Assembly (NCBI GenBank): GCA_016181845.1
Contig: JACOYO010000001.1
Coordinates: 33,133 to 97,132 of the forward strand
Length of the DNA stretch: 64,000 nt
Reading direction: 5' to 3'
From: Parcubacteria group bacterium
GTDB lineage: Bacteria; Patescibacteriota; Minisyncoccia; Phycocordibacterales; 21-14-all-47-15
Position numbers and translations under genes: made by a program. The notes under the pieces were generated by a model. The model was not told the origin of the DNA. It was given only the letters and a program-made list of their open reading frames with translations, and did no database searches. Below are positions 1 to 64,000 of this stretch, piece after piece (within the stretch, counting starts at the first letter, position 1; the number at the start of each line of letters is the position of its first letter).

Positions 1-2
1 AA

Positions 3-410
3 TTGAAAAAAAATCCGAACGTCAAACTAATCAAGCCGAATATCAGCGGTCTTGATATCGTCGCGAAAGCAAAATTGATAATCACCATCACGAGCAGCGC
101 CGCATGGGAAGGAGTGATGTTAAAAAAACCGGCTATCGCGTTTGGCGATTGGTTTTATAATTTTCTCCCGATGGTGAAAAGATGCCGCAATATTGAAGAG
201 CTGCCTTCTTTGGTAAAAGAACAGCTTGAACATCACCAACACGATGAAGACGCTCTCTTGCTTTTCTTGGCGGCTATCTTTGAAGACTCCATATCCATAG
301 ACATGGTTCGCATCTGGGAACAGGAGCAGGATGAGGCAAAAAAGCGCGAGCTACTTGAACCGCTTGCGGATTTATTGGCAAAAAAGATTGGTTTGGGTTT
401 AATAAATTGA
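3..410 (+). CDS. C-terminal fragment of a capsule-polysaccharide-biosynthesis-like protein (KpsS/LpsZ-like family); 5' end cut by the window edge
   Basis: ORF runs from the window start with no upstream start codon. Family assignment by weak recall only; position in a polysaccharide locus. Confidence 0.35.
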   Translation: MKKNPNVKLIKPNISGLDIVAKAKLIITITSSAAWEGVMLKKPAIAFGDWFYNFLPMVKRCRNIEELPSLVKEQLEHHQHDEDALLLFLAAIFEDSISIDMVRIWEQEQDEAKKRELLEPLADLLAKKIGLGLIN

Positions 411-546
411 ATTACAAAACTCGCCGAAATCATAGTTTTTGAGAGACATTGCGGAGTGTCGCAACGCGAGCATAGCAAATTCTGCTCGCAAGCAGAATTA
501 TGCGCGTCTATCAAAAACTTATGATGAGGAAAGAGTTTTGTAATTA
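409..546. repeat. MITE-like intergenic repeat element, copy E1 (family also at 22994-23132, 31938-32168, 39235-39362)
   Basis: Shares the 5' module CATAGTTTTTGAGAGACATTGCGGAG and a 3' module ATGCGCGTCTATCAAAAAC..ATGATGAGGAA..GAGTTTTGTAATT with the other copies. Terminal inverted repeat ATTACAAAACTC / GAGTTTTGTAAT. Internal 9-bp hairpin AATTCTGCT-cgca-AGCAGAATT. Confidence 0.7.
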
Positions 547-563
547 AAAGTTAATACAAAAAA

Positions 564-1439
564 GTGGAAATCGTTAATACCATACGAAAAATATACAGAA
601 GACATATCCGCCTGCCGTGGTTGGATGCTTTTATCTACATAGTGCTTGATGCGCTTACAAATACGTACGCTTTTCTTGCACGCTTTGCTTTCCCGTCAAA
701 TTACATACGAAGGTGGAAATTAAACATGCTTTTTGGAAAATACGAGCCGGAAACGTATTCTTTTTTTAAAAGACTAATAAAACCGGGAATGATAGTGGTT
801 GATATCGGCGCGCACATCGGATACTTCACCCGCCTATTCTCTCGGTTAGCCGAACGCAACGGTTTTGTATACGCTCTGGAAGCCGACCCGGAAAATTTTT
901 CTCTTTTGAAAAAAAACACCGGACATTTGAAAAATGTAACGCTTCTCCAATTGGCGGTTTCAGATAAAACCGGAAGTATCAATTTTTATCGCAGTGAAAA
1001 AACCGGATGCCATAGCACCATAAAAGACACGGCGCAACACAAAGAAACCATCACCGTTGCATCTTCCGATTTGGACAGAATTTTGGACGAGAGACAAGTC
1101 CAAAAAGTGGACGTGATAAAAATGGATATAGAGGGTGGAGAATTAAACGCATTAAAAGGAATGCAAAAAACACTGAGCGCAAATCGCAACTTATCTCTCA
1201 TCATTGAATTTAACCCGAGATGTCTCAAGCAAACCGCCATCACCCCGAGAGCATTTATAATCTACCTATCGGACTTGGGATTTTATATCTACGCCATTCA
1301 TCAAGACGCACTCATCCACATAACAGCCACCGAACCCGAGCCCGAAAAATATCTATTGCCTGGGGCGACCTTTGTAAATTTGTATTGTAAAAAAAATAAT
1401 AACCAATTACTTGCGGGGGTTGACAAAACAAAAATATAA
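564..1439 (+). CDS. FkbM-family SAM-dependent methyltransferase
   Basis: Motifs VVDIGAHIGYFT and IKMDIEGGE are typical of the FkbM family. The true start may be an internal Met near position 727. Confidence 0.7.
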   Translation: MEIVNTIRKIYRRHIRLPWLDAFIYIVLDALTNTYAFLARFAFPSNYIRRWKLNMLFGKYEPETYSFFKRLIKPGMIVVDIGAHIGYFTRLFSRLAERNGFVYALEADPENFSLLKKNTGHLKNVTLLQLAVSDKTGSINFYRSEKTGCHSTIKDTAQHKETITVASSDLDRILDERQVQKVDVIKMDIEGGELNALKGMQKTLSANRNLSLIIEFNPRCLKQTAITPRAFIIYLSDLGFYIYAIHQDALIHITATEPEPEKYLLPGATFVNLYCKKNNNQLLAGVDKTKI

Positions 1440-1459
1440 ATGTACATAATAGACTAGAT

Positions 1460-2302
1460 ATGTATTCCCCAAAATATAATCAGGAGGGTCCCATGAAACA
1501 GACATCTCTTTCATCTCAAGAGGAGTTATTTGACAATCAAAAGAAGCGCTATTTTACGAATCTTTCGATACAGATGCGCGATGCTTTTAAACTACATCGC
1601 AACGCCGGACTTTGGGAGCGAGTAAATGGCAAACGAGACTGGGGTAATGTTTCGGAACACTGCTTGGTGGAAACCGCGCGTGTGGAAATATTAGCCGCAT
1701 GGTTGCGTCTGGACGAACAAATGAAAAGCCACCTAAAAACCGCTGCGGCCTTACATGATTTTTTCAAAAAAAGAGAAAAGGAGATAGCCGCATCGGAAGA
1801 ATATAGTTGGCATGGTTTTGAAAAGGCTGAGGCAGAATCGGAGCGCCTTTTGAAAGAGGCGGGGTTTGACAAGAGTATTGTACGTATCGCCGGATCGGTC
1901 GGGCACAGTTCATTGCTTGATATGCAAAAAATAATGGCACAAGCAAGGCCATCTGGAGAAGACATCGCCTGCATGATTATGCATTATGTTGATGATTATA
2001 CGTCCGGCAGTGTATGGGTAAAACCAGCAGAAATGTCCAACGGCGAAAATATCAATGATTTGGATAAACGCATAGCAAGCGCTGAACAAAACCAACGATA
2101 TACAAAAATAAATCTGTACGGGAAAGAAAATAATCTCTTCGAGAAAGGCGAGACCACCTATCAGGCGCAACGGCGGATAGGGCATCTGGTAGAATCAAAA
2201 TTAGCCAAACTAATGAGTGCCACTACAGGCAAAACTATAGCGCCACTTGATTTGCCTGAACTGATAGATAACGCGATACGTGAAAAAATCACCTCTAATT
2301 AA
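1460..2302 (+). CDS. HD-domain phosphohydrolase-like hypothetical protein
   Basis: His ... His-Asp spacing (SEHCL ... AALHDFF ... GHSS ... HYVDD) consistent with an HD domain. No firmer assignment. Confidence 0.4.
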   Translation: MYSPKYNQEGPMKQTSLSSQEELFDNQKKRYFTNLSIQMRDAFKLHRNAGLWERVNGKRDWGNVSEHCLVETARVEILAAWLRLDEQMKSHLKTAAALHDFFKKREKEIAASEEYSWHGFEKAEAESERLLKEAGFDKSIVRIAGSVGHSSLLDMQKIMAQARPSGEDIACMIMHYVDDYTSGSVWVKPAEMSNGENINDLDKRIASAEQNQRYTKINLYGKENNLFEKGETTYQAQRRIGHLVESKLAKLMSATTGKTIAPLDLPELIDNAIREKITSN

Positions 2303-2311
2303 CCTCTTTGT

Positions 2312-2341
2312 AAAAAACCGCGAGGTATCGCGGTTTTTTTA
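2312..2341. terminator. Bidirectional rho-independent terminator
   Basis: AAAAA-ACCGCGA-ggta-TCGCGGT-TTTTTTT hairpin between convergent genes (1460-2302 plus strand, 2351-2842 minus strand). Confidence 0.6.
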
Positions 2342-2350
2342 TACAACCCT

Positions 2351-2842
2351 TTAAAGAAGCTTTTTAATTTTTTTGATAATGCCCATAGTGGAAATATTTT
2401 CAAACTCAGTGGGACATTGTCTATCTAAAACAACCATCCTTATTCCGCGCTTGCTTGTTGCTTCTTCCCGCATTTCTTTATACGGGGCATCCTTATTTAT
2501 TATGTAAATATCGGGACGAAGAAGGTCTAATATTTTTTCGTCCAACCAAACATGCTCGGGTGTTAATGTATCCAAAAAACAATAATCAACTGATTTCAAC
2601 GAATCTACACTCTTTAGTCTTATATGTTCATTTAAAATCGGTCGGTTTGCACCTTTATATTTTTTAATTATAGCGTCACTTCCAACCGCGACAACCAATA
2701 TATCTCCGTACTGTTTACAATCTTCAAAAAATAGAGCATGCCCGGCATGTGTCAAATCAAAAGTACCGGTGCATAAAACTATTTTTTTATTTTGTGATTG
2801 TTGCCGTATGATAGGCAAATCATCATAACTAATGTAAGCCAT
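2351..2842 (-). CDS. Cytidylyltransferase-like nucleotidyltransferase (TagD / HldE-domain-II family)
   Basis: CTGTFDLTHAGH (HxGH nucleotidyltransferase signature) near the N-terminus; ~160 aa. Confidence 0.7.
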   Translation of the reverse strand: MAYISYDDLPIIRQQSQNKKIVLCTGTFDLTHAGHALFFEDCKQYGDILVVAVGSDAIIKKYKGANRPILNEHIRLKSVDSLKSVDYCFLDTLTPEHVWLDEKILDLLRPDIYIINKDAPYKEMREEATSKRGIRMVVLDRQCPTEFENISTMGIIKKIKKLL

Positions 2843-2843
2843 A

Positions 2844-4013
2844 TCAAATTACGCCAACAATAACTTTATTTAATTTCCGCCCCAAAACGCGATAATCCAA
2901 ACGCTTCGCACGAGTTAAAATATCTTTGGATAATTTGGTCCTCAAACGCTCATCCTCTCCGAGCCGATGGAGCTTTTCCGACAAATCTTTTGCGTCATCG
3001 GGCTTAAAAGTCAGCGCGGAACCTTCAGTCAACCATTCAAGCGCCCCTCCTCCTGGAATAATGCAGGGCATGCCAAACGCCATCGCTTCGGTCAGAAGCG
3101 CCGAGCCGTATTCAATCCACCATTTGGGGAAAATAAAAATCTGTGACGCGAGGAAAAAGTCAAACATTTTGTCTCTTGCCACCCAACCGGGAAATGAAAA
3201 ATATTTTCCCAAACCTGTCTCGCGCACCATTGCCTCAAGGCGTTCTTTGTCCGGCCCCCCGCCGCTCATGACAACACGATATTTTTCTTTATCCGGCAAA
3301 TCCGCAAAAGCCTTGATAACCAAATCAAATCCTTTTTCTTTAAACATCCTGCCGGTGCAAAATATGTTTACCATATCACTGGAATGCTGACGTTTTTCTA
3401 ATACCGCATCGGTAATATGGTTTCGTTCAATAATTCCCTCCATATCGACAAAATCTTCTATGACCGAGCATTTTTTGCCGTCTATGCCGAAATCTGTATA
3501 CATTTTTTGCACCATCGGCGTATTAAAAATGAACGCATCAAGATAATTGGCTATTGGGATACCAAATAGATGCTCCAAAAAAACTCTCATTTTCTTTTTC
3601 ACCGATTTCAGGAAAGACACCCGCTCCGGATTCCCCGTCATGTCCGCCCAGCAATTAAGCCTGATGTTAAAAAACGCCACTACCGGCTTTTTGCCGCCGA
3701 GCATCCGATACAGCCCGCCTCCGTACAAAAACATGTGCCCGTCTATATAAAAAGCGTCCGCGTCTTTTTCGTATTTTTTAAGCAAGCCATAGATGCCCTT
3801 CTGCATACTGAGTAAATTCCCTTTGGGCGCAATGTTTTCCTTTTTAACCGGATACGGTAAGTCAATCGTAATATTATTGGCACGAGAAAAAGCGGTCACG
3901 ACGGTGACCTCGTGCCCATGGTCAAGCAGACTTTTTGCTTTCCAGTGCAAATCCAGCACCGAGCCGCCCGCGGTTTCAAAATTCAGTTTTGAGGTAATTA
4001 AAATAATTCTCAC
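2844..4013 (-). CDS. Glycosyltransferase family 1 (GT4)
   Basis: GT-B C-terminal domain with an E..PL..EA-type motif region (EYGSALLTEAMAFGMPCI); ~390 aa. Confidence 0.75.
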   Translation of the reverse strand: MRIILITSKLNFETAGGSVLDLHWKAKSLLDHGHEVTVVTAFSRANNITIDLPYPVKKENIAPKGNLLSMQKGIYGLLKKYEKDADAFYIDGHMFLYGGGLYRMLGGKKPVVAFFNIRLNCWADMTGNPERVSFLKSVKKKMRVFLEHLFGIPIANYLDAFIFNTPMVQKMYTDFGIDGKKCSVIEDFVDMEGIIERNHITDAVLEKRQHSSDMVNIFCTGRMFKEKGFDLVIKAFADLPDKEKYRVVMSGGGPDKERLEAMVRETGLGKYFSFPGWVARDKMFDFFLASQIFIFPKWWIEYGSALLTEAMAFGMPCIIPGGGALEWLTEGSALTFKPDDAKDLSEKLHRLGEDERLRTKLSKDILTRAKRLDYRVLGRKLNKVIVGVI

Positions 4014-4390
4014 AAATTTACTTTGTCATTCATAAACGGTCCGTTTTTAATCTCAAAAATTTCCGAGTCTTCAAGCATCGTTATCGCGTGTCCGCCGGAA
4101 ACAAAAAGAAACGCCTCTCCGGCTTTTATGGGTACTGACGCCAGCCATTTTTTATTCGGAGTGTATAAATCGATTTTGACTTTACCTTTCCTGACAACCA
4201 AACACTCTTGGAGACTGGCGGTCGTTCTCTTTTTTGGAATGTGGGTATGCGGTTTTATTGAAACTCCCTTTTTATGCTTGAGGGTTAAAACCTGTAGGGC
4301 TTCAGAATCTCTGGTGATTGGGGTTACGTCCTGATTAAATTTTTGAATATGAATCCCTATGATTTCCTTTTTGTTTCTAAATACTTTCAT
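4010..4390 (-). CDS. Small cupin-fold protein (WbuC/FdtA-like), function unclear
   Basis: 126 aa; a His cluster (KPHTHIP) and beta-rich sequence typical of small cupins found in O-antigen loci. Overlaps neighbouring genes by 4 nt (operon). Confidence 0.35.
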   Translation of the reverse strand: MKVFRNKKEIIGIHIQKFNQDVTPITRDSEALQVLTLKHKKGVSIKPHTHIPKKRTTASLQECLVVRKGKVKIDLYTPNKKWLASVPIKAGEAFLFVSGGHAITMLEDSEIFEIKNGPFMNDKVNL

Positions 4391-4394
4391 GCGG

Positions 4395-5462
4395 CTAATC
4401 TATGCTAATACGTCTCCCTGGAGCAATCGAGGTGTGCAGTTCGGATTCTCGCTCGGCATGTTTTAAATCCGCTTCCGCCATCATTTGTGCCAATTTTTTA
4501 AAAGTAATTTTTGGTTTCCAACTCAAGACTTTCCGCGCTTTTCTTGGGTCTCCCAACAGTAAATCAACCTCGTTTGGTCTGAAATGTTTCGGGTCAATCT
4601 TGATAATAGTCTTGCCTGTTTTTCGGTCAACTCCCGTTTCTTTCAAGCCCCTGCCACGCCATACAATATCCATACCTAAATGATTCGCCGCCTCTTCGAC
4701 AAATTCCCGCACCGTGTGAGTCTCGCCGGTCGCAATCACGAAATCATCAGGCTTTTTGTGCTGTAAAATCTTCCATACAGCCTCCATATAATCTTTCGAG
4801 TATCCCCAGTCGCGTTTTGCATCAAGATTTCCAAGCATAAGCACCGGCTCAAGACCAAGCCTCACGCGCGACAAGCCAAGAGTGATTTTTCTTGTCACGA
4901 AATTAAATCCACGCCGCGGTGACTCGTGGTTAAAGAGAATCCCATTTGAAGCAAAGATGCCGTATCCATCACGAAAAATTTTTGTAATATGAAACGCAAA
5001 TACTTTTGAAAGCCCATACGGCGATTGAGGATTGAACTTGGTATTTTCATTTTGCGGAGTAGCGAGCACCTTGCCAAACATTTCAGAAGAGCTCGCCTGA
5101 TAGTATTTTGCCGGTAAATCAAAATTACGAATGGTTTCCAAAATGCGAAGTGGCCCGAGCGCATTCACATTCGCCGTATACTCCGGTTTATCAAAACTGA
5201 TTCGCACATGGCTTTGCGCCGCAAGGTTATAGATTTCATCCGGCTCTATTTTGTGAATAATACGGACCAAGTTAGAACTGTCAGATAAATCTCCGTATGC
5301 CATAAAAAGATTCGGGTCGGACAAATGGTCCAAGCGAATAGTATTCGGCATGCTTGAACGCCGCTGAATGCCATACACCTGGTATCCCTTCTCCAAAAGA
5401 AGCTCGGTCAAATATGAGCCGTCTTGTCCTGTTATGCCTGTGATTAATGCTTTTTTTGCCAT
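4395..5462 (-). CDS. gmd: GDP-mannose 4,6-dehydratase
   Basis: N-terminus ALITGITGQDGSYLTELLLEKGYQVYGI..RRSS and overall length ~355 aa match Gmd closely. Confidence 0.9.
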   Translation of the reverse strand: MAKKALITGITGQDGSYLTELLLEKGYQVYGIQRRSSMPNTIRLDHLSDPNLFMAYGDLSDSSNLVRIIHKIEPDEIYNLAAQSHVRISFDKPEYTANVNALGPLRILETIRNFDLPAKYYQASSSEMFGKVLATPQNENTKFNPQSPYGLSKVFAFHITKIFRDGYGIFASNGILFNHESPRRGFNFVTRKITLGLSRVRLGLEPVLMLGNLDAKRDWGYSKDYMEAVWKILQHKKPDDFVIATGETHTVREFVEEAANHLGMDIVWRGRGLKETGVDRKTGKTIIKIDPKHFRPNEVDLLLGDPRKARKVLSWKPKITFKKLAQMMAEADLKHAERESELHTSIAPGRRISID

Positions 5463-5495
5463 TTGCAGAATGAAACTAAAGATTGGCTAATAATA

Positions 5496-6044
5496 TCACT
5501 TGTTTTTAATGAAGGCAATAATATCCTTTGCGCCTTGCCGTATAGCGGAATGAAAATCGGAATGACTGACGTGCTCTGGAGATACCCATTGCAATGCAGC
5601 GTATTCGTCATTTGGCTTAAGCGCTGCCATTTCCTTATCGGTAATCGTTGCAGTCATTGTTATAGAAACCGTGTGTGAACCATTCTCAATCGGCTCTTGC
5701 GCCCTTTCTCCCCAGACCAAAGAGTACGTTCCGATATAAGACAGGCGCGACACTTCAATATCCAAACTAAGTTCTTCTTTTAATTTTCTAGAAGCCGCTT
5801 CTTCAAAACTTTCTCCCGGCATCATCCGCCCGCCGATAATCCACCAATCGGGCCATGGGGCTCTTGTTCTTTTTCCAAGCAATATTTCTCCGCGATTGTT
5901 GATAACCGCAATATCGGCAGTGGCAACCACCACACTATCAAGCACTTTTGCATACTCCTCAGCACTTAAAGACGCAGCATGACGATTAAACGCGCCAGTT
6001 ACAAAATGATGGTAATTCATTTTCATATGATAACATCTCCGCAT
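5496..6044 (-). CDS. NUDIX hydrolase (GDP-mannose mannosyl hydrolase-like)
   Basis: Nudix box GGRMMPGESFEEAASRKLKEELSL. Adjacent to gmd. Start overlaps the upstream stop codon. Confidence 0.7.
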   Translation of the reverse strand: MRRCYHMKMNYHHFVTGAFNRHAASLSAEEYAKVLDSVVVATADIAVINNRGEILLGKRTRAPWPDWWIIGGRMMPGESFEEAASRKLKEELSLDIEVSRLSYIGTYSLVWGERAQEPIENGSHTVSITMTATITDKEMAALKPNDEYAALQWVSPEHVSHSDFHSAIRQGAKDIIAFIKNK

Positions 6045-6850
6045 TAAACAAAGTCACTTTTGAGTAACCCGGTATCTGTTTCTTCCAATCTCCATCCGAC
6101 CGCTCCGCAAATTTCCTTCAAGTGTCCCGCGTTAGCGGTTTTTGGTATCACAACGATATCTTGGCTGATTAACCAATTGAGCGCTATTTGAATTGGCGTT
6201 TTTTGATATTTTTTACTCAAGGTATTGAGTATTTCTTTTTGCTCGAGCGCCAGCTTTCCTTTTGCAAGCGGGCGGTGCGCAATTACTTTTATATTATTCT
6301 CTTTGCAAAACGGAATAATTTCTTTCTCCGCCGAACGTTCGAGCAAGCTGTATTCGATTTGATTTGCCGCAAGAGTCGTCTTGCTCAAATACGATTGCGC
6401 CTCCTCCATAATCGGCACGGAAAAGTTGCTGACGCCGATATGGCGCACTTTTTTATTTGATACCAATTCCTCAAGCGCCCGCATAGTCTCCAGCAAAGGC
6501 GCCGCTTCGTTCGGCCAATGAATTAAATATAGATCAATATAATCGGTCTGTAACCGTTTCAGACTTTTCTCTGCCGCTGCCAAAACAGCATCATGGCGCA
6601 GATTGGTCTTCCAGACTTTTGTAATGAGAAAAATATCTTCTCTGTTGTGTCCTTTTATGGCTTGCCCTACTATCTCCTCGGTCAACCCTTCCCCATACAA
6701 TTCTGCCGTATCAATAAGCCTTATGCCGAGAGCAAGTCCTTGTTTCAAAATAGAAATTGATTGTTCGATATTGCTTTCGTCTCTTTCATATTTTCCGCCC
6801 ATGCCCCACGTACCCATGCCAAGCGCCGGAATGTTCATTTCTTTACCCAT
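6044..6850 (-). CDS. Aldo-keto reductase
   Basis: LGMGTWGMG ... IDTAELYG ... LITKVW motifs typical of aldo-keto reductases. Confidence 0.8.
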   Translation of the reverse strand: MGKEMNIPALGMGTWGMGGKYERDESNIEQSISILKQGLALGIRLIDTAELYGEGLTEEIVGQAIKGHNREDIFLITKVWKTNLRHDAVLAAAEKSLKRLQTDYIDLYLIHWPNEAAPLLETMRALEELVSNKKVRHIGVSNFSVPIMEEAQSYLSKTTLAANQIEYSLLERSAEKEIIPFCKENNIKVIAHRPLAKGKLALEQKEILNTLSKKYQKTPIQIALNWLISQDIVVIPKTANAGHLKEICGAVGWRLEETDTGLLKSDFV

Positions 6851-6855
6851 GTTTC

Positions 6856-8094
6856 TTATACAATGATTACTGCAGGCGTTGGTATGATAAATTTCCCCTT
6901 ATATCCGGCACCCCTTATTTTCGGAATCAATTCATCTGCAATGTTCCAGGAAAGGAGGAGCGCGTATTCCGGTTGGTCAACAAATAAACGGCTTTCCGGC
7001 ACGACGGGGATGCGTGTGCCGGGCGCAAAAAGACCGATTTTTAATGGGCTTTTTTCAACCAAATAATCAACGAGGCCAGGATTTGATGCGCAAAAATTGA
7101 GAAGCGTATTGCCTTTTGCCGGCGCGCCGATACCGACAACCCGCTTCCCCATACCCCGCTGTTCGGAAATGAATTTTTGAATGGAAATTTTATTTTGATT
7201 TGCCTTTTCGGCAAAATCGGCATATGTTTCTTTTTTATACAACCCCGCCGCTTCTTCTTTGTTGATAAGATGTTCAACAGTATCAAGCACTTTATGAGCC
7301 CCCTTTTTTGCTGCATAGATGCGGATTGAGCCGCCATGGGTAGAAATTTTTTCCGCATCAAACATTTCCAGCCCGTGAGCCGCAAACAACATCTTGAGCG
7401 GTTTCAATGAATAATACCGCAAGTGCTCATGATACACGGCGTCATATTGCAGTTTGGTAATCATATCGAGCAAATACCCCGATTCCGATACAAACACTCC
7501 ATCCTGAGTAAGCAGTTCCGCAACGCCGGCCAAAAAATCATTCAGTTTATTAACATGAGCAAAAACATTCGTTGCAGTTATTATTTTCGCATTGCCGTAT
7601 TTTTTCTCCACTTGCATAGCCACTGTCTTGGAAAAAAAATCAACGAGAGTCGGTATGTTATTTTTCAAAGCCAATTGAGCCGAGCTTGACGGGTCAATTC
7701 CTAAAATTTTCACACCGTACGGCACATAATTCGATAAAAGTGTCCCGTCGTTTGAACCGATATCAATTGCAAAATCGGTATTTTTTAATTGGAAACGCTC
7801 TATCAAGGTCTCAACGAGATTGTAAAAATTAACCTTGAGACTGTTGTTGGTCGCAGTATTGTATACATAATCCACAAACAATTTTTCCGGCGGAACAATA
7901 TGGTTTAGCTGAACCAAACCGCATGTCTCGCAAAAACAAAGTTCAAGCGGATATGTCGCTTCCGGTTTGCAAAGGTCTTCTGATTTCAAAAAAGCATCGC
8001 TTGGCGGCTGGTGCCCCAAATCAAGGAAATTAAAGAAGGTTGTGTTGTCGCAAATAAAACAATGCATGCCATTACTTATCAAATCGATAGACAA
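6856..8094 (-). CDS. SAM-dependent C-methyltransferase (TylCIII/NovU-like; N-terminal Zn-binding domain, C-terminal C-methyltransferase domain)
   Basis: N-terminal C-x2-C ... C-x2-C (CFICDN ... CFCETCG). Central DIGSNDG SAM-binding motif. ~410 aa architecture of NDP-hexose C-methyltransferases. Confidence 0.7.
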   Translation of the reverse strand: MSIDLISNGMHCFICDNTTFFNFLDLGHQPPSDAFLKSEDLCKPEATYPLELCFCETCGLVQLNHIVPPEKLFVDYVYNTATNNSLKVNFYNLVETLIERFQLKNTDFAIDIGSNDGTLLSNYVPYGVKILGIDPSSSAQLALKNNIPTLVDFFSKTVAMQVEKKYGNAKIITATNVFAHVNKLNDFLAGVAELLTQDGVFVSESGYLLDMITKLQYDAVYHEHLRYYSLKPLKMLFAAHGLEMFDAEKISTHGGSIRIYAAKKGAHKVLDTVEHLINKEEAAGLYKKETYADFAEKANQNKISIQKFISEQRGMGKRVVGIGAPAKGNTLLNFCASNPGLVDYLVEKSPLKIGLFAPGTRIPVVPESRLFVDQPEYALLLSWNIADELIPKIRGAGYKGKFIIPTPAVIIV

Positions 8095-9895
8095 ATAAAT
8101 TATTATCCTGAAAAACTATGTTCGGCCCATGAAGTTCATTCAATATCTTTTGGGGTAATGTCCCTTGAGACACGATGTAGTCAAGACGATAGGTACGGAG
8201 CATGTCTTCAAGATTGATAGCCGCCAATCGCCGATATATGTCGGCAAAATTGCCTATGCGTTCGTCCAATGACCGGCTTACGAAATCGGGAAAATCTGAA
8301 ACACCATATAAATCTTTCCAATCTGAAAAAATAAAATCCCTCGCCTCCACTATATGCTCTTTTACATATTCTTCAATGTGGTCATCGGTAATACCCCGCA
8401 TGCGAAGCTGAACTGCGTAATTATAATATGACCGCTCAATCGGCATGAGTGAAAATGACCATGGGGAAGCATAAACGTCGCAATGGGTAAACGCCGGTAT
8501 CAAACCAATTATTACATATGGTTCTTTCTCATTCTCGTTGGCCAAAACAACGCAATTTTTTTCTTGTTCATCAAGCCACTTGAGCGTCGGCCAAAATAGC
8601 TGGAGATTCGCGTCGTATTGATAAAATCGATTGAACGTACCTGCTTGAATATATACGCCATACACTAGAGGAACAGCCACCGCAAAAAAAACACCGATTG
8701 CCCATATAGCCCGCAACTGATGCCTTACTATGCGATACCAAAGCACCATTAACACGATCATGGCGAGCGGGATAGAATACTGCACAAAATGATAGGGCCA
8801 GACCGTTTGTCCGGTGATAATCTGCTGGCTATATGCCCAGAGCGATCCCAAAATAAAAGCAAGGGTAAACAAATGCCAATCCTCTATAAACCCTGTTGTT
8901 TTTTGTTCTACTAACTTTGTGTTTTTTCTATCTCGTATAAATTGCCATCCTACAAAAACCGCATACACAATCAAAACCAGAAAGAGCAATTTGTTCATAA
9001 GCGGGTAATGTGTATAAAAAATACCATTCCGTAAAAGAGCTTCTGCGTACCATGGACTTTTGCTTGCTTGCCAAACAAGGTACCAATACGGAAGGGTCAT
9101 CAAAAAAGCATACCCCGCAAGAACTCCCATGCTTTTGACAATCGTATATTCTTTTTTAAGAACATACATCAGGGCAAGCATAACAAGAATGGATACTGCT
9201 ATCCCCCAGCTGAAAAAATAACTCCCCACCATCAGTGCAAGAAAAATAGCCGCGCTTAAAAGCGCTCTTTTGTGCGGTCTTTCGTTTCTTATATTCGCTA
9301 TCATACGCCACAGAGAACCGAGAAAAGCCATGAGCAGAAGCGCTCCTAAAACAGGGTTAATGGGCCGAGCCCAAATCAAGAAACCGGCTGGGCTTGCGGA
9401 ACCGCTAAGAAAAGCAAGAAGACTTCTGTAATCAATCAGGTCATAACCGAGAGTAACGAGCAACGCGCCGGCAATCGCATTGATTTTTGCAAAAAAGGAA
9501 TCATCGTCTTCAAAAAGTTTGAGTAGAAGCGCATAAACCAAAAGAAACAAAATGAGCGGTAAAAAAAATTGGCTCGCAACAATAACGGCGGCTGGTTTTA
9601 CTTCAAATAACATCGCTGGGACCGCATACAGCATTTCTCCAACCGGCGGGGCAAGAGGAGTTTGGTTTTTGTATTCATAGAAAGCCTGTGACCCAACGAG
9701 CGGATGCCCATCGAGAATTTCTTGTATTCTTGCTATATAAAAATCATCATTCGCCGTATGCATCATCGGTATTCCGCGATACTCATCTCCCAAAGATAGT
9801 ATGAAAAAGATATTTGGTGCTACGTAAACAAACCCCACAAACAACGCCACCAAAATAGCTATATGATGTTCTTTGAAATAATCTTTGATGCTCAT
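8072..9895 (-). CDS. Polytopic membrane protein, possible GT-C-type glycosyl transferase/polymerase (function unknown)
   Basis: More than 12 predicted transmembrane helices followed by a ~200-aa soluble C-terminal domain. Embedded in a glycan operon. Overlaps the flanking genes. Confidence 0.35.
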   Translation of the reverse strand: MSIKDYFKEHHIAILVALFVGFVYVAPNIFFILSLGDEYRGIPMMHTANDDFYIARIQEILDGHPLVGSQAFYEYKNQTPLAPPVGEMLYAVPAMLFEVKPAAVIVASQFFLPLILFLLVYALLLKLFEDDDSFFAKINAIAGALLVTLGYDLIDYRSLLAFLSGSASPAGFLIWARPINPVLGALLLMAFLGSLWRMIANIRNERPHKRALLSAAIFLALMVGSYFFSWGIAVSILVMLALMYVLKKEYTIVKSMGVLAGYAFLMTLPYWYLVWQASKSPWYAEALLRNGIFYTHYPLMNKLLFLVLIVYAVFVGWQFIRDRKNTKLVEQKTTGFIEDWHLFTLAFILGSLWAYSQQIITGQTVWPYHFVQYSIPLAMIVLMVLWYRIVRHQLRAIWAIGVFFAVAVPLVYGVYIQAGTFNRFYQYDANLQLFWPTLKWLDEQEKNCVVLANENEKEPYVIIGLIPAFTHCDVYASPWSFSLMPIERSYYNYAVQLRMRGITDDHIEEYVKEHIVEARDFIFSDWKDLYGVSDFPDFVSRSLDERIGNFADIYRRLAAINLEDMLRTYRLDYIVSQGTLPQKILNELHGPNIVFQDNNLFVYRFDK

Positions 9896-10977
9896 GTAAT
9901 GTTATTCAAAATTGTCGCTATCTTTTTTATTTCTTGTTTTTTTAGATACGGGTACATCGGCAGTGAGAATATCTCTCGGGCGTAGCGTTCCGCCACAGGA
10001 AAGCTATTTTTTTCCTGTTTTGCGTAAAATGGGTGGCGATGGAGCGGGGTTCTATAATGGATGAGTGTTTGAATACCATGCTCTTTCAAGAGCTTCATTA
10101 TAGCATCCCTTTTTGGGGCGCGCACCACAAATAAATGATACACGCACTGGCTATCCCCCTGCGGGGTCGGTAATACAATCTTTGGATTCACAATTAAGTT
10201 CCGATACTGGAGAGCAAGCTGCTGTCTTGTTCGATTCCATGTATCTACATACTTTAATTTTACACTGAGTACAGCCGCTTGTATTTCATCAAGACGGCTA
10301 TTCATCCCCGGTATTGAACACACCTGCCTGTCTTTCTGCCCGTAAAAACGCTCCGCTAGAAGTTTTGTGTAATTTTTTTTGCTTTTTGTGATAATGGCGC
10401 CGCCGTCCCCATACGCGCCGATATTCTTGGTCGGATAAAAAGAAAAACATCCAAAATCTCCAAAACTTCCCACCTTTTTACCTTTCCACATTGCACCGGT
10501 CGCTTGGGCGCAATCCTCTATAAGCGTCAGGCGAAAACGCCGTGAAATTTTCTTTAGGGCGTCCATATCGCATGCTTGACCGTACAAATGTACCGCGATA
10601 ATCGCTTTGGTTTTTTTATTTATACGCCGAACAATCTGTTTACTATCAATTAAAAATGACTCATCGCAATCAACAAAAACGGGGCGCGCGCCGCTCATGG
10701 ATACCGCCATGGCAGTCGGCAATGCCGTGTTTACCGGCACAATCACCTCATCTCCTTGCCCGATACCCGCGCATAGAAGACTTAGGTAGAGCGCGTCGGT
10801 CCCGGAATTTACCCCCACGCAATATGGGGCATCGCAGTATTCGGCAAAACGTTTTTCAAAATTCTCTAATTCAGGCCCCAGGACAAACCACCCGCGCCGT
10901 AAGACACGATGAATTGCCTCATCAATTTCCTTTTTCAAGGATTTATATTCACGCGTAAAATCAACAAATGGGATCAT
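9892..10977 (-). CDS. DegT/DnrJ/EryC1/StrS-family PLP-dependent sugar aminotransferase
   Basis: FVLGPELENFEKRFAEYC ... GVNSGTDALYL, with the conserved Lys region; ~360 aa. Confidence 0.85.
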   Translation of the reverse strand: MIPFVDFTREYKSLKKEIDEAIHRVLRRGWFVLGPELENFEKRFAEYCDAPYCVGVNSGTDALYLSLLCAGIGQGDEVIVPVNTALPTAMAVSMSGARPVFVDCDESFLIDSKQIVRRINKKTKAIIAVHLYGQACDMDALKKISRRFRLTLIEDCAQATGAMWKGKKVGSFGDFGCFSFYPTKNIGAYGDGGAIITKSKKNYTKLLAERFYGQKDRQVCSIPGMNSRLDEIQAAVLSVKLKYVDTWNRTRQQLALQYRNLIVNPKIVLPTPQGDSQCVYHLFVVRAPKRDAIMKLLKEHGIQTLIHYRTPLHRHPFYAKQEKNSFPVAERYAREIFSLPMYPYLKKQEIKKIATILNNIT

Positions 10978-10978
10978 G

Positions 10979-11410
10979 TTACTTTTTTATATATTTTAAA
11001 AATTCATCATAATCACGTAGGTAATCGCTCTCGTCATGATGGTCGTTGGCAATCACCAGGATCACGCAATCCGGAGAAAATTTAGTCATGGTGTGCCACA
11101 CTTTTGGCCTCAGCAGCAGCCCTACCGAAGGATTATCCATGGGAATTTTCTGCTTATTTTCACCGTCATCCAACATCATCTCAAAAGAGCCATTCACGCA
11201 AAAAATAATTTGCTCTAATTTTTTATGCGCATGCTTCCCACGAATCGCTTTAGGGTTTTCTAATTGGTTAATAAAATAAAATCTTTTGATGGCAAAGGGT
11301 ATTTGTTTAAATTCTTCGCCAATAAATAACTGGCCATTCGGAGCATTGGAAAAGGCCCTGAGATAAACCATGTCTGCGTCAAAATAATTTTTATCACCAT
11401 TCGTATTCAT
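10979..11410 (-). CDS. dTDP-4-keto-6-deoxyhexose 3,4-ketoisomerase-like cupin (FdtA/QdtA/WxcM-like)
   Basis: RGKHAHKKLEQIIFCVNGSF motif of the FdtA family; ~143 aa. Immediately upstream of the aminotransferase. Confidence 0.7.
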   Translation of the reverse strand: MNTNGDKNYFDADMVYLRAFSNAPNGQLFIGEEFKQIPFAIKRFYFINQLENPKAIRGKHAHKKLEQIIFCVNGSFEMMLDDGENKQKIPMDNPSVGLLLRPKVWHTMTKFSPDCVILVIANDHHDESDYLRDYDEFLKYIKK

Positions 11411-11424
11411 AGGTATACTATATG

Positions 11425-12045
11425 CTATTTACCAAGAATAAAAACTTGGTATGGAGAGAGTCCGCTTTGCATATTAAAAGTCCTTTTTACGAGGAACCTC
11501 TCGGACAACAGCTTTTCGTATCCTTCTTTATCGCGTATGAATTCCCCATTATCAAGACGATGTAATAGACGTGTAATAACATTATTATCTGACCGATTGA
11601 CGTCCTCCATGATAAGTAATTCCCCATTTGGCGCAAGCACCCGTGACATTTCTTTTAAAACACGGCCGCTTGTCTCGTCGTCCAAATGATGCAGGACGCC
11701 AACAATAACAATTTTTTGGAAACTCCCGTCTTTAAACGGCAATGTTGTCGCGTCGCCCGCAAGAAAAGTTCCTTTGTAATTTTTCTTCGCGTAATCAATA
11801 TATTTTTTTTCAATATCAACGCCAGTATACATTTCCGGATTAAAAAAGACGGAAAATTCTCCAGTGCCACATCCGATATCAAGCACGCGCTCATCCGGCG
11901 CGCATACAAAATATTTTTTAAGCACTGATCGCTCACCCTTAAAATTATTCTCTAAAATCCGCCTCAAAAAGATAAAAATGCGCGGATTTTGCGATAGCGC
12001 GTGTATTGCTTGTTTAACCGTATCCATAGTTTTTACCGTATACAT
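11425..12045 (-). CDS. Class I SAM-dependent methyltransferase
   Basis: VLDIGCGTGEF motif I; ~200 aa. Confidence 0.7.
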   Translation of the reverse strand: MYTVKTMDTVKQAIHALSQNPRIFIFLRRILENNFKGERSVLKKYFVCAPDERVLDIGCGTGEFSVFFNPEMYTGVDIEKKYIDYAKKNYKGTFLAGDATTLPFKDGSFQKIVIVGVLHHLDDETSGRVLKEMSRVLAPNGELLIMEDVNRSDNNVITRLLHRLDNGEFIRDKEGYEKLLSERFLVKRTFNMQSGLSPYQVFILGK

Positions 12046-12112
12046 CTATTGTTTATATTTCCTAGCGAGGCCACGCGAAAATTTATTTTCGTGATGACCG
12101 AGCGACGGAAAT

Positions 12113-12865
12113 TCAAGAAATGCCGCGGCATTTCTTATTTTTATTCCCTACAAGCCTCTTCATCTTTAAAAAGAGTTTCAAATCACCAATAAACTTTTCT
12201 TTCAAAAGACCGATGGCGGTATAGTTTGATGTGCCATATTCGCGTTTGTAGTGGTTCACTGGAATTTCCACAAATCTTGCTCCGACCAATTCTAATTTTT
12301 TCACCAACTCTGCAAGAATGGAGGAATCTTTCGCCTCCAGAGAAACCCTATTTAAAACACTCCTCCGTATGAGACGAAAATCACAGTCAACATCACGAAT
12401 GGGAATTTGAAAGAGACGATGGACAAGAAAAGCATACCCATTCCCCAGAAAAACTCTTAAAAAATTATCCCCTCTCTTTTTTTTGTAGCCATTCACCACA
12501 TCAACTCCCGTTTGTGTCTGTTTCTCAGCCAAGAGCACCAGGTTTTCTTCCAGATGATACTGGGCATCCCCATCAGTATAAAAAATCCAGTCCTTTGTGC
12601 ACGCGGCAAATCCATATTTGATGACCGCGTATCCTTCAGTGTTATCTTTTTTGTCAACAATTTTGAGTTCCGGATATTTCTTTTTCATTTCCAAAATTTT
12701 TTGAAACGTCCAGTCTTTAGAATTGCCGCCGTGAAGCGCGATTACCTCAAGATTGTCTGTTAATGTTTCTCCGACCGCATACGCATACGTAAGTTGTCGT
12801 TCTACCGTCCCCTCATCATTATAGAACGGAAAAAAGATTGACAATGATGTTAATTTTTTTGTCAT
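12113..12865 (-). CDS. Glycosyltransferase family 2 (DPM1/GtrB-like polyprenyl-phosphate sugar synthase type)
   Basis: LSIFFPFYNDEGT N-terminus, DGD motif (FYTDGDAQ). Start taken at MTKK; the ORF track extends to 12910. Confidence 0.75.
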   Translation of the reverse strand: MTKKLTSLSIFFPFYNDEGTVERQLTYAYAVGETLTDNLEVIALHGGNSKDWTFQKILEMKKKYPELKIVDKKDNTEGYAVIKYGFAACTKDWIFYTDGDAQYHLEENLVLLAEKQTQTGVDVVNGYKKKRGDNFLRVFLGNGYAFLVHRLFQIPIRDVDCDFRLIRRSVLNRVSLEAKDSSILAELVKKLELVGARFVEIPVNHYKREYGTSNYTAIGLLKEKFIGDLKLFLKMKRLVGNKNKKCRGIS

Positions 12866-12878
12866 ACAGCGATTGATG

Positions 12879-14327
12879 CTATGATTTCCCGCCAAACCAT
12901 ACGATTGCAATCCATAACTTTGCGAGGCGTGCCACGATAACCATAATTCTCGGAATATTTAACGCTTGTGATTTCCCGTACATTCTAAAATAATGAGATA
13001 CGCCAACTTCCGCAAATTTGAATCCTTTGTTTTGGGCTTTCTTCAATAATTCAACTGAAATAACTCCCGACTCACTTTCCAAATTTAGATTATCCAAGAC
13101 AGCGCGTCTCATCAATCTAAAATCACAATCTGGGTCCTTGACGGATAGCCAAAAAATCAACTTCATTAAATGCCGATAGATAATGTCAATAATAATTCTA
13201 TGGAATGGTTCCACATTTCCTATCTTGTACCCACTAACAATATCAATACGACTATCTAATTGTTCTAATAATTTTGGCAATTCTCGTATATCATACGATG
13301 CGTCTGCTTCAGTATAACAAACAATATCTTTTTGGGTTGCCGCGAAACCGCTTCGGAGTGTAGCGCCATACCCTTGCTTTTTATGGTGAAAAATGAGTTT
13401 TAATTCAGGAATTGAATTTTTTAATTCCAAAAGCAATTCCTGGCTTCCGTCGGTAGAATAATCATCAACGACAATAATCTCAAAATCATTAGTAAGAGAA
13501 CGTGCGACTTTTTTTGCTTCTACTATCATTGTGGCAATTGTCCCCTTATCATTAAAGCATGGAAATACAATTGATAATGATGGCACACGCGCGCTAATCT
13601 GTTTTTTATATTGCATAAATTTCCCCGCTTCAAGCAGACTGTCCGTGGTCCCAATATCAAACCAGTTTTTTTCAAGTATTATTGCTTGCAACGCGCCATC
13701 CTCAATGTATTTATTATTGATATGAGTGATTTCATATTCTCCCCGTCCTGATTTCTGTTGTCCTAGCATTTTTTCAAAAACCGTATTGTCATAAAGATAA
13801 ACACCAGTAACCGCCTTGTTTGATTTCGGATTTTTTGGCTTTTCTTCAATCTCAATAATATTGTTGCTTCCATCAATAGTCGCGACACCAAACCGTTCCG
13901 GGTCATTTACTTCTTTCAAAAAAACAAGCGCCCCTTTCTTAAAATTTTCAACATATTCGCTTATATCATCTTCAAAAATATTATCACCTAAATATAAAAC
14001 ACAATTATCGTTGCCGACATACTCTTTGGCAATATGCAGTCCGTCGGCAATACCAGATGGCTTATCCTGAATCCCGTATACTATCTGAATACGTTTGCCC
14101 GTTTTGGGGGAAATAAAATTTTGACCGGAACCCACTAATTGAACAAAATGATGCTGATACTCCGGCGGAGTAACAATCATGATGTGGTCAATTCCAGCCG
14201 ATACCAGTTTTTCAATCGCGTAAAAAATAACCGGCTTATCATATATCGGCAAAAGATGCTTATTTGTAATGTGAGTAAAGGGCGCCAATCGTGTACCGCT
14301 CCCTCCGGCTAAAATAACTCCTTTCAT
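12879..14327 (-). CDS. Fusion protein: N-terminal RmlA-like sugar-1-phosphate nucleotidyltransferase + C-terminal GT2 (DPM1-like) glycosyltransferase
   Basis: N-terminus MKGVILAGGSGTRLAPFT..K..LP (G-x-G-T-R nucleotidyltransferase signature, ~240 aa). Then SIVFPCFNDKGT ... VVDDYSTDGS ... YTEADAS (GT2 DxD). Confidence 0.75.
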   Translation of the reverse strand: MKGVILAGGSGTRLAPFTHITNKHLLPIYDKPVIFYAIEKLVSAGIDHIMIVTPPEYQHHFVQLVGSGQNFISPKTGKRIQIVYGIQDKPSGIADGLHIAKEYVGNDNCVLYLGDNIFEDDISEYVENFKKGALVFLKEVNDPERFGVATIDGSNNIIEIEEKPKNPKSNKAVTGVYLYDNTVFEKMLGQQKSGRGEYEITHINNKYIEDGALQAIILEKNWFDIGTTDSLLEAGKFMQYKKQISARVPSLSIVFPCFNDKGTIATMIVEAKKVARSLTNDFEIIVVDDYSTDGSQELLLELKNSIPELKLIFHHKKQGYGATLRSGFAATQKDIVCYTEADASYDIRELPKLLEQLDSRIDIVSGYKIGNVEPFHRIIIDIIYRHLMKLIFWLSVKDPDCDFRLMRRAVLDNLNLESESGVISVELLKKAQNKGFKFAEVGVSHYFRMYGKSQALNIPRIMVIVARLAKLWIAIVWFGGKS

Positions 14328-15346
14328 GATAATTTAAGATGCGAGTTTATCTCTTTTTTTCGTTTTAAGATATTTTCAACCCAATCATTATTTTCTTTAT
14401 ACCATTGCAATACGTCTGGCAATTTATTTTCCAGAGAATATTTTGGCTTCCAACCAAGCCGGCGTAATCTTGATGAGTCAACAGCATATTTCCGATCATG
14501 CGCCGGTCTGTCTTTTACAAATGTGATCAGAGTTTGCGGTTTCCTTAACGCCGAGAGTATTTTTTGAGCAATAATTTTATTGGAATATTCTTTTCCTTCT
14601 GAAATTCCAAAGGTGTCCCCGCTTTTTGATTTTTGCAAAAGAAGAAGCAATGCATCGGTATGGTCATCAACATACAGCCAATCGCGCATATTTCGACCGT
14701 CTCCATACAACGGTAGTGATTCATCGTGCAAAGCGCGCACTGTAAAAAATGGTATCAATTTTTCCGGAAATTGTCGCGGTCCAAAATTATTGACTGAACG
14801 AGAGATAACTACCGGTACTCCATAGGTATGTACATACGCACGAATAAGCAATTCGGCAGCCGCTTTTGACGCGGCGTATGGCGAATTCGGTTTCAGGGGA
14901 GAATCTTCATTGAACTTTTTTTTAGAAGCAAGCGGCAAATCCCCCCACACTTCATCGGTTGAGACATGTACCATTTTTTTCACACGCGGAGATTTTTGAA
15001 GCGCTTTCATAAGCGAGTGCACGCCGATGATGTTTGATTGAATAAAAGCGTCGGCTCCTCCGTGAATAGACCGGTCCACATGCGTTTCTGCGGCAAAATT
15101 AACCACAAAATCAACCGAGCTCATGAGTTTTTCCACGAGCGCCGTATCGCAAATATCGCCTTTCACAAAAGAATACCTCGCTTGCGGCACGCCGAGAAGA
15201 TTATCTTGATTGCCGGCATAGGTGAGCGCGTCAAGGTTAATCACAGACGCATTTTTAACAACGCTTAAAAAGCGGTGGATAAAATTAGAGCCCATGAAAC
15301 CGGAGCCGCCGCAGACAAGAATCTTTTTGTGTTTGAAATAATTCAT
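14324..15346 (-). CDS. rfbB: dTDP-glucose 4,6-dehydratase
   Basis: ILVCGGSGFMGSNF Rossmann motif, YAASKAAAELL (Y-x3-K). ~340 aa, typical RfbB/RmlB. Confidence 0.8.
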   Translation of the reverse strand: MNYFKHKKILVCGGSGFMGSNFIHRFLSVVKNASVINLDALTYAGNQDNLLGVPQARYSFVKGDICDTALVEKLMSSVDFVVNFAAETHVDRSIHGGADAFIQSNIIGVHSLMKALQKSPRVKKMVHVSTDEVWGDLPLASKKKFNEDSPLKPNSPYAASKAAAELLIRAYVHTYGVPVVISRSVNNFGPRQFPEKLIPFFTVRALHDESLPLYGDGRNMRDWLYVDDHTDALLLLLQKSKSGDTFGISEGKEYSNKIIAQKILSALRKPQTLITFVKDRPAHDRKYAVDSSRLRRLGWKPKYSLENKLPDVLQWYKENNDWVENILKRKKEINSHLKLS

Positions 15347-15384
15347 AATATTTTGCTATTCAAAATTGTACACCCCATCCACCT

Positions 15385-17235
15385 TTATATCGCATCCCGC
15401 CCATGGTGTGTAAAAACAAAAATCTTATACCCAAAAAAATTACCGAAAAATGCGATTGGGATTTCTATGGCAAGAGCTATATTTACCCATATCTTAGGGT
15501 CTATGCCATTAGGCGCGCCGATAACATTAACGATAATATGAAGCAAAAATATATTCAAGAGAGATGTGGCGCTCGTTATGGTAAAAAATTTAATGTACTC
15601 TGCTCTTCCGTTGTCGGTATTGTGCGCACGAAATGTCCAGAATTTATTCCAAAAAAAACTGTGCGTGATGGTAATTATTGAAGAAATGATCGTAAAAAAA
15701 ATCACCTGCCAGCCGCGCGCTATGTCGGTAAACCAAATAAAAAGATTGGTAATACCGGCAAAAAGAAACGTATTTAAAAGCCCTATCAATCCATATTTCC
15801 CAATTTGGAAAATTGAGGAACGCCACCGCATGCCCAATAGATATGCGCCGTATAAACCGGCAACGGTCATAAACGGAAGCAAAAAAAGCCAGAGTCCAAT
15901 TACAAAAAAGGAGAGCCCATGATTGTAGCGCGCTAATATGTCAAACACTTTTATATTTTGAAACACAGGAATAGAAAGCAGAGCGATGGCTTCCCCAATA
16001 ATAAGCGTCCGCCAAAAATCGGTTTTGGTGAACACTAAAATTTCTCCAAGTTCTTTATACGTGTTGCCTGACGTCTGGCGTAAAACAGTCCCATTATTAT
16101 GTAGGATGTTTTTCATAAAATGAATAATATTCGCGGCCCTGTTGCTCCAAGAATATTCCACCACGGTCTCTCGCGCTTTTTTTGAGAATGTTTTTAGAGC
16201 CGCGCAATCAGACAATCCGAAAACAGTCTTTTTTGCCAAATCGTTCGGGTTATCCGCATCAAAAAATATGGCCGTTGTTTCATGCAGTATCTCGCGTACA
16301 GCAGGCGTATCAGAAGCAATAATCGGCGTGCCAGAAGCCATATACTCAAAAAGTTTCATTGGTGAAGTGTACTCCCTTCCTATTTTCTCTTTTCCGCTTG
16401 TTGGCAAGACTAGCACATCCGCTGCTCTAAGCCACAACGGAATTTCCTGATGCTGGCGATGCCCGACAAAAATAATGTTTTTATATTTTATATTTTGTAT
16501 TTTGTATTTTGAAACTTCTTCTGCAGTGCCGCCGACGAGATATACGAGCATATCTGCATCCAATTTTTTTGCCGCCTCAATCAAAGTGTTAACACCCTTC
16601 CACTTGTAAAGATGTCCAGCGTAAAGAATGATTTTTTTATCAAGCGGAAGATTAAGCGTTTTTCTCGCGGCTTCTTTTGATATAACAATATCAAAACGCC
16701 TCAAATCAACGGCATCCGGCGCACAAAGTATTTTATCTTCAGAGACTCCAAAGCGCATGAGGTCTTTTTTTATGCCGTTGCTGATGACGACCAATCCCAT
16801 ACTTTTGCGCAAAACAAAATTGTGAAGAAACGATGACTTTTGAGGAAGTGTATGAAGCTCATAAAATATAGGCTTATGGAATAAAGCGAACAGAAACGCA
16901 ACCAAAAAATCACGGGTATAAAATACTGCGTCTTTTTCAAAAACCGCTCGCGCAATTGCCGACACGGAAAACGTAACGCTTTCAATCCAAAACCAAAGGG
17001 GTTTAAAAAAAGGAATCGGAATCAAATCCAAAACTGGCAAACGTTTGATATTGAATACTGCATCAACGCCATAATACAGAAAAGGGTCCTGTTTTATCGG
17101 GTTAAGCCTCCACGGCACAACAAGCGTAATTTCAATATCTTTCCCCTGTTTAAAGGCGCGTGCGGTATTCATAATCTGAACCCCGTGTGCTTTCTCCGTC
17201 GGCAAGCGAATATTTGCAATATATAAGAGTTTCAT
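15385..17235 (-). CDS. Fusion protein: N-terminal GT4 glycosyltransferase + C-terminal GtrA-like 4-TM membrane domain
   Basis: GT4 body (residues ~1-380) followed by hydrophobic helices ending YIKFFTITSATSLLNIFLLHIIVNVIG ... FFGNFFGYKIFVF (GtrA-like). Contains a heptanucleotide tract at 16484-16511. Confidence 0.65.
   Translation of the reverse strand: MKLLYIANIRLPTEKAHGVQIMNTARAFKQGKDIEITLVVPWRLNPIKQDPFLYYGVDAVFNIKRLPVLDLIPIPFFKPLWFWIESVTFSVSAIARAVFEKDAVFYTRDFLVAFLFALFHKPIFYELHTLPQKSSFLHNFVLRKSMGLVVISNGIKKDLMRFGVSEDKILCAPDAVDLRRFDIVISKEAARKTLNLPLDKKIILYAGHLYKWKGVNTLIEAAKKLDADMLVYLVGGTAEEVSKYKIQNIKYKNIIFVGHRQHQEIPLWLRAADVLVLPTSGKEKIGREYTSPMKLFEYMASGTPIIASDTPAVREILHETTAIFFDADNPNDLAKKTVFGLSDCAALKTFSKKARETVVEYSWSNRAANIIHFMKNILHNNGTVLRQTSGNTYKELGEILVFTKTDFWRTLIIGEAIALLSIPVFQNIKVFDILARYNHGLSFFVIGLWLFLLPFMTVAGLYGAYLLGMRWRSSIFQIGKYGLIGLLNTFLFAGITNLFIWFTDIARGWQVIFFTIISSIITITHSFFWNKFWTFRAHNTDNGRAEYIKFFTITSATSLLNIFLLHIIVNVIGAPNGIDPKIWVNIALAIEIPIAFFGNFFGYKIFVFTHHGRDAI
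16484..16511. repeat. Heptanucleotide simple sequence repeat (TATTTTG)x3-4 inside the GT4-GtrA CDS
   Basis: Reads tatttta tattttg tattttg tattttg. Coding strand (CAAAATA)n encodes KYKIQNIKYKN in frame. Confidence 0.8.
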
Positions 17236-17901
17236 TTATTTTGATGCGCTAAAAAACAATCCGAGTGCGAATTTTTCACGCGGCAGTTTCGGCTTTATTA
17301 AAAAAACTATCCAATCAGCAAAAAAGGAACCGGGCAGAATCAAAAACCTGAGCACTCTTGGCAGAACAAACTCAACCTGCGAATATGCTGCCGAAAAAGG
17401 TCCACGGCCAAGCACCGTCACTTTTACATCGCGAAGTAAGGCGGTTTCATACGCCGCCGCAAGAGTTTCACTTGTATACCGCCAAAAATCATGCGGGTCC
17501 GGATGATACCCGACCAAAAAAGGAACAGCGCCAATCATGCGTCCACCGGGTTTTAAAATCCTATGTATCTCTTTGAGCAAAAAAGAGTACCGATAGACAT
17601 GTTCAAAAATATTGAACACAAGAACCGTGTCGATGCTATTATCTTGATACGGCAGCGCGTCTTTCTCGAAATCAATTGAAACATTTTTTTCAGACGGCTG
17701 ACTTCCAAAACCGACATCAAGCGCAGCAATTTCCATGGTCTTTCCTTTTTGAAAAAAACGATAGTAGCTCGCTTGGTTAACGCCACTCCCCAAATCAACC
17801 ACCTTTCCTGAAAGCGTATAATGCGCGCATTCATTGTTCATGAATATGCGGTATAGATCTTTCCCTCGCCATATTTCTTTTATATAATTCCATCCGCTCA
17901 T
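17236..17901 (-). CDS. Class I SAM-dependent methyltransferase
   Basis: VVDLGSGVNQ ... LKPGGRMIGAVPF motifs. Abuts the neighbouring genes. Confidence 0.6.
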   Translation of the reverse strand: MSGWNYIKEIWRGKDLYRIFMNNECAHYTLSGKVVDLGSGVNQASYYRFFQKGKTMEIAALDVGFGSQPSEKNVSIDFEKDALPYQDNSIDTVLVFNIFEHVYRYSFLLKEIHRILKPGGRMIGAVPFLVGYHPDPHDFWRYTSETLAAAYETALLRDVKVTVLGRGPFSAAYSQVEFVLPRVLRFLILPGSFFADWIVFLIKPKLPREKFALGLFFSASK

Positions 17902-19733
17902 ATTTCTATTTTATATGCCCTTGCCCATATTTGGAAAGTCATGACCGCCCAGAGAATGTTCAGATTGTACACTTTTGAATCTCGGTGTTCTTCCAAAATT
18001 TTTTTGATTTCTTCAAACAAAAAAAGTTGCGCTGTTGGCTTATAATACCCTTCCGACAATATATGCTCTGCCATTCTATAAATATCAGGATGACGGAGCC
18101 ACTTAGCCGCCGGAGAAAACCAGCCACGCTTTGGCTCTTTAAAAAGAAAGCTCGGCAAATCACTTTCAAACGCTTTTTTTAGTATAATCTTCGTATCAAA
18201 GAGGCTGATTTTTTCTTTGAGCGGAATTGTCGCGGCAAACTCCACCACCTCTCTATCAAGCAACGGCACTCGCGCTTCAAGCCCAGCTGACATGCTCATC
18301 TTATCGCTAAGCATGAGGGAAAAATCAACGAGCCAGCTCCTTCGGTCGGTGTCCATAAAAAGCTCTTCGAATAATCTATCCTCATTTCCTTTAAAATATT
18401 TTTTATTAAAAAAAGCTTCTGTCATTCCCTGCGATAAAAACGACTTTTGAATCACCGAGCTCAAAAGCGATTCTTTTTGAAACATAAAAAGTGAGAAGCG
18501 GTTAACCCCGCTCGGAGTATTTAATTTTTTGATATTGCTACTCACCCGAGCTAGCGGATCTCGTAGCCATTTCGGCACCGTTTGCCAATAACGCGCAGCC
18601 AAACTCAATCGATACCGCTCATAGCCGCCGAAAAGCTCATCGCCGCCGTCTCCGCCAAGCACAACATCGGCTTTTTGTTTCGCAAAGCCCGCCAATTTCA
18701 TCATCGCCAAAGCGGTCGGATTTGAGATCGGCTCATCCATGTGCCAGACGGCCCGCTCGAGCGTATCCAGCACATCAGGCACGCCAAGGAGCACTTCGTG
18801 ATGGTTTGTTCCGAAATGCTTTGCCGTACGACGCGCCAAATGAAAATCAGCATTAAACTTTTCCTGCTGTTCTTTTTCACCTAATCGGAACCCGACAGAA
18901 AAGGTATCGATATTTTTTCTTTGACCGGCAAGCGCCGAGAGCACAATACTTGAGTCTATGCCGCCCGATAAATATACGCCAAGCGGCTTGTCTGATACCA
19001 ATTGGCGCGTAACTGAAGAAATAATTTTTTGGCGAAGAGTGTGCGCCAATTCTCCCCTTTCTCCGGAGAAATACTTTCCGTGCGGCGCCCGCCAAAAGGT
19101 TTTGGTTTGCAACATTCCGTTTCTTAACACCAAACTGGTAGCCGGCGGCACTTTGTATATTCCTTCAAACATTGTGAAAGGCTCCGGCACGTACAATGCC
19201 CGAAAATAATGATTGAATGCCTCTCGGTTAAGTTTTCTCGGAACCCCGTGCTCAAGAATCGCTTTTATTTCGGAAGAAAATATAAATTTCTTGCCATCCC
19301 AAAAATAATAGAGCGGTTTTATGCCCACGTGGTCGCGCGCAAGAAAAAGCTCTTTCTTGCGCCTGTCCCAAATCGCAAACGCGAAAATTCCGTTAAATTT
19401 TTTAACGCAGTCATGCCCCCATTTTTCATAGGCGGCCAAAATGACTTCCGTATCACTCGCTGTCTTAAACTGATACGCGGTAGCGAGCTCCTGCTTGAGT
19501 TCTTTGAAATTATATATTTCTCCGTTAAAGACGATCACGAGGTTCCCAGTATTATTTTTCATCGGCTGTCCGGCTTCTTCACGCACGTCAATAATGCTCA
19601 ACCGATTGTGCCCAAAAGAAATGCCTCCATCTAAAAATATGCGGGTTCCGTCAGGCCCGCGATGCTTGGTGATTTGATTCATATTTTGAATCAAACGTTC
19701 GTCTTCAAAATTAAATCCATTGATTGAGCACAT
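17898..19733 (-). CDS. asnB: Asparagine synthase (glutamine-hydrolysing)-like amidotransferase
   Basis: N-terminal MCSINGF (Cys2 nucleophile), SGGIDSS PP-loop; ~610 aa. Common in glycan loci (WbpS-like). Confidence 0.8.
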   Translation of the reverse strand: MCSINGFNFEDERLIQNMNQITKHRGPDGTRIFLDGGISFGHNRLSIIDVREEAGQPMKNNTGNLVIVFNGEIYNFKELKQELATAYQFKTASDTEVILAAYEKWGHDCVKKFNGIFAFAIWDRRKKELFLARDHVGIKPLYYFWDGKKFIFSSEIKAILEHGVPRKLNREAFNHYFRALYVPEPFTMFEGIYKVPPATSLVLRNGMLQTKTFWRAPHGKYFSGERGELAHTLRQKIISSVTRQLVSDKPLGVYLSGGIDSSIVLSALAGQRKNIDTFSVGFRLGEKEQQEKFNADFHLARRTAKHFGTNHHEVLLGVPDVLDTLERAVWHMDEPISNPTALAMMKLAGFAKQKADVVLGGDGGDELFGGYERYRLSLAARYWQTVPKWLRDPLARVSSNIKKLNTPSGVNRFSLFMFQKESLLSSVIQKSFLSQGMTEAFFNKKYFKGNEDRLFEELFMDTDRRSWLVDFSLMLSDKMSMSAGLEARVPLLDREVVEFAATIPLKEKISLFDTKIILKKAFESDLPSFLFKEPKRGWFSPAAKWLRHPDIYRMAEHILSEGYYKPTAQLFLFEEIKKILEEHRDSKVYNLNILWAVMTFQIWARAYKIEI

Positions 19734-20925
19734 TGAGAATAATGTTATCTATTTTTTCTTGCGAAAATAGTGTTGACGAAAGCAACCGCGAATTTTTAGA
19801 TAATTCCCGTCGAAGCTCCGTGTCTCGGAGCCGTACTAGCGCATCTGCAAACTCTTTGGGCGTTCGCGCAAAAAGCACGTGAATATTTTCTTTAAACTGA
19901 TACCCGGCCATTCCTCTTGGAGAAATAACCGCGGGAATACCGCGCGCAAGCGGCTCAAAAATTTTTTGCTGCATGCCGGCGCCCATAAGCGAGGGGATAA
20001 GAGCAATATCCATTGTGTCCAAGAAATCATCTAATTCTTTACCGAGTTTGCGCCCTGCATATATGACGTATTCATTAAAATATCCGTTAAATTCTTGCGG
20101 TACTTTGGTTCCTAAAATATGAAACTTGAAAGATCTGGGATACGTGCGCATGACGCGCGGAGCAATATCTCTTAAAATAGAGCGGAGCGCTTCTTTGTTG
20201 TGGTGCACATTGTATGTTGAACCCATAAAAAAAACATTGAGTGGTTCTTTTTGTGAAAACATATGCCGTTCGCGCAAACACATAGGAAGCCCGCGAAGCG
20301 GCAGTATTTCCACTTTTTTTGCTCCGTATTTTTTATAGACTTTTTCCTCATCCGGCGTAATGGCAAAAAGAAAATCACTCTTTTTTATCGTAATCAGTTC
20401 GCTTATCAATTTCGGCAAAAATTTTAAATAATTGCCAAACGTGCGGCCGTCTTCTTCCAAAAAGTGCGTCGGCTCGACATTGATCGAGCGGGTAATAATC
20501 GGAATATGTCTTTTTTGAAAAATAAAATACAGCGGCCACAGATACGTGTAATCAAACCATACAACATCAGGTTGCCATTCATCGGTAATTTTTTTTACCG
20601 TTTCAATAGTTTCTTTGTGAGCATATTCATACGCGGCTCCATCCCAATAGAGCGGATTAATGAATCTTTTAAGATAGAAGAAAGCACGCTGGGCTCCGTT
20701 CTTCGCCTTTTGAGACTCATACGGAAGAAGCGTAATCGGAATATCATATTGACGCGAAAAATCTTCGATGTTCTTCGTACTCTGAAAATCAAATACTTTG
20801 CCAACAATGTGCATGTCAAAGCCGAGCCGCTTTAATTGCTTGATGCCTTCGAAACGGTCTTTCTCACAGGCGCCAAGTGCTGGCAATGGAAATCGCGGAG
20901 TAATCACTAAAATCCGTTTGCTCAT
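19711..20925 (-). CDS. Glycosyltransferase family 1 (GT4); first gene of the ~18.6-kb minus-strand glycan operon
   Basis: C-terminal GT-B domain with KIFEPLARGIPAV; ~400 aa. Long hairpin-rich leader upstream. Confidence 0.7.
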   Translation of the reverse strand: MSKRILVITPRFPLPALGACEKDRFEGIKQLKRLGFDMHIVGKVFDFQSTKNIEDFSRQYDIPITLLPYESQKAKNGAQRAFFYLKRFINPLYWDGAAYEYAHKETIETVKKITDEWQPDVVWFDYTYLWPLYFIFQKRHIPIITRSINVEPTHFLEEDGRTFGNYLKFLPKLISELITIKKSDFLFAITPDEEKVYKKYGAKKVEILPLRGLPMCLRERHMFSQKEPLNVFFMGSTYNVHHNKEALRSILRDIAPRVMRTYPRSFKFHILGTKVPQEFNGYFNEYVIYAGRKLGKELDDFLDTMDIALIPSLMGAGMQQKIFEPLARGIPAVISPRGMAGYQFKENIHVLFARTPKEFADALVRLRDTELRRELSKNSRLLSSTLFSQEKIDNIILNVLNQWI

Positions 20926-21049
20926 AAGGCAATACTATACTATTTAGTACTTCTTTGGAAATAAGGGCACTTTTTGTCTTCGCCTGTATACCGACAGGCA
21001 GGCTCTGACGAAACAAGAATCACGATTCTCATTTCGCTATCAGCTCAGC

Positions 21050-21090
21050 AGAAATAAAACACCCCGCTCAAAACAAGCGGGGTGTTAAAC
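21050..21090 (-). terminator. Rho-independent terminator for the epimerase gene (21105-22175)
   Basis: CACCCCGCT-caaaacaa-GCGGGGTG hairpin, followed on the minus strand by TTTTATTTCTG. Confidence 0.6.
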
Positions 21091-21104
21091 AACAAGATAA
21101 AAAA

Positions 21105-22175
21105 TCACATATTATTTCGAAGCAAGTCAAGATTATCTTTCGTCCAGTGTATCATTTTGTCGATACCATCTCCCATGTCTGTTTCCGGAAACCAACCTAG
21201 ATCATTCCGCGCTTTGCCGATGCAAGAAATATAAATTTTCTGATCTCCTGGCCGCCAATCAGAAAACGAGTAGTCGATTGTTTTGCCCAATTTTTTACCA
21301 AGCAAGCGGATAAAATCAACGACTGAAGTGATATTTCCTGGACCGCCGCCAATATTATAAATCTGCCCGGCAGTTTTTCCAATGTGCTCAATCGCCTGGT
21401 AAAAAGCACGGCACAAATCACTCATAAAAAGAATATCACGTACTTGTTTGCCATTGCCATAGATGGTAATCGGCATATCAAGCATGGCACGGGCAGTCAG
21501 ATACGCAACCCATCCTTGGTCGACAATTCCAAACTGCCGTTCACCGTATATACACGATTGACGAAACACAACGGTACGTAAGCCGTATATGCGATGATAA
21601 TCCCGCACATACTGGTCTGCGGCGCCTTTTGAACAACCATATGGTGAATGAAAATCAAGCGGATATGTTTCAGGGATCCCCAGCTTCAATTCTCCATCAT
21701 AAAAAGCGTATCTGTTGTCGTATTCATCTATGATTTCTTGCTCCATGCCGCCATACACTTTGTTCGTTGACGTGAAAATAAAGATTGGGTTTTTACAAGA
21801 TAATCTAGCCGCTTCAAGCACATTGAGAGTACCGAGCGCATTGACTTTAAAGTCGTGCATCGGGCTGGAAACAGAGCTTGTCACCGCCACTTGCGCAGCC
21901 GCATGCAATATCACATCAGGTTGTGTATCTTGCATCAATTTATTCAGAAAATATCCGCCTTTATCAACTATGTCTAACATCACGCAACGCAACGGATAAT
22001 CCTTTGGAGGACACTCGCTCAGTAACCACATCAAATTGACATCTGATCCTTTGCGCGACAAGTCATCAACTATTATCACGCGCCATCCTTTTTCCAAAAA
22101 ATATTTTGCGGCATTGACACCGATGAACCCGGCACCGCCGGTTATCAAGATAGTTTTCAAGATCTCTCCTTTCAA
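21105..22175 (-). CDS. NAD-dependent sugar epimerase (extended SDR; CDP-paratose/tyvelose 2-epimerase-like)
   Basis: ILITGGAGFIGVNAA Rossmann motif, YGCSKGAADQY (Y-x3-K); ~356 aa. Confidence 0.75.
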   Translation of the reverse strand: MKGEILKTILITGGAGFIGVNAAKYFLEKGWRVIIVDDLSRKGSDVNLMWLLSECPPKDYPLRCVMLDIVDKGGYFLNKLMQDTQPDVILHAAAQVAVTSSVSSPMHDFKVNALGTLNVLEAARLSCKNPIFIFTSTNKVYGGMEQEIIDEYDNRYAFYDGELKLGIPETYPLDFHSPYGCSKGAADQYVRDYHRIYGLRTVVFRQSCIYGERQFGIVDQGWVAYLTARAMLDMPITIYGNGKQVRDILFMSDLCRAFYQAIEHIGKTAGQIYNIGGGPGNITSVVDFIRLLGKKLGKTIDYSFSDWRPGDQKIYISCIGKARNDLGWFPETDMGDGIDKMIHWTKDNLDLLRNNM

Positions 22176-22283
22176 AAATTATACTTCGCGTAATCTGCTT
22201 TTTCTCTCACTCATTTGATTATAAAAGATCTCTTTGCCATCAAAGATAGTCTATTTACTTCAATTGTGCAACAGGCGGTGCAA

Positions 22284-22976
22284 TTATTTAAACACATTAA
22301 ACCGCACGATGTGCCACATGGCGGCCAGCCCGTCTTTCCAGTTTATTTTTTTACCTTCTTCGTAGGTGCGTCCGTAGTAAGAAATGCCGATTTCATACAC
22401 TCGCCATTTCCCTTTCGCAACATACGCCGTCAATTCCGGCTCAATACCAAATTTTTTTGACACTAATTTATTTTTAAAACTGTCTGCCACTTCGCGGCGA
22501 AATGCTTTGTAGCACGTTTCCATGTCGGAAAGATTGAGCCCTGTGAAAATATTTGAGAGCGCGGTCAAAAACTTATTCGCCATGTAATGCCAGATATAAA
22601 GCACCCGATGCGGTTCGCTTCCGATAAAACGCGAACCATATACCACGTCGGCATGCCCCGACAACATAGGCGCGAGCAATCTGTCGTATTCAGACGGGTC
22701 GTATTCCAAATCGGCGTCTTGGATAAGCAGTATATCGCCGGTCGCATTCTGAAAACCGGTTTTTATTGCCCCTCCCTTGCCTTGATTTTTCTCATGAAAA
22801 ATATAGCGTATCCCTTTTATGTTTTTCAGAATATCGCGCGTGCCGTCAGTTGAGCCGTCATCAATAACCAAAATCTCTTTTTCTACCTGCGGCAAAGATA
22901 CCGCTTGCACCTGCGAAATAAGCTCTTTGATTGTCAGCTTTTCGTTGTAGGCCGGAATGATAATAGATAGTTTCAT
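22284..22976 (-). CDS. GT2 polyprenyl-phosphate sugar synthase (DPM1/ArnC-like)
   Basis: LSIIIPAYNE ... VIDDGSTDGT ... QDADLEYDP motifs; ~230 aa. Confidence 0.8.
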   Translation of the reverse strand: MKLSIIIPAYNEKLTIKELISQVQAVSLPQVEKEILVIDDGSTDGTRDILKNIKGIRYIFHEKNQGKGGAIKTGFQNATGDILLIQDADLEYDPSEYDRLLAPMLSGHADVVYGSRFIGSEPHRVLYIWHYMANKFLTALSNIFTGLNLSDMETCYKAFRREVADSFKNKLVSKKFGIEPELTAYVAKGKWRVYEIGISYYGRTYEEGKKINWKDGLAAMWHIVRFNVFK

Positions 22977-22993
22977 AAATAAGTAATGACGAA

Positions 22994-23132
22994 TTATGAA
23001 ATAGTATTTTTAGCAGAGCCTTGCGGACCCCGACAGTTATCGTCGTGGGAGCAGAGCATCCGCCCTGGGCGGAAGCATCCGCCCTGGGCGGAATGCGTGC
23101 TGTGCGAGAAATACTATTTCGTAATTTATAGT
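22994..23132. repeat. MITE-like intergenic repeat element, divergent copy E4, containing a 19-bp tandem duplication
   Basis: GAAATAGTATTTTTAGCAGAGCCTTGCGGA aligns with the E1-E3 5' module. (GCATCCGCCCTGGGCGGAA)x2 at 23056-23093 matches the E3 hairpin. Ends with the family terminus TTTCGTAATTTATAG. Confidence 0.6.
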
Positions 23133-23141
23133 AATAAAATA

Positions 23142-24506
23142 TTAACTAAACAAATGTCCTATTCGTTCCCGAATCCTATCAAGATTTCTTAGCGCGTCAA
23201 ATAAGGTATTGCTGAAAAGAAGCAGTGTAACAAGAGCCAAGACTTTCAATTCCCTGCGACCGCGCCATAAATCAAACAACCCATAACTGGCAAATATCGC
23301 AAAAAACGGATACACAAGAAATCGATACCTCGTTTCCACAATGATACCAATAATAGCGATGGGCATCATCACAAGCATCCAGAGTAACATTTTTGCGCGT
23401 TCTTTTTCATCCGCGGAAAGCTCTTTCATACGATAGATGCCCCAAAAACCGAAAATAAAAAGAATGGCGGAGTAAACCGCAGACAATGTAAGTGTTAAGG
23501 CCTTGCTCATTCCTTCCAGATGAAACCAAAATCCGGTCGGGCGAGCGAAACTAAAATAAATGGAAATTCGCTTAAAAGTAATTTCCAAAAATTCTATCGG
23601 ACGAGAGAAAATAAAGCCAAGCGATTCTTTGAGCGCGAGCTTATTCCCTTCTATCCTTCCCTCTTTCATAAATATTTCATTACCCTCGTACGGCTCAAGT
23701 TCGCCAGAGGCACCAGGATGATTTCCGGCAAGCAAATCATACCCAAACGCAAGGTTGGTCGGGATAAAGGTGTGATACATGCGATAATTGCGGACCGTCC
23801 ACGGAGTAAAGACAAGCGTAAGTACGATAAGAAACACGCCTAGTTCTTTCCAAAATTTTTGCCAGATAAAATAGCCCGCCAGCGGAAAGATTAAAAAAAG
23901 CGCCGGAGTGCGCACCAAGACCGCAAAACCAAATACCACGGCCAACAACATCAACAACCATATTGATGCATTGGCATTTCTTTCGATATATCGAAAGAAA
24001 ATATATACGCTTAAAATAATAAAAAATATCCCGAGTGTCTCTGTCATGAGCATGCCGTTTATCGTAATTAAATCGGGAGAAAAGCCGATAAGCCCAGCGG
24101 CAACGAGCCCGATTGGCAAGCTCCAATGTTCTTTGAATATTTGTTTGCTGATAAGAAAAATAAAAAACGCAGAAAATGCCGACAAAAGCGCATTAATAAT
24201 CCACACGACTTGATAGTGATGCCCGAACAAATAATAAACGCCAGCCAAAAAAAATTCATAACCGGGTCCGACGCGCAAAATGGCCAAATCTTCATCGTAT
24301 GAAAGATCCGCCTGCTCTTTATATCCGTTCCCCTGCACAAGATTCCATGCAATGTTGTCATATGCTCGCGCGTCAACCGCAGGTGCAATGTAAAAATAAA
24401 GAGAGTACGCATAGGCAACCAGAAAAATACCGAGAACGAGAAGGCCGATTATTTTTTTCTCCATATCGTCTTGATACAAACGAGAGAACATATTCTGCAA
24501 GGACAT
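23142..24506 (-). CDS. GT-C-family membrane glycosyltransferase (PMT/ArnT-like, GT39/GT83-type)
   Basis: ~13 transmembrane helices. N-terminal loop motif DARAYDNIAWNLVQGNGY resembles the first extracytoplasmic loop of PMT/ArnT enzymes. Sits next to a DPM1-like GT2. Confidence 0.55.
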   Translation of the reverse strand: MSLQNMFSRLYQDDMEKKIIGLLVLGIFLVAYAYSLYFYIAPAVDARAYDNIAWNLVQGNGYKEQADLSYDEDLAILRVGPGYEFFLAGVYYLFGHHYQVVWIINALLSAFSAFFIFLISKQIFKEHWSLPIGLVAAGLIGFSPDLITINGMLMTETLGIFFIILSVYIFFRYIERNANASIWLLMLLAVVFGFAVLVRTPALFLIFPLAGYFIWQKFWKELGVFLIVLTLVFTPWTVRNYRMYHTFIPTNLAFGYDLLAGNHPGASGELEPYEGNEIFMKEGRIEGNKLALKESLGFIFSRPIEFLEITFKRISIYFSFARPTGFWFHLEGMSKALTLTLSAVYSAILFIFGFWGIYRMKELSADEKERAKMLLWMLVMMPIAIIGIIVETRYRFLVYPFFAIFASYGLFDLWRGRRELKVLALVTLLLFSNTLFDALRNLDRIRERIGHLFS

Positions 24507-24526
24507 ACGCCAATCTTACCGATATC

Positions 24527-24576
24527 TCAAAAAAACAGCAAGAAAAAAGCGTTCTGCTTTGTTGCAGAACGCTTTA
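24527..24576 (-). terminator. Rho-independent terminator for the epimerase/dehydratase gene (24587-25528)
   Basis: AAGCGTTCTGC-tttgtt-GCAGAACGCTT hairpin with a T-run on the minus strand. Confidence 0.5.
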
Positions 24577-24586
24577 AAAATAAACC

Positions 24587-25528
24587 TCATCCTTTATTAT
24601 GTTCTCTTGCCCAATCAATATACCGAGCAATCCCATCAAAAAGATTCATACGCGGAGAAAATCCGAAACTTTTTGCCAGAGATATGTCCGCAGGGAAACG
24701 CGACACTTCGCCCGGACGCGGCTCACCGCGCACAATATCTACTTTCAACACATGCGCAATATATGCGGCAATGTCACAAACTCTAGTTTCACAGCCACTT
24801 GCAAGGTTGATTGCCTCTCCCCGTAGCGCTTCAGTATCGTTTTCTAAAATCAAATTATATCCATCAACAATATCGCTGACATGCGAATAATCGCGCGTTG
24901 CCGTCCCGTCTCCAAAAACAGTCAGGTCTTGCCCGATGAGCGCCCGAGACACAAGAATGGGTATCAGCGCCCCAAACGTACCGCTTTTTTGGCGTTCGCC
25001 ATACACATTAAACGGTCTGACAATTGTCACGTTTACACCGTATGTTTTGAAGTATGCATGACACATCCTATCGGCCGCCGCTTTTGACGCGGCATAGGGG
25101 CTATTCGGGCGAAGTTCTGCATTCTCTCGCAAACCTTCTCTTTCAGACAATACATGCCCGTCTCCATACACTTCACAAGTAGAGGCATAAATGAGCCGAG
25201 CCTGTTCTTTCCGCACTGCCTCCAAAATATACATCGTGCCTAACACATTCGCGTGGTAAAACGAAAACGGATCTTTCCTAGACTCGTCCACGTTAACGCG
25301 CGCCGCCAGATGAAAAACCACTTCATGCCCGCGAATGCTTTTTTCTATCAACTCTTTATCCGTGACGCTTCCCCATATCAGATTTATGCTAGACAACACA
25401 CGAGCAAGATTATTTTTTGCCTGTTCCGAATAGGTATTCAGAACAGAAACGTGATGTCCTTTTGCAAGCAACAATTCCACCAAATGACTACCCTGGAACC
25501 CGCCACCGCCGGTAACTAAAATTTTCAT
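24587..25528 (-). CDS. NAD-dependent epimerase/dehydratase (SDR; UDP-GlcA decarboxylase / dTDP-glucose dehydratase-like)
   Basis: ILVTGGGGFQGSHL Rossmann motif, YAASKAAADRM (Y-x3-K); ~313 aa. Confidence 0.75.
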   Translation of the reverse strand: MKILVTGGGGFQGSHLVELLLAKGHHVSVLNTYSEQAKNNLARVLSSINLIWGSVTDKELIEKSIRGHEVVFHLAARVNVDESRKDPFSFYHANVLGTMYILEAVRKEQARLIYASTCEVYGDGHVLSEREGLRENAELRPNSPYAASKAAADRMCHAYFKTYGVNVTIVRPFNVYGERQKSGTFGALIPILVSRALIGQDLTVFGDGTATRDYSHVSDIVDGYNLILENDTEALRGEAINLASGCETRVCDIAAYIAHVLKVDIVRGEPRPGEVSRFPADISLAKSFGFSPRMNLFDGIARYIDWAREHNKG

Positions 25529-25650
25529 TTGCTTATCCTTATGAGGGTTTTGTTAATTTCTAAAAGAACCGATTCGCCACGAATAGTAACACGCAAGACG
25601 TAAGGAGGTCAATTTCTTGATTTATTCCGACGGAACAATATGATATATGT

Positions 25651-26289
25651 ATGTCATTTATCAAAACATTCGCGAAACTCCCCATTGATTTAGGTCAGGG
25701 ACAATTCCGCCACACCACAAAAGCAAAGCTCATCGCTTTTGACAGCGTCCCCAAAAATACAGCAGATCATACGGCACTTGATGTCGGATGCGGTGACGGA
25801 TATTGGTCTGAAAAATTAAAAAGTATCGGATATCGAACAACTTCGGTCGACATGAACAGACCATACCCGAATATAGACTGGGAAACCCCATACAAAGATA
25901 CTATTTTTACAGACCTCAATAAGAAACTGCCGTTTCAAGACGCTTCTTTTGATTTGGTTTGGTGTTCGGAAGTCATTGAACACCTGGAAAATCCTCAAGC
26001 GATAATAAAAGAAATCGAGCGCGTGATAAAACCCGGGGGAAAATATATTCTTACTACGCCAAACTCATTTTTTTGGCTTCATTATTTTTTGAAACTGTTC
26101 GGGTTCTCCCATAAAGATTGGCAAAATGAGGGACATAAATATTTCTTTCATATAGATGATATACAAAGTCTTTTCCCAAAGGCCAGTATTTACGGTTATT
26201 TCCCTTATCTAATATTAAAATTCAAAATTAAACACTTGATAGGCCTCCTCTCTCCAAACTTTGTTATCGTTGTGGAAAAAGCAAAATGA
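25651..26289 (+). CDS. Class I SAM-dependent methyltransferase
   Basis: LDVGCGDGYWS motif I, DLVWCSEVIEHL motif; ~210 aa. Overlaps the downstream GT-C gene start. Confidence 0.7.
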   Translation: MSFIKTFAKLPIDLGQGQFRHTTKAKLIAFDSVPKNTADHTALDVGCGDGYWSEKLKSIGYRTTSVDMNRPYPNIDWETPYKDTIFTDLNKKLPFQDASFDLVWCSEVIEHLENPQAIIKEIERVIKPGGKYILTTPNSFFWLHYFLKLFGFSHKDWQNEGHKYFFHIDDIQSLFPKASIYGYFPYLILKFKIKHLIGLLSPNFVIVVEKAK

Positions 26290-27770
26290 TTGAACGATTC
26301 AATACCATATTTGAAAAAGCAACCGGACAATACCTGCTTCAACTTACGTCAGGCAAAGCGGGCCTCTGGATTTCCGTATTGTTCATTTTTGTATTTATAA
26401 ATATTTTTTCCCTCTCGACACTTACGACAAAACCGGCGCTTTGGTATGACGAGGGAATAAATATAGAATTGGCGCGAAATTTTTCCGAATTTGGGAAACT
26501 TGATTTGATGGTTCGGCCGATGCAATTCTCCGGACAAGGCGCGCTTATCGGCTCAACTGGATACACAACCACGATTCCTCTTGCGGCATTTTTTAAACTG
26601 TTTGGCTTTGGACTGTCGCAGGCGAGAGTGTACATGCTCCTCTGGATGAACATCATGCTTTTCTGCTTATTTTATTTCGCGAGAAAAAAATGGGGCGTGA
26701 GTGTCGCTCTCGCCACATTATTTCTAGTCGCCACTTTCGCTCCTTTTTTTGGAAATGGCCGCAGTGTTATGGGAGAAATCCCCGGTTTTACGTTTTTGCT
26801 GCTTTCTCTTATTTGGTATACAGAAAAAAACAATCTATTTGGTGCGGGCTTTTTTCTTGGCTTGGCTGTGATAAGCAAGCCGTCCGTGTATGTTTTCTTT
26901 ATCCCAGCTTTTGTCATCTTGTTATTATTTGAAAAAAAAGATTTCTTTGCGCGCATTATTCGATCGGGTGCTGGCGCGGTATTGCCGCTTCTCATTTGGG
27001 CAGGCATATATCCCGACACTGCATTCTCCCCATCAACATGGAAAAGTTTGAGCGATCATGCGAGCAACCCATACGAGCAGGCGCAGGTCACTTCTTTAAT
27101 AAACATAAAAAATAATTTGGCGGCATTTTTTGAATCGCCAACCTTACTTTATTTCTTGCTGTTTGCAATCATAATCATAAGCGCCCTATACATAAAAAGA
27201 GATTTTTATGAACAGAACAAACAGATTATCATACTCACCGCCTCATACGGAATATTGGAATTTTTTTACTATTTAAAAAGCCTGGGCTATCTTCGGTATC
27301 TTATCGCCCTGCAATTCTTAATCTTCATACTCCTTGTCCCCGCTCTAGAGACGCTCGCGAGACGCTTCGCTCCTCCGCCATACGGCAGTATTGCCATACG
27401 CGCGTGCATAGCGATACTCGTATTGTTCCAAGCCGCGTATCTTTTTTCGGGGGCAAAACTTTTTTATTCGGACAGTTCACAAAAAACATTTCAATATCTG
27501 GAAAACAATTTTGAGGGGCAAATAATCGGTATCGTCAACCTGCCAACAATAGCAAGCCTTATTCCCTCAACCCAAAGAATGCAGACTATTTCTACATATG
27601 GGCTTGACAATGTGGGGGAACATCCTTTATCGCTTGTGGCGGAGGCCTTGCCGCCAGTTATTGTTTTTGAAAATAATCATGTCTTTGAACCCCAATACGC
27701 CGAGGTGTTAAAACAACATTATTTGCCGGAGAAAACAATCGGAAATATTTTGATATATCGAAAATATTAA
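26286..27770 (+). CDS. GT-C-family membrane glycosyltransferase (PMT-like)
   Basis: 12 or more transmembrane helices. First-loop motif LWYDEGINIELARNF (DE motif typical of GT39/PMT-like enzymes). Convergent with and overlapping a DPM1-like GT2. Confidence 0.5.
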   Translation: MIERFNTIFEKATGQYLLQLTSGKAGLWISVLFIFVFINIFSLSTLTTKPALWYDEGINIELARNFSEFGKLDLMVRPMQFSGQGALIGSTGYTTTIPLAAFFKLFGFGLSQARVYMLLWMNIMLFCLFYFARKKWGVSVALATLFLVATFAPFFGNGRSVMGEIPGFTFLLLSLIWYTEKNNLFGAGFFLGLAVISKPSVYVFFIPAFVILLLFEKKDFFARIIRSGAGAVLPLLIWAGIYPDTAFSPSTWKSLSDHASNPYEQAQVTSLINIKNNLAAFFESPTLLYFLLFAIIIISALYIKRDFYEQNKQIIILTASYGILEFFYYLKSLGYLRYLIALQFLIFILLVPALETLARRFAPPPYGSIAIRACIAILVLFQAAYLFSGAKLFYSDSSQKTFQYLENNFEGQIIGIVNLPTIASLIPSTQRMQTISTYGLDNVGEHPLSLVAEALPPVIVFENNHVFEPQYAEVLKQHYLPEKTIGNILIYRKY

Positions 27771-28483
27771 AAGTAAATATCAAAAAAAATCACGACGAAG
27801 TCTTTTATAATCCTCGGGATGTGCCCGAAGATACCGTAGACACTTTTTCTTTTCTCTTCACAAGTAACCGGAATTTCTTTTATTTTTAGGCCGGCACGAT
27901 TCGCGCGAATCAAAAATTCAGTATCAAGCAAATCGCGATGAGTCTTGCATTGGCTGAACACGGGGGCCGCTTTCTCTCGGTTAAAAATCTTGATGCCGTG
28001 GGTATCAGTCCCCGGATACCGAAAAAGCGCCCGCAACGCGAAATTAAATATTCGGTTGAGCATCCTTCTTGAAAGCGGCCTTAGGTCATGGGCTCCCGGC
28101 ATAGATTTAGAGCAAACGACAATATCGCTCTGCTCCTTTTCAAAAGAAACAAGCGCTTTTTTTACTGCATCCATGTCCCAAAAATCAATATTGAACACGG
28201 CAATATATGCGCCACTGCTTTTCAAAACACCTTGTTTAAGGGCGTTCCCGTATCCGGCAACCGGCAGAGATATGAGGCGTATTTGCGAATATAGAGAGGC
28301 AAGTTCTTTTGCAATCAATACCGTATTGTCAGTGCTGCCGTTTTCCACTAAAATAATTTCGTAGTCAGCACGGTACAAAAAAGTCTCCACCGCCACGATA
28401 ATCTTTTCAATTTCGGTTTTTAAAATTTCTTGCTCGTTATAAACGGGAATAACGATGGATAATTTCTTAGTGTCATGTTTCAT
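27767..28483 (-). CDS. GT2 polyprenyl-phosphate sugar synthase (DPM1-like)
   Basis: LSIVIPVYNEQE ... LVENGSTDNT ... DxD motifs; ~238 aa. Confidence 0.8.
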   Translation of the reverse strand: MKHDTKKLSIVIPVYNEQEILKTEIEKIIVAVETFLYRADYEIILVENGSTDNTVLIAKELASLYSQIRLISLPVAGYGNALKQGVLKSSGAYIAVFNIDFWDMDAVKKALVSFEKEQSDIVVCSKSMPGAHDLRPLSRRMLNRIFNFALRALFRYPGTDTHGIKIFNREKAAPVFSQCKTHRDLLDTEFLIRANRAGLKIKEIPVTCEEKRKSVYGIFGHIPRIIKDFVVIFFDIYF

Positions 28484-28511
28484 GTCTTTTTAATATTTGC
28501 TTATCATAGCG

Positions 28512-29561
28512 TCATTTTTCTCTATTGAGAAGGTCGGTCATTTTTTTTATGACAGAGACGCCGCTGTGGTTTTGTATCACCAGAGACTGAAGCTCGCGGA
28601 GTTCATATTTTGAGGCCGTCTTGATTTCTAATATTTTTTGGACAATATAATCTGCGTTGGTATTCCGCAAAAGATGTTTTTCTGGCAACATTGCAAAAAA
28701 AGCTTCGTTTGAAGTGAGCACGTTAACCCCTGACGCCATCGCTTCAAGGACCGCCTTATCAAGACTTCCGGTTTCGCTCAAATTGATAAAGAGATCGCTT
28801 TTTTGATAAAAGGAGTGGATATCGGAATACGAAACCGCGCCAACAAAAAACACGCTGTCATCTATCCCCTTCGCTTGTATCTCTTTTTTTAATCGAATGA
28901 AATAGTCATAATCCGCATTTGTAATCGGCGCCCCGACAATTTTCATTTCAAAAGAAACGCCTTCTTTTTTCAAAAGTTCTGCCGCTTCAAGCATCATGTG
29001 AATATTTTTTGCCGGCGTAATTCTACTGACAGAAAGAATATTCAATTTTTCGTGCGGCCACTTGTCCACCGGATGAAAACGCTCCGTATCAATCCCATGT
29101 CCTACTACATGCACCTTGTCGCTTTTCAAACGAAAACTTTCTTTTGAGGCGGTAAAGATAATATCGGATAATTTTTCCGCGACGCGCAATTTCATATCAA
29201 CCTGTTTGTGCGTATACCATAGCGCAATTTTTTTAGACAAAAGTTTCCAAAACACACCTCCGAGCAAAATATATATCGGATTCATGTGCACGAAGACCGT
29301 ATCGTAATTTTTTTTCTCATTCCAGATATATCTATAAAACCTTGCGATATATCGAAAGGTTTTTATTACAGTGGCACCAGCAAATTCTTCTTTGCCGAGC
29401 GATAATACGGAAACATTCTGCGGCAAATGGTATTTGCCTTTTTGCAAACAAATAACCGTAACTTTTTCAGCATGCTTGGCAAATTCTTCAATCCACCGGA
29501 CAAAAAAACCGAGGTTGTCGTCCTGTTCGTCCACTTTTTGAGTTATGATAAGCAGTCGCAT
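28512..29561 (-). CDS. Glycosyltransferase family 1 (GT4); contains the 28-bp palindrome, copy A, in frame
   Basis: C-terminal GT-B domain (GSLDKAVLEAMASGVNVL); ~349 aa. The palindrome encodes KTFRYIARFY. Confidence 0.8.
   Translation of the reverse strand: MRLLIITQKVDEQDDNLGFFVRWIEEFAKHAEKVTVICLQKGKYHLPQNVSVLSLGKEEFAGATVIKTFRYIARFYRYIWNEKKNYDTVFVHMNPIYILLGGVFWKLLSKKIALWYTHKQVDMKLRVAEKLSDIIFTASKESFRLKSDKVHVVGHGIDTERFHPVDKWPHEKLNILSVSRITPAKNIHMMLEAAELLKKEGVSFEMKIVGAPITNADYDYFIRLKKEIQAKGIDDSVFFVGAVSYSDIHSFYQKSDLFINLSETGSLDKAVLEAMASGVNVLTSNEAFFAMLPEKHLLRNTNADYIVQKILEIKTASKYELRELQSLVIQNHSGVSVIKKMTDLLNREK
29334..29366. repeat. 28-bp near-perfect palindrome AAAACCTTGCGATATATCGAAAGGTTTT (copy A), inside the GT4 CDS
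   Basis: Same palindrome at 42936-42966 and 49363-49393. Confidence 0.85.
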
Positions 29562-29567
29562 AAAAAA

Positions 29568-30677
29568 TTACAAATAAATAGCGCATGACTCCCACTGTTT
29601 TTTATATACCCGAAGATACTCTTCTTTTGAAATTTCATTTGATGCGCGTGTGAATCGCCCGCCGCTTGAAAGAGCCGCTGACAACGAGTCCGCGAGGCAG
29701 ATGGAATTGCCGACAGAGCATATAAAAACACCATCTCCTGAAACGACATCTCCCGCAATCCCCACATCAGTGGTTACTATGGGCAACCCTGCCCTATACG
29801 CCTCCACAAGCGAGAGCCCGTATCCTTCATAAAATGATGTGTGAAGATACACGTCGGCGGCGGCATAATAAGATGCAATTTCTTTTTGAGAGCCGACAAA
29901 TATAGCGCTGTCTTCCAATTTGAGATTTGAGATTTGGGACTTGAGATTTTTTCTCTCGCTTCCGTCACCAACAACAAGAAGCCCAGCTTTGGGATATGTT
30001 TTAATAATTTTTTCAAACACCTCAATCGCACGGGCAACATTTTTTTCCGGCTCAAGTCGCGAGACAACAAGAACGATTTTTTCAAACTGTGGAAACTCTG
30101 CGCGGACACGGCTGCCGTCCGCATTTTTGAATTTTTGAACATCGGTGAAAATCGGCAGTACGGCAATCGGCGCATTGGTGAATCCACTGATAGATTTTTT
30201 AATTCGCTCCGACACCACGCGGACACAATCGGCTTTGGGCAATAAAAATTTCGCAACCATCACCCGAATTTTATTTTTGATATTTTCCGCGGCAAAATAG
30301 TGGCTCATGAAATCGGTATGTACCTGCAGCTCAAGCCGCGCGCCAAGAGCGCGCGAGACGCGCCATCCGGCAAAACCGGTTTCAAACGGGTTTTGGCAAG
30401 TAACCAGGAAATCATGAGTCATGAATAATGAATCATGATTGATGCGCTTCGCGATTTTGTATGCGTCAAAAATATACAGCCAGCGGCTCAAAGAATTTGT
30501 GGAATAAATGAAAACATTGTCTGAAATCTTGATTCTTGATTCTTGATTCTTGATTCTTGCGCGGAAAATTATAATATGCAATTCTTCACACAATCTTCCA
30601 TACTCAATCATCCTCGCGCGCACCGCCGAGTCTTTTTCAAAAATTTTTGAATCAGTTGATAGCATTAGTACTCTCAT
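29568..30677 (-). CDS. Glycosyltransferase family 1 (GT4), paralogue 1 of a tandem pair, with two heptanucleotide tracts
   Basis: GT-B C-terminal domain (YGLSLVEAYRAGLPIVTT). Shares the peptide ERKNLKSQISNLKLE with the next gene. Confidence 0.8.
   Translation of the reverse strand: MRVLMLSTDSKIFEKDSAVRARMIEYGRLCEELHIIIFRARIKNQESRIKISDNVFIYSTNSLSRWLYIFDAYKIAKRINHDSLFMTHDFLVTCQNPFETGFAGWRVSRALGARLELQVHTDFMSHYFAAENIKNKIRVMVAKFLLPKADCVRVVSERIKKSISGFTNAPIAVLPIFTDVQKFKNADGSRVRAEFPQFEKIVLVVSRLEPEKNVARAIEVFEKIIKTYPKAGLLVVGDGSERKNLKSQISNLKLEDSAIFVGSQKEIASYYAAADVYLHTSFYEGYGLSLVEAYRAGLPIVTTDVGIAGDVVSGDGVFICSVGNSICLADSLSAALSSGGRFTRASNEISKEEYLRVYKKQWESCAIYL
29918..29952. repeat. Heptanucleotide repeat (GAGATTT)n, interrupted (gagattt gagattt gggactt gagattt), in GT4 paralogue 1
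   Basis: Coding strand AAATCTC units encode ..KSQISNLK.. in frame. One unit is degenerated by synonymous changes. Confidence 0.8.
30528..30560. repeat. Heptanucleotide repeat (TCTTGAT)x4.7 in GT4 paralogue 1
   Basis: Four perfect units plus a partial unit. Coding strand (AGAATCA)n encodes RIKNQESRIKIS. Confidence 0.85.
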
Positions 30678-31837
30678 AGTTGTTTAAAAAATTGAGTTAA
30701 ATTCTCAAGCATTTTTTCTTTTGAAAATCCCGCCGCTTTTTCACGCGCCGATTTTTCAAAACGCTGGCGCGCCACTGTCACATCCGCCAGTATTTCAATG
30801 ATTGCTTCTGCAAGAGCTTTTTTATCTTGATGCGTCACCAACCGCCCTGAAACGCTGTCTTCAATCAATTCAGAATTTCCGCCTACACGGGTCGTAACCA
30901 CGGGCACTCCCAAAGCCATCGCCTCAAGAATAGTGTGCGACAACCCTTCGTATCCGGTATTTAGCACGAATACATCCGCCACCATTAAATAAAGCATAGT
31001 GTCGTCGTGCGACAATTGCCCGATTAAGAATACGCTATTCTCCAATTTGAGATTTGAGATTTGAGATTTGAGATTCTTTCTTTCCGGCCCATCTCCGATA
31101 ATGTAGAGTTTTGCCTGCGGATATTTTTTTACTATTTCAGAAAACATTTCTATTAATGTTTCAAATCCTTTCCACGAAACAAGCCGCCCGATAGACACTA
31201 GTATCTCTCCTGGCCAGTCCCGCCCTTCAACGCGAGCCGGGGCGGACAAAAGAAGTCTCGCGCGAGCTTCATCGTGAGTGATATTTTGTTTCGGTAATTC
31301 AAACGCGTTATAGATAACTTCTACTTTTTCTGGAGCAACCCCCCATCCGTACACAATAATTTTTTTCAAATATTCGCTCGGCACAACTATCTTGTCCGCA
31401 TAGCGCGCCACATATTTTTGTATAGACCTACGCATTTCAATCCCAAGAGAATATTTTTTTCCCTGAAATTCATCCAACAAATCATATTCCTGATTTCTGA
31501 TTCCTGATTCCTGATTCACATATTCTTCCCACGCGCGGTCTCCTACAATTTTTACCACAAATTTTTTACCAAGTATTTTGGCGGCGCACAATGCGGGCAA
31601 GCCGACACCGAGCGGGTCTTGCGCGAAAATAATACCCGCCTCGGCTCCAGCGCGAAGCAGTTTGAAAAAATAAAAAAGATGTTTTACGCCAAAAGGCCAT
31701 TTTTTTACATCGCTCAATTTCACCACGGCAACCTGAAACCCACGGAGCGAGAGCTCGCGTTCCAAAAGAGCGGTGTATGTGGCCGGTCCGCCGATTTCGG
31801 GCGGATAGAGCGGTGTAGCAATAAGTATTTTTTGCAT
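30674..31837 (-). CDS. Glycosyltransferase family 1 (GT4), paralogue 2 of the tandem pair, with two heptanucleotide tracts
   Basis: GT-B C-terminal domain (YEGLSHTILEAMALGVPVVTT). Start taken at MQKILIATPLYPPEIGG; the ORF track extends to 31870 through a palindromic site. Confidence 0.8.
   Translation of the reverse strand: MQKILIATPLYPPEIGGPATYTALLERELSLRGFQVAVVKLSDVKKWPFGVKHLFYFFKLLRAGAEAGIIFAQDPLGVGLPALCAAKILGKKFVVKIVGDRAWEEYVNQESGIRNQEYDLLDEFQGKKYSLGIEMRRSIQKYVARYADKIVVPSEYLKKIIVYGWGVAPEKVEVIYNAFELPKQNITHDEARARLLLSAPARVEGRDWPGEILVSIGRLVSWKGFETLIEMFSEIVKKYPQAKLYIIGDGPERKNLKSQISNLKLENSVFLIGQLSHDDTMLYLMVADVFVLNTGYEGLSHTILEAMALGVPVVTTRVGGNSELIEDSVSGRLVTHQDKKALAEAIIEILADVTVARQRFEKSAREKAAGFSKEKMLENLTQFFKQL
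31049..31076. repeat. Heptanucleotide repeat (GAGATTT)x3 plus GAGATTC in GT4 paralogue 2
   Basis: Four tandem units. Coding strand (AAATCTC)n encodes NLKSQISNLK in frame. Confidence 0.85.
31489..31516. repeat. Heptanucleotide repeat (CCTGATT)x4, one imperfect, in GT4 paralogue 2
   Basis: Reads cctgatt tctgatt cctgatt cctgatt. Coding strand (GAATCAG)n encodes NQESGIRNQE. Confidence 0.8.
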
Positions 31838-31846
31838 AAGTTTATA

Positions 31847-31869
31847 TGTTGGACATCGGATGTCCAACA
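31847..31869. promoter_or_regulatory. 23-bp perfect palindrome TGTTGGACATC-G-GATGTCCAACA, ~10 nt upstream of the GT4 paralogue 2 start codon
   Basis: Perfect dyad symmetry. Positioned over the expected RBS / 5'UTR. Confidence 0.5.
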
Positions 31870-31902
31870 ATATCGTATGTTTTACTTAACCATCTTCAAC
31901 TT

Positions 31903-31937
31903 CCAAACTGTTGGACATCCGATGTCCAACAGTTTGG
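31903..31937. promoter_or_regulatory. 35-bp perfect palindrome CCAAACTGTTGGACATC-C-GATGTCCAACAGTTTGG, second copy of the same dyad core
   Basis: Shares the core TGTTGGACATC N GATGTCCAACA with the site 34 bp downstream. Abuts the E2 repeat. Confidence 0.5.
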
Positions 31938-32168
31938 AAGAAACTCGCTCTCTATCATAGTTTTTGAGAGACATTGCGGAGCCCACAGGCGAGCATAGCA
32001 AATCCTGCTCGCAAGCAGGTTCTGAAGCGAATATTTGAAGCTTCAGAAAACCTTTTGAGAATTTTTGCAAGTTTTGCGAAGTAAAAAATCCAAAAGGTGT
32101 ACTAATCCTGTAAGGATTATGCGCGTCTATCAAAAACTCATGATGAGGAAGAGTTTCGTAATTCATAG
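31938..32168. repeat. MITE-like intergenic repeat element, copy E2 (longest copy, ~230 bp)
   Basis: 5' module CTATCATAGTTTTTGAGAGACATTGCGGAGCCCACAGGCGAGCATAGCA. Hairpin AATCCTGCT-cgca-AGCAGGTT. About 100 bp of extra internal hairpins. 3' module ATGCGCGTCTATCAAAAACTCATGATGAGGAAGAGTTTCGTAATTCATAG. The 94-aa ORF 31882-32166 within it is treated as spurious. Confidence 0.7.
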
Positions 32169-33371
32169 TAAAGCAAACATTCGCTCAAAAACTTTTTCTT
32201 TCATTTGTTTAGCTATTATGTTCCAATCATATTTTTCTAGAACCATAGCCCGAGCATTCGCACTAATTTTTTCTTTCAATGCTTTATCTTCCATAAGCCG
32301 CTTCACTTGCACGGCAACGCTTTCTGGGTTATCCACCTCGCAAAAAAGCCCCGTCCCTTCGTCTTTCAAAAAGTCGGTAATGCCGCCAACTGGAGTACCA
32401 ATCACCGGCAACCCAGCCGCCATCGCTTCAATAAATGAGTTCCCCATGCCTTCTGAACGTGACGGGCGTACAAAAATATCAGCGATACTTAAATAACGAG
32501 GCACTTCGGCGCTATCCACCGATTTTATAAAAACGATTCGCTCCGACACGTGCTCTCTTTGAGCAAGCGCACGAAGGAACGCTTCATCCGGCCCTGCCCC
32601 CACAACAAGAAATTTCACATGTGAAGGCAAAAACGCGAGTGAGCGAATGACATCATCAACAGCGTTCTTGTGTACCAGGCGCGACGTGGTGATAAGCAAT
32701 ATATCATAACTAGAAAATCCGAGGGTGGCGCGCGCGTTCTGTCTCTCTTCTTTTGAAACATTTTGAGAAAATAGCGCCACATCAACGCCGTTTGGGATAA
32801 CTTCAGTGTGGCTTCTATACTTCATTGTCTTTTTTGCGAATACTTCAATCAAAAATGTGGAGATACCCTGAATGATGTCGGCTCGGTCAAAAATTTCTTG
32901 AAACCACCCACGCGCAAAACGCACGCGCCGCAAAATATGTGCTATCGGGTCACCCTCCTGCAAAGCCAGCACAAATGGCACATGAGGAAACTTCTTTTTG
33001 AAAAAAAGAGCGGCAAATCCGGCGTAATTTGCCATGATAGACCACACGGCATCATACGGATTCTCCCGATGCAGTTTTTTTGCGTATAGCGCCGCCAAAA
33101 AAGGAAATAAATATTTATTGATAGACAGAGGAAACCGAATTACCATATCTTTTACGGAACCTTTTTTTAATTCCGTAAATCCGATTCGGTGGACATTCAC
33201 GTTTCCAATTCTTTCATACCGCGGCAAATCAGAACTCAACCGGAGCGTGATCATATCAAACAGAAAATCCGGAAGCCGGTCCGTAATATTTCGCACCGCG
33301 ACTTCCGCTCCGCCCACAAACGGCTCGTACATGAGAGAAAATATTAAAATTCTTTTTTTATTTTTTTCCAT
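32163..33371 (-). CDS. Glycosyltransferase family 1 (GT4)
   Basis: GT-B C-terminal motif SRSEGMGNSFIEAMAAGLPVIGT; ~400 aa. Confidence 0.8.
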   Translation of the reverse strand: MEKNKKRILIFSLMYEPFVGGAEVAVRNITDRLPDFLFDMITLRLSSDLPRYERIGNVNVHRIGFTELKKGSVKDMVIRFPLSINKYLFPFLAALYAKKLHRENPYDAVWSIMANYAGFAALFFKKKFPHVPFVLALQEGDPIAHILRRVRFARGWFQEIFDRADIIQGISTFLIEVFAKKTMKYRSHTEVIPNGVDVALFSQNVSKEERQNARATLGFSSYDILLITTSRLVHKNAVDDVIRSLAFLPSHVKFLVVGAGPDEAFLRALAQREHVSERIVFIKSVDSAEVPRYLSIADIFVRPSRSEGMGNSFIEAMAAGLPVIGTPVGGITDFLKDEGTGLFCEVDNPESVAVQVKRLMEDKALKEKISANARAMVLEKYDWNIIAKQMKEKVFERMFALL

Positions 33372-33373
33372 TT

Positions 33374-34834
33374 TTATTCTACAATTTTGATGTCATCGGC
33401 GGTTAATTCTTCGCCATCTTTTTTCCTACTGAAAACGATGCCACCGACGGCAGTCAGCGTGATGCCGAGTACGCCCAAACCCCATAACCATGGCGAATAA
33501 CTTGACGCTTTTGGTAACTCCTTGACTGCGGGTAATGTTGCCGCAAGCGCAAGCACCGCCTCCTTTTTTGTTGTTTTGGTTTCCTGCGGTACCGGCAAAA
33601 AATCCTTATTTGAAGCCGTTAATTCTGTTTTTTGCAGCAATGACGCGCTTATCTGCGATTGAGATGAAGAGACTCTGCTCCGCGCAATAGGAGCCGCTTC
33701 TTCCACTTCAGTATACACCACGACGACTTCTCCGTTTGGATACAACAACGAAACCTCTTCTCTGTTCACAATAGGAAGTTTCGTAATTCTAAACGGAAAA
33801 ATTATCTTCGCGCCCGACAAAAGAAATGTATTTTTTGGAAAAGTAAAATATAAGTTCCCGGATTTTAGACGCCACCATGAAAGGTCAAGATCGCGAAGAG
33901 TCTTATTGTAGAGTTCAATAAAAGAATCAGCACCCGATGCGACACGAGAAATAATAATGTCAGCAGGCAACGCGTTGACTGTTAAAAAATCACTCGCGGC
34001 ATATTTTCCGGAAGACACGTCAAGCACGATACGATATTTGCCAGGATACAAAAACGCATGGAGCACTGATGCCCCTTCAATAGACGCACCGTCTCCAAAA
34101 CTCCACACAAACCGCGCGTCCTCAAGCGGTTTTCCAGCCGTGCCAATCGCCTTGCCCGAAAAAAGAGTGTCCGCGCCGACAATCACTTCTCTGTCATTCC
34201 CCGCAAAAGCGGAAATGCTATTGGTGTCAATGCTCCAGATGGAAGCACTTTCTGAAACAGCCGCTGACGATTCCTTTGGCGACTCACCTGCTGTCGTTGC
34301 ATCATTTGTAGTCTGTGCCATCGTATCAAGCGTCGTTGACGCCGCTTGCCATACGCCGTTTATCAATTGGAGAGATTTGCCGTCGCCGTTTGCGCCAAGC
34401 GCAGTGGTGTAGGAAGCCGTGTCTCCTGTTGAACCATCCGGCAAAACAAGCGCGACAGTATACACATTGTCATTCTGCTGTCCTATGTTCATAACAGTAT
34501 CAATCACGGAAATAGAAACCGTGTATTCGGCGACAAATTGCACCGCATCAGAAGCAAGAATTGCATACCCATGTGGAGAAAAAATCATTGAGCCAGTTCC
34601 TCCGTTTTTTGGCGGAGCATTCAACACATGATTGGAACCGTCATTAAATTTCCAGCCGGTTAAATCCACCGACTCTGTTCCATCATTGTATATTTTAATC
34701 CATTCGCGTCCGGCATCAGCACCTGGCAAGTCATACATGATTTCTACAATCCGCACGGAGGCATGCGTACAAAACGGCAAAAAAATTAAGACAAAAAGAA
34801 ATACAATTTTATACATTGTATAGAATTGTAACAA
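33374..34834 (-). CDS. Membrane-anchored surface protein with two lamin-tail-domain (LTD)-like modules and Ser/Thr-rich linkers
   Basis: N-terminal signal/TM segment. VRIVEIMYDLPGADAGREWIKIYNDGTESVDLTGWKFNDGSNH is an LTD signature. Second LTD-like segment IIISRVASGADSFIELYNKT..LSWWRL. C-terminal TM helix plus charged tail. First gene of the GT4 operon. Confidence 0.6.
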   Translation of the reverse strand: MLQFYTMYKIVFLFVLIFLPFCTHASVRIVEIMYDLPGADAGREWIKIYNDGTESVDLTGWKFNDGSNHVLNAPPKNGGTGSMIFSPHGYAILASDAVQFVAEYTVSISVIDTVMNIGQQNDNVYTVALVLPDGSTGDTASYTTALGANGDGKSLQLINGVWQAASTTLDTMAQTTNDATTAGESPKESSAAVSESASIWSIDTNSISAFAGNDREVIVGADTLFSGKAIGTAGKPLEDARFVWSFGDGASIEGASVLHAFLYPGKYRIVLDVSSGKYAASDFLTVNALPADIIISRVASGADSFIELYNKTLRDLDLSWWRLKSGNLYFTFPKNTFLLSGAKIIFPFRITKLPIVNREEVSLLYPNGEVVVVYTEVEEAAPIARSRVSSSQSQISASLLQKTELTASNKDFLPVPQETKTTKKEAVLALAATLPAVKELPKASSYSPWLWGLGVLGITLTAVGGIVFSRKKDGEELTADDIKIVE

Positions 34835-34919
34835 CAGAAAATCGCGCGCGCAAACAAAATACGTTATACTAAATATTAAGCATTATAAAACTCAAACAAA
34901 AGAAATTAATTTAAAAAAT

Positions 34920-35771
34920 ATGTTTGGCATTATTATTGCGGGTATTGCGACTTTTTTTAATGAGATAGCGACCGCCATCGGGAAATACGAGGTATCAGAA
35001 CGCAAAGAAAGTGTTTACACAATGGGTTTCCTAAACATGTTTTGGGCGGCGCTTATTTTTTTTGGCATCGCTCTGTTTATCCGCAAAACATTCGCCTTTT
35101 CGCTTGAATCTCTGCCAACATTTAGTGTTCGCGCTTTTCTTGAGGTACTGCAAGCGCATGTTGCAATCCTCGCTATTACCACGGCCGACCGCAGCACTTT
35201 TAGTTTTATCAGGACAATAACCATTCCGCTTTTGCTCGTGGTAGATATCATACTCGGCTATTCCATAACCACAGGCAATATCATAGGCATCATTGTCATC
35301 GCCTTAGGATTTCTTATTCTTTTCATAAATCACGGCATACAAAAAAGGGGCGCATGGCTCGTACTTTTTACTGCAATCAACGCCGTAGCCACACTTTCTT
35401 TGTATAAATACGACATCACTTATTTCAATTCAATTGAGGCGGAACAAGGGTTAATGACGCTCATTCTCATGTTCTATTTTTTTGGCATGGCTTATTTTTC
35501 AGCAAAAGAAAATCCGTTTTCTTTTTTCAAAAAACGGATTTTTTTCGGGCAATCAATCTCAAGCGGTATTGCCAGCATTATTAGCAGTTTCGCATACGGC
35601 TTTGCGCCAGCGTCCATTATTACCGCGGCGTCACGCTCATTTGAAATCTTTTGGGCGATTATTTCAGGAAAAAAATACTTCCACGAAAAAAGTACGGCAG
35701 TAAAATTTATTTCAATGTTTTTTATTATTATCGGGCTTTTTCTTCTTGCTTATTCCATACAAAACGGGTAA
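34920..35771 (+). CDS. Polytopic membrane protein, DMT/EamA-like transporter fold (tentative)
   Basis: ~283 aa with 9-10 hydrophobic helices. No diagnostic motif. Confidence 0.35.
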   Translation: MFGIIIAGIATFFNEIATAIGKYEVSERKESVYTMGFLNMFWAALIFFGIALFIRKTFAFSLESLPTFSVRAFLEVLQAHVAILAITTADRSTFSFIRTITIPLLLVVDIILGYSITTGNIIGIIVIALGFLILFINHGIQKRGAWLVLFTAINAVATLSLYKYDITYFNSIEAEQGLMTLILMFYFFGMAYFSAKENPFSFFKKRIFFGQSISSGIASIISSFAYGFAPASIITAASRSFEIFWAIISGKKYFHEKSTAVKFISMFFIIIGLFLLAYSIQNG

Positions 35772-35801
35772 TAATCAACCTGCGATATAGACGACGCTCA
35801 A

Positions 35802-37823
35802 TCACGCCTCATCGGTGTAAAGAATCTTTTTGAGCACGTCTTCAGGCACTTCCTTTTTTACCGCATGAACGAGGGATGATTTTTTTGTTTCTAACGAGGC
35901 GGTTGTTTTTGTAACCGAATCATCCGCTTTTTTTTCTGCGTCTGGTTCAGAGACTTTTTTTCCTTCTTTCTTTAGCGCATCAACATCTTTATGAAGCGCG
36001 GACGCAAGCGCTTCGCGCAGACCTTTCAGATTTTCCGGCGAGGCGCTTTTGTCAGACGGCGTCTTGTGCCCAAAACCATTTTTTAATGATGAAAGATGCA
36101 CAGGACGAATTGGCGCCACTTTTTTTTCTACCAATGAAGCTGGGGGTTGTTGTTCAAATTGTTTTTTTATTACAACCGAAGGAAGAGGATTTTTTGAAAT
36201 AGGTTGATGACGTTCAACCGGAGAGAATTTCATCGGTGGGTGTTTCATCGCTGTTGCCGCGCGAAATATGGGTGGTGAAATAGGACGCGGGGACACTGTC
36301 GTTTGTTTTGGAATTTCAATTTTTCGTCTTTCAAAAACAAGCGCCGGCTCTGGCTTGCGCGCTGAAATTTCATGGCGCTCTGTATGCGCTTTTTCACGCG
36401 CTACGACTTGTGGCAATGCTTGTTTTAATGAGGCGGCGCTTTGTTCCGGCTGTCGCGCCATTGTAGAGATAATGAAAGGGCGATAGGCACTTTCTTCGCT
36501 TTTTGGCGCCAACTTCTTGCTTGGAGCCGATTCCTCTGCCAAATGCCATTTTTCAATTTCTGCTTCCACCATCTCGCGCGGCCTGGCATATTGAGTGCGC
36601 GTATAGTCAATGATGCGTGTTTTATATGATACAGGCGGCCTTTCAATTGGAGGCAGTGTTTTTGCAGAAAAAGGATGCGAACCGACGCCGTCAATCATGA
36701 GCCGAAGATAAATCTGCGCGAAACCAAGTGACACGATATCTTCGCTCGTAAACACTTCACCGAATTCTTTTTCAAAAATTTCCGCGTCAAAAGAACCGAC
36801 GCGAAATACCGCCATGGTGCCGACGTTGCCGAATACCGCCGCGCGCACCTCCTCGGGCATCTGTTCCACGTACTGATGCGCGATGGTTAGGTTCAATTTG
36901 TATTTGCGCGCTTCCGACAAAATATCGGCAAATGACTCATTTGCAAATGATTGGAATTCATCTACATAAAAATAAAAATTCGGCAGGCGGGCGAGCTCAT
37001 GCTCAAGCAAATCTGCACGCGACATCGCCGAGAGATATATCTTCGTAATGAGCATACTGCCGATTAGACTCGCGTTCTGCTCCCCCATCCTTCCTTTTGA
37101 CAGGTTGACGATTAAAATTTTCTTGTCATCCAGAACTTTGCGCATATCAAAACTTGAATGCGGCTGGCCGATGATATTGCGAATCAGCGGATTGGAAATA
37201 AACTGTCCGACTTTGTTTTGAATCGCGGCGGTCGCTTCGGTAGCAAATTTATCGGAATACTTTGCAAACTCATCCACCCAAAACGCCTTTACTGACGGGT
37301 CGGTTACTTTTTCAACAACCTTCTTTCTATACGCCTTATCGGCAAACATTCGGTTCACCGACAAAAGCGTCGCGTCCGGATATTCAAGAAGCGCGAGCAG
37401 GGTGTTGTTCAATATATATTCCATGCGCGCAGACCACGCATCCACCCAGATTTTCTTAAACACCGACATGAGACCGTTGACAACCAAATGCCGTTTGTCT
37501 TTGCCGACGTCTTCCATGACGTTAAACGCAATCGGATAATCCAAATCAAACGGCGCAAAATAGACAACGTCTTGTATCCGCTCCTCCGGAATATATTCCA
37601 AAAGTTTTTCGGCAGTGCCTCCGTGCGGGTCAATAAAAGCAAGTCCTTCGCCGTTTTGAATATCTTGAATCGCCATGTTTTCAAGCATGGTACTTTTGCC
37701 CATGCCTGTTTTCCCGATAACATACAAATGCCGCGAGCGGTCGCTTGCTTTAATGCCGAATTTCACATGCTTATTGCGATAGTCGGTTTCGGCAAAATAG
37801 TTGATTGGATTTAGTTTATCCAT
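35802..37823 (-). CDS. TrwB/TraD/VirD4-family (type IV coupling protein-like) P-loop ATPase, soluble, with a ~250-aa Lys/Pro-rich disordered C-terminal tail
   Basis: HLYVIGKTGMGKST Walker A preceded by His (TrwB ATP-binding-domain pattern). YFYVDEFQSF Walker B. No N-terminal TM helices. No other T4SS genes nearby. Confidence 0.5.
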   Translation of the reverse strand: MDKLNPINYFAETDYRNKHVKFGIKASDRSRHLYVIGKTGMGKSTMLENMAIQDIQNGEGLAFIDPHGGTAEKLLEYIPEERIQDVVYFAPFDLDYPIAFNVMEDVGKDKRHLVVNGLMSVFKKIWVDAWSARMEYILNNTLLALLEYPDATLLSVNRMFADKAYRKKVVEKVTDPSVKAFWVDEFAKYSDKFATEATAAIQNKVGQFISNPLIRNIIGQPHSSFDMRKVLDDKKILIVNLSKGRMGEQNASLIGSMLITKIYLSAMSRADLLEHELARLPNFYFYVDEFQSFANESFADILSEARKYKLNLTIAHQYVEQMPEEVRAAVFGNVGTMAVFRVGSFDAEIFEKEFGEVFTSEDIVSLGFAQIYLRLMIDGVGSHPFSAKTLPPIERPPVSYKTRIIDYTRTQYARPREMVEAEIEKWHLAEESAPSKKLAPKSEESAYRPFIISTMARQPEQSAASLKQALPQVVAREKAHTERHEISARKPEPALVFERRKIEIPKQTTVSPRPISPPIFRAATAMKHPPMKFSPVERHQPISKNPLPSVVIKKQFEQQPPASLVEKKVAPIRPVHLSSLKNGFGHKTPSDKSASPENLKGLREALASALHKDVDALKKEGKKVSEPDAEKKADDSVTKTTASLETKKSSLVHAVKKEVPEDVLKKILYTDEA

Positions 37824-38025
37824 AAATGAAGTAAATGCGCTTTTATCCTTTTATAATTGTATAACATCTTTGTCGTAATGACCAGTATACGTTTGTAGGC
37901 GACAGAAACACAATTTTATGTCTTTTTCATAGAGCAACATTTATCCACTCGTGTACACTTGGCTATCATTTCTCGCGTGTTAGCATACAGAAAGATACTT
38001 GCCAATCTTTTCAATGGAGGCAACG

Positions 38026-38538
38026 ATGAAAACACTATGCCGATGTTTTTTGCTTGCAGCGGCGCTGGTGATGTTCACCGTTGCCGCGCCAAAAATAAAT
38101 GCCGAGGATGACGAGCTTGCTGTGCAAAAATGGATACAATGGGTCCAAGACGGCGGGAGATGGGACATCGCGCCAAATGGCGAATTGCTCATTCCGGTCT
38201 ATTATGACCCGATAAAAGAGATGTTCTACTTCACCATCCACACCATGCTTGATAACTATCCAATATCGGAAGGATACCGCCCCAAAGAAAGAACTTTCCC
38301 GGAGCCGTCAATACACCTTGAGTGGATAGCCGAAGACGGAAACGGGCACGCGTATGTCGCGGCGCTACAACCGCGAATAGCGGCGCAAGTGCGCACGACA
38401 TTGGAAAATATGCGGAGAAAAGGCGGCATCTTTTTTGCCGGCACTTGGGAGTACTGTAAAGATTTCGGGAAACCATTTGCCAACGACGAATGCGCCGAAG
38501 TTTTCAAGAAACGACTCCCATTTCTCTTTACTGATTAA
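38026..38538 (+). CDS. Small secreted hypothetical protein
   Basis: Start at MKTLCRCFLLAAALVMFTVAAPKINA (signal peptide), preceded by a GGAGG RBS at 38016-38020. The ORF track start at 37999 is less likely. Confidence 0.4.
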   Translation: MKTLCRCFLLAAALVMFTVAAPKINAEDDELAVQKWIQWVQDGGRWDIAPNGELLIPVYYDPIKEMFYFTIHTMLDNYPISEGYRPKERTFPEPSIHLEWIAEDGNGHAYVAALQPRIAAQVRTTLENMRRKGGIFFAGTWEYCKDFGKPFANDECAEVFKKRLPFLFTD

Positions 38539-38559
38539 GAATGGGCCCATATTTTAAAA

Positions 38560-38615
38560 ACCCGAGTTACTGCCCACAAAATGGAGCGACAACTCGGGTT
38601 TTCTCTATTTTTTTA
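38560..38615. terminator. Bidirectional rho-independent terminator
   Basis: AACCCGAGTT ... AACTCGGGTT 10-bp stem followed by TTCTCTATTTTTTT. T-run also present on the opposite strand. Lies between convergent genes. Confidence 0.55.
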
Positions 38616-39182
38616 TTAGGCTTGCTTTTTCCTTTCTAAAAAATGCTCTGTTAAACACATACCGATTGAAAGCCACAAAGCGCCGACAAGATAGCCGGCA
38701 ATAACATCGCTTACATAATGCACGCCCAAGTAAAGGCGGCTAAATCCTATCAACAAAACAATAAAGACCGCCGCAACAGACACAACGATTTTTTCTTTTC
38801 GCGTCCGGCACATTCGAAACAGTATATAAGCAAGAAATCCGTATAAGGCAACGGCAATGGTCGCGTGTCCGCTCGGAAACGAAAAGGAATTTTCAATGAC
38901 CTCCGCCATTTCAGGCCGCGGCCGCGCAATGATATTTTTTAACAGATAGGTGAAAACTTCAGCGCCGGCAACGCTTGTCAAGAAAGGAAAAATAAAGACA
39001 CGTTTGTGAAAAAACCACAACGCAATGGAAACGGCTACCAAAAAACCGCCTGCAACATACCACTCGCCCAACCACGTTACCGTTGAAAAAACCTGAAGCC
39101 ACGGCGATTCGCGTATTGTTGAAAAAAAATTGAACGCTTGTGTATCAAACGAAAGTATCACATTGCCGAATACGGTAATCAT
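38616..39182 (-). CDS. PAP2-family phosphatase (undecaprenyl-diphosphatase / phosphatidic acid phosphatase-like)
   Basis: K-x6-RP (KNIIARPRP), PSGH, SR-x5-H-x3-D (SRLYLGVHYVSD) motifs. Confidence 0.8.
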   Translation of the reverse strand: MITVFGNVILSFDTQAFNFFSTIRESPWLQVFSTVTWLGEWYVAGGFLVAVSIALWFFHKRVFIFPFLTSVAGAEVFTYLLKNIIARPRPEMAEVIENSFSFPSGHATIAVALYGFLAYILFRMCRTRKEKIVVSVAAVFIVLLIGFSRLYLGVHYVSDVIAGYLVGALWLSIGMCLTEHFLERKKQA

Positions 39183-39234
39183 TATCTCTATAGTATCGTA
39201 ATAGACCGATAAGAGCGAGCGGTTAATGTGTTTG

Positions 39235-39362
39235 AATTACGAAACTCGCCCTGAATCATAGTTTTTGAGAGACATTGCGGAGCCCACAGGCAAGCATAGC
39301 ATCCGCCCTGGGCGGAATGCGTGTCTTTCAAAAACCAACGATGAAGCAGAGAAATACAACCG
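39235..39362. repeat. MITE-like intergenic repeat element, copy E3
   Basis: GAATTACGAAACTCGCCCTGAATCATAGTTTTTGAGAGACATTGCGGAGCCCACAGG 5' module. GC-rich hairpin CATCCGCCC-tgg-GCGGAATG. 3' module ATGCGTGTCTTTCAAAAAC..ATGAAGCAGAG. The 94-aa ORF 39188-39472 is treated as spurious. Confidence 0.7.
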
Positions 39363-39365
39363 TTC

Positions 39366-40709
39366 TTAAGAAATAAACGTATACGCTTGTCCGCCTTTGC
39401 CGGCGCGTCCGGTGCGGCCGATGCGGTGGATATAATCTTCGCGCGTGTTCGGCTGGTCAAAATTGATGACATGGCTTACGTTTGGAATATCAAGCCCGCG
39501 AGCCGCCACATCCGTTGCGACCAAGATATTCACCTTGCCATCTCGAAATGCTCTGAGCGCGCGATCGCGCTGCGGCTGAGATTTATTGCCGTGAATCGCC
39601 TCCGCTTTGAAACCTTCTTTTGAGAGTGTGTCAGCCAATTTTTGCACACTCCGTTTCATTTCTCCAAAAATGAGCACCTTTTCAAAGGCACTATGCGCTA
39701 GCATTTCTTTTAACTTGGCAAATTTCTCTTCTTTTGAGTGCGCGCGAATGACGTCCTGCGCTATGTGCTCGCTTCGCACGTTTGACGTCACCGATACCGT
39801 AACCGGTTCATTCAATATTTTTTCAAGTATTTTTTTAATGTCCGGAGTAATGGTCGCGCTAAAGCAAAGCGACTGGCGATTTTTTGGAATCTTGCCGATT
39901 AAAAATTCAATATCTTTGATGAAACCCATATCAAGCATGCGGTCAAATTCGTCAAGCACGAGAATAGACACGGAATCAAGCGAAAGCGCTTTTCGGTTTA
40001 CTAAATCTTTGAGCCGGCCCGGTGTGCCGATGATGACATGCGGATGCCGAGTCAATTCTCTCATTTGCTTGCCGATAGGCATCCCGCCGACACAGAGCGC
40101 CGAGTAGACATGGAGACCGTGCGCAAATTTTGTGAGCTCGTCGTTGATTTGTCCGGCAAGTTCACGGGTTGGTGCCATGATGAGCGCCGTCTCCCCGCTC
40201 TTCCGCGCGTGCAATTTTTGAATAATGGGCAACGCGAAAGCCGCCGTCTTTCCACTGCCGGTATTGGCGAGCCCGATGACATCTTTTTGTTTAAGAATAT
40301 AATGGATTGCTTCGTCTTGAATACGCGTCGGCGTCGTGAAGCCGATGCGAGTGAGATTTCCTTCAAGGGTTTTGTTCAGCCCAAAATCGGCAAACAGATG
40401 TTTCGGTTTGTATTCGCCCATGGCAACATGCACCGGCGTTTTATTGATAAACGTATCGGGATGAATATATTTCCCTCTTGATTGCGGTCTGCCAAAATGA
40501 GCGCCTCCTCGGTGTGGACGTGGCGCATAGCGGCCGTGTCCGCCGTGTCCGTGCGAAGATGATTGCGGCTTCCCATGAAAATGAGAATCCTGGCGCGAAG
40601 ATGATTTGCCGCCATGAGGACTTCCGTGACTTCCGTGAGAAGAATGCGAGGAATGAGATGATGTGCGCGAAGAACGACGTCCCCCACGTTTAAATGAGTT
40701 ATGATACAT
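39366..40709 (-). CDS. DEAD-box ATP-dependent RNA helicase with an N-terminal His/Ser/Gly-rich low-complexity extension
   Basis: Q-motif region, ANTGSGKTAAF (motif I), DEFD (motif II; DEAD variant), SAT, HRIGRTGRAG (motif VI). Confidence 0.85.
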   Translation of the reverse strand: MYHNSFKRGGRRSSRTSSHSSHSSHGSHGSPHGGKSSSRQDSHFHGKPQSSSHGHGGHGRYAPRPHRGGAHFGRPQSRGKYIHPDTFINKTPVHVAMGEYKPKHLFADFGLNKTLEGNLTRIGFTTPTRIQDEAIHYILKQKDVIGLANTGSGKTAAFALPIIQKLHARKSGETALIMAPTRELAGQINDELTKFAHGLHVYSALCVGGMPIGKQMRELTRHPHVIIGTPGRLKDLVNRKALSLDSVSILVLDEFDRMLDMGFIKDIEFLIGKIPKNRQSLCFSATITPDIKKILEKILNEPVTVSVTSNVRSEHIAQDVIRAHSKEEKFAKLKEMLAHSAFEKVLIFGEMKRSVQKLADTLSKEGFKAEAIHGNKSQPQRDRALRAFRDGKVNILVATDVAARGLDIPNVSHVINFDQPNTREDYIHRIGRTGRAGKGGQAYTFIS

Positions 40710-40750
40710 GAAATATCGATGTTATTTTTAATTTCGCCAATGAACAGCGA

Positions 40751-40802
40751 AACTAAGAGCCTGTTCATAATCTAATACTAACTGCGTTTAGATTATGAAC
40801 AG
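40751..40802. repeat. Inverted-repeat unit AACTAAGAGCCTGTTCATAATCTAA-tact-AACTGCGTTTAGATTATGAACAG (hairpin), downstream of pit
   Basis: Same unit occurs twice in inverted orientation upstream of the phoU-like gene (42619-42644 and 42786-42812). Confidence 0.7.
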
Positions 40803-40961
40803 TTTCCAACAAGCCCGATATTCATCAATGATTATGTATGCTGTATAGCATTTTTCTATTATTTTGTCAAATCGCTCGGCCGTTATATATAAAAGAAAAG
40901 CCCTGCCATTGAAATACAATAGCAGAGCTTGGAAATAAAACTTTTTTATATTGCCAGCAAA

Positions 40962-41945
40962 CTACGAAAGAAACATCTCCGCGCGCATCAGCATGAAAGC
41001 AAAGAGCGCACACACGATGAAAGTGAATATCCACGCGGCAATGATATGTAGCGCGGTCCCCCAATGGACTCGCCCTATACCGCGGCTATACATCGCGCCC
41101 ATGAGAGACGAAAGTGTAGAGTGTGTCGTGGAAAGCGGGATCCCAAACGATGAGGCGAGAAGAATGACGAGCGACCCGGAAGTCTCCGTGGCGCACCCCT
41201 GCCATGATTCAATCCGCCCCATTTTTGAGCAGGTTTTGTGAATAATCTTCCTCCCGCCTAGAGCCGTCCCAAGCCCCATGATTCCTGCGCAAACATACGG
41301 CACCCACCATTCTATATGAAATTCAGAACTTGCGTGCCCAAGAACCATGGCAAGCGCTATGATACCGACAAACTTTTGTCCGTCATTCATGCCATGGTTG
41401 AATGCCATGAATCCGGCCGATAAAACTTGCGCGCGGTCAAAAAATCGCCGCATGGGTGTTACCGGTCTGTTTCCTGCAGTCGCTATAATTGTTTTGCAAA
41501 ACAAAAGCGAAAGAAAAAATCCGCCGATTGAGCAGAGAAACAACCCAAGCAGAACTTTAATCCAGCCAGTCCAAATCAACACTCCCATTCCTGCTTTTGC
41601 CACAGCGGCACCGCCGACGCTCGCGATAAGCGCGTGAGATTTGCTTATGGGGAAACCTTTTACAGCCCCCGCAAGAACTCCCCAGCACACGACCGAGAAT
41701 ATCGCGACTCCGAGCGTGGTCAAATCAATAAGCGCCGGATCTACGATTTCTTTTCCGACTGTTTTTGAAACTTTATCCCCAGCCAAGACACCGATGATAT
41801 TAAAAAATACCGCCATAGCAATGCCCATCGGCAGAGAAATGACACGCGTGCTCACCGATGTTGCGATAGCATTTGGCGCGTCAGTCCATCCGTTCACGAG
41901 CTCTGCGCACAGCGCAAGCACGATAACAACAGTTAAGAGTTCCAT
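40962..41945 (-). CDS. pit: Inorganic phosphate transporter, PiT family
   Basis: N-terminal LVNGWTDAPNAIATSV motif and a second GxNDGQK-type motif (NHGMNDGQKF); ~327 aa. Confidence 0.85.
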   Translation of the reverse strand: MELLTVVIVLALCAELVNGWTDAPNAIATSVSTRVISLPMGIAMAVFFNIIGVLAGDKVSKTVGKEIVDPALIDLTTLGVAIFSVVCWGVLAGAVKGFPISKSHALIASVGGAAVAKAGMGVLIWTGWIKVLLGLFLCSIGGFFLSLLFCKTIIATAGNRPVTPMRRFFDRAQVLSAGFMAFNHGMNDGQKFVGIIALAMVLGHASSEFHIEWWVPYVCAGIMGLGTALGGRKIIHKTCSKMGRIESWQGCATETSGSLVILLASSFGIPLSTTHSTLSSLMGAMYSRGIGRVHWGTALHIIAAWIFTFIVCALFAFMLMRAEMFLS

Positions 41946-41951
41946 GCTCGC

Positions 41952-42602
41952 TCACCGTCCTTCTTTGCGCACCACGCCGACGATAGTGACCGCGAGGTGA
42001 AAGCAGTGATTCGTCGTTTGTTCCAGTTTGGAAATGAGCTGCTCCCAGACATATCGCTCATTTTGAGCGATACCCAACACGAGAGCATCCTGCGACTTGA
42101 CCGCGCTACTGACATTGTCTGCCAATGTTTTGATACATCCCCATCGCAAGTCATCCGCTTCTCTTTCAAGTGCTTTGAGAATGCCGACAATCTCGCTTGC
42201 CCTCTGGGAAGAAAGCTTCGGGATTTGCGCCACCATCGCCTGAAGTTCGGATGTCATTTTTATGATAATCCACACAATCTGTACGCTGTGGGGAGTGAAT
42301 TGTTTTACGGAGTGACTCCGTATCCGGCGCACCACGCCTTCCATGCTGTCCAAAATATCATCCAGATTTTTGAACATGGCTTCAATGTCGCTTTTGTCCA
42401 ATTGGGTGATAAATGTTTTGGACAAGAGCTCATACCCCTGCCTCATACATTCATCGCCATCATGTTCACGGACAAGCACGCGGTCTTCTGCCGCTTGCGC
42501 TTTCTTTTCGTCACTGAAAACTGTATGCAAATGTGTTGCCGCATCAACGGCAAACTCAATTTGCTTTTCAAACAATTTTTGGAACTTATCATCCCTCGAC
42601 AT
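41952..42602 (-). CDS. PhoU-like DUF47-family Pit accessory/regulatory protein
   Basis: All-helical ~216-aa protein immediately upstream of pit in the same operon. Pattern typical of the DUF47 family. Confidence 0.6.
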   Translation of the reverse strand: MSRDDKFQKLFEKQIEFAVDAATHLHTVFSDEKKAQAAEDRVLVREHDGDECMRQGYELLSKTFITQLDKSDIEAMFKNLDDILDSMEGVVRRIRSHSVKQFTPHSVQIVWIIIKMTSELQAMVAQIPKLSSQRASEIVGILKALEREADDLRWGCIKTLADNVSSAVKSQDALVLGIAQNERYVWEQLISKLEQTTNHCFHLAVTIVGVVRKEGR

Positions 42603-42618
42603 TGCGCGCCTCCATTTA

Positions 42619-42812
42619 GAGCCTGTTCATAATCTAAACGCAGTCAGTATAAGACTAGACAATCGCTTGCCTGCCGAAATATTCAAAATTCTGCTGCAAA
42701 TTGCATATTTTTCGTCAGCGTATCTTGATATGCTTCCTCAAAATCCGCAATTTTCGCAACGAATTTTGAACATTCCGCCTAGGCATTAGATTATGAACAG
42801 GCTCTTAGTTTT
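42619..42812. repeat. Pair of perfect 19-bp inverted repeats (GAGCCTGTTCATAATCTAA ... TTAGATTATGAACAGGCTC) flanking 141 bp upstream of the phoU-pit operon
   Basis: Left arm 42619-42644 is extended by ACGCAGT. Right arm 42786-42812 is extended by TTAGTTTTTT. Same unit as at 40751-40802. Confidence 0.7.
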
Positions 42813-42935
42813 TTCAATTTTTCAAAGAATCGCCGCAAAAAAGCTTTACTAAAAGTAGCACGCGTAACCGTTTTTGTCAAAAAAAGTTTGGTATGCGAAA
42901 GCCGAATGATAAATTTTGCAAAGGAGGAATTCTTG

Positions 42936-42966
42936 TAAAAACCTTTCGATATATCGAAAGGTTTTA
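42936..42966. repeat. 28-bp perfect palindrome AAAACCTTTCGATATATCGAAAGGTTTT (copy B), intergenic
   Basis: Perfect dyad. Copies at 29334-29366 and 49363-49393 differ only by T to G at one position. Confidence 0.85.
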
Positions 42967-43002
42967 TGGGTAAAAAATTTGCTACGCGAAAGCAAAGTGA
43001 CT

Positions 43003-44672
43003 TTATAAAAACAGACGCGCGAGACGTAAATCATCAAATGAGTACTCGCCCTTGAGTTTGCGGTGCGCGGGAGTTAATTTCATGTCTTTTGTCGCGGCAA
43101 ATGCCTCTTTTATTTTTTTGAAATCGCGCGCATCCGGCCTGAATCTGATTAAATCGCAATCTGGAAAAAGTGCTTTTATTTTTTCCAAATGTGAAATAAT
43201 TGTCCCCGGCGTCATGCCGCGCTCCTTCGCGATTGCTTGCAAAGAAAGTCCTCGCGCCACATACTCACGTGTCTTTTCGTAAGTTGAGACGCGCTGTTTC
43301 GGCGATTCTTTTTCTTTTTTGTGTTTCTCTCTGTTTTTCGCGATTTCTTTTTTATTGAGCGTCCCTCCGCAGGCGATAATAAATTTTTCATGCATCGCTT
43401 CAAGCTCTTTTTCTGAAAATTGCCGGAGTGAGCGCTCCCATTTGGAAGAATCAGCGAGCAATCTTTTATCAAGTACCGCGACATCGGGATACACGGCAAG
43501 CGCCATGTCGTTCATGCCGCGAAGAAAAAGCCCCGAAAGCGAGCGGAGCCGCGAGAGCGCCACATATCCCTGCCCTGGCACAAACGCTTGCGAGAGATCA
43601 ATCTCCGCCGCGTCCATGCTCATCCCCTGACTCTTATGAATCGTTATCGCCCATGCGAGCCGAAGCGGTAATTGGCTCACGGACGCGAGCGTTTTTTCGT
43701 CTTCTTTGATTTCCCATTCCGCTGAAGAAACAGCAATGTCCCTCCCGTCAAACGTCCGCACGACTGGCTGCTCGTCGTCAAAATCTGTCACCGTACCAAG
43801 CGTGCCGTTATTGTATCCTCCTTCTATATTATTTTTTACAAACATAACGACCGCGTCTTTTTTTAATTTCAGCGTTTCCGGAGCCAAAATATTTTTTTTC
43901 AATGTTTCTACCAAATGCAGCTTTCCTTTCGAGCGCATCTCGTACGTTTTCTCCTCGCCCGAAAGTTTACCCAATTCAATTTCGTTTTCGGCATCAACAT
44001 CGGCGTTGTGCGTATAAAGCCGCGTCGGAAGCGCACCGCTCTTCCTCTCTTTATATCCTGAAGCCATGAGAATTTTTTTGGTGTGCGAAGACACGGCGCC
44101 ACCACGTATTTCATTCAAAAGATTTTCCAGCACCGCGTCTCCGTGCCGAAATTGTTCATCAAGATAACAGACGCGGATGTCCGACGCTTTCCACGCGTCT
44201 GATACATGAATAAACTCCACCGCCATATTGCCGCGCGTAATTGGCGGCAGCTGAAAAAAATCGCCAGCAAGCACAATCTGCATCCCACCAAATGGTTTGT
44301 CACTTCGCTTCATCTCTCGGCACACGCGCTCCACCGTATCAAACAAGCGCGGAGAAAGCATGGACACTTCATCAATAACCAATATTTTTGTCTTTTCAAA
44401 CCGCTTCCACAAATATTCTTTTTGCGCGAGCGCTTCCAACTCATATTGCGAGAGCGTATCTCGGACGCCAACGCCCGACCACGAATGGAGCGTCACCCCG
44501 CCCAAATGAGTCGCGGCAATGCCGGTGGATGCCGTTACCGCTATCGGTATGCCGCGCTCTTTGATATATGAAATATATTTGTTCAGGACGTGCGTCTTCC
44601 CGCTGCCGGCGGCACCGGTAAGGTAAACATTTTTCCCCGCTTTAAGCACCTCAAGCGCTTGCGTCTGTTTCA
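43003..44672 (-). CDS. PIF1/RecD-like superfamily-1 DNA helicase with a C-terminal helix-turn-helix domain
   Basis: Start taken at MKQTQALEVLKAGKNVYLTGAAGSGKTH (Walker A). The ORF track extends further upstream. C-terminal ~100 aa has an HTH-like segment LSLQAIAKERGMTPGTIISHLEK. Confidence 0.7.
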
Positions 44673-44768
44673 TAAAAAATATTGTAGCACAACATGGTTG
44701 CTTTAATCTCCAAAAAGACTTTCGGTTTATCACCTTGACATGGCAAGTGATTAGTATACACTTGTAAA

Positions 44769-44858
44769 TACAAATGGCCTTCGGGCTCGGTTCATCGCAA
44801 GATGAACCAGACAAGTTCAAAAACGCGATTATAGCATAGCTTTAATCGCGTTTTTGAT
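44769..44858 (+). ncRNA. Candidate small RNA (~90 nt) with UUCG- and GCAA-capped hairpins and an intrinsic terminator
   Basis: Putative promoter TTGACA (44735-40), N16, TACACT (44757-62). Hairpins GGCC-UUCG-GGCU (44776-87), GGUUCAUC-GCAA-GAUGAACC (44789-808) and AAAAACGCGAUUA ... UAAUCGCGUUUUU (44819-55), followed by a U-run. No ORF. Confidence 0.35.
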
Positions 44859-44892
44859 TTTTATGATAAATACAACCGAAAATCTATTTTTA

Positions 44893-45255
44893 CTATAGTA
44901 AACCAATAATAATTTGAACGACGCCAACAGCAACTCCAATAACAATAGCAGAGATTGCAATGCGCGTTGCTCTTGTACCACTTCTCTCTGCTTCTTTTAA
45001 CATGCGATATTCAATAATAGTGGATACACCCTTGGCTGTTATCGCATAACGATGTTTATCTTGCGCATCTAAATATTCAACATGTTCAATCACTCTGTCA
45101 CTAGATTGATCAGGTTTAAGTATCCTTATGTACCAATTCTTTTCTTTTGGTGTTAAAATAAATTTTTTTATCAAATCTTCTTCGAGAAACCCGCCCTCTT
45201 GTTTTTCATAAGCCCATTCTAGTATTTCCATAAAGATGCCATCTTTAGTTTTCAT
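44893..45255 (-). CDS. Hypothetical small protein with a C-terminal transmembrane anchor
   Basis: 120 aa; C-terminal hydrophobic segment RIAISAIVIGVAVGVVQIIIGLL. No recognisable domain. Confidence 0.3.
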   Translation of the reverse strand: MKTKDGIFMEILEWAYEKQEGGFLEEDLIKKFILTPKEKNWYIRILKPDQSSDRVIEHVEYLDAQDKHRYAITAKGVSTIIEYRMLKEAERSGTRATRIAISAIVIGVAVGVVQIIIGLL

Positions 45256-45266
45256 TGGATTTCAGT

Positions 45267-47075
45267 TTATTTAATCTTAAAAGTAAACGTGATTGGAAGA
45301 CTGGAGACAGCGCGATAGAGACCAGAAGTCTGACCGATCGCTCTCATTTCTTTTATAGTGAAAGTATGAGTGCCAGTTGGCATGCCAGTTGTGTCATATA
45401 TTTTGATTTGATATAGAGTGGTATTCTGATTTAGAGGCGCTCCAGATCCAAAAATATTAAAGTCTAAACTGCCAGCCCAAATGCGTAATTTATTAACATC
45501 AATATCAGATTCAAATTTTATCTCGCCAATTCTAAAAGGCTCATCTGCATTTGAAAGACCAAAGGCGGCAATAGTAGCTCCTTGATAGCCAATTGGATAT
45601 TCTGGTATTTCTATAGTGTAATCAATATTATTTGAATCTTGTTGATAAATAGTTCTTCTCTCAATTTTTGGATCAATCTTTATATATTCCACTGCTTTTA
45701 TATCAACGCTTTTACTTATGCCATTCCAAGAAAAAACTATGTTGTGTGTGCCAACCGTTTTTGGATAATAAGTAAAAGAGCCTCCATCAGAACGAGTCTG
45801 GTTTTGAGTAGAATCAGGAGTAAACATTGAAATATTCTTATTTGTTTGTAGCTGCCCATTTTTAAGAATACTTACTTTCAAAGAAGCGCTATTCCACTCA
45901 TTTGCTTGTACTGATGTTTTATCTGGTTGTATTAAAATATCATATTCATCTGGTTTAGTTAAAAAAGAACCTTCCTTTTTTACAACTTGGACACCTGCAA
46001 TAGATTCAATTTCATATGAATAGGTAGTTCCGCTAACTAAATTCGTGAGATTAACTATGTGGCGAGTAGACAGGCCAGATTCAGAATTGTAAACTTTCGA
46101 AGATAAACTTCCACCGGAAATAAATATTTTTGAGTCAGTTGGAATGTTTGTTTGCCATTCGATTCTTGCCGAGGACAGAGATACTTCCACATTAACTGCT
46201 GATATTTGAATATGAATAACAGTTGTGGGGACTTGAGATTGTGCCGATAATGGTAAAATATGGGTTTGTTCCAATGCTTCCTTGATCGTACGAACAATAT
46301 TCCCATTTGAATCCATTTCCACAACAGCACCGTTGGGCAAATTTACGGTGCTGTTTTTTGGCTCTTCTGTTTTGTCTTTTTTATCATCAATTTTCGCTTC
46401 TTTTTCTTTCGGCTCGCTTACTTTTTGTTTAAGATTTTCTATTTCATCTTTGAGTTTATTGATGGTTTTTATTTGTTCATCTTTTTTATCCTCGCCCACT
46501 TGCGGAGTTGCTTCTTTGTCTTTCAATTCCGCTTTCAAATCTTCAAGTTGTTGTTTGAGTCCCAACACTTCTTTTTTAAGTTCGGTCATTTGTTTCGCCG
46601 CTTCTTCCTGCCCTTTTTTGCTTGCTTCAATGGCTTTTTCAATCGCCGCTTTGGCTTCTTCGGGTACTTTAATCAGGACGGCAGACAATGCTTCATGATT
46701 TTTTGCAGTGGTGTCTTCAATGGAAGTGAACAGGTTTTCCGCTTGTATTTTGTCTTTGACATCTTTTGATTTTTCAATTGCTAGAGCGACATTTTCTTCA
46801 TAACTAGCGAGAGCTATTTTTACTGCGTCTGGGTTTTTGTCTTCCGCGACAGATTCTATTTCCGCCAATCGTTCATTCGCATATTCCAACGCTTTTTTCG
46901 CTTTCTGTTCGGGATTGAATGTGAAGAAAAGCCCGATTTTTTCGAAAGTGGTATCAAAGAGATAAAAGAAGCTCCCTGGTTTTACGCCTGCGCTTGTGGC
47001 AGCAGATACTGGGGCAGGCACTATAAAAGCAATTGAAATAAATAGTATTGATAATATTGTGAGTGATTTTTTCAT
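45267..47075 (-). CDS. Secreted surface protein: signal peptide, N-terminal helical domain, Lys/Glu-rich coiled coil, beta-rich (Ig/FN3-like) C-terminal region
   Basis: Start taken at MKKSLTILSILFISIAFIVPAPVSA. Coiled-coil heptads ELKKEVLGLKQQLEDLKAELKDKE. The ORF track begins 16 codons upstream. Confidence 0.45.
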   Translation of the reverse strand: MKKSLTILSILFISIAFIVPAPVSAATSAGVKPGSFFYLFDTTFEKIGLFFTFNPEQKAKKALEYANERLAEIESVAEDKNPDAVKIALASYEENVALAIEKSKDVKDKIQAENLFTSIEDTTAKNHEALSAVLIKVPEEAKAAIEKAIEASKKGQEEAAKQMTELKKEVLGLKQQLEDLKAELKDKEATPQVGEDKKDEQIKTINKLKDEIENLKQKVSEPKEKEAKIDDKKDKTEEPKNSTVNLPNGAVVEMDSNGNIVRTIKEALEQTHILPLSAQSQVPTTVIHIQISAVNVEVSLSSARIEWQTNIPTDSKIFISGGSLSSKVYNSESGLSTRHIVNLTNLVSGTTYSYEIESIAGVQVVKKEGSFLTKPDEYDILIQPDKTSVQANEWNSASLKVSILKNGQLQTNKNISMFTPDSTQNQTRSDGGSFTYYPKTVGTHNIVFSWNGISKSVDIKAVEYIKIDPKIERRTIYQQDSNNIDYTIEIPEYPIGYQGATIAAFGLSNADEPFRIGEIKFESDIDVNKLRIWAGSLDFNIFGSGAPLNQNTTLYQIKIYDTTGMPTGTHTFTIKEMRAIGQTSGLYRAVSSLPITFTFKIK

Positions 47076-47122
47076 ATATCTATAGTACAGAATAATTAAT
47101 GATTTAGGAACATATCCACACA

Positions 47123-48106
47123 CTACAAAACATCCTTTTCCGCCGCTTCTTTCAAAATGATTTTTTGGAGCGCTTGCACATCTTTGTCGTCGTACAATGA
47201 TACTGTCGTAACTATCGGCGCTAGTTTTTTCAATTTTTGAATATCTTTTTTAAGGCGCGCAACGTCGTGAGTGATGTCGGTTTTTGTGATGACCACGATT
47301 TCTTTTTTCTCAAGCAACACGGGGTCAAATTGTTTCAATTCTTTCCGCACCGTCTTATACGCCGCGAGCAAATCGTCGTTTTCAAGCGAAACAAGGTGCA
47401 CGAGTATCTTGGTGCGGCGAATGTGCCGCAAAAATTTATGCCCGAGCCCTTTCCCTTCTGCCGCGCCCTCCACAAGCCCCGGAACATCGGCGATGATATA
47501 TCCGAAACATTCTCCCAAGTTTGGTTCAAGCGTCGTAAACGGATAGTCGCCCACTTTCCCCCGCGCGTTTGAAAGCGCGTTCAAAATACTCGTCTTGCCC
47601 GCATTAGGAAAACCGATGAGCCCGATGTCGGCGATGAGCTCCACTTCAATATAAAACTCCGCATCTTCGCCCGGTTTCCCCGGCGTCGCTTTTTGCGGCG
47701 AACGATTGACCGAGCTTTTGAACGATTCATTGCCGCGGCCGCCCTGCCCCCCCGAAAGCAAGAGCACGCGTTCTCCTTCTTCGTACAATGAAATTTGCTG
47801 TCCTGTTTTTTTGTTGGTGATAATTGAACCGATTGGAAATAAAATATCAAGGTCTTTTCCGTTGGCGCCGTGCAAACTTTTTTTGCCGCCATTTTCACCG
47901 CGCTCCGCGGCAAATTCTTTGATCGCACGATACCGCGCGAGCAGATGCACATCGCGTACGGCTTTTGCATAGACATGCCCGCCGCGACCGCCGTCGCCAC
48001 CGGCAGGTCCTCCCAATTCAATCCCCTTCTCATGACGCCAGCGCACGACGCCGCCACCGCCGTCGCCCGCTTTCGCGTATATAGTTAATTCATCAATAAA
48101 AGCCAT
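47123..48106 (-). CDS. obg: GTPase Obg/CgtA
   Basis: N-terminal Obg fold with Gly-rich repeats (GDGGGGVV, GPAGGDGGRGG). GFPNAGKTS G1 motif, DVPG G3 motif. Confidence 0.9.
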   Translation of the reverse strand: MAFIDELTIYAKAGDGGGGVVRWRHEKGIELGGPAGGDGGRGGHVYAKAVRDVHLLARYRAIKEFAAERGENGGKKSLHGANGKDLDILFPIGSIITNKKTGQQISLYEEGERVLLLSGGQGGRGNESFKSSVNRSPQKATPGKPGEDAEFYIEVELIADIGLIGFPNAGKTSILNALSNARGKVGDYPFTTLEPNLGECFGYIIADVPGLVEGAAEGKGLGHKFLRHIRRTKILVHLVSLENDDLLAAYKTVRKELKQFDPVLLEKKEIVVITKTDITHDVARLKKDIQKLKKLAPIVTTVSLYDDKDVQALQKIILKEAAEKDVL

Positions 48107-48144
48107 AAAAAAATTATTAAGAAGTCCAACTTCTTGTGTGTGAG

Positions 48145-48222
48145 ACGTCCGACTTCTGCTGTGGTAATTACTTTATTTGTGGCCAATGCCGATGTTTTAC
48201 CACTTCAGAAGTCGGACGTCTA
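48145..48222. repeat. 16-bp perfect inverted repeat AGACGTCCGACTTCTG ... CAGAAGTCGGACGTCT with a ~46-bp loop, between obg and the rlmB-like gene
   Basis: Read directly from the sequence. Confidence 0.5.
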
Positions 48223-48239
48223 AACGGTCAATGCCGATT

Positions 48240-49022
48240 TTATGTTATTTTTTTACTTGGAGGTTGAGCCTCCAAGTGAAGCGCTTTCGGATGTCCCAAG
48301 CTCCATTGGTGGAGCGCCACAGCGGCGGACGCGCCGACATTGAGCGATTCGCATTGTTCGTTCGTGGCAATAGAGAGAAGCACATCACAGAGCTCGCGCG
48401 TCTTTGCGCGGATACCTTTTGATTCGTTGCCCAAAATAAATACCGCCGGCGCGTCAAAAACTTCTTTGGCAATCGGATGTGGCGCTTCTTCATCAAGCCC
48501 GTAAATCCAAAAACCTTTTTCTTTCAAATCACGCACGGTCATATTCACGTTGCCAATTTGCACCAAAGGAATCCGAAATGCCATACCCGCCGACACCTTA
48601 ACTACAGAGCCGGTAATCTGCGCCTGATTGTGTTCCGGCAAAAGCACGCCCGAAATGCCAAATGCCGCGGCGCTACGAATAATCGCGCCGACATTCTGTG
48701 GGTCTTCCAGTTCGTCCAAAAGCACGAGCGCTGTGTCGGGATTGACAGATAGTGTCCGTATAAATTCATCGTATGGCAACACGAGAGCATCAGTAGAAAC
48801 AAGCGCAATAAACCCTTGATGCACCGCGCCAGCATCAATGCCGCGCGGCGGCGTATCGGCAGGAAAGCTCGACATAAGCGCGCCGGCTTTCCGTATCAAT
48901 CCTTTCAGCGCGTCATCGTGTATATGCGTTGCCAAAAAAACCTGCTCCACCGTTTTCGGCGCGTGGGTGAGCGCCTCCATAAGCGCGTGCCGTCCATAAA
49001 TGTATGTTTTGCTTCGTATCAT
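48240..49022 (-). CDS. TrmH/SpoU-family RNA 2'-O-methyltransferase (RlmB-like)
   Basis: N-terminal substrate-binding domain plus SPOUT-fold C-terminus (LVLGNESKGI motif); ~260 aa. Confidence 0.75.
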   Translation of the reverse strand: MIRSKTYIYGRHALMEALTHAPKTVEQVFLATHIHDDALKGLIRKAGALMSSFPADTPPRGIDAGAVHQGFIALVSTDALVLPYDEFIRTLSVNPDTALVLLDELEDPQNVGAIIRSAAAFGISGVLLPEHNQAQITGSVVKVSAGMAFRIPLVQIGNVNMTVRDLKEKGFWIYGLDEEAPHPIAKEVFDAPAVFILGNESKGIRAKTRELCDVLLSIATNEQCESLNVGASAAVALHQWSLGHPKALHLEAQPPSKKIT

Positions 49023-49192
49023 AATTGTTTAGAGTGTAGCAGAAGACTTGCATCTGCGCGAGGTTGCAAAAAGTTGCATACGCAACTTGAAGGCTTAGCC
49101 TCCAAGAGCACACAGCGACAAACTATGCCAGTATACTGGCATAGTTTCATTTGTTGCAGAACGACACAAAAAAAAGATAGTATACAAACACA

Positions 49193-49981
49193 ATGCAAGA
49201 AAAGAGAAGGGAAAAGAAAAAAATGCGGTGGAGAAAACAAAAACGCCAAGCCAGCTCTTTTTGGGAAAAAGAATATAAGAGCGGCGAGCATTTGGCTCTC
49301 TCGACAAGCGCGAGCGAAGACCTGCAAAAATTCACGCGGTGGCTTTCGCGCGAAAATGATAATAAAACCTTGCGATATATCGAAAGGTTTTTACCAGTAA
49401 ATAAATACTCGACGACAAAAGCATCCGTTGCTGATTTAGGCACCGGCAATGGGAGAAATCTTATATACCTTGCAGAAACGTTCGGCATGAAAGGCACTGG
49501 ATTTGATATTTCCCGCGAGGCGATTGAACAGGCAAAAATCGCGAGCAAAAACAAAAATTTGCCGCTTGAATTTTTCGTGCGCTCAATCGCGGAGCCAATT
49601 CCACTGCCCGATAATTCACAAGACATCGTCCTTGATATGATGACCTCGCATTTTTTAAACAACTCCGAGCGAGCGATCCTCCTTTCCGAAATCGCGCGCA
49701 TTTTGAAACCGGGCGGCTTTCTTTTTTTCAAAACATTTCTTCTTGATGAGGATATTCACGCGGCGCGTCTTTTGCGCGAGCACCCAGCGGGAGAACCGGG
49801 CTCATACATTCACCCTGAAATCGGCAAAGCCGAGCATGTATTCACCGAAAATGAAATCGTTGCTCTCTTTTCTCACTATTTCACGATACGAAAAATTACC
49901 AAATCGCACCGCCACAAAATCAAAGGACATGCCGCCAAACGCAGAAGCATTTCCGTATACGCAGAAAAAGAAATCCGTTAA
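49193..49981 (+). CDS. Class I SAM-dependent methyltransferase; contains the 28-bp palindrome, copy C, in frame
   Basis: ADLGTGNGRNLIYLAE motif I, ILKPGGFLFFKTF. Start uncertain (Lys/Arg-rich N-terminus). The palindrome encodes KTLRYIERFL. Confidence 0.65.
   Translation: MQEKRREKKKMRWRKQKRQASSFWEKEYKSGEHLALSTSASEDLQKFTRWLSRENDNKTLRYIERFLPVNKYSTTKASVADLGTGNGRNLIYLAETFGMKGTGFDISREAIEQAKIASKNKNLPLEFFVRSIAEPIPLPDNSQDIVLDMMTSHFLNNSERAILLSEIARILKPGGFLFFKTFLLDEDIHAARLLREHPAGEPGSYIHPEIGKAEHVFTENEIVALFSHYFTIRKITKSHRHKIKGHAAKRRSISVYAEKEIR
49363..49393. repeat. 28-bp near-perfect palindrome AAAACCTTGCGATATATCGAAAGGTTTT (copy C), inside the methyltransferase CDS
   Basis: Identical to copy A. Flanking sequence is unrelated. 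Confidence 0.85.
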
Positions 49982-50413
49982 TTTTTTTGTTGGAACTGAA
50001 AACCCATATTCGCTCAATATTTCCATTTGCTTAAGAAAAGGGTTGCTTTTAAATCAAACGCATGTTTGGTATCAAAAATATGACAATAATTTTGTCGTCA
50101 CTTTTTCAAAGTTGTCCAAAAATTTGGCTTTGAAAAAACGGCTTCATATAATAATATAATATATATATTTCAATGATAAGCGGGGGAATTTTACTAATCA
50201 TGTATTTCAAACGGTAAAAAAATTATCAAAAAATGTTTTGGGCATATAGTTGTAGCAGAAAATAGTTTGATTGAAAATTTTTTATGTACTTCGGTAATGG
50301 TTCAGGAAAGGAGGCTCGGGGAGCATACACCTCTTATGCTGTAAAACATGTTGGCTTTCCCCAGCGCCAACACGCACCAACATTCATATCAAAATTCTAA
50401 ATGGGAGGAGCGT

Positions 50414-51517
50414 ATGAAAAAGATTTTAATTGCGGTTCTATCTGTATTCTTCCTTGTTGCCATGGTTGCAATTGGAATAAATACGGCGAGCGCCGCAGAA
50501 GATCCAAGCGCAAAAAAGGTGGCGTCTTTGTTTGAGGGATGGAAAGCGAGTGGCCATGTATTGTTTGGCGCGAATCTTTCCAATAAACGAGCCGCGCACG
50601 ACGCAGAAATGTATTTTGACCGCGGACGATTGGATTTAAAAAAAGAGGGTCTCTCGTTTTTTAAAGAACATGACGGCGGATTACGGTTTACGTTTGAGAC
50701 CTTCAACGATGCGAATTCAAAAAAGCCGGAATTCTTCCTGAAATATGTATATCCGTGGATTAAATTGACCGATGATATTACATTGCAGGCCGGATATATT
50801 CCGACACCGCTTGTCGGGCCGGAGGAAATGGAAATTCGATGGCTCGGTGAAGAAATCGGAAAATCCCTTATTGATACGCACCTGAAAATGTCCTCAAGAA
50901 CGCTCGGTGCCGGATTAGAATACACATTCCCCATCGGTAAAATATACGCGACCGCCGGCGAAGGTTCGTATAATAGCGGAAACGCAATTGAGGGGATTGT
51001 TGAACTTACGCCATTCAAATCATCGGAAAATTTTTTGAAGTATTTCTTCGCGCATGTAGGCGGTATGTATAACATGACCGCCGAGGAAGCAAATGCTAAT
51101 AGTTCAACTCTGTGGCTGGCGCGCGCCGGTTTTAAAGAAAAAGGCGTCTATAGCATATCCGGCATGGTCTTGACGACAAACGGACCGTCTTCGCGGCTTG
51201 CGAAAGAGTATCCCGGCCTTACAAAATATTTCAAAAACCAAGACATTGAAAACAGCGGTTTTGAACTGCTTGGGCGCGTATATCCCTGGAAAATTATCAG
51301 TGGTGATAGCGTCAGTGAAATGAAGAAGGTGTGGATTATGGCGCGACACAGAAACATTACCGGCGATTTTGATTACACTCAAAACTTGTTCATGACAGGT
51401 TATGACATAAGCAATAACCTGCAAATCGGTATCGGTACCGCCATCTCTTCAGCATCGGCAAATACCAGTATTGCAGACAACGCAAAAGTCGTTGTCGCTC
51501 TCCAATTAAAATTCTGA
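50414..51517 (+). CDS. Secreted hypothetical protein with an alternating beta-strand pattern and a C-terminal Phe (outer-membrane beta-barrel-like signature)
   Basis: Start at MKKILIAVLSVFFLVAMVAIGINTASA, with a GGGAGG RBS 7 nt upstream. Ends ..AKVVVALQLKF. A ~110-nt hairpin-rich leader precedes it. Confidence 0.4.
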   Translation: MKKILIAVLSVFFLVAMVAIGINTASAAEDPSAKKVASLFEGWKASGHVLFGANLSNKRAAHDAEMYFDRGRLDLKKEGLSFFKEHDGGLRFTFETFNDANSKKPEFFLKYVYPWIKLTDDITLQAGYIPTPLVGPEEMEIRWLGEEIGKSLIDTHLKMSSRTLGAGLEYTFPIGKIYATAGEGSYNSGNAIEGIVELTPFKSSENFLKYFFAHVGGMYNMTAEEANANSSTLWLARAGFKEKGVYSISGMVLTTNGPSSRLAKEYPGLTKYFKNQDIENSGFELLGRVYPWKIISGDSVSEMKKVWIMARHRNITGDFDYTQNLFMTGYDISNNLQIGIGTAISSASANTSIADNAKVVVALQLKF

Positions 51518-51586
51518 ATTTTAAAACATAAAAACCCCCATGCAATAAAATCGCATGGGGGTTTAAACTATCTAAAAAAGAACAAA

Positions 51587-54238
51587 CTAAACTTTTTCAA
51601 TGGTGACAATGGTGTCCATCCATCGTTGCTGTCCTCCAATCGGGTCTCCTTTATTTGGAATAATCCAATTGGGGTGCACACCTTTGTCTTTCCACCAAAT
51701 TCTCGCAATGTCTTCGTCTTCCCTTCCAAACGGAGATTTGACAGTGCCGGCAGTCGCGGCTCTTCCATGAGCCCAATGCCCGCAATGATGGGAAATGGCG
51801 ATAACTCCCGGGATAATTCCTTCCCGCAAACTGGCCTCGGTAATAATAGAACCAATTTCAGAAGTTACTCTGATTTTATCGCCGTTGTGAATCTTAAATT
51901 GCCGTGCAGTAAGCGGATGTATCATCGCTGGATTGCGATGATACAGCTCGCTCAACAACCAATTTCCTTGCGTCCTAGAGTGCGTTTGTTCGGCAACTTT
52001 ATAGGTAGTCAGCACGAGCTGACTTTCCTTGAGATTCTCAAATTCCGGAATTGGCATCCACGCCGGTAAAGCGGGGAAACCTTTTTCTTCAAGAAACTTT
52101 GAGTAAATCTCCAACAAACCGCTTTTATTGATTTTATCCGGCGTGAATCCTTTATACGGAGTACCGTCGACTATCTGGCCAACGTAGTTTTTATACGCGT
52201 CTTTTGTCGTCGTATAATCTTCTTCCGATTTGCCTTTCCAGATTACACCGGTTTTTTTATCAACAATGGTTCCTTCCATATCCTCTGGTTTAAGAATTTT
52301 TGCGTGTCCGTCATATGACGGTTTTTGAGCGCGGTCATACCATGCGCCAAACCGTTTCATATATTCAAACCCACTTATTCCAAGCTCTGCGCCGGCATCT
52401 TTCACGCCAGGCGTATTTTCGCACGCATCGCGGACAACTTCTTCCGCGCTTTCTACCACAAACGAGCCATCTCCATCTTTCCCCATTCCGAGACGACGGG
52501 CGAGTTCACAAACAACATTCTGAAAATCGCTGGCTTCGCCAGGTAATGTTTCATACACCGGCTGGCGAATATAGAATTCAGGAATCTGATCCATAGAGGC
52601 CATATCTTCCCATGCCCATCGTTCTAAATAATTGGCATCCGGAAGAACCAAGTCCGCGTACTTTGTTCCTTCGCCATACCCGACATCAACGGCGACGCTA
52701 AACGGAATAATCGATTCATCTTTGAGGATGGCGATATTTTCCCGGCAATTGCCGTTTGCATATGCCGCATTGTAGCAATACGCCATGTATATTTCAGGGC
52801 GTCCGTATTTTCCTTCTTTGATTAAGCGCAAGACATCTTGTCCGGCATGATGGTTTGGAAACGCATATCCTTCGCCATCAAGAACTTTTAGCTTTTTCGG
52901 ATGCCCTTCTGGTTTCTTGAAAGAATTTTTCCACTTCGCGCCGATAGCCATCATTCGTCCGCCTTTGCGATTCGTGTATCCGCAAAGCGCTTCAAGCATG
53001 ATGACGGCGCGTTCCGTCATGACACCGTTGTAATGAGCCACCGCTCCGCGATACGAAATGATTGTTCCCGGTTTTGCTTTTGCATAGCCGACAGCAATTT
53101 CACGAATCGTTTGCGCCGGAACACCGCTTATCTTTTCTGCCCATTCCGGCGTGTAACCGGCTACATGGTCTTTGATTTGAACAATGGTTGTATTCGTCCA
53201 TTTCTCAAAAAATTCTTTGTCATAAAGCTCTTCGGAAATGACGACATTCGCCATCGCAAGCACAACCGCGAGGTCGGTTCCGGGTTTAATCGGAATCCAC
53301 TTCGTTGATTTCGCCGCTGTGTTGCTTAAGCGAACATCAAACGTATACATAGGGACATTTTTCCCGATCGCTTTCATAAGCCGTTGGGCGAGCGGAATAT
53401 GCGAGGTATGCGCTTCAAGCGGATTTGAACCGAAATTCAAAATAAAATTCGTATGCACGACATCGTTGACATCGTAATGTTTTCCCCACGTCAGCTCTTG
53501 CGCTACAAATTTTCCGCCTTCGCAAATCGTCGTATGGTTCCCTATTGTTTTCGTGCCATACGCGGAAAGAAAAAGGTCTTTGATCAAAGTGCTCGTTGAA
53601 CCTTTCATTCTTCCGTATTGGAACATGAAATATTCAGGGCGACCTTCGTCCCGAAGCGTCTTCAAACCTTTCACGGAACGGCCAGCAATTTCTCCGCCGT
53701 TTACTAAAAGATTAAGCGCCTCTTCCCAACCGATACGCTCCCATTGGTCATCGCCGCGCTTGCTTCCGTTTTTTCTTTTCATCGGATACAAGAGACGGTC
53801 CGGATCATAGAGATGCTGCCAGCCGGAACGGCCTTTTGCGCAGAGTCCGCCGTTGTTTCTCGGCAAATTAGGATTCCCTTCAATCCTCTTTACTTTGCCG
53901 GTCTTTGTGTCAACAACGAATATTGCTCCGCACCGAGATACGCATTGCCAGCAAGCGCTTGGGACAAACGTTTCATATTCGTTTGACAAGCCGGCGATAT
54001 TAATCGCCGCGGGTCTGCCCAATACGTTCGTGTCCGTTTTTTGCTCCACTGTCATCAACGCTTTTTCTACCGTAATAAACGGCGACTTTTTGAGCGCGGC
54101 CAAGGCGTCTTTTTTGTTATGAAAGACATGCTCTTCCACCAATTTGAGCGCGACAGCATACGCCGAACCGCTAAAGACAGTCGCTCCGCCAAAAACAATG
54201 CCGCATTTTTTTAAGAAATCTCTTCTGGATGTATCCAT
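51587..54238 (-). CDS. Molybdopterin oxidoreductase catalytic subunit (complex iron-sulfur molybdoenzyme family; TtrA/PsrA-like) with a Tat signal
   Basis: Start taken at MDTSRRDFLKKCG (twin-arginine motif). N-terminal 4Fe-4S cysteine cluster C-x2-C-x3-C (CWQCVSRCG) plus a fourth Cys (GGLCAKGRSG). ~880 aa. Confidence 0.8.
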   Translation of the reverse strand: MDTSRRDFLKKCGIVFGGATVFSGSAYAVALKLVEEHVFHNKKDALAALKKSPFITVEKALMTVEQKTDTNVLGRPAAINIAGLSNEYETFVPSACWQCVSRCGAIFVVDTKTGKVKRIEGNPNLPRNNGGLCAKGRSGWQHLYDPDRLLYPMKRKNGSKRGDDQWERIGWEEALNLLVNGGEIAGRSVKGLKTLRDEGRPEYFMFQYGRMKGSTSTLIKDLFLSAYGTKTIGNHTTICEGGKFVAQELTWGKHYDVNDVVHTNFILNFGSNPLEAHTSHIPLAQRLMKAIGKNVPMYTFDVRLSNTAAKSTKWIPIKPGTDLAVVLAMANVVISEELYDKEFFEKWTNTTIVQIKDHVAGYTPEWAEKISGVPAQTIREIAVGYAKAKPGTIISYRGAVAHYNGVMTERAVIMLEALCGYTNRKGGRMMAIGAKWKNSFKKPEGHPKKLKVLDGEGYAFPNHHAGQDVLRLIKEGKYGRPEIYMAYCYNAAYANGNCRENIAILKDESIIPFSVAVDVGYGEGTKYADLVLPDANYLERWAWEDMASMDQIPEFYIRQPVYETLPGEASDFQNVVCELARRLGMGKDGDGSFVVESAEEVVRDACENTPGVKDAGAELGISGFEYMKRFGAWYDRAQKPSYDGHAKILKPEDMEGTIVDKKTGVIWKGKSEEDYTTTKDAYKNYVGQIVDGTPYKGFTPDKINKSGLLEIYSKFLEEKGFPALPAWMPIPEFENLKESQLVLTTYKVAEQTHSRTQGNWLLSELYHRNPAMIHPLTARQFKIHNGDKIRVTSEIGSIITEASLREGIIPGVIAISHHCGHWAHGRAATAGTVKSPFGREDEDIARIWWKDKGVHPNWIIPNKGDPIGGQQRWMDTIVTIEKV

Positions 54239-54269
54239 AATCAATTCTCCTTTCTTTCGTTGGCAATGT

Positions 54270-55157
54270 TTATGCGAGCGGAAGCGTGAGACCGCCGATA
54301 ACAACGGCATATCTCATCGCGAAAATACCAACCATGACCAGAATAGACGCAATCGTATAGCTTGCTACTGTTTTTTTGGAAAGCAATAGCGCAAGAGGAA
54401 CAAGCGCTCCCAGAAAAATTTCAACTCCCAAAAAGATCGGGGCAAAACTTCCCTGTGTTAAGAAAACAAAAGCCGCAAACGCCTCTTTTGAACCATACGC
54501 CAATGTCAGGAGATCGGTGCCGATTAAAAACATATCAAGCGCGATCATCCACACAAGCATGCCGCCAAGGTCAAAGATTAATTCCTTGCCAAATCGTTTT
54601 TCTTCCGGTAATAAAACATTCGCGAAAGATAAAAGGATAATAACAAGCGCCAATCCTGACACGGTCGCCGAAACTAAAAATAGCGTCGGCATAAGCGCCG
54701 TGTGCCAGAGTACGCGTGATTCAACAAGGCCTAAAATAAAGCCGGTGTAACCGTGTACCGAGATAGCGAGAGGAATGCCGATAGCACCAAACAATTTCGT
54801 AAGCGACCAATTCTTATTCCACATAAAATATCCGTACACAAGACAATTGATCGGATACAGAATCAGAAGAATCGTGCCCCAGCTTATTGCCGATGTTGCG
54901 TTAAAAGTAAAAAATAAATACCAAAAACGCATCGGTTGTTCCAAATCCGCAATAAGAAAAAGTGGCGCGATAACGAGCAATACAAATGCCAATACAAGAG
55001 CCGGCATCGCGATTTTTTTATATTTTTCTACACCGAATACATACGCGAGAGTCGATAACACGAACGACCCGGCGCTTAATCCGGTGAAGTAAAAATACAA
55101 CGCGATAAGCCAGCTCCACGCGGGGCCATTCGCAAAATCAGAGATTACTTCCGTCAT
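54270..55157 (-). CDS. NrfD/PsrC/TtrC-like integral membrane quinol-interacting subunit
   Basis: ~295 aa with 8 transmembrane helices. Positioned between the FeS and molybdopterin subunits. Confidence 0.7.
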   Translation of the reverse strand: MTEVISDFANGPAWSWLIALYFYFTGLSAGSFVLSTLAYVFGVEKYKKIAMPALVLAFVLLVIAPLFLIADLEQPMRFWYLFFTFNATSAISWGTILLILYPINCLVYGYFMWNKNWSLTKLFGAIGIPLAISVHGYTGFILGLVESRVLWHTALMPTLFLVSATVSGLALVIILLSFANVLLPEEKRFGKELIFDLGGMLVWMIALDMFLIGTDLLTLAYGSKEAFAAFVFLTQGSFAPIFLGVEIFLGALVPLALLLSKKTVASYTIASILVMVGIFAMRYAVVIGGLTLPLA

Positions 55158-55200
55158 GGCGTGTCCCTTTCTATAACAAAGGTTAATGAAAATTTCTTAT

Positions 55201-55986
55201 TCATTTTTCCATGTTTATCGGGTCAGTCTTCGCATGGACGGTATACTCATCCAAACCGATATAATAGACCTTCGGTTCAGTGCCGTGTTCCGAACCCAAA
55301 CGTTGTACCGAGTTTTGGCTTATCGTTTTACTGATTTCACTATTCGGGTCATTCAAATCCCCGAATATCCGCGCGCCGTAACGGCACGCGTCAACACAAG
55401 CCGGCAATTCGCCACGAAGAACTTTGTGCATACAAAAAGTGCATTTATCAGCAGTTTCTTTTTTGGGATCCATGTACCGCGCCCGATATGGACAAGCGCT
55501 AACGCACATGCCGCATCCGATACATTTATCGTATTGGATGAGCACGGCGCCAGATTTATCTTTGTAAGTCGCACCTGTGGGGCAATTTTTCTCACAGGGC
55601 GCCTTATCGCAATGCATGCACAATCTAGGCATGAAGTGTCGCGACACATCCGGGAATTTTCCACAGTCAACAACCTTCACCCAAGACCGAAATACACCCG
55701 GGGAAATATGATTTTCAGACTTGCACGCGACGTGGCATGCTTTACATCCAATGCATTTCCGCAGATCAATAACCATTCCCAATCTCTTTCCGGTTTCCTT
55801 GCCATTTTCTGTAAGATTTTTTTCTACAACAGTGGCAATAACCGGTTCAGGTAATGCGGCGCCTCCGACAACGACTCCGGCCGCTATAGCCGCGTTTCTT
55901 AAAAAATGCCTTCGGTCAATATGCCCGGTATCGTCCACGATTGAACATTCCTTAATGTCATTCGCTTCTTTTTTATTTTTTTCCAT
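55201..55986 (-). CDS. 4Fe-4S ferredoxin-type electron-transfer subunit (TtrB/NrfC-like) with a Tat signal
   Basis: RRHFLRNAAIAAG twin-arginine motif. Four C-x2-C-x2-C-x3-CP clusters. Confidence 0.8.
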   Translation of the reverse strand: MEKNKKEANDIKECSIVDDTGHIDRRHFLRNAAIAAGVVVGGAALPEPVIATVVEKNLTENGKETGKRLGMVIDLRKCIGCKACHVACKSENHISPGVFRSWVKVVDCGKFPDVSRHFMPRLCMHCDKAPCEKNCPTGATYKDKSGAVLIQYDKCIGCGMCVSACPYRARYMDPKKETADKCTFCMHKVLRGELPACVDACRYGARIFGDLNDPNSEISKTISQNSVQRLGSEHGTEPKVYYIGLDEYTVHAKTDPINMEK

Positions 55987-56310
55987 AACGTCCCGCTCCT
56001 TTCAAAAGTATACGGCGTTGCATTATTAAGTAACGCTAGTGCCAGAAAAAAATTCCTTCAGGTGAGATTCACCTTATAGCCAAATTCAAGCGAGCAACCA
56101 TTTCTTTCTGTTCAGTAGTTCAGATTGGATAATTCTATATTGTCAAAAAGCTTCTGCCATAACGGCATATTAAAATTCTCATTCTGGCTAACAGAATACT
56201 ACTAAAAAATTTCTTGACAAATTTTATGATTATTTTAAATACTTAATAAAAAATCATCGCGATAATGATCTGAATTATCTAAACAAAACCTATATGCAAA
56301 GCCGTTTTTC

Positions 56311-56345
56311 TTGACAAAAAAATTATTGATACTATCATAAATATG
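56311..56345 (+). promoter_or_regulatory. Putative sigma70-type promoter for the TrmB-like regulator (TTGACA, N17, TATCAT)
   Basis: Hexamer match read by eye, ~25 nt upstream of the start at 56369. Confidence 0.3.
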
Positions 56346-56368
56346 ACGACAAAATTATTGTCATATTT

Positions 56369-57100
56369 ATGCATTTACAACACACCATACAGCAATTGGG
56401 TTATACGCCAAATGAAGTAAGGGTATATCTTACCTCGCTTGAATTAGGTGAAGCGACCATTTCAGAGATTGCAGAAAAGGCAAAATTGCCGCGAACAAGC
56501 GTCCAGTTGATTATTCACGATTTGCATGCAAAGCGCCTTTTGTATTCATACGCCAAGAACCGCCGAAAATGCTATATCGCTGAAAATCCGGAAAAGTTGC
56601 TTATTCAATTGCGAGAACGCGAGGCGGCGCTGAAAGAAATATTGCCAGAATTGCACGGCATAAGGCACGAGACTGGCGTAAAGCCGACCGTACGTTCGTA
56701 TAATGGCACCGGTGGCATTTGGAATATCCTCAACGATATTCTGGAAACGAAACAAAATCTCCGCTCTCTTTCGTCAATTGACGACATGTCTTTGCTTCTT
56801 GGCGATGAATTCAATGATTTTGTTACCCTGCGACATAAAAACAATCTCCGCGTTCAATTGCTCACTCCGCGCTCCAGAGAAACAGAGGCGCTTAAAAAGC
56901 GCGACTCGCTTGAATTGCGGGAAGTGCGTTTTCTTAAACCTGAAGTAAAAATTCACAACGCAAACTTTATTTACGGAGAAAAAGTCGCCATTATATCACT
57001 TAATAAAAAACTGCCCGTTGGAATCATTATTAAAGACAGGGACATCGCCGCCACACAAGCAATGCTTTTTGATACGCTTTGGGAAACAAGCAGAGAATAA
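56369..57100 (+). CDS. TrmB-family transcriptional regulator (N-terminal winged HTH)
   Basis: LGYTPNEVRVYLTSLELGEATISEIAEKAKLPRTSV.LII.DL. Divergent from the ttrBCA-like operon. Confidence 0.55.
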   Translation: MHLQHTIQQLGYTPNEVRVYLTSLELGEATISEIAEKAKLPRTSVQLIIHDLHAKRLLYSYAKNRRKCYIAENPEKLLIQLREREAALKEILPELHGIRHETGVKPTVRSYNGTGGIWNILNDILETKQNLRSLSSIDDMSLLLGDEFNDFVTLRHKNNLRVQLLTPRSRETEALKKRDSLELREVRFLKPEVKIHNANFIYGEKVAIISLNKKLPVGIIIKDRDIAATQAMLFDTLWETSRE

Positions 57101-57569
57101 AAACATCGGGGCATTTTCGTGTGCGCAGAAAAAAAGTGACGCGCCAATTTATAGAAATAGTTCTTTGTGTTAAATCAGCATGTTTTTTGTGCTCAAGACA
57201 CACTGAATTGATGCAGTAGCGTTTTCCTCTCGGTGTGTGGCCGTCGTCAAACACATGCCCTAGATGCGAGCCGCATGTTGCACAAACCACTTCGGTGCGA
57301 TGCATGCCGTGCGAATCGTCGGTGATATATTCCACCGCGCCAGGAAGAGCGCTGTCAAAAGAAGGCCAGCCGGTGCCGGAATCAAATTTTGCATCGGAAG
57401 AAAAGAGTTTGTTTCCGCACACTTTGCACGCATACATTCCCGCTTCGTTTGTCTTTGCATACACGCCCGAAAAAGAGGCTTCGGTACCCTTATCACGCAA
57501 GACGGCATACTCTTCGGATGTGAGCCGTTTTTTCAATGCTTCTTCGTTTTTGATATATTTGTTATTCAT
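57030..57569 (-). CDS. msrB: Peptide-methionine (R)-S-oxide reductase MsrB with an unusual ~55-aa C-terminal extension
   Basis: Two CxxC pairs (CKVCGNKLF ... CATCGSHLGHVFDDG) and the RYCINS motif. Start taken at MNNKYIKNEEALKKRLT. The reading frame continues past the normal MsrB end and overlaps the TrmB-like gene's 3' end. Confidence 0.75.
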   Translation of the reverse strand: MNNKYIKNEEALKKRLTSEEYAVLRDKGTEASFSGVYAKTNEAGMYACKVCGNKLFSSDAKFDSGTGWPSFDSALPGAVEYITDDSHGMHRTEVVCATCGSHLGHVFDDGHTPRGKRYCINSVCLEHKKHADLTQRTISINWRVTFFLRTRKCPDVFILCLFPKAYQKALLVWRRCPCL

Positions 57570-57588
57570 ATAATTTATATCGCGTCTT

Positions 57589-58074
57589 TTATACATGGCA
57601 TGCGCCGCCGCCGTGTTTTTCAAAATACCGCTGATGATATTCTTCGGCACGATAAAACGGACTGGCTTTGGTAATTTCCGTCACGATAGGATTATTAAAT
57701 TTTTTTGACGTATCAAGCGTTTCTTTAGATTTTCGCGCCGCGATTTCCTGTGTCGCGCTATGAAAAAATATCGCCGAACGATACTGCTCTCCAACATCGG
57801 GACCCTGACGGTTTGCTGTCGTAGGATCGTGCATATCCCAAAACGCCTGGAGCAAAACTTCGTATGAAACTTCTTTCGGGTCAAAAAGCACATGAACGGC
57901 CTCCGCATGCCCAGTTTTTCCTCCGCATACGTCTTCATACGTTGGATGTTTTGTGTGTCCACCCACATAGCCGACGATGACGTCTTTCACCCCTTTGATT
58001 TTTCTAAACGCCTCCTCAACGCCCCAGAAACATCCTGCGGCAAACGTTGCTTTTTCAAGATTGATGGTTGTCAT
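57589..58074 (-). CDS. msrA: Peptide-methionine (S)-S-oxide reductase MsrA
   Basis: GCFWGVE active-site motif. Start taken at [18 protein letters not shown]. Confidence 0.85.
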
Positions 58075-58114
58075 GAAATACAGCGCCTTATTAACGACAC
58101 CTGTTTGTATCACG

Positions 58115-58378
58115 CTATTTCAACTCGGAAAACTTCTCTCGCAATTCTTTTTCGGTTGTCCCGCCCATGGCAAACAGCTCATCATTGATGATAATTCCAG
58201 GGCTCGACATAATACCGTATTTCCCAATGAGTTCCTGGCCTTCGGGAGTTGTCATGTCTACTTCCCTGACATCAAGTTCGGGATACTCCGAGCCTATTTT
58301 TTTTAATAATTCCTTGGTTTGCGCGCAGTGTATACATCCTTCGCGAGTTACTAGAGTCATTTTAATTGTTTTGCTCAT
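58115..58378 (-). CDS. Glutaredoxin/NrdH-like thioredoxin-fold protein
   Basis: 87 aa with CIHC (CxxC) near the N-terminus, and [13 protein letters not shown]. Confidence 0.6.
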
Positions 58379-58531
58379 AATGATTTGATTTTTTAATTTT
58401 TTTAATATGCTTGGCTGCGACTATTGCCAAGATGATAATAAGAAACGCCAAAACAGGACCAAGAGCATTGTCAATCGTTACAGTCGTAGCGCCCTCCTCA
58501 TGGGCATATGCAATTTGAATAATAGAAAAAT

Positions 58532-59503
58532 TCATAATGATTGACTTTGTGTTAATTTTTTGCGCTCCACAAACGCGTCACAAATAATAACCGCTCCGAC
58601 CATAAGCCCGATTAGCACCCACGGCAGTATTGTTGCGGTTCCGCCTTGAATGTTTAGCAATACTTCTATGTCCGCGCTCTCAGCGATACTTGGCAATGCT
58701 TTCGTGATTAAATTATTCCATGCGACATGAAATATTGATTCTTCCCAAAATGCCATCTTGAATGGAAGATACTGAAAAAGATAGGCGCCAATGCCGACCA
58801 GCCCCCAGCCCATTGCTCTTTCAATTTTCGTTTGCTGACGGCTTACCCAATCAATTGTGTTAATCCCCAAAATGGCAAGAATGGTTAAGAAAATAAGCGG
58901 CGTGGCTCTACCCAAACCGTGTATCACTCCTAGGGTAATCCCGTCTCCAACATTGCCGACAGTCGCAATATAGGTCAGCAAAACATAAAATGCGGGGTTG
59001 GGACAGCCCACACCGGCATTGCCCAAGAAAAGACCCATAAAAAATGATTTTGAATAATCACCGCTTTTTTGCAAGCGCGTCGGCAGAACCTTCGCCATGA
59101 AAGGCAAGCGTAGGGTGAACAGCCGCAATTCAGACAGCCCGAAAATAAATGCCATTGCTCCGGCAATGCCGAACATGAAACGGATAAGAGTATTCATGCC
59201 GATATATTGCCCGAACCATGAGACAGCCGCTCCATAGATGCTCAAAGTGATTGCGAGCCCAAGACCAAAAAGAATCGCCATCGTAAGCCCCTTCACTGGC
59301 GATTGCCGCATTGCAAGCGGAATAATCACGAATACCAATGGCAGTGTGCATGGCAGAAAAATCATGGAAAGACCGGCCGCGTATGCAAATACTAGACCGG
59401 CTTGCGCTCCGGGCGTGGTGACTAGCCAAAAAATGCCGATGATTGTTATTGAGAGAAGGAGAAAAGAAAAAATTATCAAACCGTTGCGGATTTTGGATGT
59501 CAT
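58532..59503 (-). CDS. DsbD/CcdA-family transmembrane thiol-disulfide electron transporter (cytochrome c biogenesis-like)
   Basis: Polytopic membrane protein; Cys within TM1 (LPCTLPLVFV). Larger (323 aa) than a typical CcdA. Confidence 0.5.
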   Translation of the reverse strand: MTSKIRNGLIIFSFLLLSITIIGIFWLVTTPGAQAGLVFAYAAGLSMIFLPCTLPLVFVIIPLAMRQSPVKGLTMAILFGLGLAITLSIYGAAVSWFGQYIGMNTLIRFMFGIAGAMAFIFGLSELRLFTLRLPFMAKVLPTRLQKSGDYSKSFFMGLFLGNAGVGCPNPAFYVLLTYIATVGNVGDGITLGVIHGLGRATPLIFLTILAILGINTIDWVSRQQTKIERAMGWGLVGIGAYLFQYLPFKMAFWEESIFHVAWNNLITKALPSIAESADIEVLLNIQGGTATILPWVLIGLMVGAVIICDAFVERKKLTQSQSL

Positions 59504-59599
59504 ATTACTTTTTCATAAACAATTTTGCGTTGTTGATAATTTTTTGAATTATTTGGTCAATTTTCTATAGTATAATCAAATTCCATACGCATTCTCATT

Positions 59600-60100
59600 T
59601 TAGCACAGAGTACAAACTTTACTTATCTTTCTTGCCGTCAGATAAATAGCAATGAGCAAAGCCAGGATTATGACAACAACAAAATACAACCGATAGTTCA
59701 GAGCAAAGACAACGCCACCAAATCCAATACCGAAAAATGAGAATAACGGTGCGAGACAAGAAGTGCAAAATGCCGTGCCGGCAATGCCGGCAAACAATGC
59801 ACCAACGCCTCCACTGACTGTGGTTCCTAATCCGTCAATCTTTTTTTTCTGACGCATAACATATATCTGCATCGTCATAAAAAGAGAATATAGTCCTGAA
59901 AGTAATCCGACCACTAAATAATCACGCAAAGTAAATATTTCAAGTTGTGTTGCGACAGTATTCCCAGCCACGGTAAATACAGGAATAAGTATAAAAAGAA
60001 TAAACATCACTACAAAAGCCAATAAAAATAGCACGATATAATTTTTGTCTTTAAATGGCGTTTTGATGCCGAACCAAGTTGTCAAGAAAATATTCTTCAT
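59600..60100 (-). CDS. Small membrane protein with intramembrane CxxC and C-terminal CxxC (possible metal/thiol transport component)
   Basis: 4-5 transmembrane helices; FCTSCLAPLF and a C-terminal ..VCTLC. Immediately downstream of the merA-like gene. No confident family assignment. Confidence 0.3.
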   Translation of the reverse strand: MKNIFLTTWFGIKTPFKDKNYIVLFLLAFVVMFILFILIPVFTVAGNTVATQLEIFTLRDYLVVGLLSGLYSLFMTMQIYVMRQKKKIDGLGTTVSGGVGALFAGIAGTAFCTSCLAPLFSFFGIGFGGVVFALNYRLYFVVVIILALLIAIYLTARKISKVCTLC

Positions 60101-60101
60101 A

Positions 60102-61508
60102 TTAAATACAGCAACTTAGTTGTGAGAGATCTTTGGTGAATGAGAGTGCAACATATTTGACTGCTTCTGACATTGTTGGAAACACTGGTTCAGAGTTAAG
60201 CACATCATCAATGGTATTTTTGTTTTTAACGAGCACCATTGCTTGGGCAATAAGATCAGCGGCGTTTGGAGCAAGAATATGAACTCCTAAAATAACTTTG
60301 GTCTTTGGGTGGATTCCCATTTTAATAAGTCCTTCTGTTCTGCGTGTGATACCTGCCTTTGGTATTACCTCAAAAGGCACGGTGCGACATGCGCATACGC
60401 CGTCTCTTTCCATTTGAGCGTCTTCAGTAAGTCCAACACTTGCATATCCCGGGTCAGTAAATATTGCATATGGAACAGTATCGTAATCAATACTGTTTTT
60501 CTCTTCATTAAGTGCATTTAGAGTAGCAATGGTGCCTTCATGACCAGCGGTTGTCTCTAGTCGTAGTGGTAAATTAGTTACATCTCCCACAGAATAGATA
60601 TACGGCACATTTGTCTTAAAATTAGTATTTACGACAACTGCTTTTCGTTCGTTTACATCAACACCTGGAATATCAAGGTTGAGTGATTCTGTGTTTGCTG
60701 TCTTACCTGCCGCAAGTAAAATTTCATCTACTGCAACTTCCTCGGTTTTTCCATTTATTGTGTACGAGAGAACTTTTTTACCGTTTTCACTTCGGGCGCT
60801 TTTAACTTCCGCGTTGGTTTTAATGATGATACCTTCTTTCTCCAGTAACTCTGCGAGCCTGGTTATAAGCTCAACTTCACCGTGAGGGAATATTCTTTCT
60901 CTGCTTTGTAGAATGGTGCATTTCGTACCAAATCGGGAATACATTTGTGCAAATTCAAGCCCAACTGGACCGGCGCCAATAATTGCCAACTCTTTTGGTT
61001 GTTCTTTCAACTTTAATGCCTCAACGTGCGTTATATATCCTACTTCTTTAATCTTGTCTATTTGCGGCACGTTGGCGGTAGAGCCGGTGGCGATAATGAA
61101 TTTATCTGCTGTAAGTTTTTTTCTATTAACCACCACTTCTTTTTCACCTGAAAACGAGGCTCGTCCTTCTATGTAGGTCACGTACTCCAGACTCTTTAGC
61201 ACTTTTTCATATTTTTCATTTCTAAACCCACCAACCATTTTCAGTTCATCGTCAATAACTTTATTGAAATCAAAGTTTTTTACTTCAAGCTCAATGCCTG
61301 AAACACCGTGGTTTTTCGCCATATAGAGCACTTCTCCCGCATGAAGCAGTAGCTTGGAAGGCACGCATCCAACATTCACACATGTTCCACCTGCGGGTAG
61401 TCCGCTATTAATAATCGCTGTCTTCTTTTTTAATTCGTTTGCTTTTATAGCAGAAGCAAATGCTGACGCTCCTCCTCCTAATATAATAAGGTCGTATTGA
61501 TTATTCAT
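60102..61508 (-). CDS. merA: Pyridine nucleotide-disulfide oxidoreductase, mercuric reductase (MerA)-like core without the NmerA domain
   Basis: FAD motif GGGASAFASA. Redox-active GGTCVNVGCVPSK identical to the MerA active-site motif. C-terminal Cys pair (..LSCCI). Confidence 0.6.
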   Translation of the reverse strand: MNNQYDLIILGGGASAFASAIKANELKKKTAIINSGLPAGGTCVNVGCVPSKLLLHAGEVLYMAKNHGVSGIELEVKNFDFNKVIDDELKMVGGFRNEKYEKVLKSLEYVTYIEGRASFSGEKEVVVNRKKLTADKFIIATGSTANVPQIDKIKEVGYITHVEALKLKEQPKELAIIGAGPVGLEFAQMYSRFGTKCTILQSRERIFPHGEVELITRLAELLEKEGIIIKTNAEVKSARSENGKKVLSYTINGKTEEVAVDEILLAAGKTANTESLNLDIPGVDVNERKAVVVNTNFKTNVPYIYSVGDVTNLPLRLETTAGHEGTIATLNALNEEKNSIDYDTVPYAIFTDPGYASVGLTEDAQMERDGVCACRTVPFEVIPKAGITRRTEGLIKMGIHPKTKVILGVHILAPNAADLIAQAMVLVKNKNTIDDVLNSEPVFPTMSEAVKYVALSFTKDLSQLSCCI

Positions 61509-61831
61509 ATATTGTTTAAGATATTTTTTAAAATTTTATTAAATCCCATATTGGCAAGTTTATAATATACGATTTTGTGGTCTCGGCGTGAATCAACAAG
61601 ATAATTTTCACGTAATCTCTTAAGAGAGTGCGACACAACGGATATAGAAACATCTAATATATCGGCAATTTCTCCTACAGAAAGTTCAGGGTGCTTACAC
61701 AACAACCAGCAAATCTTCATACGCGTAGGGTCGCCAACTAAACCAAACTGTTCAGCACATTGAAGTACTGATTCCTCATTCTCTAGCTCCTTTTTAATTT
61801 TTTTAGTCATATCACTTGAACGTATATTCAA
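61505..61831 (-). CDS. ArsR/SmtB-family metalloregulatory transcription factor
   Basis: wHTH GEIADILDVSISVVSHSLKRLRE. TTG start overlapping the merA-like start (ATGA-type coupling). Confidence 0.75.
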   Translation of the reverse strand: MNIRSSDMTKKIKKELENEESVLQCAEQFGLVGDPTRMKICWLLCKHPELSVGEIADILDVSISVVSHSLKRLRENYLVDSRRDHKIVYYKLANMGFNKILKNILNNI

Positions 61832-61909
61832 ATGATAACATCATTGTGCAATAGTTGTAAATGAGGCTAATGTTGTGGAAAATAAAGGGCTACCCTTTGT
61901 TTTCATACG

Positions 61910-63061
61910 CTATTTCAAATACCGCTCAATATTCGCCTGATGTTCTTTGAGTGTCGCAGAGCAGTGGATATTGCTGTCGCTATCGTGAAGGTAGTAGAAG
62001 CAATTTGTTTCTTTCGGATAAAGCACGGCTTCAATTGCATTGACGCCGGGGTTGGCTATCGGATGTGGCGGTAGCCCCTTATATAAGTATGTATTGTAGG
62101 GAGAATCAATACTTCGCGTATCGCTTCCGCCAATCGGCGCCCACCATTTTTCAATGCCTCGGTATTCCACACTTGGCTGAAGTATTTCAGAATTGAAGCA
62201 AAGATTATTTTTTGGATTACGCGCATAGCTGTCGGGGTCTTCACACGGGTCGTTTTTGTATGCGAGCCGTGTGTCTCGCGCGTACTGAACAGTCGCATCA
62301 ATATCTAGTTTTTGACCATTCAAAAGCCGGTTCCAAAGAATACCTGCGATGAGCGGCATGTCGTCCTTTCCCGCCGCTTCTCGTTGTACAAGCGAAGCTA
62401 TTTTGAGAAGCGTCGGCCATCTGATGTTTTGTTTATTTGCTTCTTTCAAATACGGCGCAAACATTTCGTTAAACTTGGCTCGCAAACGGTCGGCAACTTG
62501 AAGCAGGCCTTCGTCTACCGGAATGAGGTACGTGTCTGGGAAATAGACGCCTTCCACCTCATCAAACTTCATAGAAGTATGCGTGTTCACCCAGCTGTTT
62601 TTTTGCTGACCTGTCCAGCCAAGCGTGTCTCCGATGAGTTCGGCGATTTGTTCTTTCCGTAATCCTTCTGGAATAACCACCCATTTCATGTATGGTCCTT
62701 TCTTTAAAACGCCAGCGACCTCAAAGACATTCATCGACTTGGAGATTTTGTAAGCGCCAGACGCGATGCAGTCCACACAGCGCGATGAAATCCTACCGGA
62801 AAACGCGATACTGAAGCCCAAGGTACTTTTGATAAAGCCTTTTTCCTTAAGAAGTTCTGCGACCTCGCGCGAGTCATCAACGATTTTCTTGTCATGATCT
62901 TCCGCGGTGGTTATGGGAATCGTAAATTGCTCAAGTTCCGCCTGTTTTTGAGGAGCGCCAAAAAGCGATGTATATAGCAAAAAAGCCGCGCCTGTGGCAA
63001 GTAAAAAGCCAAATACGACGATGAGTATCGTCCTGTATTTTGAATCCTGCATAAAAAGCAT
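61910..63061 (-). CDS. mltG: Endolytic murein transglycosylase MltG (YceG family)
   Basis: N-terminal TM helix. YceG motifs NTYLYKGLPPHPIANPG. Confidence 0.8.
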   Translation of the reverse strand: MLFMQDSKYRTILIVVFGFLLATGAAFLLYTSLFGAPQKQAELEQFTIPITTAEDHDKKIVDDSREVAELLKEKGFIKSTLGFSIAFSGRISSRCVDCIASGAYKISKSMNVFEVAGVLKKGPYMKWVVIPEGLRKEQIAELIGDTLGWTGQQKNSWVNTHTSMKFDEVEGVYFPDTYLIPVDEGLLQVADRLRAKFNEMFAPYLKEANKQNIRWPTLLKIASLVQREAAGKDDMPLIAGILWNRLLNGQKLDIDATVQYARDTRLAYKNDPCEDPDSYARNPKNNLCFNSEILQPSVEYRGIEKWWAPIGGSDTRSIDSPYNTYLYKGLPPHPIANPGVNAIEAVLYPKETNCFYYLHDSDSNIHCSATLKEHQANIERYLK

Positions 63062-63265
63062 AACTACATTTTATACTTTTTTGTGTGTAAACGCTCGCCA
63101 CACAACAGAAAAATCCTCTCTGTCTTTTTTCACCATATTTTTTTGACTATCCACAGATTTATTGACTTTTTGTACTCATTTGGTATATACTAACTCTAGT
63201 AAGCATCGGCTTGCACGGATTTTGATCAAGGTCCCACCCGCAATGGTGGGACCTTTGATATTTGT

Positions 63266-63877
63266 TTACCGTCTCTGAAAACGATCCATGTTCAGTCGAT
63301 ACTCAAAATCATCAGCATACAAAATCTCCTCAATAATTCCATCGCGCTTGGCATCTATCACCTCACGTCCAATATGACCACGCGCCCCCATTATTATCGC
63401 TTGTTTTTTATATTCTTCCTTTAGATATTGAATCGCCGTAACCAAATCACCATCGCCAGAGAAAAGTACGACAGTATCATAATTATCCCTTTCACGAATG
63501 AGATCAACTACCATTTCTACATCAAGATCGCATTTTTTCTCAAAACCATATATGTTGTCAGTACTGTGAATATACTTTACTCTTTTATCCACGACATTAA
63601 AGCCATTGAGGTCTGCCGTACGAAGTATGTTTTTTGACCAAGGTACCAAATCTATTGATTTTTCCTTTTGTCCATAGTCTGCCCCATAATAAAATCGCCG
63701 CAAAAATTTTTGCCCAAATGAAAAATTTTTAACAAACGCCGCAAGCTCTCGAATGCCGACACGCCACCCTAGGTTATGTTTCCATTTTTCCACATTGCCA
63801 AAATCAACAATAACAATTGTTCTTTCTCGCCGTGGCATATATCCACTTAAGTATTGTTTGATATTATTCTGATTCAT
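63266..63877 (-). CDS. NYN-domain (LabA-like) protein
   Basis: IVIVDFGNV ... DLDVEMVVD ... VLFSGDGDL pattern of PIN-like NYN nucleases. Confidence 0.7.
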   Translation of the reverse strand: MNQNNIKQYLSGYMPRRERTIVIVDFGNVEKWKHNLGWRVGIRELAAFVKNFSFGQKFLRRFYYGADYGQKEKSIDLVPWSKNILRTADLNGFNVVDKRVKYIHSTDNIYGFEKKCDLDVEMVVDLIRERDNYDTVVLFSGDGDLVTAIQYLKEEYKKQAIIMGARGHIGREVIDAKRDGIIEEILYADDFEYRLNMDRFQRR

Positions 63878-63958
63878 AAAACTATTTTATCAATCCTTAA
63901 TCTCTATGTTCCATCTATCTGCTACACTTACCAACGACAAATAGACTCGAGCTCAAAA

Positions 63959-64000
63959 CTGCGGGACTAGGATTCGAACCTAGATGACATGATTCAGAGT
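63959..64000 (-). tRNA. Partial tRNA gene (3' half: acceptor 3' strand, T-arm, variable loop), truncated by the window end; no CCA encoded
   Basis: Minus-strand read ..GTCAT-CTAGG-TTCGAAT-CCTAG-TCCCGCA-G shows the canonical T-loop GGTTCGAATCC. Anticodon lies outside or at the window edge, so identity is undetermined. Confidence 0.55.

Follow-up and report, generated by a model that had tools for sequence, protein, structure and literature searches.

The 18 minus-strand genes at positions 2351 to 20925 of the window (the whole 64,000-nucleotide stretch of DNA that was analyzed, from an uncultured Parcubacteria (CPR) bacterium) are best explained as one transcription unit whose product is a surface glycan that is both built and exported. 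We favor a model, to which we give a probability of roughly 0.6, in which the operon holds two modules: genes g7–g2 would make a GDP-linked branched sugar, and genes g15–g8 would make a dTDP-linked amino sugar that is transferred by way of a lipid carrier. The conserved surroundings of the C-methyltransferase, g7, suggest that it belongs with the GDP-mannose 4,6-dehydratase (GMD) genes and an aldo-keto reductase (AKR), not with the amino-sugar genes. The substrates, order of steps, stereochemistry and acceptor given below for both modules are predictions from sequence and gene context.

An 18-gene operon between two terminators

In the six-frame list of open reading frames, the 18 genes run from g18 down to g1 with intergenic distances of −32 to +67 nt, and the widest gaps are those between g12 and g11 (67 nt), g15 and g14 (38 nt), and g5 and g4 (33 nt). 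The ends of the operon and the genes that flank the two modules are as follows.

21058–21086, minus strand: intrinsic terminator of the preceding gene and 5′ limit of the operon; 12–13 bp G+C-rich stem, then a T-run
19711–20925, minus strand: g18, first operon gene, GT4-type glycosyltransferase (Pfam Glyco_trans_1_4, Glyco_trans_1_2, Glycos_transf_1)
17898–19733, minus strand: g17, AsnB-type glutamine-dependent amidotransferase (GATase_7 and Asn_synthase; TIGR01536, 462 bits against a cut-off of 267)
17236–17901, minus strand: g16, class I SAM methyltransferase with a hydrophobic C terminus (Pfam Methyltransf_11, Methyltransf_23)
2351–2842, minus strand: g1, last operon gene, small cytidylyl/adenylyl-transferase-like protein (PF01467)
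2308–2335, both strands: bidirectional hairpin terminator shared by g1 and the convergent gene (A7-CCGCGA-TACC-TCGCGG-T6)
3–2302, plus strand: three convergent genes outside the operon, namely a partial Capsule_synth-like protein (3–410; Capsule_synth was matched in the L016 homolog), an FkbM-family methyltransferase (564–1439; TIGR01444, 112 bits) and a 280-aa protein that weakly matches an HD domain (1460–2302; E = 0.002)

The initial annotation had described a tightly spaced operon of 18 minus-strand genes closed by a terminator at each end, and both parts of this description hold, down to the exact coordinates of the genes; the families that it named were likewise all confirmed by HMM (Pfam/NCBIfam) or PDB comparison. 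The upstream terminator (21086–21058, −21.5 kcal/mol, z = −6.2) lies between the preceding gene (21105–22175) and g18, with a promoter-like site at 20961–20934, and the downstream hairpin (about 2335–2308, −17 kcal/mol, z = −3.3) directly follows the g1 stop codon and faces the convergent plus-strand gene; each consists of a hairpin and a T-run. Inside the operon, terminator-like matches are weak and are not enriched, as we found 30 where 22.4 ± 5.4 are expected from shuffles. The most likely start of g7 is Met10 (ATG at 8067), which matches the start of an identical 403-aa database protein (P0001) and would abolish the g8/g7 overlap; for g12, an ATG inside the reading frame is the probable start.

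For a comparison of synteny, we used about 50 related loci (labeled L0xx). The nucleophile of g17 is its N-terminal Cys2, and AsnB homologs also occur in L020, L021 and L022; g17 may amidate the glycan, and g16 and g11 (below) may O- or N-methylate it. A homolog of g18 was not found in the related loci. The match of g1 to domain II of RfaE (TIGR02199) is 86 bits, under the cut-off of 181, and g1 homologs lie near C-methyltransferases in L021, L022, L045 and L046. The functional gene set extends beyond the transcription unit in both directions, with the convergent genes recurring in relatives (clusters c6, c10 and c20, in 10, 6 and 3 loci, respectively) and glycan genes upstream of the operon reaching to about 33.4 kb. 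Two generic extended SDRs are encoded just upstream (21105–22175 and 24587–25528), and they could act in trans as a conventional 4-ketoreductase, an observation that speaks against the two-module model.

The C-methyltransferase and its conserved neighbors

Six genes at the 3′ side of the operon make up the second module.

6856–8067, minus strand: g7, NDP-hexose 3-C-methyltransferase of the TylCIII/TcaB9/MtmC family (Methyltransf_13, class I methyltransferase and Methyltransf_14 domains)
6044–6850, minus strand: g6, AKR (PF00248, 224 bits)
5496–6044, minus strand: g5, NUDIX hydrolase resembling GDP-mannose mannosyl hydrolase, Gmm (PF00293)
4395–5462, minus strand: g4, GMD (TIGR01472, 496 bits against a cut-off of 415)
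4010–4390, minus strand: g3, small cupin related to WbuC and DUF6016, always after GMD
2844–4013, minus strand: g2, GT4 glycosyltransferase (Glycos_transf_1, Glyco_transf_4)

That g7 is a TylCIII-like C-methyltransferase, as had been proposed, is borne out by its three-domain architecture, by its PDB matches (MtmC 4rv9, 271 bits, E = 1e-79; KijD1, 225 bits; TcaB9, 216 bits), and by its retention of the zinc cysteines 12, 15, 55 and 58, the Y221-x-E223-H224 motif and the SAM motif DIGSNDG. Requiring a C-methyltransferase of at least 50% identity followed by at least 900 nt of downstream sequence left 18 independent loci. Fifteen of these, drawn from CPR bacteria and one Woesearchaeota archaeon, have the AKR one or two genes downstream of the C-methyltransferase; the three loci that lack an AKR have GMD immediately after the C-methyltransferase. 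GMD, the WbuC-like cupin and a g2-type GT4 then come in about half of the C-methyltransferase/AKR loci (type A), while type B loci have the pair with an NDP-sugar dehydrogenase, another SDR and the GT4, and lack GMD. The pairing survives these rearranged surroundings and is also found in a Woesearchaeota MAG. The same arrangement of C-methyltransferase then AKR appears in L051 and L052, the latter of which repeats g8-g7-g6-g4-g3-g2 with the NUDIX gene missing, and in the reverse direction, each of three homologs chosen from an AKR search has a C-methyltransferase gene immediately before it and GMD and cupin genes after it. This synteny suggests that the C-methyltransferase and the AKR are functionally coupled. 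An AKR unrelated to sugar metabolism in homologous loci had been named initially as grounds for refutation, and we find that AKR orthologs are always in sugar loci.

The catalytic tetrad of g6 (D47/Y52/K78/H111) is intact, and its nearest characterized relatives are generic (Thermotoga TM1743, DkgB-like), being 2,5-diketogluconate or aldehyde reductases. Such relatives, together with the one-base overlap of g6 and the NUDIX gene in the window, would fit an enzyme that reduces a free sugar or aldehyde, such as a NUDIX-released hexose to its alditol, or a housekeeping reductase serving detoxification. We give such a role very little credence, since none of the related loci has the NUDIX gene, yet in them the AKR still lies directly downstream of the C-methyltransferase, and a housekeeping enzyme would not hold such a position across CPR bacteria and a DPANN archaeon. 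We propose that g6 is the ketoreductase partner of g7, with gene context as the one pointer to a nucleotide-sugar substrate.

The neighborhood also bears on which sugar g7 would methylate. The initial annotation had placed g7 in the dTDP amino-sugar branch together with RmlB, FdtA and the DegT aminotransferase, leading to a 3-amino-3,6-dideoxyhexose with a possible C-methyl branch. The four genes do share one operon, and the family members TcaB9 and KijD1 methylate 3-amino sugars, but the 3-amino-4-keto sugars on which they act arise through a 2,3-dehydratase, an enzyme not encoded here. TylC3/TcaB9-type enzymes need a 4-keto group for deprotonation at C-3. A C-methylated 3-amino sugar made via FdtA is chemically implausible in either order of steps: once FdtA and the C-3 aminotransferase have acted, the 4-keto group that would acidify C-3 is gone, and prior methylation would leave a quaternary C-3 that cannot be isomerized. 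Moreover, an FdtA or RmlB ortholog lies beside the C-methyltransferase in none of the about 50 related loci, and where the enzyme occurs in them, the AKR almost always follows it and GMD often does. Thus, this part of the earlier prediction is not borne out, and we regard it as highly improbable.

A second alternative, in which g7 and the AKR act on the RmlB product dTDP-4-keto-6-deoxy-glucose to give a dTDP-6-deoxy-3-C-methyl-hexose as a third branch, while GMD and the cupin make a separate, unbranched GDP-6-deoxyhexose finished by another reductase, is unlikely, though it deserves some weight. A dTDP substrate for g7 is conceivable because all characterized TylCIII-family enzymes use dTDP sugars, to our knowledge, and because RmlB, as well as RmlA, is encoded in the operon. 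Generic SDRs are nearby, and type B loci show the pair to be independent of GMD. In the in-silico study of virenose, TDP and GDP routes are both given as plausible (PMC3539893). Against this alternative, no locus has an RmlB ortholog with the AKR-linked clade, whereas GMD is within 5 kb of the C-methyltransferase in 11 of 21 loci, and besides an optional slot, occupied by NUDIX here and by an FkbM methyltransferase in L010, L017 and L050, nothing separates the pair from GMD. In a neighbor-joining tree, g7 falls in the AKR-linked clade, itself nested within the GMD-linked clade, and the dTDP-type enzymes MtmC and KijD1 and the RmlB-linked L032 fall outside. Orthologs of g4 (70–91% identity) adjoin the pair in L002, L005–L007, L010 and L017, and GMD-family genes are in the same position in L048–L050 and L052.

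In the GDP route that we prefer for g7–g2, GMD (g4) would convert GDP-mannose to GDP-4-keto-6-deoxy-mannose, the cupin g3 would probably epimerize this 4-keto sugar in the manner of TylK or RmlC-type cupins, g7 would add a methyl group from SAM at C-3, and the AKR g6, in place of the usual SDR, would reduce the 4-keto group. The product would be a GDP-6-deoxy-3-C-methyl-hexose (of the evalose, virenose or nogalose-precursor type), transferred by the GT4 g2. As to g3, it is a candidate epimerase or isomerase on the GDP-4-keto sugar whose fold does not discriminate these activities from those of other cupins. Orthologs of g2 (47–58% identity) occur in 12 loci spanning both type A and type B, and its conservation with the C-methyltransferase/AKR cassette makes it a candidate transferase for the branched sugar. 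GT11 genes, of a fucosyltransferase family that uses GDP sugars, are present in L021, L022 and L049. Type B loci, having the pair without GMD, count against the GDP model, since the pair has no fixed link to GDP sugars as such.

A noncanonical GDP-6-deoxyhexose route through GMD, NUDIX and AKR had been suggested before. Its GMD and AKR elements stand, but because the C-methyltransferase groups with the AKR and often with GMD, the route is better read as GMD, cupin, C-methyltransferase and AKR, with the NUDIX as an accessory unique to this locus. Gmm-like NUDIX enzymes are ordinary companions of gmd, and g5, whose top PDB match is E. coli Gmm (2i8t, 50.6 bits; runner-up, 30 bits) and whose match to NF011963 (54 bits) is under the cut-off of 146, may trim the GDP-sugar pool.

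Amino-sugar genes and proposed transfer through a lipid carrier

The first module is made up of eight genes.

15385–17235, minus strand: g15, GT4 glycosyltransferase (Glycos_transf_1, residues 187–356) fused to a GtrA-like membrane domain (GtrA_DPMS_TM, 480–608)
14324–15346, minus strand: g14, dTDP-glucose 4,6-dehydratase, RmlB (TIGR01181 equivalog, 397 bits against a cut-off of 365)
12879–14327, minus strand: g13, RmlA (residues 1–240; NTP_transferase) fused to an ArnC/DPMS-like GT2 (250–455; Glycos_transf_2)
12113–12910, minus strand: g12, second ArnC-like GT2 of the polyprenyl-phosphate sugar transferase type (Glycos_transf_2)
11425–12045, minus strand: g11, class I SAM methyltransferase (Methyltransf_25, Methyltransf_11)
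10979–11410, minus strand: g10, FdtA-type dTDP-4-keto-6-deoxyglucose 3,4-ketoisomerase (PF05523, 143 bits)
9892–10977, minus strand: g9, DegT-family PLP aminotransferase, C-3 type (PF01041, 377 bits)
8072–9895, minus strand: g8, 607-aa polytopic membrane protein of a Pfam-less GT-C fold family

The dTDP-3-amino-3,6-dideoxyhexose branch (Fuc3N or Qui3N type) of the initial annotation is well founded. RmlB scores above its equivalog cut-off; the nearest solved relative of g10 is FdtA from Aneurinibacillus (2pa7, 133 bits, against 102 bits for QdtA), with the catalytic pair His60/His62 kept; and the top PDB matches of g9 (PLP lysine K184) are all C-3 aminotransferases (7b0d, 7n63, QdtB 3frk, DesV 2oga, WlaRG and WbpE, at 394–265 bits), compared with at most 182 bits for C-4 aminotransferases. 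A g10 homolog is absent from all related loci. The N-terminal part of g13 matches the glucose-1-phosphate thymidylyltransferase RmlA (3hl3, 216 bits), and g13 is under the TIGR01207 cut-off (238 against 361 bits) because the RmlA C terminus is replaced; the replacing part matches ArnC (9bhc, 53 bits) and DPMS (5mlz, 50 bits). This fusion and that of g15 were absent from the initial annotation. In g12, which clusters as a paralog of the g13 C terminus, the top NCBIfam match is the undecaprenyl-phosphate Ara4FN transferase, at a sub-cut-off 61 bits.

RmlA, RmlB, FdtA and g9 would together yield a dTDP-3-amino-3,6-dideoxy-hexose. These correspond to the first four enzymes of the dTDP-Fuc3NAc/Qui3NAc pathway of S-layer and O-antigen glycans (RmlA, RmlB, FdtA/QdtA, FdtB/QdtB, FdtC/QdtC), but the operon has no N-acetyl- or N-formyl-transferase for the 3-amino group, and g11 holds that position. 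Since homologous methyltransferases also lie beside the DegT-GT2-g8 genes in L010 and L002, g11 is a candidate modifier of the amino sugar; it gives no specific match to TylM1 or DesVI, and N-methylation is a conjecture.

The ArnC-like GT2s (the g13 C terminus and g12) may then put a sugar on polyprenyl phosphate, the GtrA domain of g15, which has hydrophobic segments at 410–600 and a predicted flippase-like role, may help to flip the lipid-linked sugar across the membrane, and g8 would pass the sugar to an acceptor outside it, following ArnB/ArnC/ArnT logic. The DegT-GT2-g8 arrangement recurs in L002, L006 and L010. g8 is a GT-C fold glycosyltransferase without a Pfam family, and its sequence shows no recognizable resemblance to the PMT_2 proteins encoded in the window. 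The module differs from the three-component ArnB/ArnC/ArnT and GtrA/GtrB/GtrC lipid-carrier systems in its predicted starting sugar, which is dTDP-glucose (processed via FdtA) in place of UDP-GlcA, and in its two fusions, of a GT2 with RmlA and of the GtrA domain with a GT4. It also differs in that the sequence of g8 is not detectably similar to that of any GT-C family in Pfam.

Likenesses of the predicted branched-sugar module to known systems

Module 2 shares its enzyme logic with the last steps of the actinomycete dTDP-L-mycarose and L-nogalose pathways (TylC3/EryBIII/SnogG2, TylK/SnogF, TylC2/SnogC), which likewise have an NDP-4-keto-6-deoxyhexose, a SAM-dependent 3-C-methyltransferase of the same family, whose zinc and Y-x-E-H motifs g7 keeps, a small cupin and a separate ketoreductase. 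FkbM-type O-methyltransferases are often near the cassette, a further likeness to nogalose. The 4-keto sugar generator conserved beside the cassette is GMD here and RmlB there, the reductase is an AKR here and an SDR there, the cupin is WbuC/DUF6016-like here and RmlC-like there, a 2,3-dehydratase is lacking in this operon, and the genes belong to a surface-glycan operon in CPR and DPANN organisms instead of to an antibiotic cluster. The E. coli colanic acid genes gmd-fcl-gmm resemble the module in that GMD is accompanied by a Gmm-like NUDIX; however, g5 fails to reach the cut-off of the Gmm family and has no counterpart in the related loci, the operon has no Fcl, and neither ManB nor ManC is encoded in the window.

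By its published description, the GDP route that has been proposed for virenose (6-deoxy-3-C-methyl-gulose), a sugar of Coxiella burnetii LPS, also combines a GMD (CBU_0689), a TylCIII-like C-methyltransferase (CBU_0691) and a reductase for a surface polysaccharide (PMC3539893), but the proposed reductase there is a GMER/Fcl-like SDR (CBU_0688), whereas here it is an AKR. The Coxiella pathway is known in silico only and was still uncharacterized in 2026 (PMC13252051). An HldE-like gene is essential for virenose in Coxiella (PMC13252051), and g1 resembles domain II of HldE.

Operon and its genes

Eighteen minus-strand genes occupy 2351-20925 in our six-frame ORF list, and these are the same ORFs that the initial annotation had grouped as one 18-gene operon. 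Neighbouring genes are tightly spaced (-32 to +67 nt), and there is a hairpin at either end of the group. The 5′ hairpin at 21086-21058 lies between the preceding gene and g18 and has a G+C-rich stem of 12-13 bp followed by a T-run (-21.5 kcal/mol, z = -6.2). The 3′ hairpin at about 2335-2308, with A7/T6 flanks, follows g1 and faces the convergent gene (-17 kcal/mol, z = -3.3). Terminator-like matches inside the operon are weak and at chance level, and Rfam and tRNA scans of the window gave no matches. We conclude that 2351-20925 is a true operon, and that it is an ordinary kind of object, namely a surface-glycan gene cluster.

Comparisons with Pfam, NCBIfam, and PDB confirmed every family that had been assigned to these genes at the outset; the earlier interpretation as a whole is partly supported. 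The substrates that we assign below are inferred from gene context and from what is known of the families.

Genes of the operon, all on the minus strand, listed in order of transcription
g18: GT4 glycosyltransferase
g17: AsnB-type amidotransferase
g16: class I methyltransferase
g15, 15385-17235 (-): fusion of a GT4 with a GtrA/DPMS transmembrane domain at the C terminus
g14: RmlB; exceeds the equivalog cut-off
g13, 12879-14327 (-): RmlA fused to an ArnC/DPMS-like GT2
g12: second ArnC-like GT2
g11: class I methyltransferase
g10: FdtA; closest solved relative is Aneurinibacillus FdtA; His60/His62 present
g9: DegT aminotransferase; C-3 type in each of its six closest solved relatives
g8, 8072-9895 (-): 607-aa membrane protein without a Pfam match
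g7: TylCIII-type C-methyltransferase; three domains, zinc cysteines, Y-x-E-H motif
g6: aldo-keto reductase (AKR); D-Y-K-H tetrad intact
g5: Gmm-like NUDIX; under the family cut-off
g4: GMD; exceeds the equivalog cut-off
g3: 126-aa cupin with weak WbuC similarity
g2: GT4 glycosyltransferase
g1, 2351-2842 (-): small nucleotidyltransferase, HldE-domain-II-like

Partners of the C-methyltransferase

The three domains of g7 all exceed their cut-offs (N-terminal zinc domain PF08421, 75 bits; PF13489, 54 bits; C-terminal PF08484, 160 bits), and the zinc-binding cysteines C12, C15, C55, and C58 are present. The active-site motif Y221-H-E223-H224 aligns to YHEHL in MtmC and YDEHF in KijD1, and we take Y222/E224/H225 to be its counterpart in TcaB9. 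In the PDB comparison, g7 matches MtmC (4rv9) over residues 12-411 with E = 1.2e-79, KijD1 with E = 1.5e-65, and TcaB9 with 6e-63.

The initial annotation had placed g7 in the amino-sugar branch with RmlB, FdtA, and the DegT aminotransferase. Enzymes of the TylC3/TcaB9 type deprotonate C-3 adjacent to a 4-keto group. In the FdtA route, the keto group is shifted to C-3 and then replaced by an amine, so that no 4-keto group is left. TcaB9 and KijD1 methylate 3-amino sugars that come from a 2,3-dehydratase route, in which the 4-keto group is kept, and no 2,3-dehydratase was found in the operon by Pfam. Because no 4-keto group is left after FdtA and transamination, the chemistry agrees with a position of g7 outside the RmlB/FdtA/DegT branch.

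To see which genes accompany g7, we used loci with g7 relatives (3 genome and 43 metagenome loci, plus 5 obtained by exact-protein look-ups), mapped all window proteins onto them, and clustered all of their ORFs. The closest genomes are Candidatus Falkowbacteria MAGs, which makes the host a CPR bacterium. In a forward test set of 18 independent loci, each with a C-methyltransferase of at least 50% identity and enough sequence downstream, the AKR is next or next but one after the C-methyltransferase in 15, and GMD follows directly in the remaining 3. The reverse test gave the same picture: three AKR homologues picked out of an AKR-first search each have a C-methyltransferase on one side and GMD with the cupin on the other.

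Two arrangements recur. Type A has the order (g8), C-methyltransferase, AKR, an optional FkbM methyltransferase, GMD, cupin, g2-type GT4, and one locus (L052) has the exact g8-g7-g6-g4-g3-g2 order of the window without the NUDIX gene. The FkbM methyltransferase fills the slot of the window's NUDIX in L010, L017, and L050. Type B loci (L003, L004, L009, L011, L012, L014, L016, L018-L020, L040, and L051) keep the C-methyltransferase, AKR, and GT4, but GMD and cupin give way to an NDP-sugar dehydrogenase (TIGR03026) plus an extended SDR of another kind, weakly like 4,6-dehydratases and UDP-4-keto-pentose/UDP-xylose synthase; here the sugar that is C-methylated could be a 4-keto sugar of uronic acid origin. 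L051 comes from a Woesearchaeota MAG and has a second C-methyltransferase in divergent orientation. Another type B locus, L003 (CAYPRN010000043.1), is labelled 'uncultured Gammaproteobacteria bacterium' and has gene order and near-identical proteins in common with the Candidatus Falkowbacteria contig L004 (JBDRNG010000004.1), so its label is probably a binning error. A GT11 gene (fucosyltransferase family) lies just downstream of the GMD-cupin genes in L021, L022, and L049; L021 and L022 also have an AsnB-type amidotransferase there and no AKR. Genes like g1 lie near C-methyltransferases in L021, L022, L045, and L046.

None of the related loci has FdtA, the NUDIX gene, or an RmlB orthologue. 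The neighbours are instead AKR and GMD, which suggests that g7 belongs with AKR, GMD, cupin, and GT4 and not with RmlB, FdtA, and DegT, and the original placement of the C-methyltransferase is not borne out. The AKR is clearly tied to sugar metabolism in homologous loci, as had been supposed, although the partner that it keeps throughout is the C-methyltransferase and not the NUDIX protein.

Placement of g7 among characterised enzymes, which had been called for, was done against MtmC and KijD1. In this neighbour-joining tree of a small set, where MtmC and KijD1 are the only characterised references and their sequences come from PDB alignments, g7 falls in an AKR-linked clade that is itself inside a GMD-linked clade. 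Outside this clade are both dTDP enzymes, MtmC and KijD1, together with L032, the sole RmlA/RmlB-linked homologue. From the GMD linkage, the missing RmlB linkage, and the separate clade, g7 is a putative methyltransferase for C-3 of an NDP-4-keto-hexose, and its predicted substrate carries GDP. That g7 acts on a dTDP substrate is unlikely on the same grounds, even with type B loci, where the C-methyltransferase/AKR pair is independent of GMD, speaking in its favour. Searches of the part of the literature covered, for pairing of an AKR with a sugar C-methyltransferase and for a GDP-dependent C-methyltransferase, gave only an in-silico paper on virenose (PMC3539893).

Two predicted sugar routes and the g8 family

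For the GDP-sugar branch (g7-g2), GMD is well supported (TIGR01472, 496 bits vs a cut-off of 415) and would convert GDP-mannose to GDP-4-keto-6-deoxy-mannose, which the cupin g3 probably epimerises. g7 would then methylate C-3, g6 would reduce C-4, and g2 would transfer the sugar. The AKR g6 scores 224 bits for PF00248 and has the catalytic residues D47, Y52, K78, and H111; its closest solved relatives are the generic AKRs 5dan and 6kik (224 bits). NDP-sugar ketoreductases of the AKR type exist in AKR12 (TylCII/EryBII). The cupin reaches 33.8 bits for TIGR04366 (WbuC), under the cut-off of 42, and has a generic cupin fold; its distant homologues carry PF19480 (DUF6016), and H48, H50, and E62 are invariant across the family. 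It always accompanies GMD and is never present in type B loci.

By sequence, g5 is Gmm-like only and appears to be a locus-specific accessory: it scores 54.5 bits for NF011963 (Gmm/WcaH), under the cut-off of 146, and its best solved relative is Gmm (50.6 bits vs 30 for the next match). In the colanic acid cluster, too, gmd has a NUDIX gene of this kind next to it. We considered g5 as an EvaA/TylX3-like 2,3-dehydratase of a mycarose-like cassette and rejected this, as g5 consists of one Nudix domain (182 aa) that is most similar to Gmm, gives no PF03559 match, and is absent from all related loci. The two SDRs encoded upstream of the operon were likewise rejected as Rmd or Fcl, since neither attains any equivalog cut-off; they may act as reductases in trans.

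The proposed steps follow the same logic as mycarose biosynthesis (the TylC3, TylK, and TylC2 steps) and the nogalose route, but the g7-g2 branch differs from these in its GDP-sugar generator, its non-homologous reductase, and its different cupin family. Among proposed pathways, the one that comes closest is a GDP route to virenose in Coxiella, itself in silico only (PMC3539893). As of 2026 the virenose pathway is uncharacterised, and according to a 2026 preprint (PMC13252051) Coxiella cannot make virenose without the HldE-like gene CBU_0678. The window's g1 likewise resembles HldE domain II, the heptose-1-phosphate adenylyltransferase.

Our most far-reaching interpretation is that CPR bacteria and DPANN archaea share a portable cassette of a TylCIII-type C-methyltransferase and a dedicated AKR, which in the window is joined by GMD and a WbuC-like cupin; its product would be a GDP-linked 6-deoxy-3-C-methyl-hexose, delivered to the surface alongside the g8 GT-C family. 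We put the probability of this slightly short of even, at roughly 0.45. If it is true, g7 would be the first to use a GDP sugar in a methyltransferase family otherwise known only from dTDP-sugar antibiotic pathways, g6 would be the first AKR in place of an SDR 4-ketoreductase, and g8 would represent a previously unrecognised GT-C glycosyltransferase family.

In the dTDP branch (g15-g8), RmlA, RmlB, FdtA, and the C-3 aminotransferase would yield dTDP-3-amino-3,6-dideoxyhexose. g14 scores 397 bits for TIGR01181 (cut-off 365). g13 reaches 238 bits for TIGR01207, under the cut-off of 361, because a GT2 domain stands in for the C-terminal region of RmlA; its N-terminal 240 residues match solved RmlA proteins at 216-200 bits, and from its sequence it is expected to work like RmlA though it is a non-canonical member. 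g10 scores 143 bits for PF05523, and its H60-A-H62 aligns to the HAH of FdtA 2pa7 (133 bits). g9 scores 377 bits for PF01041 with PLP lysine K184, and C-3 enzymes take the first six places among its solved relatives (394-265 bits), with perosamine synthase and ArnB at 182 bits or below.

No N-acyltransferase is present in this branch. The adjacent g11 may modify the amino sugar, and N-methylation by it is a guess; g11 as a TylM1/DesVI-type N,N-dimethyltransferase was rejected, as it shows no specific similarity and its solved relatives are generic class I methyltransferases. DegT-GT2-g8 recurs in L002, L006, and L010, accompanied in L002 and L010 by a methyltransferase homologous to g11.

The paralogous stand-alone GT2 g12 is directly downstream of g13, and for both GT2 domains (g12 and the g13 C terminus) the best NCBIfam and PDB matches are ArnC and DPMS, far under the equivalog cut-offs (61 vs 529 bits). 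The 12001-14000 segment covering this GT2 region has a G+C of 0.376, vs 0.41-0.45 elsewhere in the operon. A g15 homologue in L002 is 366 aa long and has no GtrA part. Together, the two ArnC/DPMS-like GT2 domains (one RmlA-fused), the GtrA domain, and g8 could form an ArnB/ArnC/ArnT-like lipid-carrier route. GT-C enzymes take polyprenyl-phosphate-linked donors.

Profile and sequence searches of g8 against Pfam and PDB found nothing, and its GT-C assignment was obtained by fold comparison only. A high-confidence model groups g8 with AftA, ArnT, AglB, and similar GT-C glycosyltransferases, and g8 has all the features by which we judged GT-C proteins: its N-terminal membrane domain is polytopic with GT-C topology, the C-terminal domain is soluble, and the first extracytoplasmic loop contains acidic residues. 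We conclude that g8 is, as predicted from this model, a GT-C fold glycosyltransferase. Kinship of g8 with the PMT_2 GT-C proteins of the window was rejected, as hhalign gave a probability of 3%. In several loci g8 also lies directly upstream of the C-methyltransferase. The family has 846 representatives at 50% identity clustering, each about 590 aa, and neither a Pfam nor an NCBIfam model; that this widespread family now has a fold-level assignment we consider noteworthy.

Surroundings and significance

Features flanking the operon
3-2302 (+): partial Capsule_synth-like protein, FkbM methyltransferase (564-1439), and 280-aa protein with a weak HD-domain match; convergent with the operon
21105-33371: continuation of the glycan island on the upstream side of the 5′ terminator, as far as about 33.4 kb; encodes two generic extended SDRs, GT2s, two PMT_2 GT-C proteins, a methyltransferase, and four GT4s
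23142-24506 and 26286-27770: the PMT_2-type GT-C proteins
33374-34834: Lamin-tail-domain/PKD surface protein, after the glycan island

Homologues of the 3-2302 genes are scattered through related loci, and from this recurrence the functional cluster passes the 3′ terminator. The Lamin-tail-domain/PKD protein could itself be a glycosylated protein of the cell surface.

Apart from a few LPS sugars, Coxiella virenose among them, nearly all C-methyl branched deoxysugars known are from antibiotics of actinomycetes. The compact, conserved CPR/DPANN C-methyltransferase and AKR cassette, linked here to GMD and a WbuC-like cupin, is noteworthy. It provides soluble candidates for asking whether TylCIII-type enzymes accept GDP sugars and whether an AKR can act as an NDP-4-ketoreductase, and for finding the role of WbuC-like cupins. 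CPR cells are episymbionts, and surface chemistry therefore probably matters in their attachment to the host; if display of C-methylated and amino deoxysugars were known, it would guide glycan mass spectrometry of enrichments.

Elsewhere in the window, a 673-aa ORF at 35802-37823 has no Pfam match, and a PIF1-like helicase, which carries HTH_40 at its C terminus, adjoins a DUF5667 protein (43003-44820 and 45267-47123, both on the minus strand). As far as we know, Parcubacteria genomes are usually described as being without respiratory enzymes; the window encodes a 907-aa molybdopterin oxidoreductase with Fe4S4, Molybdopterin, and Molydop_binding domains at 51587-54310 (-).

Follow-up and report, generated by a model that had tools for sequence, protein, structure and literature searches.

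Judged from its sequence, the open reading frame (ORF) at positions 12879–14327, which belongs to a Parcubacteria (Patescibacteria/CPR) genome, is a true bifunctional gene in which an RmlA-type thymidylyltransferase is joined to a GT2 glycosyltransferase resembling the polyprenyl-phosphate enzymes ArnC, GtrB, and DPMS. The fusion protein probably (at roughly 60%) supplies both the first cytoplasmic step (formation of dTDP-glucose) and the last (transfer of an amino-sugar onto polyprenyl phosphate) of a three-component lipid-carrier glycosylation system. The layout of the fusion within the window, i.e., the whole 64-kb stretch of DNA that was analyzed, is as follows.

12879–14327, minus strand: RmlA-GT2 fusion, a single ATG ORF of 482 aa (Pfam NTP_transferase and Glycos_transf_2)
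13608–14327, minus strand: RmlA-type glucose-1-phosphate thymidylyltransferase domain, N-terminal, residues 1–240
13578–13607, minus strand: linker KKQISARVPS (~10 aa), residues ~241–250, containing an A6 run
12960–13577, minus strand: GT-A (GT2) catalytic domain of the polyprenyl-phosphate glycosyltransferase type, residues 251–456, with a JM1-like helix at 375–392
12897–12956, minus strand: C-terminal hydrophobic helix, JM2-like and probably at the membrane interface, residues 458–477 (Kyte-Doolittle profile and AF2 model)

Architecture and Reality of the Fusion

A domain search places NTP_transferase at residues 2–238 (E = 9.5e-55) and Glycos_transf_2 at residues 252–413 (E = 3.1e-22), in agreement with a preliminary description of one 482-aa ORF joining an RmlA-type and a GT2 domain; the two motifs singled out there are likewise present, GGSGTRLAPFT at residues 8–18 and SIVFPCFNDKGT at residues 252–263. 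That description had also raised the concern that a sequencing or assembly frameshift might have joined two separate genes. Such an error is suggested by the A6 run in the linker and by a Parcubacteria relative (L009) in which rmlA and the GT2 gene are unfused, standing in the same order but in different frames with a 4-nt GTGA overlap. However, one continuous frame with the same junction runs through 11 full-length homologues of 60–86% identity, recovered from independent NCBI, ENA, JGI, and Logan assemblies of varied samples, assemblers, and databases, and any shift of frame at the junction would run into the many stop codons of the other two frames. A protein identical over its 482 aa has been deposited from a Parcubacteria MAG, and the linker length is kept in 11 of the 12 aligned family members. 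Moreover, a separate GT2 gene is excluded in the window sequence, because no in-frame ATG occurs there between the junction and M268, and a start at M268 would remove the first β-strand and its motif; M238, a candidate independent start of the GT2, is variable (isoleucine in P0006, P0007, and P0012). The frameshift is therefore extremely improbable as an explanation of the fusion, and for the window sequence the closed frames and the 11 homologues rule it out.

Gene Neighborhood

The fusion is surrounded by genes for sugar-nucleotide modification and putative lipid-carrier transfer, listed here from the upstream side in the direction of transcription, with a further methyltransferase at the end.

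15385–17235, minus strand: GT4 glycosyltransferase with a GtrA-type domain, a putative polyprenyl-phosphate-sugar flippase (Pfam Glycos_transf_1 and GtrA_DPMS_TM, E = 9e-15)
14324–15346, minus strand: rfbB, dTDP-glucose 4,6-dehydratase (TIGR01181, 397 bits, above the cut-off of 365), upstream of the fusion and translationally coupled to it
12113–12865, minus strand: free-standing GT2, a paralogue of the fused GT2 (38% identity), in which HGG replaces the nucleotide-binding DD
11425–12045, minus strand: small class-I SAM methyltransferase (Pfam Methyltransf_25/11), conserved beside or fused to the GT2
10979–11410, minus strand: FdtA-type dTDP-6-deoxy-3,4-keto-hexulose isomerase (Pfam FdtA, E = 4.8e-42; PDB 2pa7, E = 5e-38)
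9892–10977, minus strand: DegT/FdtB-type PLP sugar aminotransferase (Pfam DegT_DnrJ_EryC1, E = 1.7e-112)
8072–9895, minus strand: polytopic membrane protein of 607 aa with a GT-C fold, the presumed final transferase, from a family that is confined to Patescibacteria and has no Pfam model
6856–8094: TylC3-type C-methyltransferase

The stop codon of rfbB and the start codon of the fusion overlap by 4 nt (ATGA), as had been noted before, and at homologous loci the upstream position is again taken by a GT4-GtrA fusion or by a free GtrA gene. A C-methyltransferase had been counted among the enzymes of the branch; a TylC3-type enzyme is indeed encoded at 6856–8094, but the methyltransferase gene adjoining the fusion encodes a class-I SAM enzyme of generic type. 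The dTDP-D-ravidosamine pathway ends in an N,N-dimethyltransferase, and a ravidosamine-like N,N-dimethylamino sugar was considered as the product of the cassette; a firm claim to this effect was dropped, because the PDB matches of the small methyltransferase are generic class-I only and do not distinguish N-methylation from O-methylation or another target. The free GT2 sits on a long branch in a neighbor-joining tree that carries no bootstrap support and is read only together with the pairwise identities. Elsewhere in the window, two more pairs of a short GT2 with a PMT_2 gene are present, and a scan of the window against Rfam gave no matches.

The Thymidylyltransferase Half

The RmlA half is 45–48% identical to the RmlA of Bacillus anthracis, the structure of which was solved with dTDP-glucose. 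The nucleotide-binding signature G-G-x-G-T-R-L, which reads GGSGTRL at residues 8–14, is invariant across the family; in an alignment with E. coli RmlA (PDB 1h5r), Q87, D115, E162-K163, W222, and D224, all of them invariant in the family alignment, match the reference residues, i.e., the thymine-selective glutamine (Q83 in E. coli and S. enterica), the Mg/phosphate ligands D111 and D226, K163/E162, and W224. The half scores below the equivalog cut-offs of TIGR01207 (237.7 versus 360.65 bits) and TIGR01208 (214.8 versus 320.25 bits), and the equivalog match spans model positions 1–239 of 286. In comparison with the ~290-aa type of RmlA, the C-terminal ~45 residues, a helical subdomain that forms the tetramer/allosteric region, are absent, and the domain ends at ~240. 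The same end is seen in the short RmlA/RfbA of B. anthracis (245 aa, PDB 3hl3/4ecm), and the stand-alone RmlA of L009 lacks this subdomain as well; unlike the B. anthracis enzyme and the classical RmlA of E. coli and P. aeruginosa, the fusion continues in frame into the GT2. No second rmlA was found in the 64-kb window by tblastn with the RmlA half (next best match, E = 1.3), which agrees with the preliminary description; the dTDP-4-keto-6-deoxyhexose branch formed by RmlB, FdtA, and DegT thus plausibly starts, much as proposed there, at the RmlA half.

The Glycosyltransferase Half

The GT2 half matches ArnC and DPMS best in sequence and, among GT-A structures, DPMS, ArnC, and GtrB, with alignments that extend through the juxtamembrane (JM) helix region and, in the case of DPMS, cover 226 of ~237 residues; the earlier assignment to the polyprenyl-phosphate-sugar-synthase type is borne out by these matches. 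The ArnC residues R128 and R137, which contact polyprenyl phosphate, and D48, R205, and S210, which contact the nucleotide, correspond to K368, R377, D289, R448, and S453, all invariant or nearly so in the family alignment. In the AF2 model of the fusion protein, which is of moderate confidence (pLDDT 74), helices at 375–392 and 458–477 match the two amphipathic JM helices, and the sole hydrophobic segment of the protein by Kyte-Doolittle analysis lies at ~458–480. ArnC, GtrB, and DPMS run on into 2–4 transmembrane (TM) helices; the fusion has no TM domain, its chain ending at residue 482, 5 residues past the JM2-like helix.

The D-A-D-L-Q motif of ArnC, GtrB, and DPMS, in which the first Asp is the proposed catalytic base and the second Asp and the Gln bind the metal, reads E340-A-D342-A-S344 in the window protein. 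The DxD motif reported before is thus a variant and not the canonical form. A DGD(A/G)Q sequence is found in 10 of the 12 family members, and the second Asp is invariant. With the proposed base replaced by E340 and the metal-binding Gln by S344, the window GT2 may, to judge from these substitutions, be impaired or altered.

Conservation and Origin of the Fusion

The complete cassette, consisting of GtrA, RmlB, RmlA-GT2, the small methyltransferase, FdtA, DegT, and a membrane protein of ~600 aa with a GT-C fold, recurs in four other assemblies. The family of the GT-C-fold protein has at least 230 members, and D152 and D155 of this protein are invariant. Within the same FdtA-DegT-GT-C cassette, orthologous GT2s are fused elsewhere to RmlB, to the small methyltransferase (in P0009, P0022, P0023, and P0026), or to a B12/radical-SAM (rSAM) domain, or are free and adjoin rmlA; the forms seen comprise RmlA-GT2, RmlB-GT2, GT2-methyltransferase, RmlA-GT2-methyltransferase, and GT2-rSAM. 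This variety indicates that the fusion partner is whichever gene adjoins the GT2, not the enzyme of a consecutive step. As compared among these sequences, the RmlA-GT2 fusion is evolutionarily labile, and it is dispensable for function, since close relatives keep the genes separate. The linker corresponds to the C-terminal tail of RmlA and the N-terminus of the GT2 in the unfused L009, and the fusion would have originated by the in-frame merger of two adjacent, translationally coupled genes.

Beyond the Parcubacteria, the GT2 subfamily is linked to DegT in 61 of the 79 loci listed; RmlA-like genes accompany it in only 4. None of the best 150 representatives in an exhaustive search of representatives at 50% identity matched both halves; the fused family presumably stands under a shorter representative at that threshold, and its rarity is a qualitative statement that implies no count. 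Likewise, no fused form is among the 80 loci in the matches listed from a scan of GTDB genomes, which does not prove absence; neither the source MAG nor that of Niyogibacteria was in this set. The literature searched on the fusion, on dTDP-sugar pathways in CPR bacteria, and on FdtA with polyprenyl carriers contains no description of the RmlA-GT2 architecture.

Proposed Pathway

In the three-component reading, the N-terminal half, an RmlA of the 245-aa type, would convert dTTP and glucose-1-phosphate to dTDP-glucose, which RmlB, FdtA, DegT, and probably also the small methyltransferase would process to a dTDP-3-amino-3,6-dideoxyhexose derivative. The C-terminal half, seen as a glycosyltransferase of the ArnC/GtrB/DPMS kind cut down to its GT-A domain and two membrane-interface helices, would then, at the cytoplasmic face of the membrane, most likely load polyprenyl phosphate with the finished amino-sugar, taken from its dTDP donor, and not with glucose. 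The constancy of DegT as a neighbor of the GT2 subfamily across other phyla points to such an aminated end-product as the donor. The lipid-linked sugar would be flipped by the GtrA-type protein and handed to an extracytoplasmic acceptor by the adjacent GT-C-fold membrane protein. A GT-A enzyme, a putative GtrA-type flippase, and a GT-C-fold transferase are genetically linked at the locus, and this gene set fits the published definition of three-component, or multi-component transmembrane, glycosylation systems (PMC8035078). What the fusion itself may provide is membrane tethering and co-expression in fixed stoichiometry, not obligatory channeling between consecutive steps. Observed are the domain architecture and its conservation, the folds, the conserved residues, and the linkage of the genes; the acceptor, the flipping, the sequence of the steps, and the substrates are predictions.

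Several points count against this reading: no polyprenyl-phosphate glycosyltransferase is known to use a dTDP-sugar donor, and the literature searched yielded none; the fusion lacks the TM domain that helps to define ArnC, GtrB, and DPMS; and the window copy carries EADAS, with E340 and S344. In addition, the cassettes of the window genome and of a Niyogibacteria genome contain a second GT2, and the assignment of a donor to each copy is thereby ambiguous.

Alternative Interpretations

The missing TM domain and the altered DADLQ motif, together with the great breadth of the GT2 family, would also suit an ordinary soluble or peripheral GT2 that does not act on polyprenyl phosphate and takes as its acceptor, for example, a small molecule, a lipid-linked glycan, or a polymer resembling teichoic acid. 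This is unlikely, since the top matches are three solved polyprenyl-phosphate enzymes aligned through the JM-helix region, the basic residues for the phosphate of undecaprenyl phosphate are invariant, and the gene is tightly linked to GtrA and a GT-C enzyme, both of which need a polyprenyl-phosphate-sugar donor; TM-less enzymes of this type with a membrane partner exist as well (GacI/GacJ). The preliminary description had accepted the polyprenyl-phosphate acceptor and proposed direct channeling of a newly made NDP-hexose to the lipid carrier, a claim at odds with its own view that the dTDP-4-keto-6-deoxyhexose branch starts at the fusion protein. In this version, the fused GT2 would put glucose from the dTDP-glucose of RmlA straight onto the carrier, with RmlB, FdtA, and DegT served in parallel. 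Both active sites do reside on one polypeptide, fusions of a nucleotidyltransferase with the transferase of the consecutive step exist (IPCT/DIPPS is among the matches), and one of the two GT2 paralogues in the cassette, here and at L002, could be a glucosyl carrier synthase. Nevertheless, channeling is quite unlikely and the claim was not upheld: orthologous GT2s are fused to RmlB, the methyltransferase, or a radical-SAM domain, or stand unfused; loci with a single GT2 still have FdtA, DegT, and the GT-C protein; the subfamily goes with DegT (61/79), not RmlA, across phyla; and the commonest fusion partner or neighbor is the small methyltransferase, a late-step enzyme.

The two GT2 copies of the window could also form a hetero-oligomer of degenerate paralogues, in which the fused GT2, weakened by E340 and S344, is mainly a scaffold or partner of the free GT2 beside it; the roles might also be exchanged, as the free copy has lost DD. 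The complementary divergence of the tandem paralogues is confined to the window protein and its nearest relative, P0002; the Niyogibacteria locus has both copies canonical, the free GT2 is on its long branch, and ArnC and GtrB are tetramers with strand exchange between protomers. However, Glu for the first Asp is a conservative change, the metal-binding second Asp is invariant, and in most of the family the fused GT2 is single and canonical; a hypothetical arrangement of this kind, deduced from sequence divergence, is very unlikely.

Comparison with Known Systems

With the ArnC/GtrB/DPMS enzymes of the GtrA/GtrB/GtrV, ArnC/ArnEF/ArnT, and CsbB/GtcA/YfhO systems, the fused GT2 shares the GT-A fold, the ligands for nucleotide and lipid phosphate, the metal-binding second Asp, and the two JM-like helices, and as in these systems its gene neighbors include a GtrA-type protein and a GT-C-fold transferase. 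It differs in its N-terminal fusion to a sugar-1-phosphate nucleotidyltransferase, in EADAS instead of DADLQ, in a presumed dTDP-amino-dideoxyhexose donor instead of a UDP- or GDP-sugar, and in a GT-C partner from a family without a Pfam model. The dTDP-Fuc3NAc pathway of Aneurinibacillus thermoaerophilus (RmlA/RmlB/FdtA/FdtB/FdtC) begins with the same four types of enzyme, whereas the core cassette has a small SAM methyltransferase in place of an FdtC-type acetyltransferase, and its product is apparently delivered not by a cytoplasmic Leloir glycosyltransferase but by way of a polyprenyl-phosphate carrier and a GT-C enzyme.

ArnA joins two steps of the Ara4N pathway that do not directly follow each other; like the fusion, it is one polypeptide serving a single envelope-sugar pathway, and the steps are probably non-consecutive here as well. 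In IPCT/DIPPS (PDB 4mnd), a cytidylyltransferase is fused to the membrane transferase that uses its product, whereas the product of the RmlA domain is probably not the direct substrate of the GT2, and the pairing of domains (RmlA with a polyprenyl-phosphate glycosyltransferase) is different. Human DPM1 is a TM-less polyprenyl-phosphate glycosyltransferase that needs a membrane partner, DPM3. GacI of S. pyogenes is likewise TM-less and works with the membrane partner GacJ (PMC8035078). Both resemble the fusion in having a GT-A domain without a TM anchor of its own in a lipid-carrier glycosylation system; a partner like GacJ or DPM3 was not identified at the locus, where the fused RmlA, the GT4-GtrA protein, and the free GT2 are candidates.

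Significance

The RmlA-GT2 fusion is an incremental variation without a new mechanism, and the cassette is made of known enzyme types. A bolder interpretation, which is possible but should be held only tentatively, is that the cassette is the first lipid-carrier system with a dTDP-activated, possibly N-methylated 3-amino-3,6-dideoxyhexose, decorating the CPR/Parcubacteria envelope via a previously unrecognized GT-C family; the fusion would then be a membrane-tethered metabolon of the first and last steps, with an oligomeric RmlA replacing the missing TM and β-hairpin oligomerization elements. The "Rosetta-stone" fusions tie a widespread, uncharacterized subfamily of TM-less ArnC-like GT2s to amino-sugar nucleotide pathways, and the cassette reveals a GT-C-fold enzyme family that Pfam does not model. 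Parcubacteria are uncultivated bacteria with reduced genomes, the surface chemistry of which is hardly known; for their surface, the cassette predicts an unusual amino-dideoxy sugar that would be brought there by a lipid carrier.

Coding frame and domain junction

The 482-aa RmlA-GT2 protein, encoded by a single ORF with an ATG start on the minus strand, is found among the following genes.

Genes of the cassette and of the adjoining stretch (window positions, strand)
15385-17235 (-), GT4-GtrA fusion, 616 aa: GT4 (GT-B) glycosyltransferase with a C-terminal GtrA-type flippase-like domain (GtrA_DPMS_TM, E 9e-15)
14324-15346 (-), rfbB (TIGR01181, 397 bits, above the cut-off)
12879-14327 (-), RmlA-GT2 fusion (ORF and Pfam)
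12113-12865 (-), free GT2 paralogue, 38% identical to the fused GT2
11425-12045 (-), small class-I methyltransferase (Pfam)
10979-11410 (-), FdtA (2pa7, E 5e-38)
9892-10977 (-), DegT aminotransferase (Pfam)
8072-9895 (-), 607-aa polytopic membrane protein of GT-C fold, no Pfam match
6856-8094 (-), TylC3-type C-methyltransferase, NDP-hexose type (Methyltransf_13/14)
6044-6850 (-), aldo-keto reductase
5496-6044 (-), NUDIX hydrolase
4395-5462 (-), Gmd, GDP-mannose 4,6-dehydratase (450 bits)

Residues 2-238 of the fusion match NTP_transferase (E 9.5e-55) and residues 252-413 match Glycos_transf_2 (E 3.1e-22) in Pfam, in agreement with the preliminary description of an RmlA-type enzyme and a GT2 in one frame. 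The 4-nt overlap with rfbB that it reported is likewise present as ATGA, in which the rfbB stop TGA overlaps the ATG of the fusion, and its claim that a separate rmlA is absent holds within the 64-kb window, where tblastn with the RmlA half as the query returned no second copy (next match, E = 1.3).

An identical protein has been deposited for a Parcubacteria-group MAG (122.6-kb contig), and 11 further family proteins of 60-86% identity, 475-490 aa in length plus one of 676 aa, are present in NCBI, ENA, JGI and Logan assemblies, each with both domains and an alignable linker that shows a 2-aa indel in one only. The junction DNA contains stops throughout the two other frames and, upstream of M268, no in-frame ATG from which the GT2 could be translated on its own; a start at M268 would deprive the GT2 of its first strand and PCFND motif; the G+C content is equal in both halves. 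A frameshift or assembly artefact at the junction, the circumstance under which the preliminary description would have fallen, is thus ruled out by the 11 homologues, the stops and the lack of an ATG, and the fusion is upheld.

Conserved residues and membrane features

In alignment with E. coli RmlA, the RmlA half possesses the GGSGTRL loop, Q87 (the thymine-selective Q83 of E. coli RmlA), D115 and D224 (metal and phosphate), E162-K163 and W222, all of which are invariant in the family of 12 members, that is, the window protein and its 11 full-length homologues. The GT2 half was mapped through pairwise alignment to the polyprenyl-phosphate glycosyltransferase ArnC, the residue roles of which are taken from a cryo-EM study (bioRxiv 10.1101/2025.01.29.634835).

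ArnC residues, their roles and counterparts in the fused GT2
D48 (nucleotide): D289, nearly invariant in the family
D102 (metal): D342, invariant
R205 (nucleotide): R448, invariant
S210 (nucleotide): S453, invariant
R137 (Und-P phosphate): R377, invariant
R128 (Und-P phosphate): K368, invariant
D100 (proposed catalytic base): E340, Asp in 10/12 members
Q104 (metal): S344, Gln in 10/12 members

The DxD previously ascribed to this half survives in its second aspartate, D342, whereas the site as a whole reads E340-A-D342-A-S344 against D-A-D-L-Q in ArnC, GtrB and DPMS. E340 and S344 are confined to the window protein and its nearest relative, DGD(A/G)Q being retained in 10 of the 12 members, and catalysis may be changed or impaired by the EADAS variant. 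The neighbouring free GT2 presents the reverse pattern, with DGDAQ kept and 'LHGGNSKD' where the nucleotide-binding 'VDDG-S-D' is expected, so that the DD kept in the fused GT2 is lost; in the Niyogibacteria locus (L002, 12198-12914), both GT2 copies are canonical. The window pair could represent complementary degeneration or a hetero-oligomer.

In a structure model, predicted helices 375-392 and 458-477 occupy the sites of the two juxtamembrane (JM) helices of ArnC, and the sole hydrophobic segment covers residues 458-480. Since the chain ends at 482, the GT2 module consists of GT-A plus JM helices; the transmembrane (TM) domain present in ArnC, GtrB and DPMS is absent.

A probable three-component glycosylation cassette

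The cassette recurs in the Niyogibacteria MAG, two ENA assemblies and one ENA/JGI pair as GtrA or GT4-GtrA, RmlB, RmlA-GT2, a methyltransferase of ~200 aa, FdtA, DegT and a GT-C protein of ~600 aa. GT4-GtrA also lies 5' of RmlA-GT2 in loci L003/L004 and L005; GtrA is unfused in L001/L002, L007 and L009. A three-component system has been defined by a GT-A enzyme making C55-P-sugar together with a flippase of the GtrA type and a transferase of the GT-C type, and TM-less GT-A enzymes dependent on a membrane partner, such as GacI/GacJ, exist (PMC8035078). The GtrA, GT-A and GT-C proteins of the window match this definition, and the layout of the cassette is that of such a three-component ('multi-component transmembrane') glycosylation system. 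The window holds two more pairs, in each of which a short TM-less DPMS-like GT2 adjoins a PMT_2 GT-C, and it appears that several modules for lipid-carrier glycosylation operate in this genome from a single ~30-kb glycan island.

Further GT2 and PMT_2 GT-C pairs
22284-22976 (-), GT2, with 23142-24506 (-), GT-C
27767-28483 (-), GT2, with 26286-27770 (+), GT-C

Directly 3' of the cassette, the genes at 4395-8094 (-), from Gmd to the TylC3-type C-methyltransferase, form a second sugar-nucleotide toolkit, which suggests a deoxysugar that has a branched chain or carries additional modifications; an aldo-keto reductase and C-methyltransferases are found again in L001/L002 and L005. Three genes on the 5' side of GT4-GtrA (17236-20925, (-)), for a methyltransferase, a 611-aa AsnB-type glutamine amidotransferase and a GT4-like protein, are kept in L003/L004, and amidation of the sugar or of the acceptor is possible. 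Beyond the island are a lamin-tail-domain/PKD surface protein (33374-34834, (-)) and a TrwB/VirD4-like coupling ATPase (35802-37823, (-)).

Lability and origin of the fusion

Orthologous GT2 domains, 45-60% identical to the fused GT2, are joined elsewhere to an RmlB-type dehydratase (P0020, P0024, P0025; RmlB-GT2 of 574 aa in P0024), the small methyltransferase (MT; P0022, P0023, P0026; GT2-MT of 425 aa in P0022) or a B12/radical-SAM domain (P0021, 734 aa), and P0009 (676 aa) is a triple RmlA-GT2-MT fusion. The order GT2-FdtA-(MT)-DegT-GT-C is kept in RmlB-GT2 and GT2-MT loci. Gene fusions are common in the cassette across Parcubacteria; an RmlD-RmlA fusion (P0042, 540 aa) and a 1210-aa protein with GT2 at its C-terminal end (P0287) were also observed. 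In L009 (Parcubacteria GW2011_GWC1_45_13), the genes are separate, ordered as in the window, with 4-nt overlaps.

Separate genes of L009
4293-5294, rfbB
5291-6028, rmlA, 245 aa, 70% identical to the window counterpart; C-terminal end '...EAGNFMKNKFLES*'
6025-6744, GT2, GTG start, 56% identical to the window counterpart; N-terminus 'VKSLSIFFPCYNDKGT'

This split, overlapping arrangement in the same order indicates that two adjacent, translationally coupled genes merged in frame. The fused GT2 of P0011 is 78% identical to the unfused GT2 of L009 and only 57% to that of the window, and the interleaving of fusion states among orthologues, for which the NJ tree of GT2s is indicative only, argues that fusion and fission happened repeatedly. 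With close relatives unfused, the fusion is not required. An A6 homopolymer (window ~13602-13607, fusion codons 241-242) lies within the inter-domain linker, where a 1-nt slip could convert the fused state into the split one or back.

Donor sugar and proposed pathway

Searching the GTDB species genomes with an alignment of the GT2s returned at least 594 relatives of 44-56% identity; those listed belong mostly to Acidobacteriota (Vicinamibacterales), Chloroflexota and Omnitrophota and are almost always free-standing (about 235-290 aa). Among these listed matches, DegT is linked to GT2 in 61/79 loci (in 58 of these, it shares the strand and lies no more than 3.5 kb away), an SDR in 59/79 and an RmlA-like gene in only 4/79. 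The loci (L010-L088) share the motifs YTDGDAQY and RDxDCDFR in a TM-less, ArnC-like GT2, nearly always have this GT2 next to a DegT aminotransferase and an SDR whose identity to RmlB is only ~26%, and look like an uncharacterised Arn-like amino-sugar lipid-carrier module. In L063 (~5950-8900), simple ORF extension gives a 989-aa frame across the GT2, SDR and DegT matches, probably an artefact of long open frames in high-GC DNA, which could otherwise be another fusion.

The aminotransferase is thus the constant partner of the GT2 subfamily, and the fusion partner is simply the neighbouring gene; together, these observations argue for the aminated end-product as the donor and against dTDP-glucose that has just been made. 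The earlier proposal that fresh NDP-hexose is channelled onto the lipid carrier is not borne out, given the DegT linkage and the varied fusion partners. We know of no characterised polyprenyl-phosphate glycosyltransferase with a dTDP-sugar donor.

The RmlA half, as its family and residues indicate, would form dTDP-glucose, which RmlB, FdtA and DegT, by virtue of their families, would convert to dTDP-3-amino-3,6-dideoxyhexose, and the small methyltransferase may modify this amino-sugar. The GT2 half, at the membrane via its JM helices and possibly partners, would transfer the amino-sugar to polyprenyl phosphate; GtrA would flip the lipid-linked sugar, and the GT-C protein, in keeping with its fold, would pass it to an acceptor outside the membrane. 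The fusion would keep expression of the two halves at 1:1 and place the enzyme that opens the pathway at the membrane. One Parcubacteria genome paper reports the absence of the isoprenoid pathway (PMC5220378); a polyprenyl-phosphate carrier must nevertheless exist for peptidoglycan synthesis.

No description of the fusion or cassette was found in the searchable literature, and public annotation of the protein reads only 'glycosyltransferase' or 'sugar phosphate nucleotidyltransferase'. Proteins of ~600 aa that combine NTP_transferase with a GT2 (Glyco_tranf_2_3-type) form a second, unrelated class, so the Pfam-level architecture is not unique. The families of all parts and the system logic are already known; new are their combination, a TM-less subfamily of ArnC-like enzymes linked to amino-sugar pathways and a GT-C family specific to CPR. 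The RmlA-GT2 fusion is real, conserved but labile.

Follow-up and report, generated by a model that had tools for sequence, protein, structure and literature searches.

The DNA analysed here is a 64-kb window from the MAG of an ultrasmall groundwater Parcubacterium, in which a glycan locus brings together RmlA-GT2, a dTDP-sugar dehydratase, an AsnB-like amidotransferase and a methyltransferase beside GT4 and GtrA domains; Rfam and tRNA scans of the window gave no matches. One gene of the locus fuses a GT4 glycosyltransferase to a GtrA membrane domain and carries a short heptanucleotide repeat inside its reading frame, referred to below as the CAAAATA tract after the unit on the coding strand. 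The gene and its tract are laid out as follows:

15385..17235, minus strand: GT4-GtrA fusion gene, 616 aa (ORF, Pfam and the full-length homologues P0002-P0017)
16096..17235, minus strand: GT-B fold/GT4 catalytic part, aa 1-380 (AlphaFold2 model m0baaf6ccf9da; Pfam PF00534 at aa 187-356)
15412..15798, minus strand: GtrA/DPMS transmembrane domain, aa 480-608 (Pfam PF04138 and predicted helices)
16491..16511, minus strand: three perfect heptanucleotide units, coding CAAAATA x3, encoding KYKIQN(I)
16477..16490, minus strand: two degenerate units, coding TAAAATA and TAAAAAC, with TAA stops in both shifted frames

Pfam identified Glycos_transf_1 (1.6e-24) and GtrA_DPMS_TM (9e-15) on the fusion protein. 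Its GT4 part scores 86.8 bits with PF00534 and 84.3 bits with PF13692, and residues 480-608 score 55.3 bits with PF04138 against a cut-off of 26.1. Strands and helices alternate in the AlphaFold2 model, in which most of aa 1-380 have a pLDDT of about 90 or higher, and the GT4 part is predicted to have the two-Rossmann-domain GT-B fold; the GtrA part is modelled at lower confidence as long helices (residues 473-607). The fusion is genuine, because full-length homologues have the same GT4 plus GtrA architecture. The protein families involved suggest that its product is a surface determinant.

On the forward strand, positions 16484-16511 consist of one TATTTTA followed by three TATTTTG, i.e. three perfect units and one imperfect one, with a further degenerate unit, GTTTTTA, at 16477-16483. 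The coding strand thus reads T, three times CAAAATA, TAAAATA and TAAAAAC, and is translated in the frame of the 616-aa ORF as SKYKIQNIKYKN (S-KYKIQNIKYKN). A TATTTTG tract in frame inside the GT4-GtrA fusion had been proposed from the letters of the window alone, and this is what we find, as three perfect units plus degenerate ones. TRF calls the tract at 16479-16511, with period 7, 4.7 copies and 96% matches. It encodes residues 242-253, which correspond in the AlphaFold2 model to the end of the helix 238-247 and the loop leading to the strand 254-258. Like the repeats of SSR phase-variable loci, it has a unit whose length is not a multiple of three and lies inside an ORF. With exactly 3.0 perfect copies, it only just reaches the in-silico PhasomeIt cut-off for a mutable tract, set at 3 or more copies for units of 6-9 nt (PMC5953494); according to the same source, the mutability of long-unit SSRs is poorly measured.

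The CAAAATA tract is the weakest of six period-7 arrays found by a lag scan of the window, which also detected two arrays at lag 5 and none at lags 4, 6 or 8-11. All six lie inside three GT4 genes, the other five being in a tandem pair:

29568..30677, minus strand: GT4 gene 'GT4b', 369 aa, with three period-7 arrays
29918..29949, minus strand: GT4b array, coding AATCTCA-type, 4.6 copies, 84% matches, read KNLKSQISNLKL; at the structural site shared with the CAAAATA tract
30410..30438, minus strand: GT4b array, TRF unit AATCATG on the plus strand, 4.1 copies, 81% matches
30527..30559, minus strand: GT4b array, coding TCAAGAA, 4.7 perfect copies
30674..31837, minus strand: GT4 gene 'GT4a', 387 aa from ATG, with two arrays (the longest ORF starts at TTG 31870)
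31045..31075, minus strand: GT4a array, coding AATCTCA, 4.4 perfect copies, read NLKSQISNLKL; at the structural site shared with the CAAAATA tract
31486..31517, minus strand: GT4a array, coding CAGGAAT, 4.6 copies, 92% matches

The sequence-only reading had counted at least five heptanucleotide tracts in glycosyltransferase genes and had taken this to argue against coincidence; six in three GT4 genes bear out the count. Among perfect runs of at least 3 copies with periods of 4 to 12, the window has one of period 4 (1.2 expected), four of period 7 and none of any other period. With its A/T-rich sequence and no more than three perfect copies, the tract might be taken for chance low-complexity sequence or for an assembly artefact, but period-7 runs were absent from all 200 windows simulated with an order-2 Markov model (mean 0.0) and from 2000 codon shuffles of the three GT4 genes. 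The same DNA is moreover present in the MAG and in the assemblies of three separate runs, and orthologues from other samples retain period 7. Taken together, these observations refute chance and artefact as explanations.

Our statistics on the source organism cover the 64-kb window and related loci, and were extended with a comparison set to which about 80 further Patescibacteria species contribute 1.36 Mb of loci (about 1.4 Mb including the window). GT4-like ORFs hold 31 of the 36 TRF period-7 arrays but account for only 26% of the bases (binomial p=6e-14), and each of the 22 array-bearing 'GT4' ORFs examined matches Pfam PF00534 (22/22). Arrays at lag 7 occur in 10.7% of GT4-like ORFs versus 1.5% of other ORFs, compared to 0.6% and 0.8%, respectively, for the lag-8 control. 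Copy numbers are low throughout, from three perfect copies at the CAAAATA tract to at most about five in the other arrays. Arrays of period 7 are also found in glycan genes outside GT4, encoding a GT2 enzyme and a TylF-type methyltransferase. Enrichment is confined to period 7 and does not extend to periods 6 and 9, which would preserve the frame; this is the opposite of what is expected of neutral coding microsatellites. The clustering that spoke against coincidence is thus specific to period 7 and to GT4, in the window and in the other species alike, and the sequence-only proposal of a locus-wide mechanism proved too narrow, the feature extending across the GT4 family and the phylum.

Almost half of the GT4 arrays (15/31) fall on residues 240-255 of the fusion protein, a helix-loop in the model, and this main site comprises the helix and loop between strands 2 and 3 of the C-terminal Rossmann domain. 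The hot spots are helical only to some extent, the other sites being helix ends, loops and an interdomain linker. Across the Patescibacteria, arrays of this class recur at a small number of tolerant positions on the surface of GT4 glycosyltransferases. A requirement at the protein level could account for the arrays if the site called for an amphipathic helix, rich in Lys and Asn, whose hydrophobic residues are spaced by seven, and if the DNA period were a by-product of an AT-rich, codon-biased genome. The region is indeed a helix-loop, the encoded peptides have an L/I-K...L/I-K pattern with a 7-residue spacing, and the aligned homologues of the fusion gene agree in the length of this segment. 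Selection on codons, however, would give a 21-nt periodicity at most, not the identity of units across three frames, and the codon shuffles, which never yield such runs, largely refute this explanation. Orthologues, in addition, keep period 7 while encoding different peptides at the site, and the 51%-identical L089 has no periodicity there. We consider it very improbable that protein-level need underlies the arrays.

Searches for close relatives of the CAAAATA tract returned few sequences: a scan of GTDB genomes found none closer than 51%, a metagenome scan with a degenerate pattern for the conserved flank found only L006, which was already known, and a search via the neighbouring methyltransferase gave no sequence with an identity between 75% and 100%. 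In the orthologues of the tract, the first two units co-vary, being CAAAATA in the window, CAAAATT in both copies in L003 and CAAAACA in both copies in L004. In all five groups of orthologues compared (5/5), a unit resembles the others of its own array more closely than its counterparts at the same position in orthologues (for example 0.92 versus 0.59), and the units thus evolve in concert. Synonymous conservation at the tract is in excess (16/20 and 16/18 codons identical versus 55-58% overall), but little weight was given to this, the effect being modest and in part due to codon bias.

A second line of evidence came from L093, a syntenic relative with 85-94% nucleotide identity to the window, in which four arrays of the tandem GT4 pair and its neighbour have been gained, lost or replaced, with every step preserving the frame and all genes intact. 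The presence or absence of arrays accounts for differences of +21 nt, +9 nt and +6 nt, and one array is replaced (+21 nt). The GT4b array at 29918..29949 is perfect in L093, those at 30410..30438 (where L093 is 21 nt shorter) and 30527..30559 are missing, and that of GT4a at 31486..31517 has given way to (AATCTCA)x4.6, which is 21 nt longer. We therefore conclude from the concerted units and from these changes that misalignment acts on the arrays, and the repeat turnover typical of SSR phase-variable loci is seen here as concerted evolution together with gain, loss and replacement relative to L093.

The arrays could alternatively act as recombination or conversion cassettes, i.e. short patches of homology allowing ectopic exchange between GT4 paralogues, with in-frame mosaicism or chimeras as the outcome and no on/off switching. 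Consistent with this, a segment at the array, GDGxERKNLKSQISNLKLE, is the same in GT4a as in GT4b, although the two have an identity of only 31%. Three adjacent GT4 genes of L093 contain the unit AATCTCA at a total of four sites, the 3' flank AATCTGA being common to two of these arrays, and L080 has AAATTCC or a one-base variant in four places. The N-terminal segment of GT4b around two of its arrays is also far more diverged from L093 than the remainder of the gene. On the other hand, the CAAAATA unit of the fusion gene is found nowhere else in the window, the six window arrays are built from five different units, and the chimeric genes that such exchange would produce were not observed. Homology of 30 nt, the length of the patches, is furthermore short for RecA-type exchange. 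Cassette exchange is thus an improbable explanation for the arrays as a class.

If the arrays are switches, alleles of different length might be encountered. No variation in the length of the CAAAATA tract was seen between the NCBI MAG and the Logan assemblies of three runs, all of which are consensus sequences, and the population appears clonal, with 0 mismatches over 1.1-7.2 kb between the MAG and the Logan assemblies. As to the slippage-based variation proposed earlier, turnover by misalignment is supported by the concerted units and by L093, but length variation is not seen at this tract. The Logan contig L095, from run SRR12113384, stops 9 nt into the tract, which is weak evidence for slippage, and the Logan contigs flanking the tandem GT4 pair end short of it on both sides. 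Neither the predicted OFF proteins (246 and 253 aa) nor the +/-3-unit proteins have an exact match in a collection of 15 billion proteins; the look-up for the GT4 pair, which covered OFF variants and one +3-unit form, likewise found none on record. These exact look-ups are uninformative, because the clusters have just 1-2 members. No near-identical shortened fragment of the fusion protein was present among the homologue matches.

OFF alleles are often present in the genomes of classical phase-variable species. In the consensus assemblies of the window and comparison loci (about 1.4 Mb), all 34 of the 34 in-gene period-7 arrays are in frame; the genomes thus gave ON alleles only, and tract length did not differ within the lineage, as judged from the consensus sequence of a clonal population. 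In a better-sampled population, represented by 17 protein variants and at least 30 contigs, an analogous array shows no variation. The L044 analogue stays the same in 16 sequences with different point substitutions, and that of L031 has a single protein sequence on 13 contigs. Split GT4 genes were considered as OFF alleles, but the sole case, L069, is apparently broken at an A-run and not at a heptamer array.

This stability, over many contigs and with all arrays in frame, is what would be expected of a neutral, self-perpetuating microsatellite ('molecular drive') that goes back to one or a few origins in ancestral GT4 genes and is homogenised by misalignment-repair or ectopic conversion, with purifying selection removing frameshifts and stops and slippage too rare to generate a meaningful OFF subpopulation. 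Mismatch correction on transiently misaligned strands could produce concerted evolution without an OFF allele ever spreading. The low copy number also fits, as do paralogues with the same register and related units, which suggest a common ancestor. In arrays of the units GTTAAAA, CTTAAAA and GCTGAAA, the third copy is 'deviant' at precisely the position where the regular unit would create an in-frame TAA or TGA, implying that homogenisation is opposed, not favoured, by selection. What molecular drive leaves unexplained is the enrichment of the frame-breaking period 7, and not of the harmless periods 6 and 9, the appearance of de novo arrays at new sites within about 10% DNA divergence, and the arrays in glycan genes outside GT4; a mutational hazard within enzymes would, besides, be expected to be purged and not maintained. 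We regard molecular drive as possible but rather unlikely.

The explanation we favour, with a probability of about 0.5, is that the tract is a low-copy heptanucleotide contingency-switch candidate in a surface-glycan enzyme, belonging to a class of GT4 arrays found across the Patescibacteria. The repeated units would misalign during replication (slipped-strand mispairing), and the gain or loss of one or two of them shifts the frame, because 7 is not a multiple of 3. The shifted ribosome would immediately meet a TAA in the adjoining degenerate units, and the OFF product would be a stub of 246 or 253 aa, in which the sugar-donor domain is cut by half and the GtrA membrane domain is missing altogether. 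A second, compensating slip would restore the frame and the ON state, and a minority of cells without the glycan step may insure the population against phages or against changes in the host surface. We infer that slippage at the tract would be frequent enough to matter, that OFF cells would exist and that the arrays would have been retained by selection for switchability. A simple switch needs neither the mid-gene position nor several arrays per gene, and the low copy number likewise counts against one when set beside the 5-34 or 2-93 copies of proven heptanucleotide switches.

More tentatively, the Patescibacteria (CPR) as a whole may possess a 'phasome' consisting almost purely of heptanucleotide arrays at a few tolerant GT4 sites, homogeneous, rapidly born, lost and moved, with the same unit spreading between sites and paralogues. 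Its arrays would act as stochastic on/off, and occasionally in-frame heptad-insertion, switches by which these ultrasmall episymbionts vary their surface glycans. The preference for seven may come from its being the shortest frame-breaking unit that gives a helix-compatible 7-residue period.

Repeats in several glycan genes per genome, with one period dominating, are also characteristic of the LOS glycosyltransferase loci of Haemophilus influenzae, where switching has been measured; the units there are of 4 nt, in tens of copies near the 5' end, and not of 7 nt as in the Parcubacterium arrays. A close counterpart is the CAAACAC tract of Neisseria pglE, a 7-nt unit within the ORF of a surface-decorating glycosyltransferase (for pilin glycosylation) that switches on and off through the shift in frame caused by a change in unit number (PMC5953494). 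It has, however, 5-34 copies and varies between isolates, whereas the arrays of the uncultivated Parcubacterium have 3-5 copies, all in frame and none varying, at conserved sites inside the fold and often several per gene. The O-acetyltransferase NeuO of the E. coli K1 prophage CUS-3 has a coding heptanucleotide VNTR (poly-psi, AAGACTC) of 2-93 copies, the length of which tunes activity; it is ON only with copy numbers divisible by three, and every three units encode one 7-residue heptad (PMC3046976). The in-frame +/-21-nt differences between the window and L093 obey the same arithmetic, but the NeuO repeat begins two nucleotides after the start codon and forms a disordered N-terminal extension, whereas the Parcubacterium array encodes a helix-loop of a Rossmann domain, nearly fixed in length; lying at aa 242-253 inside the fold, the CAAAATA tract is not a NeuO-type poly-psi heptad VNTR. 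The 7-bp repeats of H. influenzae hmw1A/hmw2A, cited in PMC5953494 as documented cases of phase variability, share the heptanucleotide unit, but lie in the promoter and grade transcription instead of switching a coding frame. The sole repeat-driven local hypervariation that we found in the literature for a CPR genome is that of a Gracilibacterium hypervariable gene, whose long and highly polymorphic array of 9-mer units, in frame and encoding PTD repeats, broke the assembly (PMC6851277); this gene, unlike those described here, is not a glycosyltransferase, and its 9-nt units preserve the frame.

The Patescibacteria make up a large part of bacterial diversity, are host-attached and are almost uncultivable. 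Heptanucleotide arrays of this kind are known elsewhere, but the class in Patescibacteria GT4 genes appears to be unreported for the phylum, and our literature search found no report of repeat-based phase variation in Patescibacteria. If the arrays switch, they would thus be the first such phase variation described in these bacteria. Even without switching, an exclusive period of 7 at recurrent structural sites, one unit spread among paralogues and a turnover faster than that of the flanking sequence are unusual for repeats inside enzymes. Should they be switches, the arrays would provide a signature that can be counted in metagenomes, namely period 7, within GT4 genes, at defined sites of the fold, and bet-hedging against phages or hosts in groundwater communities would thereby become testable by read mapping.

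The tract reads TATTTTA TATTTTG TATTTTG TATTTTG on the plus strand at 16484-16511, its perfect portion being 3.0 copies at 16491-16511, and TRF calls it at 16479-16511 with period 7, 4.7 copies and 96% matches. The coding strand, T CAAAATA CAAAATA CAAAATA TAAAATA TAAAAAC, is translated S KYKIQNIKYKN; sequence, ORF, translation and Pfam thus confirm the sequence-only reading, which had placed this peptide in frame inside a GT4-GtrA fusion gene. The genes concerned are the following:

15385-17235, minus strand: tract-bearing ORF, 616 aa (NCBI protein record MBI2045843.1, on a contig of 122,627 bases, source given as 'Parcubacteria group bacterium')
Residues 187-356 of the tract gene: Glycos_transf_1 (Pfam, 1.6e-24)
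Residues 480-608 of the tract gene: GtrA_DPMS_TM (Pfam, 9e-15)
29568-30677, minus strand: GT4 gene of the tandem pair, here GT4b
30674-31837, minus strand: GT4 gene of the tandem pair, here GT4a

Many full-length homologues have the same architecture, which rules out a frameshift artefact as the origin of the fusion. A single ORF at 12879-14327 joins a glucose-1-phosphate nucleotidyltransferase (NTP_transferase) domain to a GT2 domain, and this fusion is kept beside the GT4-GtrA gene in relatives.

Period-7 runs in the window exceed chance. Among perfect runs of at least three copies at periods 4-12, there is one of period 4 (1.2 expected), four of period 7 and none of any other period; period-7 runs averaged 0.0 in 200 order-2 Markov windows and were absent from 2000 codon shuffles of the three array genes. 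A tolerant lag scan detected six period-7 arrays, two arrays at lag 5 and none at lags 4, 6 or 8-11, in agreement with the earlier count of at least five 7-nt tracts in glycosyltransferase genes. The window has seven GT4-like ORFs, and all six arrays are confined to three of them, namely the tract gene, GT4b and GT4a. Almost all long ORFs of the window are on the minus strand, and positions 1-64000 hold no tRNA genes and no Rfam families at gathering score. At 23055-23093, in the spacer that follows gene 23142-24506 (minus strand), a G+C-rich hairpin (AGCATCCGCCCTGGGCGGA) is repeated perfectly in tandem (19 nt x 2.1) and resembles a doubled terminator.

A scan with one genome per GTDB species gave 80 Patescibacteria MAG loci, picked by homology to the GT4-GtrA gene; the best match among them has only 51% identity, and the source genome therefore lies outside the GTDB species collection. 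Over 1.36 Mb of loci, perfect runs of at least three copies number 32 at period 4, two each at periods 5 and 6, 14 at period 7 and none at periods 8-12. TRF reports 30 period-7 arrays in the comparison loci and six in the window, and the enrichment in GT4 genes is borne out over the window plus 1.36 Mb, with 31 of the 36 arrays held by GT4-like ORFs occupying 26% of bases (p=6e-14; the GT4 denominator was set by a home-built HMM, and if this is over-inclusive the test is conservative). Pfam confirmed PF00534 in 22/22 array-bearing GT4 ORFs, the three remaining array-bearing ORFs being a GT2, a TylF-type methyltransferase and another methyltransferase. Arrays at lag 7 occur in 10.7% of GT4-like ORFs versus 1.5% of other ORFs, and at lag 8 in 0.6% versus 0.8%.

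When array-bearing proteins are aligned, 15 of 31 arrays fall at residues 240-255 of the GT4-GtrA protein, the tract's own site, and the others group near residues 68-82, 98-103, 129 and 160-190 in the same numbering. In an AlphaFold2 model whose mean pLDDT is 81, rising to about 90 or more across most of the GT domain, residues 242-253 form the end of helix 238-247, which strand 229-234 immediately precedes, and the loop leading to strand 254-258. The array peptides (KNLKSQISNLKL, KLKVKSEKLKV, KFQIPNSKFQI, SKYKIQNIKYKN and others) have a common L/I-K spacing of 7 residues.

Orthologues of the tract gene retain period 7 at the same codons, with lineage-specific units:

Window: CAAAATA x3
L003 (70% amino-acid identity): CAAAATT x2 then CAAAATA
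L004 (65%): CAAAACA x2 then CAAAATA
L005 and L088 (67% and 63%): degenerate CAAAACG-type units
L090 (54%): weak periodicity
L089 (51%): no periodicity

Copies 1 and 2 are altered to the same base at the same unit position in each of two lineages, for which we estimate a chance of about 1 in 900. Units are more alike within an array than between orthologues at the same position in 5/5 orthologue groups (0.92 v 0.59, 0.81 v 0.58, 0.73 v 0.63, 0.82 v 0.76 and 0.89 v 0.54). The alternating ABABA units of the hot-spot array in locus L045 (gene 10001-11173; CAAATTC CAAATCA CAAATTC CAAATCA CAAATTG) point to a 14-nt slip, as duplication of a 14-nt double unit would leave. The group B arrays (L042 150-183, L059 1609-1643, L012 356-387) have GTTAAAA, CTTAAAA or GCTGAAA as their unit, and their third copy deviates at exactly the single base that would otherwise create an in-frame TAA or TGA, so that homogenisation is restrained by selection. 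This pattern also favours the main rival explanation, a self-perpetuating and functionally neutral microsatellite, which we regard as rather unlikely.

A close relative, L093 (GCA_016214585.1, 'Ca. Lloydbacteria'), shares synteny with about 26.3-36.1 kb of the window at 85-94% identity, and differs as follows:

Array 31486: (AATCTCA)x4.6 instead in L093, 21 nt longer
Array 30410: missing in L093, 21 nt shorter
Array 30527: missing in L093, 9 nt shorter
Array 29918: two substitutions in the window, perfect in L093
Next GT4 gene (28512-29561): AATCTCA-type array in L093, none in the window

The genes are intact in both despite these differences, so array turnover outpaces change in the flanking sequence and proceeds by steps that end in frame; we take this comparison, together with the orthologue and unit comparisons above, as evidence that misalignment acts on period-7 arrays. 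In the N-terminal part of GT4b (30391-30598), a stretch of about 70 codons surrounding and separating two arrays is far more diverged from L093 than the remainder of the gene: blastn does not align it, against 89% identity on both sides. The cause could be an imported segment, looser constraint or mutagenesis linked to the repeats.

A third reading, that the arrays are homology patches for exchange between paralogues, draws on units shared between sites. GT4a and GT4b are 31% identical overall, yet have the identical peptide GDG(S/P)ERKNLKSQISNLKLE at an array, with near-identical DNA at 29915-29960 and 31042-31085, which points either to conversion between the two genes or to an array segment copied recently. 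In L093, AATCTCA is the unit of four arrays spread over three neighbouring GT4 genes (4458-4500, 4918-4950, 6014-6046, 6887-6920), two with the 3' flank AATCTGA in common; at these four sites the window has a different unit once and no array once. Locus L080 has AAATTCC or a one-base variant at four places (6003-6063, 6445-6510, 6880-6909, 6748-6775). This reading does not fit the tract, the CAAAATA unit being unique in the window, and we consider it highly improbable. One of the L080 arrays spans the final codons of an upstream ORF (5404-6036) and continues into the intergenic spacer, and a 14-nt tandem duplication is also present in the L080 GT4 gene.

We favour, at a probability of about one half, the reading that the tract is a slippage-prone array able to switch the enzyme off and on. 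The enrichment of a frame-breaking period (6 and 9 are not enriched), the restriction to glycan genes, concerted evolution and rapid turnover are signatures of contingency loci; the uniform ON state, low copy number, mid-gene position and several arrays per gene are atypical of them. Loss of one or two units is predicted to end the protein at ...SKYKI-stop (246 aa) and gain of one or two at ...SKYKIQNTKYKI-stop (253 aa), in both cases at a TAA within the degenerate units. The resulting stub would retain the donor-binding domain only in its first half and have no GtrA domain; a three-unit change would leave the frame intact and make the protein seven residues longer or shorter.

All 34 in-gene arrays are in the frame giving the longest ORF, and the variant proteins predicted for the tract and for the tandem GT4 pair had no match in protein records. 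The proposal of a locus-wide slippage mechanism rather than coincidence stands as to non-chance clustering and array turnover, but no length variants of the tract were seen between the MAG and the Logan assemblies (consensus contigs of public runs) SRR12113430, SRR12113383 and SRR12113431, which match it with 0 mismatches over 1.1-7.2 kb; the sampled population is clonal. A fourth Logan contig (L095, SRR12113384, 2783 nt) has its last base at 16504, 9 nt into the tract (...GAAGTTTCAAAATAC), an event to which we give roughly a 4% chance; the position differs from that expected for a simple 2-versus-3-unit branch, and an assembly-graph branch or low coverage could explain it. The analogous tract of L044 is invariant across 17 cluster members and at least 30 contigs, with about ten variable residues elsewhere, and that of L031 has one protein sequence across 13 contigs. 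Because consensus contigs cannot reveal minority alleles, low-frequency OFF cells are compatible with this uniformity. The split GT4-like gene L069 6892-8048, considered as a possible OFF allele, apparently has its frameshift at an A-run, not at a heptamer array; it may be a genuine pseudogene or else the product of a homopolymer error in the assembly.

Heptanucleotide switches are known within Neisseria pglE (CAAACAC, 5-34 copies; PMC5953494) and NeuO (AAGACTC, 2-93 copies, where three units encode one heptad and the gene is ON when the copy number is divisible by three; PMC3046976), and at the H. influenzae hmw promoters (as cited in PMC5953494). For phase variation or simple sequence repeats in Patescibacteria, Parcubacteria or the candidate phyla radiation, a full-text literature search, with most subscription journals outside its scope, gave nothing relevant. 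The nearest reported case is from a Gracilibacterium, in which one gene carries a hypervariable 9-mer repeat (PMC6851277). Heptanucleotide arrays in the GT4 genes of Patescibacteria form a real, non-random class that, provisionally, is apparently undescribed so far, and the tract is its weakest member.
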